Shown here piece by piece: positions 1-64,000 of a stretch of 64,000 nt of DNA; within the stretch, counting starts at the first letter, position 1; each line of letters starts with the position of its first letter. Source of the DNA: an uncultured Chthonomonadaceae bacterium (GTDB lineage: Bacteria; Armatimonadota; Chthonomonadetes; Chthonomonadales; Chthonomonadaceae). The notes under the pieces were generated by a model. That model worked only from the letters and a program-made list of their open reading frames with translations, was not told the DNA's origin and ran no database searches. The stretch spans positions 163,449-227,448 of the forward strand of contig CAWIEK010000003.1 in the NCBI GenBank assembly GCA_963835065.1, given 5' to 3'. The translations under genes and the position numbers were made by a program.

Positions 1-2571
1 CAAGCCCTGACGGGCATCGTTGGCGCATGGGCCGTTGGGAGAAAGCCGCAGCGTGGTCTGCCATTCGGCGCGCGCCTCCTCCTTTTGCCCCATCTTGTAC
101 AGCGCTTCCGCCAGGTTGAGGTGGGGCGTCGGGTCATTCGGAACGAGCCGGAGCGCGATGCGGCACTGTTCGGCGGAAAGTTCCTGTTGATTCAACTCGC
201 CGTAAGCGTAACTCAGGGACACATGCGCGGCTTCATCGTAAGGGTTGAGTTGGAGCGCCTTCAGCCCCGCCGCGATGGACGGCTTGAACTGCTTCATTTC
301 CGCAAGCACTCCACACAACAGCGAGTACCCCTCAGCGGACATCGGACTGAGCGCAATCGCGCTTTTCAGTTCTTTAGCGGATTCGGGAAAGCGCTTCGCT
401 TCCAGCATGATTTTTGCCAGCCCGAAATGGACGTTTGCCTCATCGAGATCGGTCAAAGGATAGGCAAGGGTTTGGCGTAACTGCTTTTCCGCTTCCGCCA
501 TCTGCCGGTCTTCCTTGAGCGCCCACCCCAGGCGCAAATGCGCGTGTCCCCAATTGGGAGCCAGGCGCAAGGCTTCCTGATACTCCTTGACGCCATCGCG
601 GTAGCGGCCCCGGCGAACCAGATGCTCGGCCAGATCGAAATGGGCGGGGGCATCGTTGGGACGGAGGGCGACAACCGTTTTGTATTCGCCCGTCGCCAGC
701 GCGTCCAGATGGAGCGCTTCATAGCAGGCGGCGAGATCGAAATGCGCCTGCGCGTTGTTGGGTTCGCGCGCAACCGTCGCCTGCTCCTCGTCTTTCATTC
801 GGGCGTACATGGTGGCGGCCTGCGATTGACAGCCCGCCTCCTTCAAATCCCAGGCGATGCGGCGGCGGGCGGCCATTGTTTTCAAGGGCGCGTCCACGGC
901 AATGTCGGCCACTTTTTGCAGATCGGACGGACTGCCGCCCCACTTTTCCTGAAACATTTGCAGGCCCCAGGCGTGTACATCCGGGTCGGACTTGTCCAAT
1001 TCTACCGCTTTCCAGTAACATTCTTCCGCCCACATCTTGCCGCCGGAAAAGGTTCCGGCTTCTGCCGCCGCAAGCCACGCGGCTCCGTTTTGCGGGTCTA
1101 CTTCCGTTGCTTTTCGCGCCGCCTGCGCCTGCGCGACGTACAAACCGTTCAGCTGCCGCCATTCCGATTCGGCCAGTTGCCTTGCCCCGCGCCCGTAGCG
1201 AATGTCGTTGGCGATATGCGCAAGCGTGGTCGCCTGTCCCAGCCAGGCATTTACATTATGCGGCGAAACGCGGGTAGCCCGCGTAATGGCGCTGTATTCC
1301 GTTCGTCTGTCGCCCACAACCCGCGCAAGCCGCGCGCTCGCGCCCATGGCAAGGTAATTGTTCGGATAGCGCTCCGCATTGCGGGAAACGGCTTTGGCAA
1401 TTTCCCGCGGCATCAACTGTGCCACAATCGCAAGTTCCGACAGCGCAATGCCGTTGTCTTTACCCTGCTGAAGCAGCGTTTGCGCGATCTGCCTTGCCGC
1501 GTTCGTATCCTCCATGAAGTGATTGGTAAGCAGCAGGATGATTCCCGCCGGAGCCAGGCGGGGCGCAAGGTCGCGCGCTGTTTGCGTTTGCTGCGGCGTC
1601 AGGCCGTCCTCGCCCGTCCACGGCAATCCGCCCAACGCCGCCAGGTCATTACCATTTGCGCCAATGGCAGACAAATTCGCCGGATTATGAACGCCCACAG
1701 CCTGCGCGATCTGCCGGCCCAACTGCGGCAATCCGGCGGCAATCTGATCCTGCGTACCGGACAGCGTGAGCGGACTGCCGACAGGCTTGCCGTCAGGAAC
1801 CGAGAAAACTTGATAGGTGAGAACGCAATGGGAAGCATCGCCCGTGATTTGCCCCGAAGCCGCATGCGTTACGCCCAAAATGTTGTACAAAGCGGGCGCA
1901 TCGGCAGGCGAAATCTGATAATTAGCGCGTTTGGCGCGCGTTTCAAATCGAGTAGCGCTGAACCATGTGGGAGTACGGCCCATTTCCGGCAGCCCGCCCA
2001 CCGCATAGTTCAGCCACCGGGCGCAGCCGGCTCCAAACGCCGTTAGTGGCGCATCATTGCCATCCGGCTTCGGTTCGCCGATAGTAATTCCCGGTTCCAG
2101 CGCGACAGGGGCTTTGGGATCAATTTTGGGCATTGGAAGCGATTTCAGGCTGACAGGAGGAATTGCTTTTGGAGCGGCAGCCGAAGACAATGGTTTTGCA
2201 GCGCCGGCAGCGTGGCTACTTTGCGCGGAAACAGGCGGAGCCTCATTATCGTCCGCGCCATGCTGCAAGGGCGGGGCATTAGTGACTACACCCGCTGCCT
2301 CCTTGTTGTCGGCAAGGGAAGAATTCGCGGGCAAAGCAGCGTTCGGCGCATTGCCTTTCGCTGCCGCGCCAGTCTGCGGTGAGGAACTCCCGGCGATATT
2401 TTGATGCGGCAATTGAATAGGCTTGGAAAAATCGTCTTCGCTATTGTTATGGCAGCCGGCAATCGCTAACCCACAGGCGAGACTCAACGCCGTAAACCCG
2501 ATTTTCTTCCATGAATAAGAACCTGAATAAGAACCGGCTGTCGGCAGGAAACGAGAAGAACCTACGCGCAT
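1..2571 (-). CDS. TPR-repeat lipoprotein, runs off the left edge (not in the ORF track because it has no stop in the window)
   Basis: Manual translation: ATG at 2571 after GGAGG; MRVGSS...ALSLACGLAIAGC lipobox; Pro/Ala-rich linker; many TPRs (e.g. PNDAPAHFDLAEHL, PNDPTPHLNLAEALYKMGQKEEARAEW). Confidence 0.85.
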   Translation of the reverse strand, partial: MRVGSSRFLPTAGSYSGSYSWKKIGFTALSLACGLAIAGCHNNSEDDFSKPIQLPHQNIAGSSSPQTGAAAKGNAPNAALPANSSLADNKEAAGVVTNAPPLQHGADDNEAPPVSAQSSHAAGAAKPLSSAAAPKAIPPVSLKSLPMPKIDPKAPVALEPGITIGEPKPDGNDAPLTAFGAGCARWLNYAVGGLPEMGRTPTWFSATRFETRAKRANYQISPADAPALYNILGVTHAASGQITGDASHCVLTYQVFSVPDGKPVGSPLTLSGTQDQIAAGLPQLGRQIAQAVGVHNPANLSAIGANGNDLAALGGLPWTGEDGLTPQQTQTARDLAPRLAPAGIILLLTNHFMEDTNAARQIAQTLLQQGKDNGIALSELAIVAQLMPREIAKAVSRNAERYPNNYLAMGASARLARVVGDRRTEYSAITRATRVSPHNVNAWLGQATTLAHIANDIRYGRGARQLAESEWRQLNGLYVAQAQAARKATEVDPQNGAAWLAAAEAGTFSGGKMWAEECYWKAVELDKSDPDVHAWGLQMFQEKWGGSPSDLQKVADIAVDAPLKTMAARRRIAWDLKEAGCQSQAATMYARMKDEEQATVAREPNNAQAHFDLAACYEALHLDALATGEYKTVVALRPNDAPAHFDLAEHLVRRGRYRDGVKEYQEALRLAPNWGHAHLRLGWALKEDRQMAEAEKQLRQTLAYPLTDLDEANVHFGLAKIMLEAKRFPESAKELKSAIALSPMSAEGYSLLCGVLAEMKQFKPSIAAGLKALQLNPYDEAAHVSLSYAYGELNQQELSAEQCRIALRLVPNDPTPHLNLAEALYKMGQKEEARAEWQTTLRLSPNGPCANDARQGL

Positions 2572-2610
2572 GTAAATTGTCCTCCGAGCGTATCATAAAG
2601 CATGTTTGTA

Positions 2611-3955
2611 TCAGGGTTTGGCAGGAGCGGGGTGGTCTTGCATTTTTTGCAGCCCGGTTTTCACGCCGTCGAGCAGGGTTGGGCCGAACTGGTCGCCGTA
2701 AAACGACATGACCGCCTCGTATTTGCCCGCTTTGTATTGGGGCGGCGTCAGGGCGTAGGCGAGCCAATCATTGACAAGCGCGACAACAGCAGGCGTTTTG
2801 TAACCGGCCTGCCGCGCCATTGCTTTCGCCGCCAGCCCCACATCGCCCGTTGGTTCGCAGGGAAAGCCTATCAGCAGCAGGTCGCCCACGCGCACAAAAT
2901 TGATCTGCGTTTCCGTCGGCATCAGGGCGTTGACAAGGTCTTTGGACTGCGATATGGACGCGCCCATTTGCGCGGCTGCGAGGAAAAACAGGGCGTTGGG
3001 CTTGCGCGGCGGCAGGGCAACGGTCTGCGTCCACATCGCAAGCGGCATTTCCCCGGCTGTGGCTGCGCCCGCCAATTGCTCCAAAACGCGCTTGCCCATC
3101 CGATGCCCATAGGTGGACACTTTGGCGTCACCCGATGCGACATCATCAACCCCGTTGGGCGAAGCGTCTCCTTCCGCGCCGTTGAGGAACAGGCACACGC
3201 CCGCGCCGTTCGCTTCCCCTTTCGCGCCCGCGCTTTCCACATCCCCGGTCATCACGCCCGGCCAGTCGGCGGATATGTCCATCATTTTATCATCGTACAG
3301 CGTGGGATGCGCGGCGAAGTTGACGATTGCCGCCAGAGGCTTACCATCGGAGATTTGCGTCACTTTCAAGACGGTCAAAGCGGGGTCAACAGTCGGGTCG
3401 CCCCGCCGGTTGCGGTTGGCTCCCGTCGCGTCCTCCGTCTTCACGCCCACAGAAACCGGAACCATACCCTTGACAGCCTGGGCGATGACTTTTGCGATTT
3501 GCGCGGCGGTGAAGTCCAGCAGTTTGGCGTCGAACGGCGTCCAGCCTTTCAGGTTGGTAAACGTGTTGCCCGTGTGCATGGCAAGTGGGTCAGGCGCGGT
3601 ATGCGTGTGCGTTGCCGCCAGAAACAAATGCGCGGCGTCAACGCTCGTTTCCCCGTCCATTTTCAAGTGTTTCAGCGTTTCCGTTTTCACGCTTGCCGGC
3701 ACAAAGCACAAATCCAGCGATACGACAACAACGGTCGCCTTGCCGTCCGAAAGCGCCAATGCCCGCGCATACACCGGGATCATGCACCCCCGTTGCCCGC
3801 GCCGCTTTCCGCGCCGCATACCCGCCGAGTGGAACCGCGTTCGCCTTCACGTCCGGTGTAATGTCCACCTTCGCCGCCCCGCCCCTGAGTTCCGCCCGCG
3901 CCGTGAGGGCAGAGAACACTATCACCACAGAGACACAGAGACACAGAGGGGTCAC
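2611..3955 (-). CDS. Neutral/alkaline ceramidase-like secreted hydrolase, split by a +1 frameshift at about 3776
   Basis: ORF 3638-3955 gives GAAKVDITP..PLGGYAAR..GVHDP; ORF 2611-3819 continues VYARALALSDG..ATHTHTAP..NFAAHPT..FLNGAEGD. Removing one base joins them. Start codon uncertain. Confidence 0.75.
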
Positions 3956-4104
3956 AGAGAGAATACGAGAGGAATCAAAACCAAGCGAAAAAGCCCGGTT
4001 TGTATTGATGTGATTTATTCCCTTTCGTTGTCGCGTTCCCCTCTCTCTCCCCTCTCCCCCGTTTTTCTCTGTGAATCCTCTGTGTCTCTGTGTCTCTGTG
4101 GTGA
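3922..4104. repeat. Fold-back element, (CACAGAGA)n arms
   Basis: 39-bp inverted arms at 3922-3960 and 4066-4104 with 2 mismatches. Confidence 0.9.
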
Positions 4105-4153
4105 AAGTTGTCTTGCATAGTTTTGTTACTCTTCTCGCATGATGTGCAGTTTT

Positions 4154-5161
4154 TTAGCCGACAGTCACTGTTAGCCCTGCTTGCGGCTTGGGAACCAGCA
4201 GGCGTTCCGCGCCCGCTGCGGTCAGGGCCGCGCCGACGGTTTGCGGATCGTGGGTCAGGGCGAGAATGGTTCCGCCGCCGCCTGCGCCTGCCAGTTTCGC
4301 GCCATACGCGCCGGCTGCGCGGGCCGTATTGATAAGATGCTCGTTAGCCGGGCCGGAGCCGCCGAGCGCGGCGACAAGGGCGTGATTTTCATTCATCAAT
4401 GCGCCCAAATCCTGCCAGCGCTGTTCGACAAGGGCGCGTTTGCCCAATCGCGCCAGTTGCGCAATGCGAACGTAACTGTCGCGCACAAGGGTTTCGCCGG
4501 CCAGCCAGCGTTCGCGGGGCGATTTATGGACGGTTCCCGAATGGTGCTGTATGCCCGTGTGCGCAAGAAGCAACGGAGGCGCGTTCAATGCTTCGCCCAT
4601 CCAGAGCGACAGCGGTTCTACGGTGACAAGCGGTTCCTCGTCGCGCTGTTCCAGTTGTTCCTTGCCCGCGCAGTCCATGAAATTCAGGCCACCGAAAACC
4701 GCCATGTGCTGATCCTGCAAGCCGCACACGATGCCCATAACGCGCGATTCGATTTTGCGGGTGGTTTCCGCAAGCGCGTAGCGGTTCAGGTTCAATTGTA
4801 AATACGCATCAAGCGCGCCCACAATCGCCGCCAGCATTGCGGTAGAACCGGCTAATCCCGCCCGCATGGGAATATCGGTTTTCAAATGCAGATGAAAACG
4901 CTGCTGCTGCGGGTCAATCTGAAAGTACGTGAGCGCGGCGCGGGCAATGTCGAGTTTGTCGCCCTGCGCGGCAAAATCCGCCTGTGTTCGTACAATGGCC
5001 TGCTCATCTTCATTGGTCAGAACAAGAGTGTCCGCAGAGGGCGCTAACCGGCACTCCGCCCGCTCCTGCGTAGTGCAGGAAACAACGCAACCCCCGTACA
5101 TATCGGTCGGATTGCCGATCAGCCCACACCGCCCCGGCGCAGTAGCTATGATTTCCGTCAC
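4154..5161 (-). CDS. GHMP-family sugar kinase
   Basis: APGRCGLIGNPTD N-terminus, PMRAGLAGSTA ATP loop, GAKLAGAGGGG motif; AGGAG before GTG. Confidence 0.85.
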   Translation of the reverse strand: MTEIIATAPGRCGLIGNPTDMYGGCVVSCTTQERAECRLAPSADTLVLTNEDEQAIVRTQADFAAQGDKLDIARAALTYFQIDPQQQRFHLHLKTDIPMRAGLAGSTAMLAAIVGALDAYLQLNLNRYALAETTRKIESRVMGIVCGLQDQHMAVFGGLNFMDCAGKEQLEQRDEEPLVTVEPLSLWMGEALNAPPLLLAHTGIQHHSGTVHKSPRERWLAGETLVRDSYVRIAQLARLGKRALVEQRWQDLGALMNENHALVAALGGSGPANEHLINTARAAGAYGAKLAGAGGGGTILALTHDPQTVGAALTAAGAERLLVPKPQAGLTVTVG

Positions 5162-5182
5162 CCGTTGCTCTCCTTACATGCT

Positions 5183-5426
5183 GGTGTTCAGGTATTCGGT
5201 GTTCAGGTGTTGGGTATTGGGCTTCTGTCTTCTGTCTTTTGTCTTATCCCTTACCACTTACCTCTTCATCACTAATTTCGCCAAAACACTGCCGGGTTCC
5301 TACGGGTTTTCATTTCTTTATGCTACAATAACACAACAAGGAATAAGGGATAAGTAGGCATCAGGCATCAGGCATCAGCCGAACACCGAATACCTGAATA
5401 CCTGAATACCGCACACCTGAACACCG
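5183..5426. repeat. Composite fold-back element with (CTGAAYAC)n arms and nested (TCTGTCT)n, CTTATCCCTTA/TAAGGGATAAG and (GGCATCA)3, in a divergent promoter region
   Basis: Arms at 5183-5212 and 5379-5426, each ending next to the RBS of one divergent gene. Confidence 0.8.
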
Positions 5427-5442
5427 AAAGGAATTGACTTAA

Positions 5443-5877
5443 ATGGCGAACCGAACAGCCGTACTGGATACCAACAAAGGCGTAATTCGCTTTGAATTGT
5501 TTGAAGACCTTGCCCCAATTACCACGCAGAACTTCATTGACCTGGCGCAGTCGGGATTTTACACCGGCCTGACGTTTCACCGCTACGAACCTGGCTTTGT
5601 GATTCAGGGCGGCGACCCGACCGGAACCGGCACGGGAAGCTCCAAGCGCACCATCCCGCTGGAAGTCTCGCCCAAACTGAAACACGACGACGCGGGCGCG
5701 GTGGCGATGGCGCGCTCGTCCGACCCCGACAGCGCTTCCTGCCAATTCTACATTACCCTGAAGGCCACGCCGTTTCTGGACGGTAATTATGCCGTGTTCG
5801 GCAAAGTGACCGAAGGACTGGAAGCCGCCCTCGCCCTGCGCAAAGGCGATACCATGAATACGGTTACGATTGAATAG
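5443..5877 (+). CDS. Cyclophilin-type peptidyl-prolyl isomerase
   Basis: [54 protein letters not shown]. Confidence 0.95.
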
Positions 5878-5967
5878 GTGTTCAGGTGTTCGGGTATTCG
5901 GGTGAGAAGTGTTCTCTTGAAAGCTGCATTACCCGAATACCTGAACACCTGAATACCTGAATACCTG
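5875..5967. repeat. Fold-back element, (CTGAAYAC)n arms
   Basis: Left arm starts at the TAG stop (5875-5903); right arm 5931-5967 ends just before AAGGAGG. Confidence 0.85.
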
Positions 5968-5987
5968 CACTTATAAGGAGGCACTCT

Positions 5988-7367
5988 TTGGAACCACTGG
6001 AACCGGGCGATAAGTCGGACGCGCAAATGGACGCGAACCCGTCTGCTGCCGAACTGTCACGGCGTGACTTTGTAAAGAAGTCCGCCCTTTCCGCCGCCAT
6101 TATCGGGATGCCGACGGTTATTCCGAACCACGTTCTGGCCGCGCCCGGACGCCCCGGCGCGAATGACCGCATTATCTATGGGCATATCGGCGTGGGCGGC
6201 ATGGGGCAGTCGCATGTCGTGGCCGATTCCGCCGCGTTCATCTGCGACGTGAACCGGGGTCGCGCCCAATCCATCGCCGCTAAGTGCAGCAGCAATCCCA
6301 AAGTGACGCAGGATTACCGGGAAGTGCTGGACAGCAAGGACGTGGACGCCGTGACCATCGGCACACCCGACCACTGGCACGCCATTATGACCGTTGATGC
6401 GTGTCAGGCTGGCAAGGATGTGTACTCGGAAAAGCCTGTTTGTAAAACCATTCAGGAAGCCCACGCGATGGAGAACGCTACCAAACAGTACAAGCGCGTG
6501 GTGCAGATCGGAGCGCAGGGGCGCTCCAACCGCAACGCCTGGTACGCGGCGCAGTTTATCCGCAACGGACAAATCGGCAAAGTGAACCACGTCAAAATCT
6601 GGCATCCGGTCAACATGCGCAGCGATATGAACGGCGGCTGGGGGCAGGAAATGGCTCCCCCGGCTGATCTCGATTGGAATATGTGGCTTGGCCCGGCCCG
6701 CTGGCGTCCCTACAACCCCGCGTATGTAGATTTCCACTTTCGCTGGATGATGGACTTCGGCGCGGGCTTCATTCGTGACCGGGGTAATCACGCTCTGAGT
6801 ATCGTCAGTTGGTGCATGGGCGCGGATCAAACCGGCCCGGTCAGCGTGGAAGCGACGGGAACGCCGTCCCTTGACAGCGTGTACGACGCGCCGCCACAAT
6901 TAAACGTCAAGTGGGAATTCAAAAACCCCGATTGGACGCTGACGTGGGGACAGCCCGGCGAACCCGAAGCGTTCCCCGGCCTGGATGATAAAATCGAATG
7001 GGGCGCAAAATACTATGGCGACCGCGATACCCTGATTGTGGAGGGCGGCGACGGCGGCTGCAACACGGAGCAGAAGGCCAAGCAGTACAAGCCCGATTCC
7101 AGCGGCGTTCATCTGTTCCTTGACCCCGCGGAAGTGGACCCGACCGAGCGCCACCGCCAGAACTGGCGCAAGTGCATCAAAACGCGCGAACAGCCCGTGA
7201 TGAATACCACTGTCGGCAGGCACGTTATTGTCCTGCCTATCATCGCCAACATTTCCTACCTGCTGAACCGCAAGCTGAACTGGGACCCGGTCAACTTCCG
7301 CTTCATCGGCGACGAAGAAGCCAATCGCTATCTCGCGCAGCCGTATCGCGCGCCCTTCCATCTGTAA
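5988..7367 (+). CDS. Tat-exported Gfo/Idh/MocA oxidoreductase
   Basis: SRRDFVK Tat motif, IGVGGMG, TPDHWH, GKDVYSEKP. Confidence 0.9.
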   Translation: MEPLEPGDKSDAQMDANPSAAELSRRDFVKKSALSAAIIGMPTVIPNHVLAAPGRPGANDRIIYGHIGVGGMGQSHVVADSAAFICDVNRGRAQSIAAKCSSNPKVTQDYREVLDSKDVDAVTIGTPDHWHAIMTVDACQAGKDVYSEKPVCKTIQEAHAMENATKQYKRVVQIGAQGRSNRNAWYAAQFIRNGQIGKVNHVKIWHPVNMRSDMNGGWGQEMAPPADLDWNMWLGPARWRPYNPAYVDFHFRWMMDFGAGFIRDRGNHALSIVSWCMGADQTGPVSVEATGTPSLDSVYDAPPQLNVKWEFKNPDWTLTWGQPGEPEAFPGLDDKIEWGAKYYGDRDTLIVEGGDGGCNTEQKAKQYKPDSSGVHLFLDPAEVDPTERHRQNWRKCIKTREQPVMNTTVGRHVIVLPIIANISYLLNRKLNWDPVNFRFIGDEEANRYLAQPYRAPFHL

Positions 7368-7401
7368 GAACGAGAGGGAGCCGCGAATTCTAAAATACTG
7401 C

Positions 7402-7501
7402 TTACCACGGATGAAACGGATGAAACGGATACACACGGATGGAGAAAAACATTTTCGGTATAATCCGTGTTCATCTGTTTCATCCGTTTCATCCGTGGTA
7501 A
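7402..7501. repeat. Fold-back element, (ACGGATGAA)n arms
   Basis: 39-bp inverted arms at 7402-7440 and 7463-7501 with 3 mismatches. Confidence 0.9.
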
Positions 7502-7556
7502 AGCCCCGCTCCCTGTTTGCGCAAATTTGTGGTTTCCTGGAATATGGAGGTTTGAC

Positions 7557-8087
7557 GTGTTTATTGACGCAAAAGATTTGCTGGATCAACTGCAATCGCC
7601 GGACGCGAGTGTACGCCTGAAGGCGTGTCAGAGCGCGGGGCCGGCGGGCGCGGGCGCAATCCCCGGATTGGCCGACCTGATGGCATCGCCGGACAAGAGC
7701 GTTGCCAAAGGCGCAAAGGTTTCGATGCAAACCATTGCGCATTATTCCGCGCGTCCCGGCGCGGGCAAGGAAGCGCAGGCCGTGACGACAGCCTTGCTGA
7801 AAGTGGCGGACTCGACGCGCCCGCGCATGATACGGGCGGACGCGCTGAACCTTGTCGGCGTGGTGGGCGATGGCCGCGCCGTGCCGACGCTGACCAAGCT
7901 GCTTTCCGATAAGGAAGTTCGGGAAGATGCGCGGATGGCCTTGGAGCGCATCCCCGGCAGCGCGTCCCTGAATGCCCTGAAGAAAGCGATGGCAAGCGCG
8001 CCGGACGATTACAAGGCCAGTCTCAAACAATCCATACAGGCGCGAAGCGTATCACCGCAAAACGTCGGATTGGCGATGGCGCGTTAA
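7557..8087 (+). CDS. HEAT/PBS-lyase repeat protein
   Basis: GGAGG then GTG at 7557; repeats such as AVPTLTKLLSDKEVREDARMALERI. Confidence 0.8.
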   Translation: MFIDAKDLLDQLQSPDASVRLKACQSAGPAGAGAIPGLADLMASPDKSVAKGAKVSMQTIAHYSARPGAGKEAQAVTTALLKVADSTRPRMIRADALNLVGVVGDGRAVPTLTKLLSDKEVREDARMALERIPGSASLNALKKAMASAPDDYKASLKQSIQARSVSPQNVGLAMAR

Positions 8088-8118
8088 TTTTCCTCACCAA
8101 GCGTCCATAAGCGAACAT

Positions 8119-8158
8119 GCCCCTCTCCTGGCCGCTCCTGCGCTGCTAAGAGAGGGGC
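8119..8158. repeat. REP-like hairpin CCCCTCTCC...GAGAGGGG
   Basis: Shares CCCCTCTCCTGGCCGCTC with 16261-16278; related hairpin at 33503-33549. Confidence 0.7.
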
Positions 8159-8260
8159 TTTGCTTTCGTAATAAGCCCTTACAGGGCAAAGGTAGCCGTA
8201 AGCCGGATGAGGGCAGAAGCTCCCGTCACGCATGGTATAATATTCTGAGCAAACTTGACA

Positions 8261-9514
8261 ATGAAGCCTACACAACCTATCACTATCGCTGTTCAACCGC
8301 CCTCCTCCTCACCTGCCTGGCCGGATTTTCAATTCTCCGTTACCCATGCAAGCGTGGAACTGGGCGTTTGGGGCCGGCGCGGAACCTTGCAGTTACCCCA
8401 TGCCACGCTGGAAACGCCCGTTTTCATGCCGGTTGGGACGCAGGCGACCGTGAAGGCGATGACCCCAACGGAATTGCGCGAAATCGGCTTTGCTCTCATT
8501 TTAGGCAACACGTACCATTTGCACCTGCGTCCGGGAGAAAAACTGATTGCGCGGGCGGGCGGGCTGCATCAATTTCAGGGCTGGCCGGGGGCGCTGCTGA
8601 CGGATAGTGGCGGCTTTCAAGTGTTCAGCCTGTCGGGACTGCGGCGGATTGGCGAGGATGGCGTACAGTTCCAATCGCACCTTGACGGCTCCAAGCACGT
8701 CTTTACCAGTGAAAGCGTGATGCAGATCGAGCGGGATTTGGGCGCGGATATTATCATGGCCTTCGATGAGTGCGCCCCGTATCCCTGTACGCCCGACTAT
8801 GCGCGGCAGGCAATGGAACGGACGCACCGTTGGGCGGAACGCTGCATTGCCGATTATAACGCGCATGACAGGCGGGCGACGGGCGGGTGGCCGCAGGCGC
8901 TGTTCGGAATCGTGCAGGGTGGGGTGTTTCCTGAACTGCGAACGGAAAGCGCCCAAACCCTTGTGGCGATGGATTTTCCGGGTTATGCGGTGGGCGGATT
9001 GGCGGTTGGTGAAAGCATGGAGCAGCGCAACGAAACGATTGCCAATGTCACGCCCCTGCTGCCGCGTGACAAGCCCCGCTACTTGATGGGAGTGGGTACG
9101 CCCGTTGACATTCTCGACGCCGTGCAGCGCGGTATAGATATGTTCGACTGCGTACTGCCCACGCGCAACGCCCGCAACGCGCAAGTCTTCACAAGCCGGG
9201 GCGTCCTGAACCTGCGCAACGCCAAATACGCGGACGACTTTACGCCCATAGACCCGGATTGCTCGTGCGCCGTCTGTCGGCAGCATACCCGCGCCTACGT
9301 TCGCCACCTGTTTCTGGCAAAAGAGATACTCGGCCCGCGCCTGACAACCTATCACAATCTCGCGTTTTACCACCGCCTGATGGCAAACATCCGTAGCGCA
9401 ATCCGAATGGGAGCGTTTCTCGCCTTCCGCCGCGAGTTTCTGAACAACTATCAGGCCAATCCGTCCGATGAAGCGGATACTGCTTCAGCGGAAGCAATAA
9501 ACATTATCGAATAA
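8261..9514 (+). CDS. tgt: Queuine tRNA-ribosyltransferase
   Basis: TPVFMPVGTQATVK, LTDSGGFQVFSL, FGIVQGG, RYLMGVG, DMFDCVLPTRNAR, CxCxxC zinc site; TGGTATAAT upstream. Confidence 0.97.
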   Translation: MKPTQPITIAVQPPSSSPAWPDFQFSVTHASVELGVWGRRGTLQLPHATLETPVFMPVGTQATVKAMTPTELREIGFALILGNTYHLHLRPGEKLIARAGGLHQFQGWPGALLTDSGGFQVFSLSGLRRIGEDGVQFQSHLDGSKHVFTSESVMQIERDLGADIIMAFDECAPYPCTPDYARQAMERTHRWAERCIADYNAHDRRATGGWPQALFGIVQGGVFPELRTESAQTLVAMDFPGYAVGGLAVGESMEQRNETIANVTPLLPRDKPRYLMGVGTPVDILDAVQRGIDMFDCVLPTRNARNAQVFTSRGVLNLRNAKYADDFTPIDPDCSCAVCRQHTRAYVRHLFLAKEILGPRLTTYHNLAFYHRLMANIRSAIRMGAFLAFRREFLNNYQANPSDEADTASAEAINIIE

Positions 9515-9563
9515 CCGGGCAAAACTGTTGTTCCTCACCTGTTCTAATGAAGCGCCAAAGCTC

Positions 9564-9598
9564 ACCCGAACACCTGAACACCGAACACCTGAACACCG
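9564..9598. repeat. Solo (CTGAACAC)n arm immediately before an RBS
   Basis: acccgaacacctgaacaccgaacacctgaacaccg followed by gaggaataaattg. Confidence 0.75.
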
Positions 9599-9614
9599 GC
9601 ATTTGAGGAATAAA

Positions 9615-10442
9615 TTGAACAAATCTACTGATATTATCGCTGAGGATCGCGTGGCTGTCCCTGTAGACCAACTCCACGTCCCGGCCAAGCCCGAAACGGA
9701 GCGCCCGCGCAATGGGCGGCATGAATCCATTCCCGTCAAAGACGCCGCCAACGCGGTACAGGCGGCGGAACAGGCCGCGCCCAAACCTGTTTCTTACAGA
9801 GACGTGCGGAGCAATCCGAAAATCCGCGCTTACATTGAAAAAGCCAACGAGCAGATGCTTGTTATTGGCTACAGCGAACACGGCCTGCGCCATGCCGCCC
9901 TGTCCGCCGCCATTGCCCGCAACATCCTGCTGGAACTCGGCATGGAAGCGCGCGCCACCGAACTGGCCGCTATCGCCGGTTACATGCACGACATCGGTAA
10001 CTGCGTCCACCGCATTTATCACCCGCAAATCGGCGCGACGATGGCAATGCAATTGCTCGACCAGATGGGCATGGACGCCCGCGAAATCGGAACGGTTATC
10101 GGCGCTATCGGCAACCACGAGGAACCCGAAGGCGTTCCCATCAACACCATTGCCGCCGCCGTGATTATCGCCGACAAATCCGACGTGCATTTTACCCGCG
10201 TCCAAAATCCCGACCCCACCACTTACGACATCCATGACCGGGTGAACCACGCCGTGCAGAAATCACACATTATGGTTGACCGCGACGCCAAAATCATCAC
10301 GCTTGACCTCATCATTGACGTGACCGAAGCGACCGTCATGGAATACTTTGAGATATTCGTGATCCGCATGAGGCTGTGCCGCCACTCCGCAGAAAAACTC
10401 GGCTGCAAATTCCGCCTCATCATCAACGGCACGGAACTGTAA
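9615..10442 (+). CDS. HD-domain phosphohydrolase
   Basis: EHGLRHA..YMHDIGN..GNHEE..IADKSD; TTG start after GAGGA is inferred. Confidence 0.85.
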   Translation: MNKSTDIIAEDRVAVPVDQLHVPAKPETERPRNGRHESIPVKDAANAVQAAEQAAPKPVSYRDVRSNPKIRAYIEKANEQMLVIGYSEHGLRHAALSAAIARNILLELGMEARATELAAIAGYMHDIGNCVHRIYHPQIGATMAMQLLDQMGMDAREIGTVIGAIGNHEEPEGVPINTIAAAVIIADKSDVHFTRVQNPDPTTYDIHDRVNHAVQKSHIMVDRDAKIITLDLIIDVTEATVMEYFEIFVIRMRLCRHSAEKLGCKFRLIINGTEL

Positions 10443-11133
10443 AAACATTTGAACCGCAAAGGGGCAAAAGAGAGCAAAGAAAAGCAAAGAACGAAGAAAC
10501 AGAAGAACAGGCATGGTAAAGGAGAATGGCGATAATTCCGCTCTACATTCCCACAGGTCCACCGACCTCTTCTTTGTCTTTGTCTTTTCTTTGCCTCCTT
10601 TGCCCCTTTGCGGTTCACGTTTTCGCTGTGTACACGACGCGGTTGATGCCTGATTTCAGGATGGTGACATTGAAGTTGATGAGCAGGCCGAGAGGAAGTT
10701 TGGTGGCTTTCAAGTACGACATCAACTGCGCGGTGTGTATGGGCAGCAGGGTTTCCACGGCTTTCAATTCCACGATCAGGCACTCATCCACGAGCAGATC
10801 AAGCCGCCCCTCGCCTACCTCAACACCTTTGTAGGCTACGCCAACAGGAGCCTGCCGCGCAACCGGAATGCCACGCAGTTGACACTCACGCTCAAGCGCG
10901 TATTCGTACACGCTTTCCAGATAGCCGGGGCCAAGCAATTTATGAACTTCAATCGCCGCTCCGATAACCTCGTGTGAAAGCGCATTGATTTCGTCAGAAG
11001 GTTCCTGCATATTCTTCTCCATGTGTATACTGTTGTTCTCTGCGACTGCGGAACGTAACTCGCCGTGTCTATTCTGCTTTTCTCTTCGTATTTCCTTTGC
11101 TCCCTTTGCCTCTTTGCGGTTCAAATGTTTTTT
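10441..11133. mobile_element. GxxExxY cassette bounded by AAAAACATTTGAACCGCAAAG-(GCAAAG)n inverted arms, with a third internal arm
   Basis: Arms at 10441-10489 (+), 10585-10623 (-) and 11091-11133 (-); the outer two share 21 identical nt; mobility is inferred. Confidence 0.6.
10615..11010 (-). CDS. GxxExxY protein (PD-(D/E)xK nuclease superfamily)
   Basis: AIEVHKLLGPGYLESVYE and RLDLLVDECLIVELKA..AQLMSYLK..GLLINF; GGAG before ATG at 11010. Confidence 0.92.
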   Translation of the reverse strand: MQEPSDEINALSHEVIGAAIEVHKLLGPGYLESVYEYALERECQLRGIPVARQAPVGVAYKGVEVGEGRLDLLVDECLIVELKAVETLLPIHTAQLMSYLKATKLPLGLLINFNVTILKSGINRVVYTAKT

Positions 11134-11215
11134 GCAGGAGGGGTTTTCGCGCGGGATGTCGAATAAACGTTTGCGGTGACTTCCCGCGCCAACATTTTCT
11201 TTCAGGACAATTGCC

Positions 11216-12523
11216 ATGCTGCGTTTTCAGCGTTTGATTTTGTGCTTGCTTGTACTTTGCGGTGTTCACCTGTGCGGTGCGGTACGCGCCGAGGATAAGG
11301 GATTTGTCAAGATTTTTGACGGAACCACGCTTAACGGCTGGACGCTCGTGGGCGGTTCGGGGCCGGGGTACGTGCCGCAGAACGGCATACTGGATTGTCC
11401 CGCCGATGGCGGCGGCAACCTGTTCACCGTGAAAGAGTACAGCGACTTCGTGTTTCGCTTTGAGTTCAAACTGTTCGCCAACAGCAACAACGGCATCGGC
11501 ATCCGCGCCCCGCTGGAAGGCGACGCGGCGTACATGGGGATGGAGTGCCAGGTGTTGGACGACAGCGGCTCCATGTACACGAACCTGCTGCCCGGCCAGT
11601 ACCACAGTTCCCTGTACAAGATCGTTCCCGCCAAACGGGGTTCGCTCAAGCCCGTCGGGGAATGGAACAAAGAAGAAATTACGGCTATGGGGCGGCACAT
11701 CAAAGTGGTCGTCAACGGCAAAGTGACCGTAGACGCGAACCTCAACGATATTACCGACCCCGCCATTCTTGCCGAACATCCGGGGATGCTGCGAGACCGG
11801 GGGCACGTCGGCTTTTTGGGGCACGGGCCGAGCGAAGTGCAGTTTCGCAACGTTTTTATTAAAGACATGGGCAAGCCAGAGCGCGACAACACGCCGCCGA
11901 TGGGATTCACGGCTCTGTTCAATGGCAAGGATTTGAAGGGCTGGAAGGGACTGGTGGCCGATCCGCCGCATCGCGCCCTGATGAAGCCGGAAGAGTTAAA
12001 GGCCGCCGAGGAAAAGGCGACAACGGAAGCCTTGAAGCACTGGAAAGCCCTGAACGGCGAAATCGTATACGACGGTAAAAATAACAGCCTTTGCACCGTA
12101 AAAGACTATGGCGACTTTGAAATGCTGGTAGACTGGAAGATACCGCCGCGCGGCGACAGCGGCATTTATCTGCGCGGCAGCCCGCAGGTGCAGATTTGGG
12201 ACCCGGTCAATCATCCCGGCAGGCCGAATGAAGGCTCCGGCGGGCTGTACAACAACATCAAAAATCCGAGCGGGCCGACACACACGGCGGACAATCCCAT
12301 CGGCGAATGGAACCGCTTCCGCATTTTAATGGTGGGCGACAAAGTGACCGTTTATTTGAACAATCAGCTTGTGGTTCAAAACGTCACGATGGAAAACTAC
12401 TGGGAGCGCGACAAGCCCATTTATCCTACGGGGCAGATCGAACTCCAGCATCACGGCGACTCGCTTTACTTCAAGAACATCTATATACGTGAGTTGAAGA
12501 CAGGCGCGAAGCAGCAGCAGTGA
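11216..12523 (+). CDS. Secreted tandem DUF1080 (3-keto-glycoside hydrolase-like) protein
   Basis: Signal peptide; two domains starting IFDGTTLNGW and LFNGKDLKGW and ending FRNVFIK and FKNIYIREL. Confidence 0.9.
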   Translation: MLRFQRLILCLLVLCGVHLCGAVRAEDKGFVKIFDGTTLNGWTLVGGSGPGYVPQNGILDCPADGGGNLFTVKEYSDFVFRFEFKLFANSNNGIGIRAPLEGDAAYMGMECQVLDDSGSMYTNLLPGQYHSSLYKIVPAKRGSLKPVGEWNKEEITAMGRHIKVVVNGKVTVDANLNDITDPAILAEHPGMLRDRGHVGFLGHGPSEVQFRNVFIKDMGKPERDNTPPMGFTALFNGKDLKGWKGLVADPPHRALMKPEELKAAEEKATTEALKHWKALNGEIVYDGKNNSLCTVKDYGDFEMLVDWKIPPRGDSGIYLRGSPQVQIWDPVNHPGRPNEGSGGLYNNIKNPSGPTHTADNPIGEWNRFRILMVGDKVTVYLNNQLVVQNVTMENYWERDKPIYPTGQIELQHHGDSLYFKNIYIRELKTGAKQQQ

Positions 12524-12531
12524 GGTTTGCA

Positions 12532-15394
12532 ATGGTAACACCGGACGCGCGTATCGCCCCCGCCGGCGACGTGACCCTGATGTTCACGGATATTGAAGGC
12601 TCCACGCGGGGTTGGGCCACTTATGAGGGGCGTTTTCATGCCGCGTTGCTGCGCCACAACGAACTGCTCCGGCAGGCCATCGCCCTGCACGACGGCTATG
12701 AAGTAAAGACCATCGGCGACGCCTTTATGGTGGCCTTTGCCACGCCGCTTTCCGCCGCCCTGTGCGCTTTGGAAATCGAACGGCTGATTGAAGCCGAGCC
12801 GTTTACGGAAGTGAACGGCCTGCGCGTTCGCATCGGGCTGCATACGGGCGACATACAGCCGAGCGGCGGCGATTACTTCGGCAACCCCGTCAACCGAACC
12901 GCCCGCATCGAAGCCGCCGCGCACGGCGGCATGATCTTGATGTCGGAAGACACGGCGGAACGCCTGACAGCCGATTTGCCGGAGGGAGCCGCCCTCATAG
13001 ATCACGGCTTCCACCGGCTCAAAGATTTGGGCGCTCCGCTCAAACTGTTCGGGCTGACCCATGTGGACCTGCCCGTCCGCGAATACCCTCGAACTCAACA
13101 CCCTCGTTCCTGAAATGCACAATTTCCCGGCGGAACTGACCAGTTTCGTCGGACGCGAACGCGAAATCAAAGAATTGACCGAGATGCTGGTGGAAGGCAA
13201 GCGGCGGCTGATTACCCTCACCGGGCCGGGCGGAACGGGCAAAACGCGGCTGTCGCTGCAAGTGGCGGCGGAGTGTTCGCAGCACTTCAAGAATGGCCTG
13301 TGGCTGGTGGAACTGGCGGGCGTGTCGCGGGCGCAGGACGTGCCCGCGGCCGTTGCCATTGCGCTCGGTATCCCCCTGTCCACAGATGGCGATGTGAAAA
13401 CGCAGGTGTTCGCGCACCTGAAAACCCGCGCGTGCCTGCTGGTTCTGGACAATTTCGAGCAGGTGATAGACGCGGCCCGTTTTGTAAATGATTTAATGAA
13501 GCAGTGCGCGAATGTTTCCGTTCTTGTCTCGTCGCGGGAACTGCTGCAAATCGCGGGCGAACAGGACTATCCCTTAGAGCCGCTCGGCCTGCCCCCGGAC
13601 AGCGTGACCGTAAAAACGTGGCAGCAGTATGCCAGCCTGCGCCTGTTCGTGGAGCGCTGCATGGCCGCGCGTCCCGCGTTCACCGTTACGGAAGACAATT
13701 TAGGGGATGTGGTCACGATTTGCCGCCGGGTGGACGGCCTGCCCCTTGCGATGGAACTGACGGCGGCCTTGTCACGGGGCATGACGCCGCAGCAGATCGT
13801 GCCCCGCTTGCAGGACAGATTGCGCCTGCTCGCCTCATCGCGCCGGGATCTGGAACCCCGTCAGCGCTCCATACGCGGCGCGATTGACTGGAGCTACGAC
13901 CTGCTCACGGAAGACGAGCGCGTCCTATTCGCGGAATTGTCCGTGTTCGTGGGCGGGTTCAGTCCCGAAGCAGTGGAAGCCGTGTGCGAAACCCCGATGG
14001 CATTTGATCTCATTTTCACGCTGCGGGACAAGTCGCTGGTGAAAAGCGTGGAAGTGGACGGCGAAATGCGCTATTCCATGCTGGAAACCCTGCGGGAATA
14101 CGCCAAAGAAAAGCGCGAAGCCGAAAACATCAGCCCCGACCTCTGCGCCCGCCACGCCGCATATTATCTGGAACTGGCGCAGGACGGCAGCGCGCAATTG
14201 AACGGACCGGAAGCGGCCGCCGCGCAAAAGCGCCTGCAGTTTGACATTGACAACATGCGCGCAGGTATGGATTGGGCGGCGGAACAGGACGATTGCGAAC
14301 TTGTTTCCGGTTATGGCCGCGCCCTGGCGCGTTTCTTTATTACGCGGGGTTTATACGAAGAAGGAGATCAGCGGCTGGCTACGGCGGAAGAGGCATGCCG
14401 TCAGGGCGGCGATCAACAATCTCTGGCGCTTCTTCTGCTGCAGCGCGGACGCATCGCTGATCAGCGGACACATTTAGAAGCGGCCCGCGCGTTTTATCAG
14501 GCAAGTTATGACATCAGCAAAGAAATTGGAGATACGAAACGCCTGGTTGCGCCAATGGTGAATTTAGGCAACATCGCGTATGCGCGTAACGATTACCTTC
14601 TGGCCGAAAGCACCTGGGAAGAGGGCCTTCGCCTGGCGCGAGAAACACAACAGCCGCGCTATGAAGCCATAATGCTGGCTAGTCTGGGCATCCTTGTCAT
14701 GGATAGAGGCGATTTTGAAGCTGCGACCCGTTATTACGAGCAGGCTTTGAATATTCACCGCAAGGCCAAAGACAACCGGTTGACGGCTTATGCGCTAATG
14801 CACATTGGGGAAGCCTTGCAGGGACAGGAGCGATACGTGGAGGCTATCGCAAACGCGCAGGAAAGCCATAACCTGTTCCTGGAACTTGGATCGCGTATGG
14901 AAATCGCCGTTACTGCCATTCACCTGGGACAAAACTTTCTGGAAATCGGCGATCTGCACAACGCGGCGCGGCACATTGATATAGGTTTAGCAACCGCGCG
15001 TGAAATCAAGGACACGCGCGTCGAAATGTACGGGTTGATGGCGCAGGGCTGCCTGTTTCTGAAACAAAATGATCCCCGTCAGGCGCTTTCCTGCCTGCGC
15101 CAATCGCTGCGCCTTGCGCACCGGATCGAAGACCACAAGCAAACCGTCCAGATTTTGTACCATGCGGGGCTGTGCTTGCAATTGCAGGAGCAGTGGAAAG
15201 CGGCGTATCGGATTTTTGCGGTTGCGCTGCGGGAACACCGGGCGCGCAACCTGTGGGGCGGCCACCTGCTTGAACCCGTGATGCAGCAGTTGCGAATCGT
15301 GCTGAATGCGGCTGCCGTACAGTCGCTCGAAGAGCAGGCGGAAACCTGCGAGATTGTGTCCCTGCTCGATATATTTGAGCCGAGTTCCCCGTAA
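12532..15394 (+). CDS. Class III nucleotidyl cyclase-STAND ATPase-TPR protein, split by a +1 frameshift at about 13092
   Basis: MFTDIEGST, VKTIGDAFM, DYFGNPVNRTAR; second frame gives HNFPAELTSFVGRERE, GPGGTGKT, LLVLDNFE, GLPLA, then TPRs. Confidence 0.85.
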
Positions 15395-15553
15395 AACAAC
15401 GGTTTTTTCTTTTTTTGCGCTAAAACAAGGAAAACGTCATACTTGGCACGAATTATGCAATCTATTAAGTTGATACATGGCTTCCGCCCTTTTGCGGCAC
15501 AAACTGTACCCAACCTTCTTCGCGTTCTCAATCCTTTGCCAATGGAGTCTCTG

Positions 15554-16249
15554 ATGAAACCACTGTTTTTGCCGCTGCTCTTATCCGCGCTTGGCCTCGC
15601 GCTTTTTGCCGCTCCCTCCCGGGCGCAGACGGGACAGGGAACCGGCCCGCCGCCTTTGGGAACGCCCGTAATGGCGACATTCACGATTCCCGCCAACACC
15701 GATCCCGATTCGGTTACGTTTACCTCCACCGGGCAGACGTTTGTCATCACGGATCAGACCAACCCGATTACGGGGCAGTTGTTGACACCCGGCTTCCTCG
15801 GTGGCGGCGGCGGTTTGGACATCTTCGCCGCTGTGCCCGGCCCTCCCGGCGGCGCGATTACGACCATACCGATTGTGGAAGTGGATTTCTTCACAACCTA
15901 CACCGGCCCCATTTCACTGACAAGTCTCTCCGGCTTTTCCGCCTTCGATCCCTGGTTTGCGGAGACGTTGAATCCTCCCGTCGGGCAGGGCTTTCGCTTC
16001 TACAAAACGCTGTCCACGCAGGCCAACATCAACACCACCAACCCCGGTTTCGATCCGACTGAGTACGCTTTTTTCACCCTCACGCCCGCTGTGAATGACC
16101 CCACCTTTTTGACTTCTTTGTTCACTATCACCGGCTACACGACGGTTCAGAACACGCCGGAACCGGGCACATGCGCCCTGTTTGGGGGGCTTGTCGTTGC
16201 CGGGGGAATGGCCTGGCGTCGCCGTCGCCGCGCCACTCTTGCTGTGTAA
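15554..16249 (+). CDS. PEP-CTERM sorting-domain surface protein
   Basis: Signal peptide; C-terminal TPEPGTCALFGGLVVAGGMAWRRRRR. Confidence 0.88.
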   Translation: MKPLFLPLLLSALGLALFAAPSRAQTGQGTGPPPLGTPVMATFTIPANTDPDSVTFTSTGQTFVITDQTNPITGQLLTPGFLGGGGGLDIFAAVPGPPGGAITTIPIVEVDFFTTYTGPISLTSLSGFSAFDPWFAETLNPPVGQGFRFYKTLSTQANINTTNPGFDPTEYAFFTLTPAVNDPTFLTSLFTITGYTTVQNTPEPGTCALFGGLVVAGGMAWRRRRRATLAV

Positions 16250-16300
16250 CCTCACCCCAACCCCTCTCCTGGCCGCTCGTTCCTCGCTAGGAGAGGGGTT
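16249..16300. repeat. REP-like hairpin between convergent genes
   Basis: cctcaccccaacccctctcct...aggagaggggtt. Confidence 0.7.
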
Positions 16301-16324
16301 ACTGTTTTCTCACCTGTGTAAACG

Positions 16325-16504
16325 TTACTGTTCGCCGCGCTTCTTGTGTTCGGCGATGAGGGCTTTTTGCTGAGGCGTCATGGCGCTGTTCATTTCGTCG
16401 CCGGGTTTGTCGCCCACCTGTTTGGCCTGGCAGCCGACAAACGAAAACGCGCAAAGCAGGCATAGCAGCAGAAACGAGGCGTTGCGGAATATCAAATTTC
16501 TCAT
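16325..16504 (-). CDS. Small lipoprotein downstream of the prepilin-like gene
   Basis: GGAG RBS; MRNLIFRNASFLLLCLLCAFSFVGC lipobox. Confidence 0.65.
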   Translation of the reverse strand: MRNLIFRNASFLLLCLLCAFSFVGCQAKQVGDKPGDEMNSAMTPQQKALIAEHKKRGEQ

Positions 16505-16590
16505 GGCTAACTCCAAAATAAAATTGCGGCACAGACGCGACAATGCCATGCAAGAGAATTATACTTGCATGGCATTTGTCACGTTATGGT

Positions 16591-17472
16591 TTACGGGGTT
16601 TCCGTCCATGCGCCGGAATAGAACTCGTGTACGGCCTGCTGACAGGATTCGGTTGCGGACGAAATCGGGTAGCCGCTGACGCCGCCGAGCGCGGCATAGT
16701 CGGAAGGCGCGTTGGGATCGTAGCACCATTTCAGCGCGTTGACTTCGCTTGATGGGCGGGCGGTCAGGCCGAAGCCTGCGTACTGACCGGCCTGCATCTT
16801 GATGATTTTGGCGTGTCCATCCACAAAGGCGTAGTTCAAATTCGTCATGTGGCGAATGGAGCCGGTGTTTTTGGGGCCATCCGCGCCGCTGATGATGTTG
16901 TCCATAGCAATCGAGTAACCGGGCGTATCGTAGGTATCGCCGAACGCCACGCAATCCGTCGGCGTGGTAATGGCGGCAATGGAGCGTCCAGGGCGGGAAC
17001 CGTCGGGCATTTGCAGGGTCAGGCCATAGCCGCTGTCGCTGATCCAGCCGTCGTTGTAGCCGTAGCCTTGCAGCCGAGTGCCGAGGGCGGCAGGATAGTT
17101 TTGCGGCTTGGACGCAGCCGAAGCCGCGCTCGCGTTCAGGCTGCGGTCGGGGCAAACCATCAATTGCCAGTTTTTTACGTAAGGCTGGATCAGGTTGAAC
17201 CAGTAGCCACCCGACACGTATTTGCCAGTCGCATCTTTAATCACGGGCGAGTTCTGAAGCGGCGTGGTTTCGTCGAAGTCCTGCGTGTACATGGCATACG
17301 CGAGGCTGGACTGCTTCAGATTGCTCAGGCAGGAAATGGCGCGGGCTTTTTCGCGCGCTTGGGCGAAAACGGGAAATAGAATCGCCGCTAGAATGGCGAT
17401 GATAGCAATCACGACGAGCAATTCTATAAGCGTGAACGCATGAGCGCGCGTTCGCAATCCGGTACGGGGCAT
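16591..17472 (-). CDS. Prepilin-type N-terminal cleavage/methylation protein with C-terminal H-X9-DG motif (DUF1559-like)
   Basis: [65 protein letters not shown]. Confidence 0.92.
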
Positions 17473-17631
17473 GAAGGTATCTCCTTTGAAAACAAATGAA
17501 AACAAAGCGCGACGCCAGGCAAAGCGCAGCGTGTTCGTCACTCTCCTTTATTCTAGTCTATGCCGCATTAAGGACGTGTTAAATTTTCACGGCCATTGTT
17601 AAGGGAAGGTACATGAGAAAGAAAGGGTACA

Positions 17632-17660
17632 TTGACAGAACGCGGCAACGACTGTATAAT
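17632..17660 (+). promoter_or_regulatory. Perfect-consensus sigma70 promoter
   Basis: TTGACA-17 nt-TATAAT. Confidence 0.8.
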
Positions 17661-17727
17661 GCGGTCAGGCGTTGGCATCCGCGCCCTTTTCACCACCTTT
17701 ATTTTAGCGATCATCAGGAGACGCGCA

Positions 17728-18888
17728 ATGGCGATTATGACGGGTTTATCAGGCAACGAAATGTTCTGCCTGCACAAAAAGGGGCTGTCGCCCGGTGATC
17801 TGGTCATCGGCAACAGCGTGTACTCGATAGGCTTCATCGGCAGCGTTGGTTCGGGGCTGAAAACCATGACCGGCGGGGAAGTGACGCAGATCACGAGCAT
17901 CATTCACGACGGGCGGCAGAGTTCGTACAACCGGATGGTGGCGGAAGCGGAGCGGCATGGCGGCATCGGCATCACGGGCGTAAGCAGTGAACTGGTGCAG
18001 CAAATGGGAAATGTGGAATTCCTGTCGGTCGGGTCGTGCGTCCATCAGGAAGGGGCGAAATCGGAGCGGCTTGGGTTTTCTTCGAGCGCGGACGGGCAGG
18101 AATTGTACTGCCAGATAGATTCCGGCTTTCGGCCAATCAAGTTCGTGTTCGGGAACGTGGCGTACTCCATCGGCATCGGCGGCGGCATCGGCGGCATGTT
18201 CAAGAGCCTGCAGCGGGGCGAAGTGCCGCAGTATTCGCAGGTGTTCAATGAAACGCGGCATTTGGCCCTGCTGCGCATCGCGGAAGAAGCGCGTAACGCG
18301 GGCGGCAACAGCGTGATCGGGATACAAACATCCATTATTCCGTTCAAGGGGATGCAGGAAATGGTGATGATCGGCACGGCCTCACACCATCCGGCCCTGC
18401 CGCCGGAGTACGCGCAGCGCCCCATCACAAGTGACCTGACGAACGAGGAGATGTGGAATCTGGTTCACATGGGCTACATGCCGATCCAACTGGTATTGGG
18501 CGTGTCGGTCTATTCGCTCGGCTTTGTGGGCGGGATCACGGCGGCGTTCAAGTCGTTGGGCCGGGGCGAAATCAACGAACTGACGACCCTGATTTACGAG
18601 GCGCGGGAAAACGCCATTGCCCGCATCGCCGCCGATGCAACGGCCTGTGGCGCGGATGACGTGGTGGGCATCAAGACCAACGTGTACCAGTTAGGCGGCG
18701 GCCTGATCGAGTTCATGGCAATCGGCACGGCAGTGAAGCGCATCCCCGGCCTGACAACCGTTACGGATCAGCTTCCGCCGCAAGCCATCATCCGCGACAA
18801 GGACACGTTCGTCAACACGGCGGAAACCGCATTGGGAACCAACCTCAATCAGCAAACCGGCCGCACCTCCGGCGGAACCGGGGATTAG
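17728..18888 (+). CDS. Protein with three tandem YbjQ/DUF74 (putative heavy-metal-binding) domains
   Basis: Three repeats of GE(V/I)..(T/S)...R..A..R..(E/D)A...G...V.G(V/I); AGGAG RBS. Confidence 0.8.
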   Translation: MAIMTGLSGNEMFCLHKKGLSPGDLVIGNSVYSIGFIGSVGSGLKTMTGGEVTQITSIIHDGRQSSYNRMVAEAERHGGIGITGVSSELVQQMGNVEFLSVGSCVHQEGAKSERLGFSSSADGQELYCQIDSGFRPIKFVFGNVAYSIGIGGGIGGMFKSLQRGEVPQYSQVFNETRHLALLRIAEEARNAGGNSVIGIQTSIIPFKGMQEMVMIGTASHHPALPPEYAQRPITSDLTNEEMWNLVHMGYMPIQLVLGVSVYSLGFVGGITAAFKSLGRGEINELTTLIYEARENAIARIAADATACGADDVVGIKTNVYQLGGGLIEFMAIGTAVKRIPGLTTVTDQLPPQAIIRDKDTFVNTAETALGTNLNQQTGRTSGGTGD

Positions 18889-18959
18889 CCGCACATCGGG
18901 ATGGTGGAAACACTTGCCTGCATCCAAAGCAAAGACAGGCAAGTGTTTCCATTTGTTGA

Positions 18960-19255
18960 CGCTGCTGCTTGCCACAAAGCAGCCGAAGCCGTCCATCATC
19001 AGCGTTCCTGTCACTGGCTGGCTGCTGTTTGTCACCGTTCGCTCGCTGCCAAGTCCATCAAAGAGCGGCGTTTCTCCATCCTTCCTGACAAGTTCGTTGC
19101 CATACGTGTATGTGGCTGTGGTTGTGCCGCTCTGCTTTTCCAGCAGCACTTGCCCGCCATCGTACAGGAAGTTCGTGGTTGTGCCGCCTGCTGTTCGGCT
19201 GGTTCTTCGGCCTGCCGCATCGTAAGTGAAACTCACGACATTGCTGCCCTGCGGG
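18960..19255 (-). pseudogene. Rhs/YD-repeat core fragment
   Basis: SFTYDAAGRRTSRTAGGTTTNFLYDGGQVLLEK..ATYTYGNEL..LFDGLGSERTVT; no proper start and no core end or toxin tip. Confidence 0.75.
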
Positions 19256-19576
19256 ATCATGAAGGCGATTATAAGCTACTTCCATGACTTCCAACATTTG
19301 TATCTTCTGGGTGTCTGTCAATCTTTGCCACTCACTCTGAAAAAAGAAGAAAACCTTATAGGGAAATTCATCATTACTATAAAAACGGACGTCATAAATC
19401 AATTCCTCTATGCGATTGTAAATATCATCATGGAGCATATCAAAGCCTGATATGTCGCCTTGATTGAAAGCAAAACTTGCTTCTTCAGACAGCCACTCTT
19501 GTAGGTAAGTCCATTCGTTTTCGCGTAGCCCATGAGAGATTGCCTCATCAAGGCTTTCTACTTGTTCGTTGTTCAT
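19250..19576 (-). pseudogene. Low-GC helical ORF, possibly a truncated immunity protein, joined out of frame to the Rhs fragment
   Basis: AAGGAAG RBS, AT-rich codons, abrupt change after YNRLHDP. Confidence 0.45.
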
Positions 19577-19676
19577 AGTTGCTTCCTTTGTTGAGCTGAT
19601 GGCTCACTTACTAATGGGCAAACTAAGTAGACCGAAGGCTAAACTTCGTAGAAATTCAATCTCGAAACCTACGAAC

Positions 19677-22600
19677 TTACACCAACGGGTTACTTAGTGA
19701 AATCGTCAATGTTTCCCCGGCGTTAAGGATGAGAGTTGATGCAAGGGTGACAATGGCTTTGCCGTCCTGCATGGCGACGGTTGCGGGTATGGTTTTGCTG
19801 CCGCGCGTGGCGGTTACTTTTTGAAATGTTCCTTGTAAGGCGAGCGTGTTCAGCTTCAGGACGCCGTGCCGGAGGGTGATTTCGGCTTTCAGGCTTTTGC
19901 CCTGCCTGCGCTGCGCGAACGTGCCCCAGCCCTGCGCGGAAGTGAAGGCGGCGCGGAAGTTTTCGGGCTGCCAGCGCGGGGCGAAGGCCAGATGCCCTTT
20001 TGGGCCGTGAACTTCAAAGCCACAGGCCGTGATGTAGGAGCCGTAGCTTGCCATGGCGCGGGAATAGTGGTCGCTGCACTCGATTTCGTTGTAGGGGTTG
20101 CGGCGCGAAGCGTGGTAGCGGTCGTGAATGGCGCGGGTAACGGCCAAGCCTTCCTGTACCAATCCTTCCGCGATCATGTGGCTGGCCGCCTGATGCTCGA
20201 ACCCGCTCATGCACTCGTTGAAATAGCCGTACTGCCAGTCCTTCACGTTCCCGAACGCATCCGGCACTTCTTTGGGGTTGGTGGACATAATCAAGCCACC
20301 ATCGCCCGCAACGGCATACGGACGCCCCGCCGGGTTCCTGCGCCGAAACGCGCCGACATCGGGCGCAAAGTTGTATTTGTACAACGCTTTGAGGGCGCTG
20401 ACGGTTTTCGTTTTGTCCAGTACGCGCCCCGTCCCCACCTGCCACGCCCAACTTTGCCCGTGTACCTGATCTATGTGGCACGTATCATACGTGCCCAACG
20501 TCCGTTCGCGCCCCGGCTCCGGCTTTTGGATGAAATACTCGCCGTTGTACAATTGCGCTTCGATAGCTTGCTGCGTTTGGCGGCATTTTTCCGCGCAGAG
20601 GTGGACAAATTCCCCATCGTTCATGTCCGTTGCCATCAGTCTCGCAGGCGCGTAATGCCCCCGCGTACAAGGAACTTATCCACGCGATTTTGCCGAACCA
20701 CGCCGCATCCAGGGTGTTTTCCTGCGCCCCGTCGAGCAGGCCATCCTTGTTGCTGTCGTGGTTCATCAAGAACTGCATGGCTTTTTTGACATTGGGCCAG
20801 ATACGGCGCAAAAACGCATCGTCCGCGCTCATCTGGTGTTCGCGCAACGCGCCCAGAATGCGCCCGCACTGTCCGTCCACAGCCGGCCCGGTTCCCTCGC
20901 CCCGGTAGTTTATCATGCCGGAATTGGTGTCTAAGGCGACGCCGAAGTCTACGCGCTCGCGCATGTCGCGCTCCAGTTCGGGGAAAATCCTGCCGGGAGC
21001 CTGCGCGTAGTGCCAGACGTGGGTACAGGTTCCCTCGCAGCAGCCGATACCCTCCCAACCCCAGAACCGCCCCGTTTGAAACCGGTGCGCCGTACTCGTT
21101 GCCAGAATAGACGTGTTGACGAACGTTCGATCCAAAAACCAGTGCGGCAGGGTCGAGTCGTACCACGTTTCATGCCAGAGTTTCGTGGCTTTGCTCAGAC
21201 GCGGGTACTCTTTGGCGACATAAGCGGCAACGGCGCGGGCATCCGCGAAGCGCTTGCCGTAATGGTTGCCCGAACGCGCGTCGGGAACGGGCAGGCCGCT
21301 GTTCGGAAAGTGCCACGCGACGACATACGTGGCCGTTTGCGATTTACCGGGCGCAAGGTCAACCACATGAGTAATGCCGCCAATCAGCCGCCTGTCCAAC
21401 TCCACGCGCGCAAAGCCGCCGGGAACATGGCTGTCAAAGAGCGTTTCAGGTGTGGTGTTGGCATGGCCGCTGCCGCCGTCCAGCAGGGCTAAGGCCATTG
21501 TGCCCCAGTCGCGCGCCTGTTCCAAAGGAACGTCCCGGCGCGGGTTGTTTGTTTGCGCGATGCTGCCGACGCCGATGTTGCCCCATCCGCCGCGTCCATT
21601 GTCATAGATTTCGATGAACGCCTGTTTGTTGAGAAACTCGCGCACATCCCACACTTCCGCGCGCATCCGATTGTTATCCTGCCCCGCCGCGCGTCGCGCC
21701 GTTTTGCCGTCCACGATCAGGCGCATCCCGACTTCTTCCACATTGCGCCCGCCGCCAATGAAGAACGTCAGGTAATCCCGCTGGATGGTGAAGGATGGAC
21801 TCGTCAATTTGCCTACCTGACTGTCCTTTTCGCCCACGTCATTACCCGGCGCTGACGCATGGGAGTTGACAACATATTTGCCTGTTCCGCCCACATCGCC
21901 CTGATACGCGGGAACCAGAGAGCGCAAGAGTGGCCCCGCTCCGAACGCGGTTCCCTCCACCTTCCACGCTCCCCAATCCGCGCGCTGAAAATCCTCGACG
22001 GAAATATCGAGCGGCATATTCAACCCTGTGGGAATGGGAGTGCGCCACAATTGCGAAAACAAAACCGTCGCCCCGGCTTCGGGGTAAATCCCATTGTAGC
22101 GCTGTCCGTCAGACGGACGCGCCGAGATGTGGGCACAAGCGTTTTCCAGCCAGCCGCCGATTTCCGCCTTGAGGGGCTTGTCGCTCGTGTTGTGCAGCGT
22201 GAATTCGCAAATGGTGGCGGGCAGGGCGGAGTCATCGAAGTGGAGCGGGATGAAGGGGGAGTAGGCTTTGAGCGTGACATGAATGGGGCAGGCCGGGTCG
22301 GAGTACGTGACGGTTCCAATCGGATACTCGCCCACAAACGTAATCTCGTCCCAACCGCTTGCGTCCAGACGGCGTACCTTACCATCCACTTTCACCGCGA
22401 AACCCTGCTCCAGGGGTGAGTGGGGTTCCGCCGGGGACACGTAATTCGCCCCACTCGGCGCGTCAACGGTAATGTCCTTGCCGTAACCATTGAAGGGCAC
22501 ACTGCGCGGTTCGATGCCCGTTTGATTGGCGTTGAAAATATCCCACAGCCATAATTTGCCGTCGCCGCCCAAGTACAGGGTTCCGCAGCAGAGGCCGCCA

Positions 22601-22851
22601 ACCGGCATCCCGATGTGCCGCAATTCACCCCGCTTTTTGGAGTACACCTGCGAACTGCCCCGCGCCGTCAGCGATTGTACCCATTCAGGACGTAGCTTCT
22701 TATCGGGCGGTATCAGCGTCTGGAAGTCGGCGGCATCAAACGGCCCGGCCATTGCGGGCGCATCGGGAAACAGGGCAGCAGTAGCAAGCGTCAGGCCGGA
22801 CAGGGCAATAAAATCCCGGCGCGGCAGCGTAGGCGCAGTTTTTTCAGGCAT
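19677..22851 (-). CDS. Tat-exported GH116-like (non-lysosomal glucosylceramidase) hydrolase, split by a +1 frameshift at about 20640
   Basis: RRDFIAL Tat motif, GMPVGGLCCGT, FWGWEGIGCCEGTCTHVWHY, NECMSGFEH, NPYNEIECSDHYSRAM. Confidence 0.85.
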
Positions 22852-22914
22852 AGTGGTTTCTCGTCGGACAGAGAACGTTGGACAGAAAACGTTGAGCAGG
22901 AAACTGAAGGAGTA

Positions 22915-23835
22915 TCACTCCCACTCGAGGCGCAGAATACGGTGATTGAGGGTATCGGACACGTAGATTTCGCCGCGCGGGCCGAGGGCGACGCCGGCGG
23001 GAGCGCGGAAACTGCCCAATTTTGCCATCGGCGTATCCATCGTGACAAGGGAGTTGCCGTGCATGTCGAAAACGTGCAGGCGGTTCGCGCCGGATTCGGC
23101 AAGGTAAAGCCGGCCTTCGTTGTCTACCGCCACTTGATGCGGCGCGTTTAAGCGGCGGATTTCGCCGAGGGCGTGGCCTTTTTGTCCGAAATAGGTGTAG
23201 CGGGTCACGTCGTTGGTTGTGGCGTCCGTGATGTAAACGTTTTGGGCGCAGTCGCAGGCAATGGCGATGGGGCGTACAATACCCTGAGTGCGATTTAAGC
23301 CGCCGATGTGCTGGCCGCTGTTAATGTTAAAGCGCAGGATTTGCGCGTTGCCCGTGTCCGCGACCCACAAATGCCCTTCCTGATCGAAAACGGCTCCTGA
23401 GGGGCTGCGAAAACCGGGCAAAATCCCCCGGTGCTGCCCGTTGAAATGGAAGCACTGGACGCGATTATTGCCCTGTTCGGCCACAAAAAAGAACTGCCCG
23501 CCCGGATGCACGGCAACCGCCTGCGGCCCCCACAGTTCCCCCGGCGCGCTGCCCGGACGCCCATAGATTTTCACATCCCCGTTGAGCGCGATACGCTGTA
23601 CCCGGTGGTTGTTGCTGTCCACGACGTACAATGCGCCGTCCCGGTCTACCGCCAACCCCGTCGGCGCGGCGAACTGCCCCGCTTCCTTGCCGGGTTCCCC
23701 GATAACCTCGACGGCTTTGAGGCGCTGCGGTTTCCAGCCGGTTGCGCTCCCGCTCGTAATGGGAGGCGCAATCGGTTCCGCGCCCGGTTTGGGCGCGGTA
23801 TTGCCGATTTCCAGAAAATCAAAGCGGTCGCTCAT
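22915..23835 (-). CDS. NHL-repeat beta-propeller protein
   Basis: Repeated F..P.G.AVD..G.LYV.DS.NHRVQ units. Confidence 0.9.
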   Translation of the reverse strand: MSDRFDFLEIGNTAPKPGAEPIAPPITSGSATGWKPQRLKAVEVIGEPGKEAGQFAAPTGLAVDRDGALYVVDSNNHRVQRIALNGDVKIYGRPGSAPGELWGPQAVAVHPGGQFFFVAEQGNNRVQCFHFNGQHRGILPGFRSPSGAVFDQEGHLWVADTGNAQILRFNINSGQHIGGLNRTQGIVRPIAIACDCAQNVYITDATTNDVTRYTYFGQKGHALGEIRRLNAPHQVAVDNEGRLYLAESGANRLHVFDMHGNSLVTMDTPMAKLGSFRAPAGVALGPRGEIYVSDTLNHRILRLEWE

Positions 23836-23888
23836 AAATGGTCTTTCACGAACACGTACAGGGAAGAACCTAATAGAATCCTATCAGG

Positions 23889-26800
23889 CTACGCCGGGGT
23901 TTCGGTTCCGGGTTCCACGGTGGGCGGCGTAACGGCTTCTGCGTTCCCGGCATTTCCCGCCGAGCCGTCGCCATGCTGCGCCCCGTTGGAAGTTGCAGAT
24001 GTTGTGCCGTTGCCGTCCTGCCCAGATGTTTTATTGTCTCCGGCTGTTGATGCGCCGTCGCCGTTTGTGTTTGCATTGCTGCCGTTGTGCGCGCTGAGGA
24101 GCGGGGCAGGCGGCGTGGGATTAGAAACCACAGAAGTGGCTTCCTCGTCGTCATCGTCGTTCAGTCCCAGTTTGGCAAGGGCAAGCTGTTCGGCAATGTC
24201 CTGCATGCTTTCGGCCTGCGCGCTGCTGGCGTCACGGGCGCGGGTCGTTGCCCATTCGCGCAGGTCTTCGATGCGTTCGCGCATGGTCATGGATAAGGGA
24301 ACCGAGTGCGTTGCTGCGGCCACAATGGACTCGGTTGTCAGGGTTTTGTTTTCATCGAAAGCGTCGTACAGCGCTTCCACAACCGCCGCTTCGATTTCCG
24401 CGCCGGAAAAGCCGGGCGTGGCGTCGGCCAGTTTGTCCAAATTAAAATCATCGGGACTGCGCTTGCGTTTGTTCAGATGGATTTTGAAAATCTCCACGCG
24501 CTCGACATGGGAAGGCAGGTCAATAAAGAAGATTTCATCGAAGCGGCCTTTGCGCAGCAGTTCCGGCGGCAGGCTGGTCACGTCGTTGGAAGTCGCCACC
24601 ACGAACGCCGCCGCTTTCTTGTCCTGCATCCACGTCAGAAACGTGCCGAACACCCGACTCGTCGTGCCGCCATCCGAAGAACCGGAGCTTTGCGTACCAC
24701 TAAAGCCCTTTTCTAATTCATCCAACCAAAGTATACAGTTGTGAACTGTGATTGAGTTAGATAAAAAATTGTGTTCATTTACACAAAGTAAATCAAATAC
24801 GTACTCCGGCGTTGGCGCTTGTTCAACGCTCTTGACACGACTCCAGCCAATTGGGCTGTTCACAAGCGCCTCAACCTGCATCAGTTCTGCCGTATCTAGT
24901 TGCCTTGCTTCCGCCCACTCGCGCAACTCCTGCGTAATCTCACGCAATCGTTGCCGATTGGGATGGGCTGTACCATGCTCGTACAAGTGGAACAAACCAG
25001 AACTTGTTGACTGAAACTTCTGCGACCCCATGCCCATAGCCTGCCGAACATGACGCAGTTTGCTGCCAACAGGAATCATGTCGGTGCGGTCTTTGTGTTC
25101 TGTTGTCGGCGTTTTTGCCATCCATTCATCCATGCGTTGACGGCGGCACGGATGCTGCGACCCAACTTGTTCAATGAAGCGCCGCACGTTGCGTATGCCT
25201 GTAACTTCGATGTTTTCCCACCCCGGATTAGTAGTCGGGAACCCAACGCGCTGCAGAACCGAGCGTATAACCAAGTTGTTGGCAGGAACTTTGCAGGTTA
25301 TTATTATTTTCGGATTAGCCGCTGTTTTGCTGTTCGAAACATGCCCGTCGCCATCAATGTAGCCGCGCAACCAAGCGTTCAGGAATGTTGCCGGCATGGT
25401 CAGCAATTGCGCTTTTACATTGTTCAGGATACGGCACAGCAACGCGCTGTAGACGTAGCTGGTGTAGCAGGGCTTGAAAACGCTTTGCTGGCTTGTGCCT
25501 GCTAACTGCGAATTCTTGTTGTCGTAGTCGTTGAGCCGAATTCTTGTTTCCAAACCGAAGATGTTTTTCAGCGAGGCGGAGAACAGACGGTGCAGCGTCA
25601 TGTCGGTATTGACAAAGCCCACTGCGCCGCGCTTGCCCAAGAAGCCGTCACTGCAAATCAGGCCGAGCAGGTAGCCAATGTCTTCGTTGAGTTCTCCCGG
25701 CAGTTGGGTTAGGACGCTGCTGTTCGTGTTGCCTTTACTCTGCGCAAACTCCGTTATGTGATGGAAGCAGGGATACTCCTGCGGGTCGGCCAGTTCGTTG
25801 ACAGCCACATAATCGTAGGCAAGGCTTCGTAGAGCGGCGAGACGGCGGCTTTGCTGCACGGACGGCAGCGCAAAGAACACTGCGCCGGGCGCGTACAGGC
25901 GCGTGTCTTCCGGCAGGAAGTCTATCATGGGCGGCATGTCGGGGCGAGTCGGAATCGTCTGCGGAATGGCGACGTAATCCGTATCGCGCAGGGCGTCCGC
26001 GCGTACCCATTCCAGTTCGCCGTCGCGCAGGACGGGAAACTCATGGTTGCTGGTGGCCTGTACGCGGCTGTGCTGCAATTCTACGGTGTACAGGTCGGGC
26101 GCTTCGCGGCGGGTGATGGCTTTGACCGGGTTGGGCACAATCTGCCAGTCGTCCGTCATGGACAGCACTTCCAGATGCGTTTCCTGACCGTTGTACAGCG
26201 ACTCAATCGTCCGTTCGGAACCATCGGCAAGCGTAATCAGGGTATCGCCGGCGACGCAGGGCGCAACCGACTCCGCCGTGCGAATCGCTTTGCGCATGTT
26301 TTCTTCGGATTGACCAACAATACCGCCGAATATACGCCCAATATCTAAGCGCAAAAGCGGTAATCGCCATAAAGAACCGATTGCTTTTGCACTCAAGCTC
26401 TTGCCGCATCCTTGGACCCCTAGCAAAAGGACGCCGCGCGGGGCGGGCAGGCCGAAATCGCGGGCTTTTTCGGTGAACGCGACGGTGCGCTTTTCCATCC
26501 AGTCCTTGAGCAAGTCCAGACCGCCGACGTCGCCGATTTTCTCGTTGAACGGATAGTATTCCAGAATGCCCGACTTGCGGATGATCTGCTCTTTTTCGCT
26601 TAAAATCACGTCTACGTCAAACTTGTGCTTTTCAATCAGCGATTTGGCGAACACGTTTTCCGCTTCGTTGGCGGTCAAGCCCTGCGCCGCTTTGAGAACT
26701 TGATCCCGCTCCAGTTCCGCGAGGTTAGCGTCAATCTGCGGATTTTCCTTGACCGCCTGCACGACGCGCTCCAAAATCACGTCCAGATCGTCGTGGTCGG

Positions 26801-27224
26801 GCAGGCCGTAATCCACAACCGCGATGTCTTTTTCTAGTTCACTGGGCAGTTTCAGCACGGGCGCGAGAATGACGAGGGTTTTGTAACTTGTTTTCAGGGC
26901 GGCGGTCAGGTCGCGCAATCGCCGGATTACGGTCACGTCGCTCATGAAGGCGTGGTAATCCTTCAGCACGAAAAGCGCCTGTTCGCGGGAGTCGATCACG
27001 GCGTCCAGCGCGGCCATCGGGTCGCGGGTGGCGTTGTCGCGGTGGGCGGGGTTTTGCACCATGCCCTGCGTGACCGTCCAGAAGAAAATCTTTTTGCCGC
27101 GTTCGCGGGCGATTTCGCGCAGGGCGTCTTCTACGCGCTGCTCTTCCCACGAGACGATATAAATAATCGGGTAACGCGCCCGAATGAGGGTTTCCAGTTC
27201 TTTGTCAACCGAGGATGATGCCAA
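23889..27224 (-). CDS. Ycf46-like AAA+ ATPase containing an intein (about 604 aa after splicing)
   Basis: LIRARYPIIYIVSWEE, EKEQIIRKSGILE, GVQGCGKS Walker A, ILWLDELEK Walker B, LPPELLRKGRFDEIFF; GGAGG before TTG. Confidence 0.92.
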   Translation of the reverse strand: MASSSVDKELETLIRARYPIIYIVSWEEQRVEDALREIARERGKKIFFWTVTQGMVQNPAHRDNATRDPMAALDAVIDSREQALFVLKDYHAFMSDVTVIRRLRDLTAALKTSYKTLVILAPVLKLPSELEKDIAVVDYGLPDHDDLDVILERVVQAVKENPQIDANLAELERDQVLKAAQGLTANEAENVFAKSLIEKHKFDVDVILSEKEQIIRKSGILEYYPFNEKIGDVGGLDLLKDWMEKRTVAFTEKARDFGLPAPRGVLLLGVQGCGKSLSAKAIGSLWRLPLLRLDIGRIFGGIVGQSEENMRKAIRTAESVAPCVAGDTLITLADGSERTIESLYNGQETHLEVLSMTDDWQIVPNPVKAITRREAPDLYTVELQHSRVQATSNHEFPVLRDGELEWVRADALRDTDYVAIPQTIPTRPDMPPMIDFLPEDTRLYAPGAVFFALPSVQQSRRLAALRSLAYDYVAVNELADPQEYPCFHHITEFAQSKGNTNSSVLTQLPGELNEDIGYLLGLICSDGFLGKRGAVGFVNTDMTLHRLFSASLKNIFGLETRIRLNDYDNKNSQLAGTSQQSVFKPCYTSYVYSALLCRILNNVKAQLLTMPATFLNAWLRGYIDGDGHVSNSKTAANPKIIITCKVPANNLVIRSVLQRVGFPTTNPGWENIEVTGIRNVRRFIEQVGSQHPCRRQRMDEWMAKTPTTEHKDRTDMIPVGSKLRHVRQAMGMGSQKFQSTSSGLFHLYEHGTAHPNRQRLREITQELREWAEARQLDTAELMQVEALVNSPIGWSRVKSVEQAPTPEYVFDLLCVNEHNFLSNSITVHNCILWLDELEKGFSGTQSSGSSDGGTTSRVFGTFLTWMQDKKAAAFVVATSNDVTSLPPELLRKGRFDEIFFIDLPSHVERVEIFKIHLNKRKRSPDDFNLDKLADATPGFSGAEIEAAVVEALYDAFDENKTLTTESIVAAATHSVPLSMTMRERIEDLREWATTRARDASSAQAESMQDIAEQLALAKLGLNDDDDEEATSVVSNPTPPAPLLSAHNGSNANTNGDGASTAGDNKTSGQDGNGTTSATSNGAQHGDGSAGNAGNAEAVTPPTVEPGTETPA
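24738..26258 (-). mobile_element. 507-aa intein with LAGLIDADG homing endonuclease and an HTH
   Basis: N-terminal CVAGDTLITLADG, block B ATSNHEF, GYLLGLICSDG and AWLRGYIDGDG, C-terminal VFDLLCVNEHNFLSNSITVHN then Cys+1. Confidence 0.93.
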
Positions 27225-27388
27225 CGCGAAATTCCTCCACCCCGCAGCGAACCGCCAAAACGGATACGAAACCGAAGTTCAGCCGATGCCAACGGATAAG
27301 CGCACATACAGTGAAAACTAAGATGGAACCAAATTCCAGCCGAAAAGGGAGCGCCACAGCAGCAACAGCGAAATTGGCAGATATATGT

Positions 27389-27418
27389 ATTATACAGGGA
27401 ATAGCGGCACATCGTCAA
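27389..27418 (-). promoter_or_regulatory. sigma70-like promoter for the AAA ATPase operon
   Basis: TTGACG-18 nt-TATAAT on the minus strand. Confidence 0.6.
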
Positions 27419-27571
27419 CGAACTGTGAAGGGATTCACAAAACAGTAGGGGGGCAGTGCGCAATCATGGCATTTTGGGCTAGCGCGCTGCCTTTATTAAG
27501 GCAAGCGCGCTGTTAAAAAACGGAAACTATAATTGAGGGGATGGTTGATAGTTGATACAGGCTTTTCGCAA

Positions 27572-27609
27572 AGAAATGCCTGCTGGAAGAAACTCTTTCC
27601 AGCAGGCGT
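27572..27609 (-). terminator. Probable intrinsic terminator
   Basis: GCCTGCTGGAA..TTCCAGCAGGC hairpin followed by ATTTCTTT on the minus strand. Confidence 0.6.
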
Positions 27610-27644
27610 TCGCGGCGCATTTCCGTATGGAGGCGTTCACGCCT

Positions 27645-27965
27645 TTACTCTGTGGAGGGGGGCGTTCCGTTCAGAAAAGTCATGGGAAAGAGCGCCGATT
27701 TGCCGTTGAGTAAGACGCCTCCCGTCAGAGTCTGGCCTTGTGCCGGGAGATATTTTTGAATACCGTTGAGCGAGGCCCATGTCGAAATGTATATCGGTAG
27801 GTAGCGGCTCTCATAGGGCGCGAGGCTGAAGGGCCAGGAATACGTGAAGACCTGGAGATTTAATCCCTGGACATGAAATGACCCGGTGAACTGTAGGCCG
27901 CTGACAGTGGAACCGCTCGTGTTGCGCGCCTGAACCTGTATCATCGTGCCAAAGGACTGGCCCAC
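27645..27965 (-). CDS. Hypothetical beta-rich protein or gene remnant
   Basis: Open frame extends to 28049; no clear RBS; terminator downstream. Confidence 0.4.
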   Translation of the reverse strand: MGQSFGTMIQVQARNTSGSTVSGLQFTGSFHVQGLNLQVFTYSWPFSLAPYESRYLPIYISTWASLNGIQKYLPAQGQTLTGGVLLNGKSALFPMTFLNGTPPSTE

Positions 27966-28049
27966 CAGGAAGAAAGGTCCCTGAGGGCTATGCTGCGGGT
28001 CCAGCCAACTGCCGACGGTGATGCACGCTGGAGCCGGCCCCGATTTACG

Positions 28050-28448
28050 CTACTTTTGCGGGGCGCTTGTCCACGCGCCTGCCTTGTCCTTGCGGAACGC
28101 GGCCCAGCCGGGTTTGAGGTCGGTGAGGATGCTGTGCAGGGTGTCGTCGCGCTTGACCATTTCTTCCAGACTGGCGGTTGTCAAATCCGAAACGCCGGGA
28201 ACCTGGGCGTCGAGGAATTGCCAGCCGTTGTCTTTGGCGTCATGGAAGATAAACAGGATCGGCTTGCCGCCCAAAACGTTCTTGGTGGTGACAACCGGCA
28301 GCGTCCGCGCTTCCTTGTACGGCCAATCCGCCGCCGCTGTCGGCACCACTGCGGGCGCAGGGTCGGGCTTGTGCAGCAGCCGAGGGATAATGAAAAAGGA
28401 CAGGATGCTGTACCCGATAAACAAGTAGAGAAGGTTTTTATTTTTCAT
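28050..28448 (-). CDS. Membrane-anchored hypothetical protein with a DUF2185/Imm33-like domain
   Basis: N-terminal TM helix; FHDAKDNGWQFL..SLEEMVKRDDTL..DLKPGWAAFR. Confidence 0.6.
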   Translation of the reverse strand: MKNKNLLYLFIGYSILSFFIIPRLLHKPDPAPAVVPTAAADWPYKEARTLPVVTTKNVLGGKPILFIFHDAKDNGWQFLDAQVPGVSDLTTASLEEMVKRDDTLHSILTDLKPGWAAFRKDKAGAWTSAPQK

Positions 28449-28547
28449 GGTATCCTTATTTTACCATACAAGTCCAGAAAGCCACTGCGTTTATACAGGG
28501 TGGAGGAATGGACTTTCTGCGAATACATCCGGCAGTCAAAGTGAAAT

Positions 28548-29333
28548 ATGACCGTATCCTCTCCGCAGCCAAACCACATCAGCCACATCAACCTTGCCCA
28601 ACATCAGGATGCGCTTCAGTGGCGTTCGCGGCTCCACATAGCGCATGGCGTCGGCTGGCTGGCGGATTATGAGATATACGCGACGATGCAGGCGGCTTTG
28701 CGCGAGTTGTTTGCCGCGCAGGAATTTCCTGACGAGGTGACGGAAGCCGAATTGCGTTACGAGCGGGATGAATTGGGCAAGCCGTATGTGACGTGGCGCG
28801 GGGCCGTGGGGGCGTGGGCGGAAGCGCGGGGAGTGGAGGCGCGGCATCTGCACGTTTCCAACACGCATGACGGCGGGGCGCATATCGTCCTTGCCGCGTA
28901 CCATGCCGATCTGATAGGCGTGGGCATAGACGCCGTGTACCTGCCCCGCTTGACGCAGCCGGGCAAGGATGGGGCGTATCTGCATCGTTTCGCCGCCCGG
29001 TTTATGTCGGAAACGGAACGGGCGGCGTTTGAACAGGCAAGCGCAGGCGAAGATTTGGAAGCCTTGCGCCTGCGCGTCGCCGCCCACTTTTCGCTGATGG
29101 AAGCCGGGTCCAAAGCGCTGGGAACCGGCCTGAAAATCGGCGTCGGCATGGGCCGCGAAACCTCCCTGCCCAAGCAAAGCATCGGCGTACAAACAGTGGA
29201 ACCGAATGTGCAAATGCTGTTCGACGCGGAAGCGCAGGCGCGTATGAATCATTTGGGCGCAAGGCGCGCGGAAGCCCATTGGAGCGCGGACGATACATTT
29301 CTTATCAGCGTCGTGTTTTTGTGGAGGTGGTAG
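28548..29333 (+). CDS. 4'-phosphopantetheinyl transferase
   Basis: RDELGKPYV..HVSNTHD, GVGIDAV, FSLMEAGSKALGTG. Confidence 0.8.
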   Translation: MTVSSPQPNHISHINLAQHQDALQWRSRLHIAHGVGWLADYEIYATMQAALRELFAAQEFPDEVTEAELRYERDELGKPYVTWRGAVGAWAEARGVEARHLHVSNTHDGGAHIVLAAYHADLIGVGIDAVYLPRLTQPGKDGAYLHRFAARFMSETERAAFEQASAGEDLEALRLRVAAHFSLMEAGSKALGTGLKIGVGMGRETSLPKQSIGVQTVEPNVQMLFDAEAQARMNHLGARRAEAHWSADDTFLISVVFLWRW

Positions 29334-29370
29334 ACGGCAGATAACCCAACTTGTGTCGGCAGCCGTCATG

Positions 29371-29406
29371 CTTAATCATCGAAATCATGAAAAATCATGG
29401 TTCAAA
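29371..29406. repeat. Solo arm, (AATCATGAA)-type, ending GGTTCAAA
   Basis: cttaatcatcgaaatcatgaaaaatcatggttcaaa; same TTTGAACC terminus as the GxxExxY arms. Confidence 0.55.
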
Positions 29407-29511
29407 CGATCTTTGTGCCCCGTTTCACAAACTTGAACCCGTAACGCCGCTTTGTTCGTATTGGAATTTGGTTTCACCATCAAATGACAAATTAACAGGA
29501 GCCGAAACGCC

Positions 29512-31830
29512 ATGACCGATACTCTTTATGCCGCGCCCGAAACGGGTCTTGCCAACCGGGAAGAAGCGCCCAATACGTTCCCGCCTGCTTCCGATGTTCC
29601 CCCTGACGCGCTATTATCCCCGTCTATGGGAAGTGGCGACGCGCAGAACGGGCAGGACGGGCAGGGAATAGCCCTGCGCATCGCCAACATTATCGCGCAG
29701 CGCAAGCCGTACCGGGAGCGCGTACAGCGGCTGCAAGTACAGTTGAACATGCTGGACGGCGCGCTGCGCAATCTGCGCGACTGGATTCCCAACTTGCAAA
29801 ACGAGGAATCGTATGCCCGCATTTCCGCGCTTCCGTTGGACAGCCTGATCAAGCGCATCGGGCAGCAACAGGAAGTTTTAGAAACCCTGCGCGCCCGCTT
29901 TCAGCGCGAAACGCTCAATATCGCCGTTGTCGGGATCGCGCGCATGGGCAAAAGCCGCTTATTGCGCAGCCTGTCGGGACTCAGCCCGGACGTGATTCCC
30001 GACCGGGGCGGCGACCCCTGCACGGGCGTTCGCAGCGCCATTTTCGATCAGCCCGGCAGTGACACGTATGCCGAAATCGAATACCACACGTCCCAATCCC
30101 TGCTCGAAATCCTGTGGGCGTACTGGGACAAGATCAAATTGCCGCTGGCCCGCCCGTACAATCTCGACGCCTTTTTCAGCATTGCTTTACCCGAAGAAGC
30201 GCCCCCCTCCGAACACGCGGCGGAGCATCAGGAACTGCTTAACGAACTGCGCAAGTACCAGCGTATCCGCCCCCTGATAAACCATTTGGGAACCACGCAG
30301 ACGGTGCGCCGCGAAGACATTGCCCGACTGGTCACGCAGCCCGCCAATGAAACGAATGACCCGGAAGCGTACACGTATCTGCTCGTAAAAGAAGCGACCA
30401 TTTACACCCATTTCCCGTATGACAACGTGAGCAAGATCGGCCTGATTGACCTGCCGGGATTGGGCGAAGCGACATTGGGCGGGCCGGAGCGCGTCACCAA
30501 CACCCTGCGCCTGAGCGCGGACGTAGCCCTGTTCGTGCGCCGTCCGACCGCAACCGATTTCGCCAACAAAGACGAGCATTTCAAACTGTACGACGCCTGC
30601 GCCCAGGCCCTGACGCACTATCTTACGCTTGACCGTTGGGCGTTTCTCGTGCTGAACTGCGACCACACGACCGGCCCCGACGCGCTGGAAAAATGCGAGT
30701 CCATTCAGCGCAGCATCAACAAGCCCACGTCGCGCATGAAATTCTTCGGGCAGGCCATTTGCGATTGTTCCGATCAGGAGCAGGTGGAAGAACTGGTGCT
30801 GAAACCCCTGCTGAACACCATTTCGGAAAAAATCGGCGAACTGGATCGGGATTTCGTCCGCGCCTTTGCCCGCGACATTCGGCAATTGCAATTGGATGTG
30901 TCGAGCGCGCTGCACACCGCCCGTATCGAATTGGGAAGCAGCGACGATCTGGAAGACCAACTGTTGCGCGACAACTTCGATACGCTTTGGGACAACCTGA
31001 AAGCCGGGCTGTACGATCTGGTCAACGAACTGGAAATCGCGGGGGATGAGCCGGACGCGCAGTTCAGCGAACTGGTCAACAAAACCATCGCCGAGTTTGA
31101 AAGCGCCCCCAACCTGCCCAAAGTGGAGGATTTGGCGTTTCGGATGCGGGCGGACGGCGGCTATGGCGGCCCGTATGACGAATACCGGCATACGATGCGC
31201 GCCGCGCTTTCCCAACGCCTGCGCAAACTGGACGGCGGCCTGATAAACTCGCTGGACGATGTGAAAAAGCGCGTGGCGGAAGTGTTTTTGGACGAGGGCG
31301 GACTGGGACGACTGGCCGGAAGCGAAGCCACGCTGACGCGCCTGATAGACGCTATTCCCCCTGAGCATCACCGCCTTCGCGCCGAGTTTCAGGAATTACA
31401 GGAGTTTGAAATGTCGGCGCGGGGTATGTTGGGCTACATGCTGCGCACCAAATTGAACAAGCTGGAACCCCTGCGGACGGGGATGCCCAAGCCGGAAGAG
31501 CAGGACGCCGCCCGCATGGCCGCCGACCTGAAGAAACTCGTGGATGAAACGGTACAAAGCATCAAGGACGCGCTGGAAGAAGAAGAATTCCGCAAGCCGA
31601 GCCAGTGCGCGTATGCCATTGTTGCCGACTTCCGCGATGCCGTGATTTTCGGCGACCGGATGAAGGGCGAGTGGTTTAGTTTCTACAAGCGCGAAGACAT
31701 CCGCCTGCAAGTGTGGCCCGACGTGTTCAGCAACCTCATAGACGTGCGCCAGCGCCGCGAAGAATGGCTGGAGCGCGTCCTCGCGGCGGAACGCGCCAAT
31801 GTGCCGGAACTGATGACGTTCGCTGTTTAG
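29512..31830 (+). CDS. Dynamin-like large GTPase
   Basis: G1 GIARMGKS, G2 PCTG, G3 IDLPG, G4-like VLNCD; long helical C-terminal region. Confidence 0.7.
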   Translation: MTDTLYAAPETGLANREEAPNTFPPASDVPPDALLSPSMGSGDAQNGQDGQGIALRIANIIAQRKPYRERVQRLQVQLNMLDGALRNLRDWIPNLQNEESYARISALPLDSLIKRIGQQQEVLETLRARFQRETLNIAVVGIARMGKSRLLRSLSGLSPDVIPDRGGDPCTGVRSAIFDQPGSDTYAEIEYHTSQSLLEILWAYWDKIKLPLARPYNLDAFFSIALPEEAPPSEHAAEHQELLNELRKYQRIRPLINHLGTTQTVRREDIARLVTQPANETNDPEAYTYLLVKEATIYTHFPYDNVSKIGLIDLPGLGEATLGGPERVTNTLRLSADVALFVRRPTATDFANKDEHFKLYDACAQALTHYLTLDRWAFLVLNCDHTTGPDALEKCESIQRSINKPTSRMKFFGQAICDCSDQEQVEELVLKPLLNTISEKIGELDRDFVRAFARDIRQLQLDVSSALHTARIELGSSDDLEDQLLRDNFDTLWDNLKAGLYDLVNELEIAGDEPDAQFSELVNKTIAEFESAPNLPKVEDLAFRMRADGGYGGPYDEYRHTMRAALSQRLRKLDGGLINSLDDVKKRVAEVFLDEGGLGRLAGSEATLTRLIDAIPPEHHRLRAEFQELQEFEMSARGMLGYMLRTKLNKLEPLRTGMPKPEEQDAARMAADLKKLVDETVQSIKDALEEEEFRKPSQCAYAIVADFRDAVIFGDRMKGEWFSFYKREDIRLQVWPDVFSNLIDVRQRREEWLERVLAAERANVPELMTFAV

Positions 31831-31935
31831 GCATTAGGCATTAGGCATTAGGCAGCTCATTGTCGGCTGAAACGTATCGTGTCTTTAGACGACGGTATTC
31901 TGCTGAAACTGCTAATGCCTTAATGCCTAATGCCT
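31828..31935. repeat. Fold-back element, (GGCATTA)n arms
   Basis: Left arm starts at the TAG stop (31828-31854); right arm 31909-31935. Confidence 0.88.
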
Positions 31936-31941
31936 CTCCTC

Positions 31942-33474
31942 CTACCCTACCAACGGCCTGACCACCTTGCCGTACACGTCCGTCAGGCGGAAGTCGCGGC
32001 CCTGATAGCGGTAGGTCAGGCGCGTGTGGTCAATGCCTAACTGGTTCATAATCGTAGCCTGTAGGTCGTGGATGTGGACAGGGTTGGATGCGACGTTGTA
32101 GCAGTAATCGTCCGTTTCGCCATACGTCGTGCCGCCTTTGAAGCCGCCGCCCGCCACCCACATGCTGTAGCACGAACCCAGATGGTCGCGCCCATGTCCG
32201 TTCGGGTTGTTTACGTCGCCCTGCACAAAAACCGTGCGCCCGAATTCCCCGCCCCACAAGACAATGGTATCTTCCAATAATCCACGCTGCTTCAAGTCCA
32301 TGACCAGCGCGGCGGACGGCTGATCGGTATCGCGGCACTGCACTTCCAATTGCGTACTCAAGTTGCTGTGCTGATCCCAGCCGGAGTGCATGATCTGCAC
32401 GAAGCGGACGCCGCGTTCAATCAAGCGGCGGGCGAGCAGGCAGTTGCGGGCATAGGAGCCGCTGCGCTGCACGTCCGGGCCGTACAAATCGAGTACCGCT
32501 TTCGGCTCGTGGGAAATATCAAGCAGTTCGGGAACGCTGGTCTGCATTTTGTACGCCATTTCGTACTGCGTAATGCGGGTTTCGATTTCCGGGTCGTTGT
32601 ACTCGGCGAGTCGCTTTTTGTTCAATTCCGCAATGTCGTCCAGTGCGCCCCGGCGCAGATCGCGCGGCATACCGTCAGGATCGGCAAGGTACAAAACCGG
32701 ATCGCCTTCGCCCCGAAACCGCACCCCCTGATACTTGGACGGCAAAAACCCGCTGCCCCAATAATAATCATAAAACAACTGCCCGCACGTCTTGCCCCTG
32801 TCCGTAGACGTCATCACGCAAAAGGACGGCAGATCATTGGCAAGGCTGCCCAATCCATACGTCGCCCACGCGCCCATGCTGGGCCGTCCGGGTATCTGGC
32901 TGCCCGTCATAAAGAACGTCACACCCGGCGCGTGGTTGACGGCTTCCGTGTGCATGGACTTTACCAAACAAATATCGTCCGCAATGGAGCCGATGTGCGG
33001 CAGCATTTCCGAAAGCCACAGCCCGCTTTTGCCGTACTGCTTGAACGGCTTGATAGGCGGCAAAACGGGATGCGCGGTCTGCCCCGCCGTCATGGTAGAC
33101 AATCGCGCCCCGGCCCGAATGGAATCGGGAACCTGCTGGCCGCGCTTATCAAACAAATCGGGCTTGTAATCGAACAAATCCACATGCGAAGGCGCTCCGC
33201 CCTGCCACAGCACGATGACGCGCTTGGCTTTGGCGGCGAAATGAGGCAGTCCGGGCAGGGACGGCAGATTTCCGGTTGAGGGTTGTGTCCTTCCCTGCGG
33301 GTGGACGCCCGGGTTGAGGGCTGAGGGGGAAATGCCGTTTTTGCCGTCAACGGGCGCGGCGAGGCCGTCTTGCTGCAGCAGGGCGGACAGAGCGGCGACG
33401 CCGATGCCGCTTGCGGCGCGTCCGAAGAACTGGCGGCGGGAAACATGCAGCGCGTTTTCAAACTCAGGGTTCAT
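31942..33474 (-). CDS. DUF1501 (sulfatase-associated) Tat protein
   Basis: SRRQFFGR, AKRVIVLWQGGAPSHVDLFDYKP, CLLARRLIERGVRFVQ, WGGEFGRT, GRDH. Confidence 0.93.
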   Translation of the reverse strand: MNPEFENALHVSRRQFFGRAASGIGVAALSALLQQDGLAAPVDGKNGISPSALNPGVHPQGRTQPSTGNLPSLPGLPHFAAKAKRVIVLWQGGAPSHVDLFDYKPDLFDKRGQQVPDSIRAGARLSTMTAGQTAHPVLPPIKPFKQYGKSGLWLSEMLPHIGSIADDICLVKSMHTEAVNHAPGVTFFMTGSQIPGRPSMGAWATYGLGSLANDLPSFCVMTSTDRGKTCGQLFYDYYWGSGFLPSKYQGVRFRGEGDPVLYLADPDGMPRDLRRGALDDIAELNKKRLAEYNDPEIETRITQYEMAYKMQTSVPELLDISHEPKAVLDLYGPDVQRSGSYARNCLLARRLIERGVRFVQIMHSGWDQHSNLSTQLEVQCRDTDQPSAALVMDLKQRGLLEDTIVLWGGEFGRTVFVQGDVNNPNGHGRDHLGSCYSMWVAGGGFKGGTTYGETDDYCYNVASNPVHIHDLQATIMNQLGIDHTRLTYRYQGRDFRLTDVYGKVVRPLVG

Positions 33475-33502
33475 CGTTTTTCATCCTGACGGCATGAAAA
33501 TC

Positions 33503-33549
33503 TCTCCCCTTTTCCCAACGTTGAGAAAAGGGGAGAGGAATGAGGGGTC
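33503..33549. repeat. REP-like hairpin
   Basis: ctctccccttttcccaacgttgagaaaaggggagagg. Confidence 0.6.
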
Positions 33550-33550
33550 T

Positions 33551-34792
33551 TTAGCCACCCTGTACACCGGGCGGGAAGCCGGGCTGCGTGGGCGGGGGCG
33601 GCGGGGTCATGTAGCTGGCGACCTGCGCCTTTTTCTCCATCAGGTTTTGCATGAACGTTTGGAGCAGCAGCGGGTTCTGGCTCTGGTAGCGCTGGTTGAA
33701 AGCGGCCAACGCATCCTGCCGCTCCTGGGGCGTCAGGTCTTTGCCCTCTTTTTCCACCTTGATGAGATGGTAGCCGAACTTCGTCTTGATGGGACCGATG
33801 ATTTCGCCGGGTTTAGCGGTAAACGCCGCCTTGTCGAACTCTTTGAGCATCGAGCCGCGCAAAAACACGCCTAGATCGCCGCCCGAAACCTTGGAACCCG
33901 TATCGTCGCTGTTTTCCTGCGCCGCCGCCTCGAACGTCTTTTTGCCGGATTTGATGTCGGCGGCGATTTTGTTGATTTTGGTCAGCGCGGCGGCATCGGA
34001 GGCTTTCAATTCAGCGGGAGTGGCATTTTGATCCTGGGTGGTCGCCGCCAGAATATGCCGCGCGCGCAGATAATCGCCGGTTTGAGGGGCATGGCCGACA
34101 GTTTTTTCCGTGTTCTGCTGCAATTCTTTTTGCAGCGAAGCGTCCTTTTCCATCAGCTTCGTCATTTCCAATTGGGGGCGCAGACGCTCCACCAAAAGGG
34201 TTCTAGACTGCTTTTGTGACGCCAGAAATTCATCATCGCTCTGCTTGGCCGGGATTTTCCCCGCCGCACGCAGTTCGGCAATGCGCTTGCTGATGAACTC
34301 GTTCACCTGCGCATCCGTCACGACAACGTTTTCTTTCGCCGCCGTTTGTACAATGGCCTGTTCGCGCAGCATCACTTGCAATTCCTGATACAGCAGCGCA
34401 TTGGGCTTATCGCGCATGGTTGTCATAACCTGCTCGGCGGTAACAGTTGCCGTCGGCTGTGGCTTGTCGCCAAACAATTGATCCGCAACAGTTGCGCCCG
34501 CAGCCTGCGCCGCAAGCGCTTTGAAGGCGTCAGGATTGTCCGCGCGCAGGCGATTGGCAACATCCGCAAACAAAATGTTCTTGCCGTTCACGCTGCCGAC
34601 GATGTTCGGGTCAGAAGGTTTGGGCGGCGCTGCGGGCGCGGCAATCTGTGGCGCGTTGGGCTTTACAACGGGCGCGGTTTGTGGCGCATTCGCCGGTTTT
34701 TTCGGGGCGGCCTTGTCCTGCGCCTGCGAAGGGGCTAAGGCCGCTGTCCAGAGCGCTGCCGCCAAAGCGGTGGGCAGAGCGTATCGGTGCAT
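33551..34792 (-). CDS. Secreted parvulin/PpiC-type PPIase (PrsA/SurA-like foldase)
   Basis: Signal peptide; RARHIL, FEAAAQENSDDTGSKVSGGDLG, FDKAAF, PIKTKFGYHLIKV. Confidence 0.9.
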   Translation of the reverse strand: MHRYALPTALAAALWTAALAPSQAQDKAAPKKPANAPQTAPVVKPNAPQIAAPAAPPKPSDPNIVGSVNGKNILFADVANRLRADNPDAFKALAAQAAGATVADQLFGDKPQPTATVTAEQVMTTMRDKPNALLYQELQVMLREQAIVQTAAKENVVVTDAQVNEFISKRIAELRAAGKIPAKQSDDEFLASQKQSRTLLVERLRPQLEMTKLMEKDASLQKELQQNTEKTVGHAPQTGDYLRARHILAATTQDQNATPAELKASDAAALTKINKIAADIKSGKKTFEAAAQENSDDTGSKVSGGDLGVFLRGSMLKEFDKAAFTAKPGEIIGPIKTKFGYHLIKVEKEGKDLTPQERQDALAAFNQRYQSQNPLLLQTFMQNLMEKKAQVASYMTPPPPPTQPGFPPGVQGG

Positions 34793-34809
34793 GGAAAACT
34801 CCTTCGGAG

Positions 34810-34900
34810 TAGGGTGTCGGGTGTCGGGTGTCGGGTATAGGAAAAGCCTTGTGCAACTCGCGCATTGTCCTACACCCGACACCCTACCCCCGACACCCTA
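34810..34900. repeat. Fold-back element, (GGGTGTC)n arms
   Basis: 33-bp arms at 34810-34842 and 34868-34900 with 3 mismatches. Confidence 0.88.
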
Positions 34901-36018
34901 TCCCATAGCGTGTAAACAGCAATTGCTGTAAGGTTTCAATCGAGCGCGCGGCGAATTTTTGAGCCTGAGCGGTTTGCTGCGGGCTGACGTCGGGCGCGTG
35001 ATGGTCGGTGAGCGTGGGAAGTTGGGCGCGATGCGCGTAATCTGGCCGGAACCGCGTCGGGAAGATCAAGGCCGGCAAGCGTGGAAACGGCAAGCGTCCA
35101 CATGCGCGGCACGGTTGTTAGATTATAGCCGCCCCCGCCGACGGCCACAATGGGTTTGCCTAACGCCTGCACGTCCTGAATGGCTTGCAGCCAGCCTTGC
35201 GCGGTCAGGCAGACATGGGCGAGTGGGTCGAACTCGTGTGTGTCCGTGCCCATTTGCAGCAGAATGGCATCGGGGTTGAACGCTTTCAAAATCGGCAGCG
35301 CGGCAGTCCGCCACGCATGAAGCCAGATTTCATCGGTCGTGTAAGGCGCAAACGGCAGGTTCACGCTATAGCCTTCGCCCGCGCCCGTTCCGATTTCGTC
35401 CGTGTCCCCTGTGCCGGGAAACAAAAATCGCCCGCTTTCGTGCAGCGACACGGTTAATACGGAAGGGTCATCGTAGAAAAGTTCCTGTACGCCGTCGCCG
35501 TGATGCACGTCAATGTCCACATAAGCGACGCGGGCATATTTTTGGCGCAGACGCCGCAAACCCATCGCGCAGTCATTGAGAACGCAAAACCCGGCGGCTT
35601 TGGCGTAGTGCGCGTGGTGCAGGCCGCCCGACATATTAAACGCGACTTGCCCGCCACCCGCGCCATCCATAACCGCCTGCGCCGCGTCTACGGATCCGCC
35701 CGAATACAGCAGCGACACGTCATAGATATGCGGGAAAATGGGATTATCGCCCGTGCCGAAGCCGAATTTGCGAACGTTCTTCACGTCCTCGCCCCGATCC
35801 AAAGCGCTGAGAACTTCCAGATAATCCCGGCTGTGCGTAAGCGCCGCTTCCTCCCAACTGGCCGCCTGTGGCGCGACGACTTCCAGCCCGTTCTGGAACG
35901 CGCCGTAGCTGTCCAGCAGGTCATAAGTCATGCGCAGACGTTCCGGCTTCAGCGGATGCTGCGGCCCCATGTCATACCCCAACAGGGCGTCCGAATAGAA
36001 AAAAAGTGGTCGGCTCAT
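34884..36018 (-). CDS. acuC: AcuC-like Zn-dependent (histone deacetylase family) deacetylase, with a +1 frameshift at about 35046 near the C-terminus
   Basis: HPLKPER, GGLHHA..GFCVLND, YVDIDVHHGDGVQ, SLHESGRFLFPGTG, GGGGYN; the corrected tail ends QLLFTRYGIGCRG*. Confidence 0.85.
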
Positions 36019-36395
36019 GAAATTATTGTACCAGCAAAACCCGGCGGATGCAGCGACAAAATGGGTGTTGTGTGTTGGGTATTAGGTATTGGGATTTTGT
36101 CTTCTGTCCTCTTTTTATCCCTTGCGTGGTAAATTCGGGAACTTCCTGCGCGAACGCACCGTCCATACGGCAACTGTTCACTGCGCTGTTGTAAAGCAGT
36201 TCAGGGGAACAAACTTACCGTTTTTCAGTAACTTGCAGTCGCCGCGCGGTGCGGCTTTTCTAAACACAATCGGGATCGTCTAAACCTGCTGATGATTGCA
36301 TCTGTTGGGTTATACGCTCCGAAACTCAAACCAAATAGAGTTGACTATCGCGTTTCGCGTCTCTTGATGGATGTGAACACGCTGGGAGAACCAAG

Positions 36396-36647
36396 ATGTT
36401 ATTCTGGATAATTGTTGGTATCATTGCGGGCGCATTGGCGAAAGCCGTTGTTCCGGGCGAAGGCCCCGGCGGTATTCTCGGCGATTTGATTGTCGGCATT
36501 GTGGGCGCAATGATCGGTGGCTTTGTCGCCGGTACACTTGGCTTGGCCGCGTATGGCTTCATCGGCACAACCCTTGTCGCCTTTGTCGGAGCCATCATCC
36601 TGCTGTTCCTGTTGCGCGCTTTCTCCACGCGCCGCTCGACGTTCTAA
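36396..36647 (+). CDS. GlsB/YeaQ/YmgE transglycosylase-associated membrane protein
   Basis: WIIVGIIAGALAK..GIVGAMIGG..AFVGAIILL. Confidence 0.9.
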   Translation: MLFWIIVGIIAGALAKAVVPGEGPGGILGDLIVGIVGAMIGGFVAGTLGLAAYGFIGTTLVAFVGAIILLFLLRAFSTRRSTF

Positions 36648-36696
36648 CGCGCCTACATTTCGAGGCTTCAACCAAGCGGCTGAAGCCGATATAAAA

Positions 36697-36749
36697 GCAT
36701 GAAAATACTCCTCCTGTCTCAAGATGAGACAGGAGGAGTATTTTCATGC
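36697..36749. terminator. 25-bp perfect hairpin
   Basis: GCATGAAAATACTCCTCCTGTCTCA-AGA-TGAGACAGGAGGAGTATTTTCATGC. Confidence 0.6.
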
Positions 36750-36956
36750 GTCAAACGTAAAAATGTGGTGACGCGCTAAAGTTGAACACTTGTTGTGCCG
36801 AATATGTAGCTGCCATCGGAATACTCTGCTGTAACTTCATACCGGCACAATCCTATAGCGGCATAAATCCATAACGACAACTGCATACCGTTCAAAATTA
36901 AATAGCGAATCAGGCTGAAAAACCGAATACCGTTTTCCACTTCTGCCCGATGTTTG

Positions 36957-36990
36957 ACAAGGCCGGAACGCAATAGCGTTCCGGCCTTGT
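36957..36990. terminator. Hairpin downstream of apt
   Basis: ACAAGGCCGGAACGC..GCGTTCCGGCCTTGT. Confidence 0.55.
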
Positions 36991-37109
36991 TGCGTAGGAA
37001 AGTTTCAGGTGTCAGGTGTCAGGATAAACTGCTGTTTCGCGCTTACTATTGCGCTATATCAGTATCATCCTGACACCTGACACCTGAAACCTGAAACCTT
37101 CCTTACGCA
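36991..37109. repeat. Fold-back element, (CAGGTGT)n arms
   Basis: Arms at 36991-37025 and 37067-37109; the right arm includes the apt stop codon. Confidence 0.85.
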
Positions 37110-37627
37110 TACCGTATCAGCGAGTTGATCTCATACGCGCCCAGCACTTTGCGGCCTTCCAAAAAGTCGAGTTCCGCGAGGAAGCCGCAGCCCGCCACCT
37201 TACCGCCGACGCGCTCGATCAGGCGACAGGCCGCCGCCGCCGTGCCGCCCGTTGCCAGCAGGTCGTCAATTACGAGGACGCGCTGACCGAACTTGACCGC
37301 ATCCGCGTGCATTTCCACTGTGTTTGTGCCGTATTCCAGCGCGTATTCTTCCGTCACGCGCTCGCCGGGCAGCTTGCCCAGTTTGCGCAGGGGAATAAAC
37401 CCGACATTCAGCGCCAGCGCAAGCGGCGCTCCAAAAATAAAGCCCCGCGCTTCAATGCCCAACACCAAATCCGGGTTCAGCCCTTTGGCCCATTCCGCCA
37501 TGACTTCCACCACTTGCTTCAGCGCAGCCGGGTCCTGCACGACGGGAGTGATGTCTTTGAAAACAATGCCGGGAATCGGGAAATCCGGCACATCGCGAAC
37601 CAGGCTTTCGGCCAGCAGTTTGTCCAT
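37103..37627 (-). CDS. apt: Adenine phosphoribosyltransferase
   Basis: VRDVPDFPIPGIVFKDITP, GIEARGF, YALEYGT, VIDDLLATGGT. Confidence 0.97.
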   Translation of the reverse strand: MDKLLAESLVRDVPDFPIPGIVFKDITPVVQDPAALKQVVEVMAEWAKGLNPDLVLGIEARGFIFGAPLALALNVGFIPLRKLGKLPGERVTEEYALEYGTNTVEMHADAVKFGQRVLVIDDLLATGGTAAAACRLIERVGGKVAGCGFLAELDFLEGRKVLGAYEINSLIRYA

Positions 37628-37645
37628 TGGGTACTCCTTGTGATT

Positions 37646-37762
37646 AGGCATTCGGCATTAGGCACCAGGCATTGGGAGGCCCGATTGGAACCGAAACTGT
37701 GATAAACCGCTTGAATTCCGAAGCGAAGCACTCTAATGCCTGATGCCTAATGCCGAATGCCT
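37646..37762. repeat. Fold-back element, (GGCATTA)n arms
   Basis: Arms at 37646-37677 and 37731-37762; one arm encodes the mtnA tail GIRH*. Confidence 0.85.
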
Positions 37763-38862
37763 GCCAGTTCTTTATCGGCAATTCGGCTGGTTTCCGTCAC
37801 AGCTTTTTGGGGCTGCGCTTCCAGCAGAGTGGTTTCATACGGGGGTTCGATAATGCCCCGTTCCGTGATGAAGGCGGTTACGAGTTCGCCCGGCGTCACG
37901 TCGAAGGAGGGGTTCAGCACCGCAACGCCTTCGGGCGCAACCCGGATTCCTTCGATATGCGTGACTTCCACGCTTTCGCGGTCTTCGATGGGAATTTGCA
38001 GGCCGGACGCGAGCTTCATATCAATGGTGGAAAACGGCGCGGCCACATAAAAAGGGATGTTGTGGTGTTTGGCAAGCACGGCCAGGCTGTACGTGCCGAT
38101 TTTGTTGGCCGTGTCGCCATTGGATGCGATACGATCCGCGCCCACAATCACGCAGTCTACTTTGCCCTGCCGCATCAGCGCCCCCGCCATATTGTCGGCA
38201 ATCACGGTCACAGGAATGTTGTCGCGGTGCAGTTCCCACGCGGTCAGCTTCATGCCCTGCAAGCGGGGGCGCGTTTCATCCGCATACACATGGATGCGCT
38301 TGCCCTCTTCCACCGCCGCGCGAATCACGCCCAATGCTGTGCCATAGCCAACCGTCGCCAATGCGCCCGCGTTACAGTGCGTCAAAACGTTGCCCTGCGC
38401 GGGCATCAAATCGGCTCCGAACTTGCCCATGCGCCGGTTCGCGGCAATGTCCTCGTCCAGCATCATCCGCGCTTCCGATAGAAGCGCGTCTTTAATATCT
38501 ACGGGATTGCCGTCCGTATTCGCGGCCACGTCCAGCATCCGGTCAATGGCCCAAAACAGGTTTACGGCTGTCGGGCGGGCGGCGCGGAACGTGTCGGCAA
38601 TCCCTGTAATGCGCTTGAGGAACGACTCGCGGCTGTCAGCGATAATTCCCCGCGCGCCCAATGCAATACCCAACGCCGCCGCGCAGCCAATCGCAGGAGC
38701 GCCGCGCACGATCATTGTGCGTATCGCTTCCGCCACTTCGCGCCAGTCGGCCATATCCACGTACTGCAATTTTTCCGGCAGCGCGGTCTGGTCAATCAGG
38801 CGCACCTTGCCGCTCTGCCATGCCACCGTTTGCAACTCTTTGTTCTGCGCCCCTAGCTGCAT
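37747..38862 (-). CDS. mtnA: Methylthioribose-1-phosphate isomerase
   Basis: MIVRGAPAIG, RPTAVNLFWA, LTHCNAGALAT, DETRPRLQG, ANKIGTY. Confidence 0.96.
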   Translation of the reverse strand: MQLGAQNKELQTVAWQSGKVRLIDQTALPEKLQYVDMADWREVAEAIRTMIVRGAPAIGCAAALGIALGARGIIADSRESFLKRITGIADTFRAARPTAVNLFWAIDRMLDVAANTDGNPVDIKDALLSEARMMLDEDIAANRRMGKFGADLMPAQGNVLTHCNAGALATVGYGTALGVIRAAVEEGKRIHVYADETRPRLQGMKLTAWELHRDNIPVTVIADNMAGALMRQGKVDCVIVGADRIASNGDTANKIGTYSLAVLAKHHNIPFYVAAPFSTIDMKLASGLQIPIEDRESVEVTHIEGIRVAPEGVAVLNPSFDVTPGELVTAFITERGIIEPPYETTLLEAQPQKAVTETSRIADKELAGIRH

Positions 38863-38874
38863 GTTTCTCTCCAA

Positions 38875-38993
38875 AGTAGTCAGTAGCGAGTAGTCAGTAG
38901 TCAGTAAAAACTCGCTACTGATAGCCGTATTACAACCTGCAAGGCTGAGAAACCGGTGTTCTACTGACTACTGACTACTCGCTACTGACTACT
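38875..38993. repeat. Fold-back element, (GTAGTCA)n arms
   Basis: 35-bp arms at 38875-38909 and 38959-38993 with 1 mismatch; spans the mtnP stop to the mtnA RBS. Confidence 0.9.
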
Positions 38994-39819
38994 ATATCAC
39001 TACTTTCGCCTGCTCCAGCGCATGATGGCACGGGCTGTCGAGATCGAGGGGGATGCGGCGTATCAAGTCCAGCACCACGCTTTTGATGCGGGAAGCGTTC
39101 TTCTGAAAGACGGCGTAGACTTCGCCCGCCTGCACCGGAGCCACATCGCCTTCCAAACCGCTGTCATAATCCGTAATCAGGGAGATGTTGACGACCGCGA
39201 TGTTTTGTTCCAGCGCGAGGTACGCTTCCGGGTACTGCGTCATGCCGATCACTTCCCAGCCTGCCGCCGTAAACCACCGGCTTTCCGCTTTGGTGGAAAA
39301 GCGCGGCCCGCCGATGACCACCAATGTTCCCCGCTCATGCACCGTGATGCCATGCTCTTTAATCACGTCAATGGCGAGTTGGCGTAAATGCGGACAATAC
39401 GGGTCGGCGCTGCTGACGTGGTACACATCCGGGCCGTCGTAAAAGGTATCTTTGCGCCCGCGCGTCCGGTCTACGTATTGGTCGCACACGACAAAGTGTT
39501 CCGGTTTAACGTGGCGCTGCAAACTGCCTGCCGCGCACGGGCTGATGAGAAACTTTACGCCCAAATGCTTCATTGCCCACACATTGGCGCGGTAATTGAT
39601 GTTGTGCGGCGGAATGGTATGATGGCGTCCATGCCGGGGCAAAAAGGCGATCCGCTTGCCGTCCAGTTCCGCCAGAAACACGCTGTCGCTCGGCGGTCCA
39701 TAAGGCGTTTCGATCTGCGCTTCGCGCACGTTATCCAGCAGGGAGTAAAACCCGCTGCCGCCAAACACGCCGATGTCTGCGGCAGGCGGCGGCATTGCTT
39801 CATCATTCGACATATTCAC
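38992..39819 (-). CDS. mtnP: 5'-methylthioadenosine phosphorylase
   Basis: IGVFGGSG, TPYGPPS, FLPRHG..NYRAN, GPRFSTKAES, GMTQYPE, TDYD. Confidence 0.95.
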   Translation of the reverse strand: MNMSNDEAMPPPAADIGVFGGSGFYSLLDNVREAQIETPYGPPSDSVFLAELDGKRIAFLPRHGRHHTIPPHNINYRANVWAMKHLGVKFLISPCAAGSLQRHVKPEHFVVCDQYVDRTRGRKDTFYDGPDVYHVSSADPYCPHLRQLAIDVIKEHGITVHERGTLVVIGGPRFSTKAESRWFTAAGWEVIGMTQYPEAYLALEQNIAVVNISLITDYDSGLEGDVAPVQAGEVYAVFQKNASRIKSVVLDLIRRIPLDLDSPCHHALEQAKVVI

Positions 39820-39952
39820 CTGAAAATCCCAGTGTTAAATTTTGGACACCGAACCATTTTACCTTGATTCGCGCAAGTCTGCGTTGTCATTTGTGCGGGT
39901 GTGAAGACACTTGGAAATTGGCGCATTGTGGCGACGGGTTGAACCCGGCATT

Positions 39953-40771
39953 TTATATGCCGGATGCAGACGCGGTAATCAACTGCGCATGCTCTTCCAC
40001 GACAACAGTATCTTCATCAAGCGCGGCATCCAAAGAGACTTCTTCGGATTCCGTGTCTTGTGTTGGTTCCGGGGGGAACAGGCGGGGCAGGTTTTCCAGC
40101 GCGTTGAAGGCGGCGGCTTGTTCGGCTTCCTTCTTGCTTTTGCCCTGCCCGCTGCCGATGATGGTTTCCCCAACGATGGCCTGCGCCACAAACGTTTTGT
40201 CGTGTTCGTGGCCGAGTTCGTCTACGGTGCGGTAAACGGGCGTGAGCCGCAATTGCGCCTGCGTGTGTTCCTGCAAAGAGGATTTGTAGTCGCGGCGGTG
40301 CTGATCGGCGGCGACTTCCTCAATAGCGGGCTGCAGGGCTTTGCGCACCACGCGCCGCGCCGCCACAATGCCGCAGTCCAGATAAATCGCCGCCACAACC
40401 GCCTCGAACGCATCCGACAAAATGGAACGGCGGCGACGCCCGCCCGAAGCCGCTTCACTGGCGCTCATCACCATGAACTCTTCCAGTCCCAATACCTGCG
40501 CGGCATCGGCAAGGGCGGACTCGCTGACGATGTACGCTTTGGATTTGGCAAGGTCGCCCTCGCTGTAATCCGGGAAAATCCGAAACAGGTTTTCGCAAAT
40601 CACCACGCCCACGACGGAATCGCCTAAAAATTCCAGCCGCTCGTTGCTGTCGAAGGCATTATCGCCGGCAGCCGAGCGGTGCGTCAGGGCGCGGCGCAGG
40701 CGCGTGAAATCCTTGAATTCAACGCCAAGACGCTCCTGCAGTCGTATTAAATCCTGTTCGTCCGTAGCCAT
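39953..40771 (-). CDS. rnc: Ribonuclease III
   Basis: ALTHRS..NERLEFLGDSV, SDAFEAVVAAIYLD, dsRBD DYKSSLQE..GKSKKEAEQAAA. Confidence 0.97.
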   Translation of the reverse strand: MATDEQDLIRLQERLGVEFKDFTRLRRALTHRSAAGDNAFDSNERLEFLGDSVVGVVICENLFRIFPDYSEGDLAKSKAYIVSESALADAAQVLGLEEFMVMSASEAASGGRRRRSILSDAFEAVVAAIYLDCGIVAARRVVRKALQPAIEEVAADQHRRDYKSSLQEHTQAQLRLTPVYRTVDELGHEHDKTFVAQAIVGETIIGSGQGKSKKEAEQAAAFNALENLPRLFPPEPTQDTESEEVSLDAALDEDTVVVEEHAQLITASASGI

Positions 40772-40813
40772 AAGTGAGAAGGAATCGGAAGCTAAACCAG
40801 GCCAAGATAAATT

Positions 40814-41563
40814 CTAACGTGGATTGAACGCGGCCCATGTCAGCAGCGCGAGTAAGACAATCTTAAAAGGAAACAACACAACCCCGATGCGTTTCCAGCG
40901 ATCCTGCGAATGTTGAAACGCGGTTTCGTTCCCGTCTGCCTGTTTCTGCCAGGCGAGAAAATAGCCCTGCATACCCAACGCCAGTGACAGCAGCACGCCG
41001 CCGTAAGGAATGAGCAGATAAAGCGGGCCGGAAAACGCCAGCAGGGACGCCACATCCAGACATAATACAATCAGCGCCCAACCCCAAATCCGGCGCGCAA
41101 GCAGCCACCACAGCGAGGCTCCGAACGCGCCCCAATTCCAGCGCAATGTGGCAAGGTCAGGCGGAAGCGGGCGGTCAGGAACAGCATAAAGCGCGTTCAT
41201 TGCCGAAGGGTACAGCATCCCGATAGGCAAAAACGTCGCGCCCGTCGGGTCGCCGGGATTGGCAATCAGGCCGGGCGGCGTACCACACGTCCGACATGCG
41301 CGGCGCAGGGAAGTAATCGCGCCGCACACGCAGCACAATACATCTATATCCGGCGGGCGGACGCGCGACGACGACTTGCCCCGCGCGTTTTTTACGACAG
41401 GAACGGACGCGGCCTGCATTGCGGATGGCGGCATTTTGCCTGCATTGACTGACGGCGGCTGAAACGGAATAGCCGAAGACGCCGCTGCCAGCGTTCGCCC
41501 GCAACGTTCGCATACAGCCGCGCCCGCTCCATTTATATGCCCGCATTGGGGACACATCATCAC
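40814..41563 (-). CDS. Zinc-ribbon membrane protein (DUF2628-like C-terminus)
   Basis: CPQC..CERC and CCVC..CRTC; RWNWGAF followed by TM helices. Confidence 0.65.
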   Translation of the reverse strand: MMMCPQCGHINGAGAAVCERCGRTLAAASSAIPFQPPSVNAGKMPPSAMQAASVPVVKNARGKSSSRVRPPDIDVLCCVCGAITSLRRACRTCGTPPGLIANPGDPTGATFLPIGMLYPSAMNALYAVPDRPLPPDLATLRWNWGAFGASLWWLLARRIWGWALIVLCLDVASLLAFSGPLYLLIPYGGVLLSLALGMQGYFLAWQKQADGNETAFQHSQDRWKRIGVVLFPFKIVLLALLTWAAFNPR

Positions 41564-41713
41564 CGCTCAAACTCCCGTCCCGAATTTCCGCCAAACACAT
41601 GCGATATTGAGATTAGTGTACCCGCTACGCGCCCTTTTCGTTCCATTCCAAATTTCGCGCGTTCCATTTTCGCGCATTAGAAGAGAAAATGAAAAAGCGC
41701 GCCCGATATTCCA

Positions 41714-41742
41714 TTGACAACACTACGCGACAATGCCATACT
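41714..41742 (+). promoter_or_regulatory. sigma70-like promoter
   Basis: TTGACA-17 nt-CATACT. Confidence 0.55.
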
Positions 41743-41830
41743 TCCCTGACAATGCCGTCCCTGCTCCAACGCTGCCCCGGCGTTCGGGCTATCCTTGCGC
41801 CCATCTTCTTCCCCCCACGAGGACACCGCT

Positions 41831-42169
41831 ATGTCAAAAGGCCGTTTGCCGCGTTTGCTGTTCCCGCTCGTTGTTGTTTGCGCGCTTGCTATCATCGGAC
41901 GGAACGTGTACCGGCGCTATCTCGATGCCGCGCTTCTCACCGCCGTTGAAACCAAAAATGTGCCCGCCGTTCGCGCCCTGCTTGCCAGAGGCGCAAATCC
42001 CAACACGAGGAAACCACATGAAACCGAATTAGGCGAGGATATTCCCCTGCTGTATGTGGCGTGTGGAATTACGGGGAGCGCCGCCAATTCAGCCGCCAAA
42101 GCTGACGAACCTTCAGAAAAAGTGATAATGGAACAAGACCGTTTCGGTGACAAAGTTGGTAGAATGTAA
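41831..42169 (+). pseudogene. Membrane-anchored ankyrin-repeat gene truncated at an IS end
   Basis: GAGGA RBS; TM helix; ALLTAVETKNVPAVRALLARGANPN; runs into CAAGACC at 42134. Confidence 0.6.
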
Positions 42170-42474
42170 GCGCCAACCCACATGCTCACCGAGGTCAACC
42201 ATGAAACAGCCTTGTACGAATTATGATACCCTGTCAGCGCGTTTGCGTCTACGTGTGCCTGACGCCAGTGTGCCCCAACTCCACAATCTGGCGCTGTTCA
42301 TCTCTGGCTTGGTGCTTGCCGGCCATGTCCATGTGCCCAAAATCGCGTTGTTCTTGCCTATTGCCGGTAACGCGCCCAACGCCTTGCAGCGCCTGGAACG
42401 CTTTCTCAAGAACAAGGCGAGTGCGCCTACGCTCTGGTACAAAGGCGTGGCACGGGCAGGGCTGTTTGCTAAAT
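42134..42474 (+). mobile_element. Left end and 5' fragment of an IS4-like transposase
   Basis: Putative end CAAGACCGTTTCGGTGACAAAG; GAGGT-ATG at 42201; QLHNLALFISGLVLAGHVHVPKIA..LQRLERFLKN resembles IS4-type N-termini; no DDE core. Confidence 0.55.
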
Positions 42475-42608
42475 GTCGGCAGTGCCAAGCCTCCATGGTA
42501 GAGAATTTAACTGTGGCTGAATTATTGAAGAGTCGGGTACGCTGATTCTGTTGGGGCAACCCATCAATAAATAGGTTCGAGGTTGCTTCGATGAGATTGG
42601 TTATCTCG

Positions 42609-43910
42609 CTAATTTCCATTCTGCGCCATGAAGAACAACGACGCAAAGGAAAACGACAGGAGATACTCTGCGGCTTCGAGGAGGGGCATGATTTTCGCTA
42701 TCTCCGCCTGTTTATGCCTGCGCGTAACTCCGCGTCGCGCAACATCCAGAGCGTTCTGGTCCGCATTATTGGTCGCAAGCGGGTCAGACCCATACTGTAG
42801 AAGCAATTTTACGGCTTCTACATGACCGTTTCCTACAGCCAGCATCAGGGCGTTTGTGGCCGAGCAGCCTTCTTCTCGCGCCATGATTTCTGCGTCGGTA
42901 AAGGCATTGGGGTCGGCTCCATGCTGAAGCAGCAAATCAACGACCTCTGCCTCTCCCCACAGGCACGTCAGCATGAGGGGTGTCCATCCGCTGCGGCTGC
43001 GAACATTTGCCTGTGCGCCATACGCCAGCAACAGTTCCACAGCCTCACGGTTGCGCCGGGTACTCGAATGTAGGCTTGCTATCAGCGCGGTCGCGCCGTT
43101 GTGACCGGCAGCGTTCGGGGCGGCTCCGTGTTCCAGAAGCAAACGCATCACGGCAATCCGCCCATATAAAGCCGCCTGCATCAGCGCGGTCTTGCCGTGA
43201 GCGTCTGGAGCATCCATGGGAGCGCCGTTTTCCAGCAAAAGCATGACGACGTTCGCGTGTCCGCCGACAGCGGCCCAGCGCAGCGCATTCGCCATCTCCG
43301 GTAGGTTCAGGTCGGCTCCGGCGGCAAGAAGTATTTGTGCCTGAGCGTGGTCATTGAGCAGCGCGGCTTCCACCAGCCCCACATCCGCGCCTGCATCCAA
43401 CAGCAGCCGCGCCATTTCGCTCTTTTCGTTCCATGCCGCCAGCATCAGCGCATTACAGCCTTCTTCATCGCGCGGGCGCATATCAGCCCCATATTCGAGC
43501 AGGACAGCCGCCAGTTCCACATTGCCTCGTTCTGCCGCATACATCAGCGCTGTTTTTCCTGCCGACATACCCGCCTTATTCGGAAGCGTGACGACATTCA
43601 CGCTCGCTCCTGCTTCCAGCAGCAGGCGGGCTGCCGCGCCGCTTTTTGCGCTCATCAAAGGTGTTGCGCCCCATTTCATGGCGCGGCTTGGGTCAGCCCC
43701 GGCGTTTAGCAAGGCGCGAACCACTTCCTGCCGGTCGAAATGTGCCGCCCGATGCAGGGCTGTAAACCCGAAACGGTCGGCTGTATTCGGGTCGGCTCCC
43801 TGTTCCAGCAGAGCCAGAACAGGCGCATCCTCGCCTTTCTTGCCGAAGTGGAAAGCGACTGAGGCGAGATTATCAGGGTCATAGTGTCCAATTTTAACTA
43901 TTTCTGCCAT
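42609..43910 (-). CDS. Ankyrin-repeat protein
   Basis: About ten G.T(A/P)LM.A...G....V..LL..GA(D/N) repeats. Confidence 0.92.
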   Translation of the reverse strand: MAEIVKIGHYDPDNLASVAFHFGKKGEDAPVLALLEQGADPNTADRFGFTALHRAAHFDRQEVVRALLNAGADPSRAMKWGATPLMSAKSGAAARLLLEAGASVNVVTLPNKAGMSAGKTALMYAAERGNVELAAVLLEYGADMRPRDEEGCNALMLAAWNEKSEMARLLLDAGADVGLVEAALLNDHAQAQILLAAGADLNLPEMANALRWAAVGGHANVVMLLLENGAPMDAPDAHGKTALMQAALYGRIAVMRLLLEHGAAPNAAGHNGATALIASLHSSTRRNREAVELLLAYGAQANVRSRSGWTPLMLTCLWGEAEVVDLLLQHGADPNAFTDAEIMAREEGCSATNALMLAVGNGHVEAVKLLLQYGSDPLATNNADQNALDVARRGVTRRHKQAEIAKIMPLLEAAEYLLSFSFASLFFMAQNGN

Positions 43911-43972
43911 TCGGCCTCCTGCCAGAAGCCATCATCATCCGGCCCCGGCTCACTCTTTACGGTAGTGAAGGA

Positions 43973-46153
43973 CTAACTTGAGTCGTGCAGCAGAGTGATA
44001 ACGGCTTCGCCATAACTTTCCAGTTTGCGTGGGCCGATGCCGGGAACGTGCCTCATTCCCTCTAAATCGGTCGGGTTGACCTGCGCGATGGCGCGGAGGG
44101 TCGAGTCGTGGAAAATTACATAAGGCGGCAGGCTTTGCCGTTCGGCTTCAATGCGCCGCCACGCTCGCAGTTTCTCGAAACGGTCATCTTCATCCGCGTC
44201 CATTTGCGCGTCCGCCTGCGTATCGGAAGCCTCGCCATTGGTCGCAGCGCGGTATGTGTTGGACGTTCCCGCCGTGTTTCCCGCCGCATTTCTTGAAGTT
44301 CTTTGCGAAGCCGTCTTCAACGGGTTGGCAAGTATCTCACCATCTTCACCCAAAGCCTCGCGCCCATCTTGCGACAGCGAAAGCAGAGGATACTCGGCTT
44401 CCCGGTTGAGTGTGAGCAAACCTTCTGTTACCAGCGTGTCCAGAAAGTCGCGCACTGATTTTAGCGTAAACCCGGCAAGCGTTCCATGCTGGCGACAGCG
44501 CGTAGCGGGAACCGGGCTATCCGCCGCGCCCGTCAACGCTTTTGCCACTCCCGTTCGCCCAAGCGGAAACGGCAGGGAAGCCAGACATTCCAGAATCACG
44601 CGCCCCACATCGGGAACCTGCGCGGACGTGGGAGCCTGCACTTTGGCGGCAGCCGCCGCCATAATGCCGCCCTCCTGCGCCGTGCCCCGGCAGCGGTCGC
44701 AGGCGTCACCGCACGGCGTCAGCGTCTGGTCAAAATGGCGCGACAGGGCAACGTGGCGGCAATCCCCGCCTTCGGCGTAGCCCAGCATATCGGCCATACG
44801 GCGGTCTTCATGGGCGCGACGCGCTTCCAGCAGGGCGTCAAGTTCGGCCCGTGATGTGGGCGGCGCGGGCGGTATCTCAATCTGAAAGGCATAGCCGCTT
44901 TCCAGATGCCGATGCACAAGCCCGCAGCGTTCCAACATGGAAATGGCGACGCGGACGCGCGTGGCGTTCTGCGGATCGGCGGCCTCGGTTCCGAACACTT
45001 CCCGCTGTATCTCGTCGGGCGATACAAACCCCGTTCCCCGCCCGATACGCGCTTTCAAGGTTCGGTAGGTATCGCGCACATGGGGCAAGGTCACTTCGTT
45101 CTGCCGTTTCCAGCGGTTCAGATTGGTTTTGTCACCCGGCGCGACCAGCAGAACGCACCGGGAGAGTTTACCGTCCCGTCCCGCCCGCCCCGCTTCCTGC
45201 GTGTACGATTCCAGCGATTCGGGCAGGGTAAAGTGGATCACAAAACGCACGTTCGCCTTGTCCACGCCCATGCCGAACGCAACCGTTGCCACCATGATAC
45301 GCGCCTGTCCGAGCATGAATCGCTGCTGCGTATCGGTTCGCGTTTCCCGATCCAGCCCGGCATGGTAAAAGGCAGCGGAAATTTTCTGCCGGTTGAGTAA
45401 TCCGGCCAGTTGTTCGCACATATTACGCGAATTGGCATAGATGATGCCCGCGCCCGCCGTTTCCCGGCACACTTCTACAACGCGGCGCATTTTGGCGTCG
45501 GCATTGGCGCAGGGAAACACTTCCAGCCGCAGATTGGGACGGAACAGGGGCGCGTTGACCGGCGCGAGTTCCCGCCCTAACTGCTGCCCGATGTCGGACT
45601 GCATTTCGGTTGTCGCCGTTGCCGTCAGCGCCAGCACGGTCGGCGGATTGCCTGTCTCCTCCAGCATTTCCAGCGCCTTGCGGATAAACAAATAATCCGG
45701 GCGAAAATCGTGTCCCCACACGCTGATGCAGTGCGCTTCGTCCACGACAACCAGCGACAGCCCGACGCGCTGCAAAAGCCGCAAAAACTCCTGTTGGCGC
45801 AGGCGTTCGGGCGCGGCATAAATCAGCCGGTACGTTCCCGCTTCAATTTCTTCCAATCGCCGCGTCACTTCGGCAAAATCCAGACTGCTGTTAATCAGGG
45901 TCGCCTGCGGGTACACGGCGGGTGGCAGTCCATCCAATTGATCCTGCATCAGGGCAATCAGGGGCGAGATAACCAGCGTGGGCCGGGGCAGCAGCAGAGC
46001 CGGCAACTGGTAGCACAGCGATTTGCCCGCGCCCGTCGGAAGTACGCCCAGCGTGTCTTTGCCGTCCATCACCTGCCGAATAATGTCCTCCTGGTAAGGC
46101 CGAAACTCCGCATGTCCGAAATTCGCTTCCAGCGCCGCGCGTAAATCTGTCAT
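43973..46153 (-). CDS. recQ: RecQ helicase with Zn/RQC and HRDC domains
   Basis: PTGAGKSLCYQLP, VDEAHCISVWGHDFRPDY, ATVAFGMG, QEAGRAGRDG, HRDC LRAWRR..PYVIFHD. Confidence 0.95.
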   Translation of the reverse strand: MTDLRAALEANFGHAEFRPYQEDIIRQVMDGKDTLGVLPTGAGKSLCYQLPALLLPRPTLVISPLIALMQDQLDGLPPAVYPQATLINSSLDFAEVTRRLEEIEAGTYRLIYAAPERLRQQEFLRLLQRVGLSLVVVDEAHCISVWGHDFRPDYLFIRKALEMLEETGNPPTVLALTATATTEMQSDIGQQLGRELAPVNAPLFRPNLRLEVFPCANADAKMRRVVEVCRETAGAGIIYANSRNMCEQLAGLLNRQKISAAFYHAGLDRETRTDTQQRFMLGQARIMVATVAFGMGVDKANVRFVIHFTLPESLESYTQEAGRAGRDGKLSRCVLLVAPGDKTNLNRWKRQNEVTLPHVRDTYRTLKARIGRGTGFVSPDEIQREVFGTEAADPQNATRVRVAISMLERCGLVHRHLESGYAFQIEIPPAPPTSRAELDALLEARRAHEDRRMADMLGYAEGGDCRHVALSRHFDQTLTPCGDACDRCRGTAQEGGIMAAAAAKVQAPTSAQVPDVGRVILECLASLPFPLGRTGVAKALTGAADSPVPATRCRQHGTLAGFTLKSVRDFLDTLVTEGLLTLNREAEYPLLSLSQDGREALGEDGEILANPLKTASQRTSRNAAGNTAGTSNTYRAATNGEASDTQADAQMDADEDDRFEKLRAWRRIEAERQSLPPYVIFHDSTLRAIAQVNPTDLEGMRHVPGIGPRKLESYGEAVITLLHDSS

Positions 46154-46370
46154 AACCCCAATGCTCCCTGTATTGAACCTGAAAACGCGAACGAGATATG
46201 TATATTGTAGCACGACTCATTCATCTGGCTGAACATGCCTGTTGACGGTTTGCGCTGCGCGAGTTCGCTTTGATTTTACGGTATGATGAATTGCACTGTC
46301 TTGCAGGATTAGTTACCGAAGTTGGCTAAATTAGGAGCAGAGTAGGAGTTCGTTTTGGAAGGAAAATAAC

Positions 46371-47444
46371 ATGTTCCATATAAGGGTTCGACGGGCGTTT
46401 ATGCTGCTGCTGGCTGTTACCTGCCTTGCCTGCGGGAAACTGCCGGCGCAGAAAGCGGATTTGCCGGAGGGGCAACAGGCGCTTATGGAGCGCATATCCG
46501 CCAACTCGCTGCGCGGGCATTTGTCGTTTCTCGCGTCCGACCTGTTGGAAGGGCGAGGCACGCCCTCGCGCGGTTTGGACCTCGCGGCGGAATATATTGC
46601 GGCGCAGTTTCGACGAGCGGGACTGGAACCGGCGGGCGACGACGGCTATTTTCAAACCACAACCCTGACGGCAAGAGGTTCCGACAAGCCGGAAAAAGTT
46701 CGCAATGTCATCGGCGTCCTGCGCGGCTCCGATCCGGCTCTCAAAAACACCTATATTCTGCTGACCGCCCATTACGACCATCTTGGTATGCGCCCGAACC
46801 CGGACGGGGGTGGCGCGAATATCATCTTCAACGGCGCCAATGACGACGGCAGCGGAACCGTATCCGTAATCGAACTGGCGTCCGCCCTCAGCGCCCTGAA
46901 AACGCGCCCGCGCCGCTCCCTCGTGTTCATGACGTTCTTTGGCGAAGAGCGCGGCCTGCTCGGTTCCCGCTACTATGGCGCGCACCCTATTTTCCCGGTT
47001 GAGAAGACAATCGCCGACATCAATCTGGAGCAAATCGGACGCACGGACGATCTGGAAGGGCCGCGCATCGCCGGAGTTTCCATGACGGGCTTCGATTTTT
47101 CCGATCTTGGCGCTGTCTTTCAGGAGGCCGGGAAAGCGGTAGGCGTGACGGTCAGCAAGCATCCGCGCAACAGCGACGCTTTTTTCGCCCGCAGCGACAA
47201 TCAGGCGCTGGCGGATTTGGGCGTACCCGCGCATACGCTTTGCACCGCGTATGTCTATCCCGACTACCACCGCCCCGCCGACCATTGGGAAAAAGTAGAT
47301 TACGACAATATGGCAAAGGTAGACCGCATGGTAGCCCTGGGCCTGCTGACGCTCGCCAATTCCCCCAAAGAACCCACCTGGAACGCCGCCAACCCCAAAG
47401 CCGCCCCCTACCTGCAAGCCTGGAAAACTCGGCACGGCGGATAG
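46371..47444 (+). CDS. Secreted M28 family peptidase
   Basis: RNVIG, TAHYDHLG, NGANDDGSG, FFGEERGLLGS, RSDN, DYHRPAD. Confidence 0.92.
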   Translation: MFHIRVRRAFMLLLAVTCLACGKLPAQKADLPEGQQALMERISANSLRGHLSFLASDLLEGRGTPSRGLDLAAEYIAAQFRRAGLEPAGDDGYFQTTTLTARGSDKPEKVRNVIGVLRGSDPALKNTYILLTAHYDHLGMRPNPDGGGANIIFNGANDDGSGTVSVIELASALSALKTRPRRSLVFMTFFGEERGLLGSRYYGAHPIFPVEKTIADINLEQIGRTDDLEGPRIAGVSMTGFDFSDLGAVFQEAGKAVGVTVSKHPRNSDAFFARSDNQALADLGVPAHTLCTAYVYPDYHRPADHWEKVDYDNMAKVDRMVALGLLTLANSPKEPTWNAANPKAAPYLQAWKTRHGG

Positions 47445-47464
47445 CACAGAGTAGAAGCAATATA

Positions 47465-47521
47465 AGAGCCTCTCCTCATTGACCGGGCACTGAAAGTACC
47501 CGGTCAATGAGGAGAGGCTCT
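47465..47521. terminator. Long hairpin between convergent genes (REP-like core)
   Basis: AGAGCCTCTCCTCATTGACCGGG...CCCGGTCAATGAGGAGAGGCTCT, 23-bp stem. Confidence 0.65.
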
Positions 47522-47546
47522 GAACCCGTCGGCGTCTGCATCGTTC

Positions 47547-47981
47547 TCACCCTCGGCTTACGATTTCAGTATTTCGCTCTTCTTCCAAAAACGGCAGGCG
47601 CAGGGTGTGCCGCAGCGCGCGCAATTCCTGCATGTGCCGATAGGAAAGACGCTCCAGAATCGTTTCCCCTTTCGGCATCAGCACCACATGCACCTGCCGT
47701 CTGTCCTCACTGCTTGGTATGCGCTTTACCAGCCCCGCTGATACGCAGCGATTTACCAGGCCGACAGCCGCATTATGCCGCACTTGCAGCGATTCAGCAA
47801 TCTCGGAAACCGAAGCCCATGCCCGTCCCTCCTGGCCTTTCACGGCCAACATCAGTTGATGCTGCCGTGGCGTCAGTCCCTCCGAGCGAGCCGCCTCTTC
47901 ACTGAAACGCAAAAACTTGCGCAGGGACGCGCGAAACATTGCCAGCGCTTCATAGTCCGCTTTTGTAACCTGTTCCGACAT
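47547..47981 (-). CDS. MarR-family transcriptional regulator
   Basis: GLTPRQHQLMLAV..SEIAESLQVRHNAAVGLVNR..EDRRQVHVVL. Confidence 0.9.
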   Translation of the reverse strand: MSEQVTKADYEALAMFRASLRKFLRFSEEAARSEGLTPRQHQLMLAVKGQEGRAWASVSEIAESLQVRHNAAVGLVNRCVSAGLVKRIPSSEDRRQVHVVLMPKGETILERLSYRHMQELRALRHTLRLPFLEEERNTEIVSRG

Positions 47982-48085
47982 GGCAGCCTCTCCCTATAGC
48001 CTTTCCCCGGATATGAAAATATGTCGCATTGTGATATAATTAGATGTCTGATTCTCAGCCCTCACCGCCTTTAAGAAAGTGTAAA

Positions 48086-50008
48086 ATGTCTGAAGATAGT
48101 CCCACAGAAGCGCCATCACGTCACGGCGTATCCGCATCAACCAATGGCCTTGCGGTTGCTCCTGCCTTAGCAAGCGGGATGGAAAGCCCTTTGAATGTTG
48201 TCTCACCGTCGTCTGCTCCCTCGTATTCAGGAAGGCCATTGGATCGCCGTACCGTGTTGTTAAGCCTTGTGGCGGCTGGCATTGGGGTTGTCGCGGCCCT
48301 GATAGCCCGCCTGCTGACGGCCTTGATCGGGCTTGTTACCAATCTTGCTTATTACGGGCGCGTGTCCACAACGTTTGTCTCGCCCGCCGCTCATCATTTG
48401 GGGGCTTTTGCCCTGGTTGTGCCTGCTATTGGCGGCCTGATTGTCGGGTTTATGGCGCGTTATGGTTCCCAGGCCATTCGAGGGCATGGAATCCCGGAGG
48501 CGATGGAACAGATATTGACCAACCAGAGCCGTATTGCGCCCCGAATTACGTTCCTGAAGCCCCTTTCCGCTGCGGTTGCGATTGGCACGGGTGGGCCGTT
48601 CGGCGCGGAAGGGCCGATTATCGCAACGGGCGGGGCGCTTGGCTCGGTTGTCGGGCAATTGCTGCACATCACGGCAGCGGAAAGGAAAACGCTGCTGGCG
48701 GCCGGCGCGGCGGCAGGCATGACCGCGACATTCGGCAGCCCGGTTGCGGCGGTGGTGCTTGCCATTGAACTTTTGCTCTTCGAGTTCCGTCCGCGTTCGC
48801 TGGTTCCCGTCGCGCTGGCAAGCGTCGTGGCAACTGCCGTACGGTATGCTCTGGTGGGCACAATGCCCGCCTTTCCCATGCCCGATGTACTGCCGCCGGG
48901 CAGTGCGGCGTTGCTCTTTTATACTATGTTGGGCGCGTTCGTGGGACTGGTATCTGTGGGCGTGACGCGGCTGGTATATGCGATTGAGGATGCGTTTGAA
49001 CGCCTGCCTATCTCGTGGGTATGGTGGCCTGCCCTCGGCGGGCTTGTCGTGGGCGCGGTCGGCCTGTTCGCTCCCCACACCCTTGGCGTCGGTTATGACA
49101 ATATCGAGCATATTGTCGGCGGTACGCTGACGGGGAAAGCGGTCTTGTTTTTGTGCCTGATGAAACTGGTTTCCTGGTCTGTTTCTCTCGGCAGCGGCAC
49201 GTCCGGCGGCACGCTCGCTCCTTTGTTTACTATTGGCGGCGGATTAGGCGCGGCTGTGGGAGGCATGGCCGCTCAAATGTTTCCACAGGCCGGAATTGAT
49301 CTGCGCATTGCCGCGCTGGTAGGCATGGCGGCGATTTTCGCGGGCGCGTCGCGGGCGTTGCTGGCTTCAGTAATTTTCGCCTTTGAAACCACGCGGCAGC
49401 CCCTGGGATTGCTTCCCCTGCTGACGGGCTGCACCCTTGCGTATCTGGTTTCGTGCCTGCTCATGAAGCAGACCATTATGACCGAGAAGATCGCGCGGCG
49501 CGGGGTCCGGGTCCCAACGGAGTACGGAGCCGATTTTCTGACCCAGGTGGCGGTGAGCGCGGCGGCTTCACATCCTGTTACGGTCTTGCAAGCAAACGCG
49601 GAAATTCAATCGGTACGCGACTGGCTGGACACAAACGCGCCCGGCTCTCAACATCAGGGATACCCGGTTGTGGATGCGCAGGGGCAAATGGTAGGCGTCA
49701 TCACGCGCCGCGACCTGCTGAGGACGACGCAGCCGGAAGCCCATTTGCTTCGTGATTTGATTAAGCGCCCGCCTTCCGTTATCTATGAAGACAGTTCCCT
49801 GCGCGAAGCGTCCGACCACATGGCGCGCGACCGGGTAGGCAGGCTGCCTGTGGTCTCTCGCAGGGAACCCACAAAGGTTATTGGGATTCTTACTCGCAGC
49901 GATTTACTGCAAGCGCATAGCCGCCGATTGGAAGAACATCATCATCGCAGCCGCCACATTCGCATACGCCAGGCCATTCCAAAACCACCGGCGCGGCCTC
50001 GAAAGTAA
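48086..50008 (+). CDS. ClC-family chloride channel/transporter with CBS pair
   Basis: GHGIPEAM, GPFGAEGP, FAFETT; C-terminal CBS domains; start codon uncertain. Confidence 0.92.
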   Translation: MSEDSPTEAPSRHGVSASTNGLAVAPALASGMESPLNVVSPSSAPSYSGRPLDRRTVLLSLVAAGIGVVAALIARLLTALIGLVTNLAYYGRVSTTFVSPAAHHLGAFALVVPAIGGLIVGFMARYGSQAIRGHGIPEAMEQILTNQSRIAPRITFLKPLSAAVAIGTGGPFGAEGPIIATGGALGSVVGQLLHITAAERKTLLAAGAAAGMTATFGSPVAAVVLAIELLLFEFRPRSLVPVALASVVATAVRYALVGTMPAFPMPDVLPPGSAALLFYTMLGAFVGLVSVGVTRLVYAIEDAFERLPISWVWWPALGGLVVGAVGLFAPHTLGVGYDNIEHIVGGTLTGKAVLFLCLMKLVSWSVSLGSGTSGGTLAPLFTIGGGLGAAVGGMAAQMFPQAGIDLRIAALVGMAAIFAGASRALLASVIFAFETTRQPLGLLPLLTGCTLAYLVSCLLMKQTIMTEKIARRGVRVPTEYGADFLTQVAVSAAASHPVTVLQANAEIQSVRDWLDTNAPGSQHQGYPVVDAQGQMVGVITRRDLLRTTQPEAHLLRDLIKRPPSVIYEDSSLREASDHMARDRVGRLPVVSRREPTKVIGILTRSDLLQAHSRRLEEHHHRSRHIRIRQAIPKPPARPRK

Positions 50009-50108
50009 CCTTGCAATCGGCTGCATTTCACTTTGTAGGAACCCGCGCCAACAGCGTGGGAACATGGCTCCTGCTTTGCGCGTCGGGACATAAGCAGGAG
50101 GAAAACCA

Positions 50109-50522
50109 ATGCCACGCATAACAGGAATTCTGGAAACATCGCTGTACGTGGAAGACGTGGAACGCTCCACGCGCTTCTACCAACAGCTCTTTGATTGTGA
50201 AGTGATTTTAGAGGAAGACCGGCTTCACGCCCTGAGCATTGCGGGCCGGGATGTGCTGCTGCTGTTCAAGCGGGGTGGCTCCACGCAGCCAAGCGTATAC
50301 CCCGGCGGCATCATCCCCCCGCACGACGGACGCGGAACGCAGCACATCGCCTTTGCCATCCCGCTCCAGGACCTACAGGCATGGCGCGAACGCCTCAACC
50401 AACTCAACATTCCCCTCGAAAGCGAAGTGCGCCCCGAACTTGGCGGCCACAGTCTCTACTTCCGCGACCCCGACAACCATTGCATCGAACTCGCCACGCC
50501 GGGAATTTGGAAGATATATTGA
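50109..50522 (+). CDS. VOC/glyoxalase-family protein
   Basis: LETSLYVEDVERSTRFY, QHIAFAI, SLYFRDPDNHCIEL. Confidence 0.9.
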   Translation: MPRITGILETSLYVEDVERSTRFYQQLFDCEVILEEDRLHALSIAGRDVLLLFKRGGSTQPSVYPGGIIPPHDGRGTQHIAFAIPLQDLQAWRERLNQLNIPLESEVRPELGGHSLYFRDPDNHCIELATPGIWKIY

Positions 50523-50656
50523 GGGAGAGTAGTCAGAAGTGAGTAGTCAGTAGTCAGTAGAAGTGCCTGTCTACTCAAAGTTTTGTGCAATGGAACCAAC
50601 TTACAAGAGTGAGTTCTACTGGCTACTGACTACTCACTTCTGACTACTCTCCCTCA
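50520..50656. repeat. Fold-back element, (GTAGTCA)n arms, overlapping both convergent stop codons
   Basis: 43-bp arms at 50520-50562 and 50614-50656 with 1 mismatch. Confidence 0.92.
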
Positions 50657-51000
50657 TACTCACACCCGCTCGTACACGTTTCCCGCACCACGATTTTATG
50701 CAGCAGGGGCAGGTTGGGATGCAATTGCTCCCAGACCCAGCGCGCGAGGTTTTCACTGGTGGGGTTTTCCAGCCCTTCGATGTCGTTAAGGTAGTTGTGA
50801 TCCAGTCGGTCGAAAATGGGCTGAAACGCCGCTTTCAGATCGGCAAAGTCCATCACCCATCCGGTATGGGGATCAACCTCGCCGCGCACATGGACCTCAA
50901 TGCCGAAGGAATGACCGTGCAGGCGGGCGCATTTATGGCCGGGGGGGACATTGGGCAGCCGGTGCGCCGCTTCGATTGTAAATACCTTGTAAATGTCCAT
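50644..51000 (-). CDS. queD: 6-carboxytetrahydropterin synthase
   Basis: [45 protein letters not shown]. Confidence 0.96.
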
Positions 51001-51023
51001 GTGTCGTTGCAGTATACTCGCGC

Positions 51024-51887
51024 CTATTCGGAATCGAGCGCATACACGCCGCTGTAAACGGACTCTGCCGGGCCGGTCATGCAAATCGTGCCGCCGGGTT
51101 CCCATGCTATCGAAAGTTGCCCCCCCTTGCTGGCAATCGTAACGGCCTTATGGGGCGAAACTATGCCTTGCAGAATGGCGGCAACGGCGGCGGCGCAGGC
51201 TCCGGTTCCGCACCCCCATGTTTCTCCCGCGCCCCGCTCCCAAATACGCAGTTGCAATCTTGATTCGTTTTCCCTGAAGCACCACATCAGGCTGGTTCGT
51301 TCAGGAAACAACGGATGGTGTTCTACCTGCGGGCTGATACCAAAAAACTCAGCATCGTCCGGCAGGGCAGGCACAAAGGCAACAGCATGAGTGCTTCCCG
51401 TAGACAGCGCGGTAATGGGTAAACAGCGCCCCCCCTCCAATTCCAATGCGTAATTGACAACCGAATCGCCGGTTACGCGCATGGGAATATCTTCAGGCCG
51501 GAAGCGCGGCTCCCCCATATCAACCTTGACCGCCTCAATTCCCCCCGTACTGTCCCGCAATATTTGCGCCGAACGTACTCCGGCAAGCGTCTGCACTTTC
51601 AATGTATCCGCAGCAACAATGCCCTGTTCCACCGCGAAGCGGGCCAGGCAGCGCAGACCATTACCGCACACATCCGGCGTCCCATCCGGGTTGTACATCC
51701 GCATCAGAATATCGGCGATGTGGTGGGTATCCAGAACAAGCAAGCCATCCGCGCCAATGCCCCGATGCCGGTCACACATCGCAACCGCCAGCATCGGCCA
51801 GTCTTCCTCGTTCCCATGCCGGCCATCCACGACCACAAAGTCGTTGCCAACGCCCTGCATCTTCGTAAACGGCAGATGTAATGCCAA
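51024..51887 (-). CDS. dapF: Diaminopimelate epimerase
   Basis: [50 protein letters not shown] before TTG at 51887. Confidence 0.93.
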
Positions 51888-51906
51888 AGTACGCTCCAGA
51901 AATGCC

Positions 51907-52069
51907 TTCACCACAGAGGCACAGAGACACAGAGGTTTCACAGAGAAAAGAAGAAAAGGAGATGGGGAGAAAAGGAGAGATAGGAACCGTTTGGCTCGTG
52001 TCTTTCGCGGTTCCTATCTCTCCATATTCCCTCTGTGAAACCTCTGTGTCTCTGTGCCTCTGTGGTGAA
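51907..52069. repeat. Fold-back element, (CACAGAGA)n arms, with an internal 16-bp hairpin
   Basis: Perfect 39-bp arms at 51907-51945 and 52031-52069; inner GGAGAGATAGGAACCG/CGGTTCCTATCTCTCC. Confidence 0.92.
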
Positions 52070-52084
52070 ACGTATTCGCGTGTA

Positions 52085-52963
52085 TTAGCCCTTGAGAGCC
52101 TCCGCGCCGCCGACGATTTCAGAGATTTCGCGCGTGATGCCCGCCTGCCGCGCCCGGTTCAATTGCAGCGTCAGCGTGCTGATCATTTTGCCCGCGTTGT
52201 CCGTAGCGGAACTCATCGCGGTCATGCGCGCGCCGTGTTCGCTGGCGGTCGCTTCCAAAATCGCCTGATACACTTGCCCTTCCACATAGCGGGGCAAAAG
52301 CGCGGACAGCAGTTCATCGGCGGACGGCTCGAAAATGTAATCTTCCTGTTCGCCGGGGTGCGCGGGGTTTTCTTCCTCCACGTTCGGCGTTTGGATGGGC
52401 AGCAACTGCACGTCCATCGGCTTCTGCGTAATGGCGGTGTAGAAGCGGGTGTACAGCAGGAAAAGCTGGTCTATCTCTTCCGTTTCAAACGCCTGCCGCA
52501 CAATGCGCGTAATGTCTTTGGCTTCGGCGTAGGACAGGCCCGTATTGGGAATGTTGAACTCCTCCACCACGTTGTAGCCGCGCCGCCGGAAGAACTGAAT
52601 CCCCTTTTTGCCGACAAGGTACAATTTCAGGCGCTCCTTGTCGAAGTCGCGCAGCAATTCGTTGGCGCGGCGCAGCATGGCCGAGTTATAGGAACCGGCC
52701 AAACCGCGATCTGACGTGACGATAAGAAAGCCGATGTTGCGCGGCGTCCGCGAAGCCAGAAGCGGATGCTTGATCTCGCCGCCCACTGCCGACGCGAGGC
52801 TGGTCATCATGTCGCGCATGGTTTCGGAATACGGACGCGCGGCCTGTACCCGATCCTGCGCGCGTTTCAATCGCGCCGCCGCGACCATTTTCATGGCTTT
52901 GGTAATCTGCTGAATGTTTTTGGCGACTTTGATCCGCTGTCGCACCTGTCGAATGGTTGCCAT
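52085..52963 (-). CDS. atpG: ATP synthase gamma subunit
   Basis: ITKAMKMVAAA, SDRGLAG, SEHGARMTAMSSATDNA, NRARQAGITREISEIVGGA. Confidence 0.98.
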   Translation of the reverse strand: MATIRQVRQRIKVAKNIQQITKAMKMVAAARLKRAQDRVQAARPYSETMRDMMTSLASAVGGEIKHPLLASRTPRNIGFLIVTSDRGLAGSYNSAMLRRANELLRDFDKERLKLYLVGKKGIQFFRRRGYNVVEEFNIPNTGLSYAEAKDITRIVRQAFETEEIDQLFLLYTRFYTAITQKPMDVQLLPIQTPNVEEENPAHPGEQEDYIFEPSADELLSALLPRYVEGQVYQAILEATASEHGARMTAMSSATDNAGKMISTLTLQLNRARQAGITREISEIVGGAEALKG

Positions 52964-53006
52964 ATTAATTCCTTGTCAAACCGCGAAGAAACTCACTGTC
53001 GAAATC

Positions 53007-53038
53007 GAACCGCAAAGACGCAAAGCAAGCAAAGAAGT
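53007..53038. repeat. Solo arm of the GAACCGCAAAG family
   Basis: cgaaccgcaaagacgcaaagcaagcaaagaag, between the DUF2283-like gene and the atpG RBS. Confidence 0.7.
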
Positions 53039-53054
53039 AGACTAAATGGGCTGA

Positions 53055-53345
53055 TTATGCCGCAAGCAATGGGACGGCTTGCTTTTCAATACACTCCGCG
53101 ATAGAGGACAAGGTTAGATAGTCAACCTTGCCGCTTCCATAGTGTTCCCACCAGCATACAAACGTAATTCCTGCGAAATTGTCTTCTTCATCCCGGAACA
53201 CGGTAAAGCCTTCATCCGTTTCCTCACCAATCACCATTTTACCACGTGAAGCAACCGAGCGAATGTAGAGAACGTCCGCAAAGACATCATAGTGATAAGA
53301 GTATGTATCGTTGATATAACCTTCTATAGTGTCACTTGTAACCAT
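53055..53345 (-). CDS. DUF2283-like small acidic protein (putative antitoxin)
   Basis: YHYDVFADVLYI..GEETDEGFTVFRDEEDNFAGITF. Confidence 0.6.
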   Translation of the reverse strand: MVTSDTIEGYINDTYSYHYDVFADVLYIRSVASRGKMVIGEETDEGFTVFRDEEDNFAGITFVCWWEHYGSGKVDYLTLSSIAECIEKQAVPLLAA

Positions 53346-53369
53346 GATCTAATCCTTCGATGGGTGGCA

Positions 53370-53687
53370 TCAGGGAGATGGCTGCCATTCCACGACTCCC
53401 GCTCTCATCTTTCTTACGAAAAACGCCGTTTTCACAAAGCCAGCGCTCACGTCGGCAACAACAGTTACAAGCACTGTAGCGCGTGGCCCAACTCCGTAGT
53501 AGACACGGCAGTTTGCATTTGTTGCGCTGAACTGAATCTCCATCGGCGCGGTGATTGCCTGTTTGACCAGTTCCCGATGGGATAGCATCTCAGGGTGGCC
53601 GTCTGCCGCAACGATATGTCCGAACCATCTGTGGTCGCTGAGAATAATCGCGCGTCCTAATGGGTCTGTCAAGGTTTCATCAGGCAT
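53370..53687 (-). CDS. Small putative BECR/RelE-like nuclease (putative toxin)
   Basis: DPLGRAIIL..RWFGHI..HPEM..AITAP..VYY..VVA..GFVKTAF; paired with the DUF2283-like gene. Confidence 0.5.
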   Translation of the reverse strand: MPDETLTDPLGRAIILSDHRWFGHIVAADGHPEMLSHRELVKQAITAPMEIQFSATNANCRVYYGVGPRATVLVTVVADVSAGFVKTAFFVRKMRAGVVEWQPSP

Positions 53688-53877
53688 ATCTATTTTACCT
53701 TGTTTTATCTTGGAGAGCAGAAAGCCGTTCGTCTATAGGAGCATTGTTCGCGCTTGCTGCGCTACAAAACTTCTGATACCTCTTGCGCTTTCATAAAACG
53801 AATCCAAGAGACACCCGTGTTTTAGAACCTCTCCCAAGAGGCGCGGCATTTGCGTCTGTAGGACGCTTGCACTTTCC

Positions 53878-53901
53878 TGCCGGGGATTTTCAATCCCCGG
53901 C
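53878..53901. repeat. REP-like palindrome
   Basis: GCCGGGGATTTTCAATCCCCGGC. Confidence 0.55.
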
Positions 53902-54201
53902 CTATCGGCATAGGCTCACAAGAAACAAATAAAAAACCTCACAACGCAAAACAAATGAACCCTTTGCCCGATACAGCCGTCTAAACAGTAGAACAACGTC
54001 TGCTATACAGATGTTAAACATGAAGGGAGGTGCAAGTCCTATGTTTCACCCCTCCCGTTCGCCCTGACGCTTTGGAGGCCACGACGCCTCTCTCCTACAA
54101 CCAGACACAACGAGACACCGGGCTGGAAGCGCTGTATTGCCAAGATTTCGACGCTGCCTCTACATATCTTTTTTTCTACATACCCGTTTCCCAACGTAAT
54201 T

Positions 54202-56535
54202 TTACCTTGTTTTGGTACGCACCGCGGAAAGCAGTTCGTCTACGAGCGCGTTGTTGGCTCCGGTTGGGTCGTTCGGGTAGCGGGCGGCTATGTCTAAGGC
54301 GAAACGGCGGAACTCGTCTAGCGAGACGGCGCGTTTGCCGTTCTTTTCCGACAGGTAGGACGCGCCCACAATGGCGGAACAGTCGGCTCCGAATTGCGCG
54401 GTCATCAGGCTTTGCTGATTGTTCTGGATGCAGGACACCATGTTCAGGATTTCGCCGTAAAACGAGGACGGCCAGTGCTGCCAGTTGGAGCCGGATGCGC
54501 GGAACCGGCGCGTTTCCTGCCCCTTGATGTCGCACACCACCGCGAAACGCTTGCCGTCTTCCTGCGCCATTTTGATGCTGCCGGTTGTGCCGATGTACGC
54601 GGTATCCGGCGAGTCCTGTTCGCTCCACGAGCCTTCTACGTGCGCGGTTGTCCAGGCGTTGGTTTTGGCGTCCTCGAAACGGATCAGAATATGGGCGTCG
54701 TCGTCAACCGTAATGTGCTGGTACTTGCCGTCAATGATGCGGTCGGGCATACGGATGCTCATGCCGAACGGCGCGGCGGCTTTTACAAGCGTGGGCGTTT
54801 TATCTAATCCGGCAATGAACCACGCCGCGCCGATGGCATGGATGCCGTTGTCAAGTAACGCGCCACCGCCGCCAAAGTCGGAATTCCAAAAGCGCGGGTT
54901 GCCTTCCGGCCCGCCGTGCGCCTGCGTCAGAAACATCATCGTCAGTTCGCCGATAGCGCCCGCGTCCACCAGTTTCTTGACCGTGTAATAGTCCGGTTCG
55001 AACAGCCAGTTTTCGTTGTGCTGGTAAAACTTGCCCGTCCGCTCAATGGTTTGTATCAACTGCTGCGATTCCAGCCAACTGCGCGAAATCGGCTTTTCGC
55101 ACATCACATGAAACCCGGCCTCCAATGCCTCAATCGCAAGCGGCGTATGCAGCAGGGGTTGGGTGCAAATGTCCACCAGGTCGGGCTTGATGATTTCAAT
55201 CACTTCGCTGATGTCGTCGCACAACTGAATGGTTTCCAGATCGGTTTCCAGGCGCTCGGCAGCCAGAATATCCCCGGCTTCCAATGCCTGATGGATTTTG
55301 GCTTCCATCAGCGTCTGGTACTTTTTGTACGCCAGGTCCAGCGCGGTTTTGTCCGGGTCGCACAGCGCTACAAGCTGCGCCTGCGCAATGTCCGGGTAGC
55401 AGGGCAGATGCGCCCCGCGAAAAATGTTGCCTGTGCCGATGGCGGCCACGCGAACGCGCGGAGCGGTTTCCATGCGTGAAGACTCCTGAGAGATTTTCGA
55501 TTGACGATTTTCGATTTTCGATTGTAGGGGCTGGATTTTCGATTGTGGCGGTTGGATTTCCGATTGACGATTTTCGATTGACGATTGCTGCTCTTCGGCT
55601 AACGCTTGCGTCTCGTCGCTGACAGAGGGCGTATTCTCGCTGCTCGCTTGCGGGCTTTCGATTGTGACGGGCGGCAGTTCGGCGACATCGCTTTTACCGT
55701 TATCCGGCGCGGCGTTGGGAGGAGCGTTTGCTAAATCCGGCGCGGCGGGATGAGGCGGTGTGTTTACCGCTTCCGTTGTGGCGGGTTGCGGCAGCAAAGG
55801 CTGCGGGTGGGGCGCGTCGGCAGGCGACTCTTCCAGTTCAAGGTAATTGGCGCGGGCAGGGGGCAACTGCGGCAGGGGCGTGGTTCCTCCCGTCAATCCG
55901 AGATGCTGTTCCAGTTGAGCAAGCATCTGTTCGGCGCTTGCGTCGCTGTCAAGCGCAGGCTTTGCGTCTCCCTGTTCCCTGTAACCTGTAACCTGTAACC
56001 TGTCCCCTATTCCCTGCATCCCACGTGACCCGATGATTTCTTCCCGCGCCTGCGCTTCCCGCGTCAAATTGGCGATTTTGCTGCTGGCGCGTTCCCACAG
56101 GCTGTCGGCCTCGGTTTCCAACGCCCCGGACGCATGGGCTTCCACCTGCGCGGCGGTATAGCGGGTATAACGCGCCTGCACCTCGTTGATGGTGCGCAGA
56201 AGGGTGGCTTCGTCTTCGGGCAGGCTGATTTTGGCGGCTTCGGCTTCCGCTTCCGCCTGTGTTCGCAGGACGCGCGTCCGCTCCAACTCTTCGCCAAGCC
56301 GGGTCAGTTCCTGCCGTATCTGCTCCACCAGCCCCGTATTCTGCGCCCGCTCCGCCAGCCCGGAACCCCGTTCCAGTTCGGCAATGCGCTTTTCCAGCCG
56401 GGTTTCGTCCTCCTGAAGCTGGCTGCGGCGCATCACGCGCAAAACGACGCTCTCGCGCAGTTGGCGCAAGGCGTCGCGTAATTCGGCTACCTGCTCACGA
56501 AGCATCTCTTGTGGGTTTTGGCCGGGTTCGGGCAT
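54202..56535 (-). CDS. PspA/IM30-like coiled coil, Pro-rich linker and Gfo/Idh/MocA oxidoreductase in one frame
   Basis: CAGGAG-ATG at 56535; helical N-terminal ~210 aa; oxidoreductase from METAPRVRVAAIGTG, with HVMCEKP and GGGALLDNGIH; internal CAGGAG-ATG at 55473. Confidence 0.75.
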   Translation of the reverse strand: MPEPGQNPQEMLREQVAELRDALRQLRESVVLRVMRRSQLQEDETRLEKRIAELERGSGLAERAQNTGLVEQIRQELTRLGEELERTRVLRTQAEAEAEAAKISLPEDEATLLRTINEVQARYTRYTAAQVEAHASGALETEADSLWERASSKIANLTREAQAREEIIGSRGMQGIGDRLQVTGYREQGDAKPALDSDASAEQMLAQLEQHLGLTGGTTPLPQLPPARANYLELEESPADAPHPQPLLPQPATTEAVNTPPHPAAPDLANAPPNAAPDNGKSDVAELPPVTIESPQASSENTPSVSDETQALAEEQQSSIENRQSEIQPPQSKIQPLQSKIENRQSKISQESSRMETAPRVRVAAIGTGNIFRGAHLPCYPDIAQAQLVALCDPDKTALDLAYKKYQTLMEAKIHQALEAGDILAAERLETDLETIQLCDDISEVIEIIKPDLVDICTQPLLHTPLAIEALEAGFHVMCEKPISRSWLESQQLIQTIERTGKFYQHNENWLFEPDYYTVKKLVDAGAIGELTMMFLTQAHGGPEGNPRFWNSDFGGGGALLDNGIHAIGAAWFIAGLDKTPTLVKAAAPFGMSIRMPDRIIDGKYQHITVDDDAHILIRFEDAKTNAWTTAHVEGSWSEQDSPDTAYIGTTGSIKMAQEDGKRFAVVCDIKGQETRRFRASGSNWQHWPSSFYGEILNMVSCIQNNQQSLMTAQFGADCSAIVGASYLSEKNGKRAVSLDEFRRFALDIAARYPNDPTGANNALVDELLSAVRTKTR
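55492..55586. repeat. In-frame solo (AATCGAA/AATCGTC)n array
   Basis: Encodes SIENRQSEIQPPQSKIQPLQSKIENRQSKI. Confidence 0.8.
55971..56016. repeat. In-frame solo (CCTGTAA)n array
   Basis: Encodes QGIGDRLQVTGYREQG. Confidence 0.7.
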
Positions 56536-56552
56536 GGTTGCTCCTGCGGAGC

Positions 56553-56671
56553 AGGCATTAGGCATTAGGCATTAGGCATTAGGAAAATCCACAGAGACGT
56601 GGTACGACATGATGAACGAACAACACGTATTGGCTTTCCTAATGCCTAATGCCTAATGCCTAATGCCTGCC
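56553..56671. mobile_element. Fold-back element with (GGCATTA)4 arms, copy 1 (MITE-like)
   Basis: 118/119 identical to the reverse complement of 60467-60585. Confidence 0.85.
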
Positions 56672-58375
56672 CTACGGCTTAAACTGCGCCTTAAACGCGG
56701 TGATGGCTTTCACGAGCGCGTCTTCCGTGTCTTTGTCCAGGTCTTTGGTGCGGCCCAGTTTTTCCATGATGTCGGGGTAGCTTTCCGCCATGAAGGGGTG
56801 GAACTGCTCCTCGAACTTGCGCACGGACGCGACGGGAATATCATCCAGAAAGCCGTTGTTGCCGGCGTAGATAATCGTTACCTGCTGCTCAACGGGCATC
56901 GGGTGGTTTGCCGGCTGCTTCAGCACTTCCACCAGGCGCATGCCGCGCTCCAACTGGTCGCGGGTCGCTTTGTCAAGGTCGGACGCGAACTGCGAGAACG
57001 CCTGCACTTCGCGGAACTGCGCCAATTGCAGGCGCATGTTGCCGCCCACTTTGCTGCCCTTCATCGCCGATACCTGCGCGGAACGGCCTACGCGGGAAAC
57101 CGAAATGCCGACGTTGATGGCGGGGCGAACGCCCGAATAAAACAGGTCGGGTTCCAGGAATATCTGGCCGTCCGTAATGGAAATCACGTTGGTCGGGATA
57201 TACGCGGACACGTCGGACGCCTGCGTTTCGATGATGGGAAGCGCGGTCAGGCTGCCGCCCGTGCCGGGAAGCATACGGATTTCCAGATCGCCCGCGTTGG
57301 GCAGGGCCGCAAGGTCTTTTTTGGCATGGTCGCGGCCTTCGCCGCTCTGGTAGATTTGTCCGTTGACGCCGGTTTTCGTGCCGCCCTCGGCGGTCTTGTC
57401 CACGATGATGTAATCTTCGCGCATTTTGGCGGCGCGTTCCAGCAGGCGGCTGTGGATATAAAACACGTCGCCCGGATACGCTTCGCGTCCCGGCGGGCGG
57501 CGCAGCAGGAGCGATACCTGCCGATACGCAACCGCGTGTTTGGAAAGGTCATCATACACGACAAGCGCGTGCTGTCCCTTGTCGCGGAAGTATTCGCCCA
57601 GTGTCGCGCCCGTATAGGGCGCGATATATTGCAGGGGCGCGGGGTCGGCGGCGGTTGCGGCCACGATGATGGTGTAATCCAGCGCGCCCGCTTCTTCCAG
57701 AATGTTGCGCACGTTTTGAATCGTGGTCGCTTTCTGGCCGATGGCAACGTAGATACAAACCACGTCGCCGCCCTTCTGGTTGATGATCGTATCCAGCGCG
57801 ACGGCGGTTTTGCCGATGCCGCGATCTCCGATAATCAACTCGCGCTGTCCGCGTCCGATGGGAACAAGCGCGTCAACCGCTTTCAATCCGGTTTGCAGCG
57901 GCTGCTTCACGGGCTGGCGGTCCACAACGCCCGGCGCTCCGGCTTCCACAAACGCGGTTTGCGTCGTGATAATCGGGCCTTTGCCGTCCAGAGGATCGCC
58001 GACAGCATTGATAAGCCGGCCCAGCATCGCTTCGCCAACGGGAACTTCGATGATTTTCCCGGTGCGGCGAACGGTCGTGCCTTCCTTGATCTGCTCGTCC
58101 GCGCCCAGAATGATGGTTCCGACGTTGTCTTCTTCCAGGTTCAGGGCGAGCGCGCGGATGGTAGCGCCGTTTTCATCCACAATGACGTTGTTGTTGACGT
58201 CCACGAACTCCAGCAGTTCCGACACCATGCAGTCTTTCAAGCCGTACACGCGGGCGATACCGTCGCCGACTTGCAGCACGGTTCCCACGCCCACTTCGGC
58301 AAGCTGGTCGCGCTTGTTGTACGTTTCCAGCTCCCGCTCTAAAATCGAAGTTATTTCTTCCGGGCGAATAGCCAT
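56672..58375 (-). CDS. atpA: ATP synthase alpha subunit (567 aa, with insertions)
   Basis: [57 protein letters not shown]. Confidence 0.98.
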
Positions 58376-58428
58376 AATCGAGTAGCCTTTTCCTGTTGTA
58401 TGCGCAATATCAGCGCTGCTGCTAAAAC

Positions 58429-59067
58429 CTACTTCAGCTTGTAGGATTTCAGAATCCCGGTGACTTCAAACGCGCCGATTTTAGCGTACTGCTTGACAAG
58501 CCCGACATTGGGCGCAAACCAGTAGTCGTTGGGCGCGTTCAGCGTTTGCCCCTGCGCCATGATGACCAGGGCGCTGTGGACTTTCATCGCTGAGAAGGTT
58601 CCCGCCGGCGTTTTGATGGAGGTCGGACCGGAAACCGTCAGGGTAGACGTGCCTTTAGAAACGACGCCATTGGCGGTGATGTTACCCTTCCATGTCCAGG
58701 TGGTTCCGGCTTTCATCGGGTACTTGATGATGGGCAAGCCGGGTGCAATAGTTCCCGAACCGCCCTGCCCCGAAGACAGGCGAGTCACGTCCGTCGGCGT
58801 GGTTCGATAGGTTTCTACCTGTATGTTGTTGCCCGCCATCGTGTAGCCGAGTGTGGCGACGGAACCGCCTTTGTCAGCCTTGACATCGGTGACGGTAATC
58901 GTCTGGTCAAAGGTTTTGTTCTGAACGGTGGTTGACAGTACCCAGGTAGAGCCTTGCTTGAGCGGCCAGTAACTGACCGGGGTGGCAGGCTCCGCGCCCA
59001 GGCGCGTCCCGGTCAGCAGCAAGGCAACGGCTCCGAAGGCAAAGCATTTTTGTTGTATGGTTTTCAT
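58429..59067 (-). CDS. Secreted beta-rich hypothetical protein inside the atp operon
   Basis: Signal peptide; [30 protein letters not shown]. Confidence 0.75.
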
Positions 59068-59109
59068 TTGCGCGGTGTCCTTTAGTCGCCATTCAGGTTG
59101 GCTGTGGCG

Positions 59110-59661
59110 TTAGGCTTCCAGCAGCAATTGTTCGCGCAGGCGTTCCAGTGTGCCGCGAACGCTGCCGTCAATAATAGTGTCCTGCATACGCACGACAACC
59201 CCGCCCAAGATTTCGGGGTCAATGCTGGTAATCAACTGCACATGCGAACCCGTGCGCTGTTCCAGGCTGCGAATCAAATCCGTTTGCTCGTCGGGCGTGG
59301 GCATAACGGCAAAGGTGGCTTCGGCGCGAACCAGATGCCGCGCCAGGTCGGCAAGTTCCCGAATTTCCCGTTCCACGCCCGTCAGAACTTCCTCGCGCCG
59401 CTTGTCAATCAGCAGATGCAGGAACGAAAGCGTGAGTTTGTCTACAGAGTTGCCCAGCGTCTTCTGGATAATGTCGCGCTTGCGGCTGGCGGGAATCAGC
59501 GGGCTATGCCACAAGTCGTTCAAAGCGGGCATTTGCCGCATCAAGTCCATGACGTTGTGAACGTCTTTTTCCACTTGGTCCAGGCTGCCGGCCTTTTGCG
59601 CGGCCTCGAACAAAGCGGTGGCGTAGCGCTTGGCGGCGCGAATATCGTGTCCTCCAGCCAT
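59110..59661 (-). CDS. atpH: ATP synthase delta subunit
   Basis: AAKRYATALF, IDPEILGGVVVRMQDTIIDGSVRGTL. Confidence 0.95.
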   Translation of the reverse strand: MAGGHDIRAAKRYATALFEAAQKAGSLDQVEKDVHNVMDLMRQMPALNDLWHSPLIPASRKRDIIQKTLGNSVDKLTLSFLHLLIDKRREEVLTGVEREIRELADLARHLVRAEATFAVMPTPDEQTDLIRSLEQRTGSHVQLITSIDPEILGGVVVRMQDTIIDGSVRGTLERLREQLLLEA

Positions 59662-59663
59662 AG

Positions 59664-60446
59664 TTACGCTCCCTCCTGTCCGCTCGGCGCGTTAAACGTG
59701 TTGAAGCCGGGGAACGCGGTGTCTTCCGTCGCGCTTGTGCCGGGCGTGGGCGTTCCGAACGACATGGCTCCGGGCGTTATCGGTGACGGCTGGCTGGTGA
59801 CGGGTGGCTGGTGTCCGGCGTCTACAGGCTGGCTTGCGGCAAGGGTAGGCGCAACGGGCGCGGCGAGCGTGACAACCGTATCGGCAATCGCGGTATTTTG
59901 ACCGTTGCCTTGCGCAGCCACGTCTCCACTCTCTCTGTGCGCAACCTGCCCGATAAAGTTGCGGATAAGTTGGCGCTGTACCTGATCGTTGTTCTGCGTA
60001 CGAATCGCCTGCTCCGCCGCGTCCAGCGTGATTTGAACCATTTGCTGACGCAGGAGGATACGCTGCCGGGTACGTTCCCGGCCAATCTCTTCTTCGCCCC
60101 TGCGCTGCACAAGGCGGGCAGTGTCGTTGGCTTCCGCAATGATGTCGGCGCGGGCATTGTCGGCGTCGCGCACGGCAGCGCCGATACGTTCGCGCTGCTC
60201 CTGCTCGATGCCGCCGATGCGGTTGGAGTAGTCGTTGCGCAGCTGCGCGATGTCGCGCAACTGGCGGTCAACCTGCAGCGTGTCGGTTTCGATGCGCGTA
60301 GCGCGCTCGTTCAGCATGCCTTTCGCGCCCGGAAGCGCGAAGCGATACAGCAGCAAGACCAACAAAACCAGGCCGACAATCGTTGCCAGCAGGTCTTTAG
60401 GATGCTCTACGAACCAGGGGCCAAAACCAAAAGGATGTGCGAACAC
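59664..60446 (-). CDS. atpF: ATP synthase b subunit with a Pro/Thr/Ala-rich C-terminal extension
   Basis: GGAG before GTG at 60446; TM helix, LNERATRIE, coiled coil, QRQLIRNFI; operon position. Confidence 0.85.
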   Translation of the reverse strand: MFAHPFGFGPWFVEHPKDLLATIVGLVLLVLLLYRFALPGAKGMLNERATRIETDTLQVDRQLRDIAQLRNDYSNRIGGIEQEQRERIGAAVRDADNARADIIAEANDTARLVQRRGEEEIGRERTRQRILLRQQMVQITLDAAEQAIRTQNNDQVQRQLIRNFIGQVAHRESGDVAAQGNGQNTAIADTVVTLAAPVAPTLAASQPVDAGHQPPVTSQPSPITPGAMSFGTPTPGTSATEDTAFPGFNTFNAPSGQEGA

Positions 60447-60466
60447 GATGGAAACTCCATCTGAGA

Positions 60467-60585
60467 GGCAGGCATTAGGCATTAGGCATTAGGCATTAGG
60501 AAAGCCAATACGTGTTGTTCGTTCATCATGTCGTACAACGTCTCTGTGGATTTTCCTAATGCCTAATGCCTAATGCCTAATGCCT
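60467..60585. mobile_element. Fold-back element with (GGCATTA)4 arms, copy 2, inverted relative to copy 1
   Basis: Completes the TAG of the upstream b' gene and ends just before the atpF RBS. Confidence 0.85.
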
Positions 60586-61090
60586 ACGCAACGGGTGTAT
60601 TCTGCGCGATGCGCGTTTCGATAGCCTGGCGCAGCGCGGATTGGTCGCCGACGGAACCCAGCGCGCTGTGGGCGGCGTTAGCCGCAATGCCGACGAGACG
60701 CGGGCGCAAATCCTGCAAGGCTTGGATTTTCTCGGCCTGCATATCGGCAATGCCCTGTTTCAATGTGGCGTCGGCGTGGGCGCGGGCTTCCATCAGGATG
60801 CGCTCGCGCTCGGTTTGCGCTTCTTTAATCGCTGTCTGGATATGGGCGCGGGCTTCAGATTCGATCTGCGTGATGCGGGCCATGTAGTCGGCGCGCAGGC
60901 GTTCCATTTCACGCTCGGTTTCATCCACGCGCCGGTAAGCGTCGGCCTTCTCGCGGTCACGCCCTGCCAGATGCGCCATCATCGGCTTCCAGAACAGCGC
61001 GTTCATGGTGACGAGCAACGCCAGAAACAGCACCAACTGCAGAATGAAAATTTTAGGATCGAAGCGCAGGGCTTCTGTAATCGCTTGCAT
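60584..61090 (-). CDS. atpF: ATP synthase second b-type (b') subunit
   Basis: FILQLVLFLALLVTMNALFWKPMMAHLAGR followed by coiled coil. Confidence 0.88.
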   Translation of the reverse strand: MQAITEALRFDPKIFILQLVLFLALLVTMNALFWKPMMAHLAGRDREKADAYRRVDETEREMERLRADYMARITQIESEARAHIQTAIKEAQTERERILMEARAHADATLKQGIADMQAEKIQALQDLRPRLVGIAANAAHSALGSVGDQSALRQAIETRIAQNTPVA

Positions 61091-61112
61091 GCGTCTCCTT
61101 TGCCTCGGCTAG

Positions 61113-61174
61113 ACATTGCCTGCCGCAGTTGAGTATAGAACTACTTCTTTACTTTAACTGCGGCGCAGGCAATG
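61113..61174. promoter_or_regulatory. Stem-loop downstream of atpE
   Basis: CATTGCCTG-CCGCAGTT...AACTGCGGCGCAGGCAATG. Confidence 0.55.
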
Positions 61175-61203
61175 GTTCAAGCCGGGAAGAGGGGAGGTTG
61201 AGC

Positions 61204-61506
61204 CTACTGGGACGTGCCTGTTCTAACGGGCGTGCCGGACTGCGCGGACGCCACCTGCACAACCTGATCCATCGTGGGCATCTTGCCCAGGAGCAGGAAG
61301 AAAACCAGCAGGGTGAAGATAACCAGCGACTCGATAAACGCGAAGCTGAGGATCATCGCGATCTGAATGCGGCCCGTCTGCTCCGGCTGACGCGCCATGC
61401 TTTCCAGACCGGCGGCCGCCGCGCGGCCCTGTCCGGCAGCGGCGGAGAGAACGGCAACGGGAACACCGAAACCAAGAGCCAGCGCCAGCGCCATGAAGTA
61501 AACCAT
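61204..61506 (-). CDS. atpE: ATP synthase c subunit with a C-terminal extension
   Basis: GQGRAAAAGLESMARQPE..FAFIESLVIF. Confidence 0.95.
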   Translation of the reverse strand: MVYFMALALALGFGVPVAVLSAAAGQGRAAAAGLESMARQPEQTGRIQIAMILSFAFIESLVIFTLLVFFLLLGKMPTMDQVVQVASAQSGTPVRTGTSQ

Positions 61507-61594
61507 TTTGTTTGCTTCCTTTCCTGTCCTGCGGACAGCAATCAAGTGGGCGGGAAAGTGTCAAAACCCACTAAAACGAGAATGAAATTGAGTG

Positions 61595-62524
61595 TTACGC
61601 GCGGGGATAGGTGTATCCCGGCTCGTTTGAGTGACCGTGATGCCCGCCGTCTACCGCGCCTTCCTCGCCGTGCGGCCCCTCATGTTCGTGATGAGAAACC
61701 AGCGAGATATAGATGCACGTGAGCATCGAGAAAACCAACGCCTGTACGCCCGCCGTCAGCAGCGCCAGCAGCAGGACGGGGAACTGTACCGGGATCAGGC
61801 CGAAAAGAGCGTTACCCGTCAGCTGCAGGGCTAATCCGGTCAGAACGATGATGATTACGTCTTCGCCGAAGATGTTGCCGAACAAACGAATGGCAAGCGT
61901 AAACGGCTTGACGAACTCGGAAATCATTTCGATAAGAAACATCAGGGGCGAAAGCGCCGGCATCGGACCCGCGAAATGCTTCAGATGTCCGCCAAGTCCG
62001 TTTTGCCGCACCCCCTCATACTGCACATAGACGAACACGATCACGCCGAGCGCGAGTGTCAGCGACAGGTTGGAAGTGGGAGAGTGAAAACCGGGTATCA
62101 ATCCCCACAGGTTCGCCAGCAGAATGTACAGGAAAACCGTGCCGACAAGAGGCGTATACCTTTCGCCGCCCGGTCCAATAATCCCCACCGTGAGATTGGC
62201 GTTGACCGCCTCGACAATAAATTCTCCGATATTTTGCAGGCTCAGGCCGCGCGGTATCCGCTGCAAACTGCGCTTGGCAAGGAGCGCGAACGCCACCATC
62301 AGAAGCGCCACAAGGGCGGAGTTCCACAGCAGCAGAGCGGGATCGGGCAGTTCGCCGGCGGGCGGTTCGGCTTCTGTTTCCGTGCCCGTATGGGTTTCCG
62401 CGCGTCCGGTTGGCGCGTGGCGCGTTTCGGCCTGCGCAATCATAATGCGCTTCTGGCCGATAACGGGATACGTGTTGCGCGGAACGGCCTGCTGTTTCAG
62501 ATTAGCGTCATGCTGTGGAGGCAT
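61595..62524 (-). CDS. atpB: ATP synthase a subunit
   Basis: LQNIGE, LANLWGLIPG..PTSN, KPFTLAIRLFGNIFG, VQALVFSMLTCIY; His-rich tail. Confidence 0.96.
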   Translation of the reverse strand: MPPQHDANLKQQAVPRNTYPVIGQKRIMIAQAETRHAPTGRAETHTGTETEAEPPAGELPDPALLLWNSALVALLMVAFALLAKRSLQRIPRGLSLQNIGEFIVEAVNANLTVGIIGPGGERYTPLVGTVFLYILLANLWGLIPGFHSPTSNLSLTLALGVIVFVYVQYEGVRQNGLGGHLKHFAGPMPALSPLMFLIEMISEFVKPFTLAIRLFGNIFGEDVIIIVLTGLALQLTGNALFGLIPVQFPVLLLALLTAGVQALVFSMLTCIYISLVSHHEHEGPHGEEGAVDGGHHGHSNEPGYTYPRA

Positions 62525-62546
62525 ATATCCCTCTGTTTACCTTTTC

Positions 62547-63123
62547 TTATCCTTGTTCGCTTGCAAGTTGGGGCGAAACTTTGCGCAGGGGCTTGACGGT
62601 TTCCAGCGTTTGCGCCACATTCAATGCTGCCGTAGTTTCTCCCATGCTGCGCAATGGTCTTTTCTTTCGGTTCGTGGACGGGCAGCATGTCCATTAAAAG
62701 AGTATTCACGGCTTTGAGCGTAATCACCGCCGGGGTCAGGCAGATGCCGATGAAACATGCGAAAGCCGAAACGCCGGGCAGTCTGGTTGCCATATAAAGC
62801 GCCAGACAGAAAATCGGCAGCTTCATAAGCAATGCCACAACCAGCAGGGCGGACATGTGGCGCGGAGCGCCCGACCAGGTAAGAAACGGAACCGACAGCA
62901 TCAGCGTTATCAGGCTGAACAGCGATAAACACCCGCCGATGAGAAAGCCCCACGCCCAATTATAATGATGGCTCGCAAGGCACAGCAACAGAACCGCGAA
63001 GCCAAGCACAAAACTTGTTTTTACCGAACGGATGCAAATGGTACTATCCTGCGTCTTCGGCGCAACGGGCGTCTCGTTCGCAGCAGTTTGAGACTGCGTT
63101 TCGGACGTTGGCGTATTTAACAT
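62547..63123 (-). CDS. atpI: AtpI-like four-TM protein, probable +1 frameshift at about 62650 (uncorrected ORF ends at 62497)
   Basis: Four TM helices, AWGFLIGG..SLFSL; position upstream of atpB; an alternative frame ends LASEQG* just before the atpB RBS. Confidence 0.65.
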
Positions 63124-63194
63124 GAAATCCTCAATAGCAATCGGCCTGTATTATGACACAAAACGCTCCGATTGCGACATTGTTTGCAAAATGG

Positions 63195-63587
63195 TTATTT
63201 TTTCTTACCGGTGTTGTCCATCTGATTGAGAACTTTCAGCAGGCCGGTGACACCCACGACAAAGCCCAAGATAATGAACACAACCGTGATCATGCCGTTT
63301 TTGTGAAAACGTCCGTCCAAAAACCAGCCGAGCAGCGCAAGCACAATAATCGGCATAATGAACGACGAGGCCGCTTGATACGCAAGAGCGGAACCGCGTA
63401 TGTCTACCGCGTTGGCGGCTCCGGGTTTCGGCTTATCCGGGTGCGGCGGCAAATTCACCACAATCTTGGGCGGCTCCGGCACGTCATGCGGCAGTTGCGG
63501 CACGGCGGGAAACCGTTTCAGCAATGGGTCTGCGTCGTCTTCGTCCTGCGCTTGCCTGTTAGATGGGTTGTTCGGGTTGTCGGACAT
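63195..63587 (-). CDS. AtpZ/AtpI-family two-TM protein
   Basis: IIVLALLGWFLDGRF..ILGFVVG; first gene of the atp operon. Confidence 0.75.
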   Translation of the reverse strand: MSDNPNNPSNRQAQDEDDADPLLKRFPAVPQLPHDVPEPPKIVVNLPPHPDKPKPGAANAVDIRGSALAYQAASSFIMPIIVLALLGWFLDGRFHKNGMITVVFIILGFVVGVTGLLKVLNQMDNTGKKK

Positions 63588-63794
63588 AGTTCATTGTCGG
63601 AAAAGATTGTGCGAAATTTCACAACCTCTGCGCTAAGGTGGCATTGGACTGCTTTGAAACAGGCGTTATCGCCGCCGTTTGGTGTTCCCTGCCGCGCTTC
63701 GTACCTGTTCTAAAGCGGAAACAGATCACTTTACCCTCTCGCCGAACCTATTCACAACCCGGAAGGCAGGTACATTGTGAATTCTCTCACAGAT

Positions 63795-63824
63795 AGTATA
63801 ACACACGCGAACGAGCAGAGTCAA
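63795..63824 (-). promoter_or_regulatory. Likely atp operon promoter
   Basis: TTGACT-18 nt-TATACT with an extended TG. Confidence 0.6.
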
Positions 63825-64000
63825 CGCTGATTTTACCGTTTGCGCGGATTTTGAAAACTTTTTTGTTTTGTGCCCTATCTTACCCGAACTTCAGCCGTTT
63901 TGCTTGGGAAATGCCGCCCCTGCGCAGACTTTCAACATCCGCCTTGCAGCGGCACAGGACTGTCACGTAGACAGCCACGAGCCGCCCGCGACGGGCAGAG

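Follow-up and report, generated by a model that had tools for sequence, protein, structure and literature searches.

Cyanobacterial STRRs, which are grouped with the TAACTGA heptamer repeats, and REPINs/RAYTs, which are small, non-autonomous intergenic inverted-repeat elements with larger gene-bearing relatives, serve as comparison systems for the hairpins described here. In the accessible text of PMC4679880, the TAACTGA repeats known from Beggiatoaceae, cyanobacteria and Bacteroidetes are treated as direct repeats that may be regulator sites. According to the available parts of PMC4692102, the Xanthomonas GGGAATC and Nostoc heptamers form arrays of approximately four units and convergent inverted pairs of unknown function; their G-rich strand lies within 50 bp after stop codons, and divergent gaps are avoided. 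Rickettsia palindromic elements, as excerpted in PMC10969869, are ~150-bp families with a conserved peptide. The Coxiella 23S rRNA intervening sequence (IVS) includes an S23p/four-helix-bundle ORF, and the accessible sections of PMC4990558 place tandem GACAGAT/GACAGAA heptamers ahead of it. The 23S IVS is the closest described analogue of the elements analysed here, closer than the STRRs named in the original prediction, which was made from the sequence of the window (the whole 64-kb stretch of DNA that was analysed).

The window belongs to genome G000 (92% complete), and G002 (80% complete) is its sister species. Every listed paired fold-back element exists, its coordinates agreeing with the prediction exactly or to within a few bases (Table 1), and the family extends far beyond the window: approximately 700 inverted repeats with tandem-word arms (691, and 799 in another count) occur genome-wide, compared with none in simulated DNA (1 Mb for the count of 799), and arrays of period 7, 8 and 9 number 2667, 795 and 726 in 8.0 Mb versus 1, 2 and 17 in 2 Mb of Markov-simulated DNA. 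In each element a purine-rich array of words comes first and is followed by a loop and then by a pyrimidine-rich array, a polarity that is essentially fixed (811 pairs versus 9 reversed). Words are 7-8 nt long in class A and 8-10 nt in class B, arms measure 21-43 bp (5th-95th percentile), and spacers mostly 10-150 nt. As in MITEs, the elements have terminal inverted repeats and are shorter than 500 bp; the termini are tandem words of more than 40 kinds. Nine window elements, folded as RNA, yielded z-scores of -7 to -13.6, none of 200 shuffles being equally stable.

Some of the predicted features have a different make-up. The arrays at 5183 exist, but as two mosaic half-elements flanking a divergent gap rather than as one fold-back. 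The element at 10441 is one end of a cassette enclosing a GxxExxY gene; the cassette has an extra arm (10577-10617) at the stop of its cargo gene and is missing from the orthologous G002 junction. The arms at 56553 and 60467 are both present, but belong to two complete elements in opposite orientation and not to one pair. The presumed solo arms at 55492 and 55971 are in-frame parts of a 777-aa ORF, which is also a single ORF in the sister species. The spacer of the element at 31827..31935 resembles a five-member spacer cluster.

Table 1. Repeat elements and associated features of the 64-kb window.
Position	Strand	Feature	Details
3913..4113		class B element, CACAGAGA/CACAGAGG words, ACCAC head	arms 3913-3963 and 4063-4113
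5183..5245	-	mosaic half-element ahead of GHMP-kinase-like gene start	AAGACAG-type array 5222-5245, then pyrimidine-rich CTGAACAC array 5183-5211
5356..5428	+	mosaic half-element ahead of cyclophilin gene	AGGCATC, then CTGAAYAC array; other words in sister species
5876..5967		class A element (AGGTGTTC)	overlaps TAG stop of cyclophilin gene, SD next; element-free 25-nt gap in G002
7402..7501		class B element (ACGGATGAA)	words are those of the arms of the G001 GxxExxY cassette (L113); ACAGTAG element in G002 slot
9563..9598	+	solo pyrimidine-rich (3'-type) arm	ahead of SD and HD-domain gene
10441..11132		gene-bearing class B cassette, GCAAAG words, 692 bp	outer arms 10441-10490 and 11083-11132
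10615..11010	-	GxxExxY gene, 131 aa	TIGR04256, PF13366; PD-(D/E)xK fold
29366..29407	+	solo arm, rarer CATGATT-type family	
31827..31935		class A element (AGGCATT)	fills convergent gap; overlaps left TAG stop
34810..34900		class A element (GGGTGTC)	
36996..37103		class A element (CAGGTGT/CAGGTTT)	touches apt stop
37646..37762		class A element (AGGCATT/AGGCATC)	arm forms final codons and stop of upstream mtnA-like gene
38875..38993		class A element (AGTAGTC)	overlaps stop; word is that of the arms of four-helix-bundle cassette G000:C8:31942-32399
50520..50656		class A element (AGTAGTC)	between convergent genes, over both stops; AAGTAGAT element in G002 slot
51907..52069		class B element (CACAGAG words)	after atpG; same family in G002, AAATGAACGC element in G001
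53007..53037	+	solo GCAAAG-type arm	upstream of atpG start
55492..55587	-	in-frame AAAATCG-word array	linker of ORF 54202-56535; IENRQSKI-like peptide; other words in G002
55970..56016	-	in-frame purine-rich array, ACAGGTT/AACAGGG words	within ORF 54202-56535; related but different words in G002
56551..56670		class A element (AGGCATT)	after atpA; slot holds AGGGAGT in G002, GTTGTTT in G001
60467..60585		inverted, 99% identical copy of 56551 element	between two atpF-type genes, over TAG stop; AGGGAGT in G002

The elements are found at stop-codon junctions, in the spacers between tRNAs, on the tips of rRNA helices and in loops of proteins. The predicted adjacency to stops and Shine-Dalgarno (SD) sequences holds for most elements: a stop codon is no more than 10 nt away for 470 of 725 stop-side ends (null ~0.12), 247 of 325 3' arms are followed by an SD-like core (median distance 6 nt), and 9 of 14 window elements are at or overlap a stop. 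Stop adjacency is a majority rule, because the elements at 3922, 7402 and 34810 begin 34-45 nt from the stop; in wide convergent gaps (n=24) enrichment at stops is absent (8 versus 8.2). As predicted, target-site duplications (TSDs) are lacking: direct repeats in the flanks of 688 elements are as long as in permuted flanks, and neither copy of the atp pair shows one. SD-like cores flank class A elements on both sides and may represent a variable short duplication. Many elements reside in core operons and tRNA arrays. The intrinsic terminator was rejected as an identity of the elements, a U-tract (at least 5 T in 8 nt) following only 17 of 437 (mean 2.1).

Copies inside proteins and rRNA genes, which the original prediction lacked together with replacement in place, extend this range. 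Elements lie in frame in 251 predicted genes, including glmS and metG, and, as Rickettsia palindromic elements do, enter unrelated genes while preserving the reading frame; they contribute recurring inserts of 15-50 residues to ~5% of predicted proteins, and their arms are mostly unmatched (126 of 142). In 23S and 16S rRNA genes, elements without any gene sit on helix tips. As in IVSs, an extended stem-loop replaces a small 23S loop: near Rfam 1893-1900, 131 nt stand where the model has a segment of 8 nt and G002 a GTAA loop. IVSs typically lie at helix 9, 25 or 45 of 23S rRNA, have the S23p/four-helix-bundle ORF as an optional part and are excised by RNase III without religation. Another 23S insertion lies in the loop after model position 1218, in the hairpin at Rfam 1206-1226, which by the E. 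coli map is probably helix 45; other helices hold one insertion in 16S and two in 23S rRNA. At one 23S helix tip, three species have three different words.

Empty sites, anticipated by the original prediction, were found in G002 as gaps of 3-15 nt or a tetraloop. Whole-element copies occur with unrelated flanks and in both orientations (inverted copies, the atp pair), and identical words, heads and spacers reappear at loci that have no relation to one another. G000 and G002 share 86 slots (28 expected), which comprise 81% of the 106 G002 elements. The class is unchanged in 83 of the 86, yet only 12 hold the identical word; in the 44 class A slots with different words, the median spacer score of 6 equals that of random pairs, compared with 15 in a neutral simulation, and the likeness between old and new word at shared slots is no greater than permuted (p = 0.13). 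That so many slots are shared, so few keep their word and class A spacers are unrelated at different-word slots indicates replacement of elements within their slots. Shared slots could also arise if a small number of tolerant sites had been filled independently. The exchange of arms and loops is separate: an orthologous GxxExxY cassette (C19 versus L104) has one arm swapped, and an identical spacer is seen with other arms. The units are interchangeable, as the original prediction held. The sister species often has an unrelated hairpin in the slot; the elements are therefore likely selfish, copying over one another.

Longer versions enclose genes of the two kinds that the original prediction had guessed: class A words enclose a four-helix-bundle (23S-IVS-type) gene and class B words a GxxExxY gene. 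In G000, all three four-helix-bundle genes, none of them in rRNA, and all three GxxExxY genes, including that of the window, are enclosed by such arms, which in one GxxExxY case do not match; in four relatives 11 of 15 cargo loci are so enclosed. Distant four-helix-bundle genes are found between arms in 58/72 and 39/70 cases, versus 4/298 control genes, and arm words follow the protein subfamily (words with T, 44/46 versus 7/64). In 150 genomes of the same phylum, all 24 genomes rich in the class B motif encode GxxExxY, whereas none of 95 gene-negative genomes is rich; among the 55 genomes that have GxxExxY, 31 contain the one tested motif in fewer than 10 copies. PF05635 is present in 8/8 genomes with AGTYAG arrays and in 73/150 overall. 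This co-occurrence suggests a dedicated mobilising system, as originally proposed, although co-occurrence and word-subfamily linkage could reflect plain co-inheritance; related genomes are not independent, and the two protein sets stem from different collections. For the commonest words in G000 (AGGCATT, AGTTGAT) and G002 (ACGAGAT, AGGTTGTT), no gene-bearing cassette was found in these 92% and 80% complete genomes, and among the matches listed no spacer shows homology to cargo coding sequence.

The enclosed genes belong to PF05635 and PF13366; no transposase was seen inside any armed cassette, so that, together with the missing TSDs, the original rejection of a classical MITE stands. Among arm-enclosed genes within 1.5 kb, no HUH tyrosine transposase (RAYT) was found. 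The window GxxExxY protein matches PF13366 (E 1e-40), and its homologues comprise 7747 of 7998 scored candidates; the D...ExK motif is intact, D71, E81 and K83 being invariant among 120 sequences, and the nearest restriction-endonuclease-like folds are Cas4, lambda exonuclease and a type IIG enzyme. The protein is thus a predicted PD-(D/E)xK nuclease; the available part of PMC3424549 lists the family as of unknown function. The four-helix-bundle cargo belongs to the family of PF05635 and the XCC0516 pentamer.

With about an even chance of being right, we propose that the hairpins are gene-less selfish relatives of protein-encoding 23S IVSs, which spread by copy-and-replace recombination at the DNA level rather than by classical transposition, probably helped by the two small proteins encoded inside the same arms. 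In this scheme the cassette protein would recognise its own words, and the DNA would be nicked or broken, either at a hairpin already in the slot or at a purine-rich stop/SD junction, and then repaired by copying another element via short shared sequence. GxxExxY would be the candidate nuclease for class B, and the four-helix-bundle pentamer a candidate binding factor for class A that requires host enzymes. Selection would retain only insertions that spare the stop, the SD, the reading frame or the fold of the rRNA, and RNase III may cut perfect stems in transcripts. Spread at the DNA level is favoured because both orientations occur, TSDs are missing and pairing has no strand bias: on the transcribed strand, stem mismatches are G-U in 143 and A-C in 168 cases, and neither the sense nor the antisense strand folds better than the other (202 versus 200). 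Related spacers favour one transcriptional sense (68 versus 32 non-independent pairs), a bias not expected from a process confined to DNA.

Host processes might suffice, with long inverted repeats breaking or stalling replication, gene conversion and template switching from other copies repairing the damage, and the small genes being passengers for whose expression or release the arms act as a cassette. We consider this unlikely but worth weighing: it fits the ragged junctions without TSD, the abundant words without a matching gene, the atp pair, which resembles conversion between two nearby same-word elements, and the excess of related-spacer pairs within 20 kb (17 versus 2 expected, some from tandem segment duplications), but leaves unexplained why high class B motif copy number is confined to GxxExxY genomes, why words are tied to protein subfamilies at 50-70% protein identity, and how words with only 3-4 bases in common replace each other. 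An RNA intermediate, freed by RNase III, passed by an Avd-like pentamer to a host reverse transcriptase (RT) and integrated as cDNA at short homologies, akin to diversity-generating retroelements without mutagenesis, seems improbable. The spacer sense bias, weak matches of the four-helix-bundle proteins to the bAvd-like family (E 2e-5, 5e-4), two RT genes and rnc in G000, and the near-restriction of elements to transcribed gaps (20/566 in divergent gaps versus a background of 602/3838) speak for it; neither RT, however, adjoins a four-helix-bundle gene, as a diversity-generating retroelement would have it, structure shows no sense-strand bias, inverted copies exist, and GxxExxY is left unaccounted for. 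Equally low is our estimate for host-selected RNA signals, which would adjust operon output as stabilisers or as sites for RNase III and whose function would keep slots while sequence turns over. Slot sharing, the long, stable stems and the location of many elements in core operons and tRNA arrays would agree with such a role, but the mRNA processing or stability function originally envisaged is not supported, in view of the absence of G-U bias and of any sense-strand advantage, of many slots empty in the sister species and a density of only ~10 elements per Mb in a third species (0.4 Mb read), and of the mostly unmatched in-protein arms, and it does not explain the origin of the elements. Local polymerase slippage in ordinary terminators, although unit number differs between arms and the accessible text of PMC4692102 cites slippage for heptamer excess, is hardly credible given the rarity of U-tracts, the fixed polarity, the recurrence of parts at unrelated loci, and the whole-element copies and empty alleles that already contradict it, in agreement with the original prediction of a mobile family.

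A bolder reading, which we hold only tentatively, is that the elements represent a widespread, undescribed mobile class. Homing into sites occupied by rivals would be driven by tiny non-transposase proteins, in one case a nuclease of the GxxExxY type, in the other a four-helix-bundle pentamer that recognises four to five words in tandem, and protein-encoding 23S IVSs, bacterial heptamer repeats and many low-complexity protein inserts would be products of one system. Slots in operons, proteins and rRNA would then persist while their content is overwritten.

With the 23S IVS, the elements share the long terminal stem in place of a helix loop, presumably including a helix-45-type site, and the cargo family. 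GACAGAA, as given in the accessible sections of PMC4990558, is a rotation of the AAGACAG word found here. In contrast to IVSs, rRNA copies are gene-less here, gene-bearing copies lie between protein genes, hundreds of copies reside outside rRNA and GxxExxY forms a second cargo class. The Xanthomonas/Nostoc heptamers, in the available parts of PMC4692102, resemble the elements in their approximately four-unit arrays, convergent inverted pairs, proximity to stops and avoidance of divergent gaps, but have one word per genome, are read as G-quadruplexes and are 83% conserved in place between two species, whereas most words here have no G-tracts; cargo gene, mosaic arms and replacement were not found in those parts. 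TAACTGA repeats, in the accessible text of PMC4679880, likewise form pyrimidine-rich heptamer arrays directly before start codons and, in some cases, in-frame arrays encoding INYQLS-like peptides, one orientation giving stops in all frames; a paired purine-rich arm and cassette genes were not found in that text. Rickettsia palindromic elements, as excerpted in PMC10969869, are also palindromic repeats in frame in unrelated genes; compared by description, the inserts here differ as modular word arrays swapped between sister species. MITEs, in the same excerpt, are likewise small non-autonomous intergenic inverted-repeat elements with larger gene-bearing relatives, but both MITEs and REPINs/RAYTs differ from the present elements, which have no TSD, enclose neither a DDE nor an HUH transposase gene among the genes between arms within 1.5 kb, have termini of many kinds and exchange their arms independently. 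In the literature covered (main texts, few of them from subscription journals), these pieces are published separately and no account was found that joins them; the quantified slot replacement is new here. One testable system would tie together the intergenic heptamer excess, the origin and mobility of 23S IVSs and the function of PF05635 and GxxExxY, two very large small-protein families for which candidate enzymes and substrates are now named, and would make the elements a source of recurring protein inserts.

The fold-back elements that the original prediction listed are present in the window and belong to a genome-wide family. Tandem Repeats Finder detected 2667 arrays of period 7, 795 of period 8 and 726 of period 9 in the 8.0-Mb assembly, of which the window is G000:C3:163449-227448; simulated DNA (2 Mb) gave 1, 2 and 17, respectively. 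An inverted-repeat scan yielded 1285 pairs at most 1.5 kb apart, 799 of them with tandem arms (0 in 1 Mb of simulated DNA). The 691 short non-overlapping elements, some of them entered twice owing to duplicated contig segments, comprise 575 of class A (words of 7-8 nt) and 116 of class B (words of 8-10 nt, many with an ACCAC-like head); 41 words occur in at least three elements. Near-identical segments on contigs C25/C37, C27/C29, C26/C62 and C43/C69 possibly reflect strain mixture or assembly redundancy. A hallmark of the family is the fixed orientation of its words, purine-rich in the 5' arm and pyrimidine-rich in the 3' arm (AGGCATT 104/104, AGTAGTC 72/72); of the 45 commonest words, a single one departs from this rule. 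This order was found in 445 matched and 366 unmatched arm pairs and its reverse in 9; outside called elements, arrays after stops are of the 5' type in 300 cases versus 16, and those before starts of the 3' type in 160 versus 13. Since the order rule and the stop and start sides also hold for unmatched arms and outside arrays, the arrays previously read as solo arms exist, but many are mosaics. Nested composite elements were duplicated as whole units, and one spacer family was seen with different arms. Stops in all frames do not generally account for the heptamers, as the 5' word holds a stop in only 353 of 505 heptamer elements; long "spacers" around housekeeping genes, considered as cargo, are neighbouring elements pairing with each other. 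No Rfam family reached its gathering score in the 64-kb window.

Relative to genes, which were called with our own hexamer-model script and may include wrong start positions and some wrong ORFs, the elements lie where they had been predicted to lie: of 725 stop-side ends, 470 lie no more than 10 nt from a stop codon (null about 0.12), and the 3' arm is followed by an SD-like core in 247/325 cases. Overlap with the stop codon was seen for 259 of 665 ends. Divergent gaps are avoided (20/566 elements versus 602/3838 in the background); of 244 elements in wide co-oriented gaps, 130 sit close to the stop (40 expected), and wide convergent gaps (n = 24) showed no excess at the stop. An SD-like core lies between stop and arm in 67/149 class A cases versus 91/1232 controls, and in several empty alleles the stop codon overlaps the SD. 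Seven elements lie directly next to tRNA genes, and five of these have a tRNA gene on either side; intron-containing tRNA calls were treated as spurious. In line with the prediction, no TSD is fixed and nothing exceeded permutation; inverted copying of host flanks upon insertion was set aside, its excess being weak (e.g. 0.47 vs 0.38 two bases out).

Mobility became apparent by comparison with the sister species (same genus; genes 82% identical, four-fold sites 64%) at 625 orthologous junctions, covering 2.4 Mb of its assembly; the third species was compared over 0.4 Mb. Slots are filled at 168 junctions in our genome, 106 in the sister and 86 in both (28 expected), with the same word in only 12. 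The anticipated empty alleles exist: 50 elements face no repeat in the sister species, 25 of the 50 facing a gap of at most 60 nt, and a few of these counterparts are decayed remnants or doubtful orthologues; the GxxExxY cassette of the window is absent at the orthologous junction. Where class A slots are shared but the words differ (n = 44), spacers have a median alignment score of 6, versus 6 for random pairs and 15 for neutral divergence; being no more alike than random pairs, the elements compared have therefore been replaced whole. This rules out gradual divergence of one inherited element for class A (an earlier control with ordinary gaps was confounded by regulatory sites). Stop offset is kept within 3 nt in 44 of 94 cases and class at 83 of 86 shared slots (59 when permuted); shared slots could also be tolerant sites filled independently. 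Steering of replacement by word similarity within class A was not significant (p = 0.13). In an orthologous GxxExxY cassette, only one arm has switched family. Two elements in the atp operon, inverted relative to each other, are 99% identical within unrelated flanks; other words occupy both slots in the sister species and one in the third.

Elements also reside within genes. In 251 of 4932 predicted genes, 286 in-frame array clusters were found; glmS and metG are among these genes, and the reading frame of each is open. Sense words are stop-free in 465 cases and stop-containing in 34, and adjacent array pairs keep their order in 142/142 cases, 126 of them unmatched. Among 79 sites comparable with the sister species, 63 have an array there; frame is kept at 63 of the 79, like control windows in that assembly (188/224), and at 7/7 sites in the third species. 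Judging from sequence, these arrays are presumably translated, and splicing is disfavoured because stop-free words predominate and the frame is preserved as often as in control windows. Three insertions were found in both 23S genes; one replaces a loop that reads GTAA in the sister species, and another sits in the hairpin at Rfam 1206-1226, which we take to be helix 45, with AGTAGTC here, AGGGATT in the sister and AGGGAGT in the third species. A 16S helix tip also bears an element, with other words in the sister species.

The predicted cargo is present: all three GxxExxY and all three four-helix-bundle genes lie between word arms, one with unmatched arms. In four relatives, 11 of 15 loci are enclosed, the four misses including partial or broken genes. 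Distant relatives of two four-helix-bundle proteins lie inside inverted arms in 58/72 cases (at least six phyla) and 39/70 cases (metagenomes), after short-flank rows were dropped (8 and 10 of 80), compared with 4/298 control genes; T is present in the arm words of 7/64 versus 44/46 by subfamily. Among 150 genomes of the phylum, kin being non-independent, gene presence and motif copies co-occur at the level of whole genomes: all 24 with at least 10 class B motif copies carry GxxExxY, the 95 GxxExxY-negative ones never exceed 5 copies, and 31 are GxxExxY-positive and motif-poor. PF05635, present in 73/150 genomes, occurs in all eight of those that contain an AGTYAG array. The four-helix-bundle protein matches XCC0516, described as a homopentamer (PMC4990558). 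In the GxxExxY protein, D71, E81, K83, Q95 and Y99 are invariant, and the confidently predicted fold (pLDDT 93.8) resembles Cas4, lambda exonuclease and restriction enzymes with no single clear nearest; the protein sequence matched no solved structure, and the Holliday-junction resolvase Hjc (Z 6.3) was one among many tied fold matches. PF13366 is listed as of unknown function in the section of PMC3424549 consulted.

Coordinates of individual features (G000, assembly containing the window; G001, third species; G002, sister species; C, contigs; L, fetched loci)
Feature	Location	Strand	Observation
ACGGATGAA-type class B element	window 7403-7503		numerous full-length relatives in both G001 and G002
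CCTCTCC-type non-tandem hairpins	window 8117-8155, 47465-47521		at least 20 BLAST matches in G000; 47465 hairpin missing in G002
DUF559 endonuclease gene	G000:C49:487163-488008		enclosed by arms related to CCTCTCC-type hairpins; perhaps a third gene-plus-arms class
Element	window 10441		one end of cassette around GxxExxY gene
Hairpin	window 36697-36749		perfect 25 bp, 3-nt loop; single genomic copy
rnc	window 39953-40771	-	RNase III gene
777-aa ORF	window 54202-56535	-	atp operon after atpA; Pfam-less N-terminal region plus Gfo/Idh/MocA oxidoreductase; internal SD and ATG after second array; single ORF in G002 too; may be two fused genes or two starts
atp-operon elements	window 56551-56670, 60467-60585
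Small gene pairs	G000:C50:144714-146101, C59:31857-33380, C70:4867-5649, C2:32084-33325		bracketed by class B arms; toxin-antitoxin- or nucleotidyltransferase-like by eye (weak HicB match only), plus PhyH gene; capture or chance pairing
Reverse transcriptase, then Cas1-like ORF (by eye)	G000:C49:679223-683817		inserted in ribosomal protein operon region
16S copies	G000:C37:1-1700, C51:119500-119610		differ at one helix tip: word-built insertion vs short collapsed form
L058	G001:C2:1458520-1458877		unrelated non-repetitive long hairpin at 23S site; AACAGGG element in G000, tetraloop in G002
L114/L115	G001:C2:2993794-2995406		GxxExxY gene divided in two by ~1.3 kb resembling insertion sequence

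The architecture, sites, cargo, co-occurrence, empty alleles and replacement observed are those of real and mobile elements that work like a genome-wide intervening-sequence family and, as predicted, are no classical MITE by the features tested. Their spread may be explained, with middling confidence, by copy-and-replace recombination between selfish elements of the intervening-sequence type, a process that the cassette proteins probably initiate or direct: these proteins would recognise the words, cutting and repair would follow, and RNase III might process the stems. A possible but doubtful alternative is that host conversion alone spreads the elements, leaving their enclosed genes without a part in it. 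The predicted role as a host mRNA signal found no support: stem mismatches on the transcribed strand comprise 143 G-U versus 168 A-C, and both strands fold equally. This lack of strand bias speaks against selection for a signal in the mRNA and is consistent with a process at the DNA level; processing sites selected by the host are improbable, and spread by an RNA route is given equally little credence. Slippage is exceedingly improbable, and the terminator reading was discarded with a U-tract in only 17/437 elements.

Copy-and-replace recombination of intervening-sequence-type elements would bring together features that have been described separately. Literature searches (supplements excluded) found no paper linking IVS, heptamer repeats, in-ORF repeats and PF13366/23S_rRNA_IVP genes. 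In the portions of the sources available, MITEs and RPEs are treated in PMC10969869, and 23S_rRNA_IVP genes are noted between cas genes (PMC3936711). Inverted heptamer pairs near stops appear in PMC4692102, with no function assigned there, and heptamers ahead of starts and within ORFs in PMC4679880. The closest parallel combines several of these features: a helix 45 IVS that contains an S23p ORF, is excised by RNase III and has tandem heptamers ahead of the ORF, in a text that calls IVS origin and function unclear (PMC4990558).
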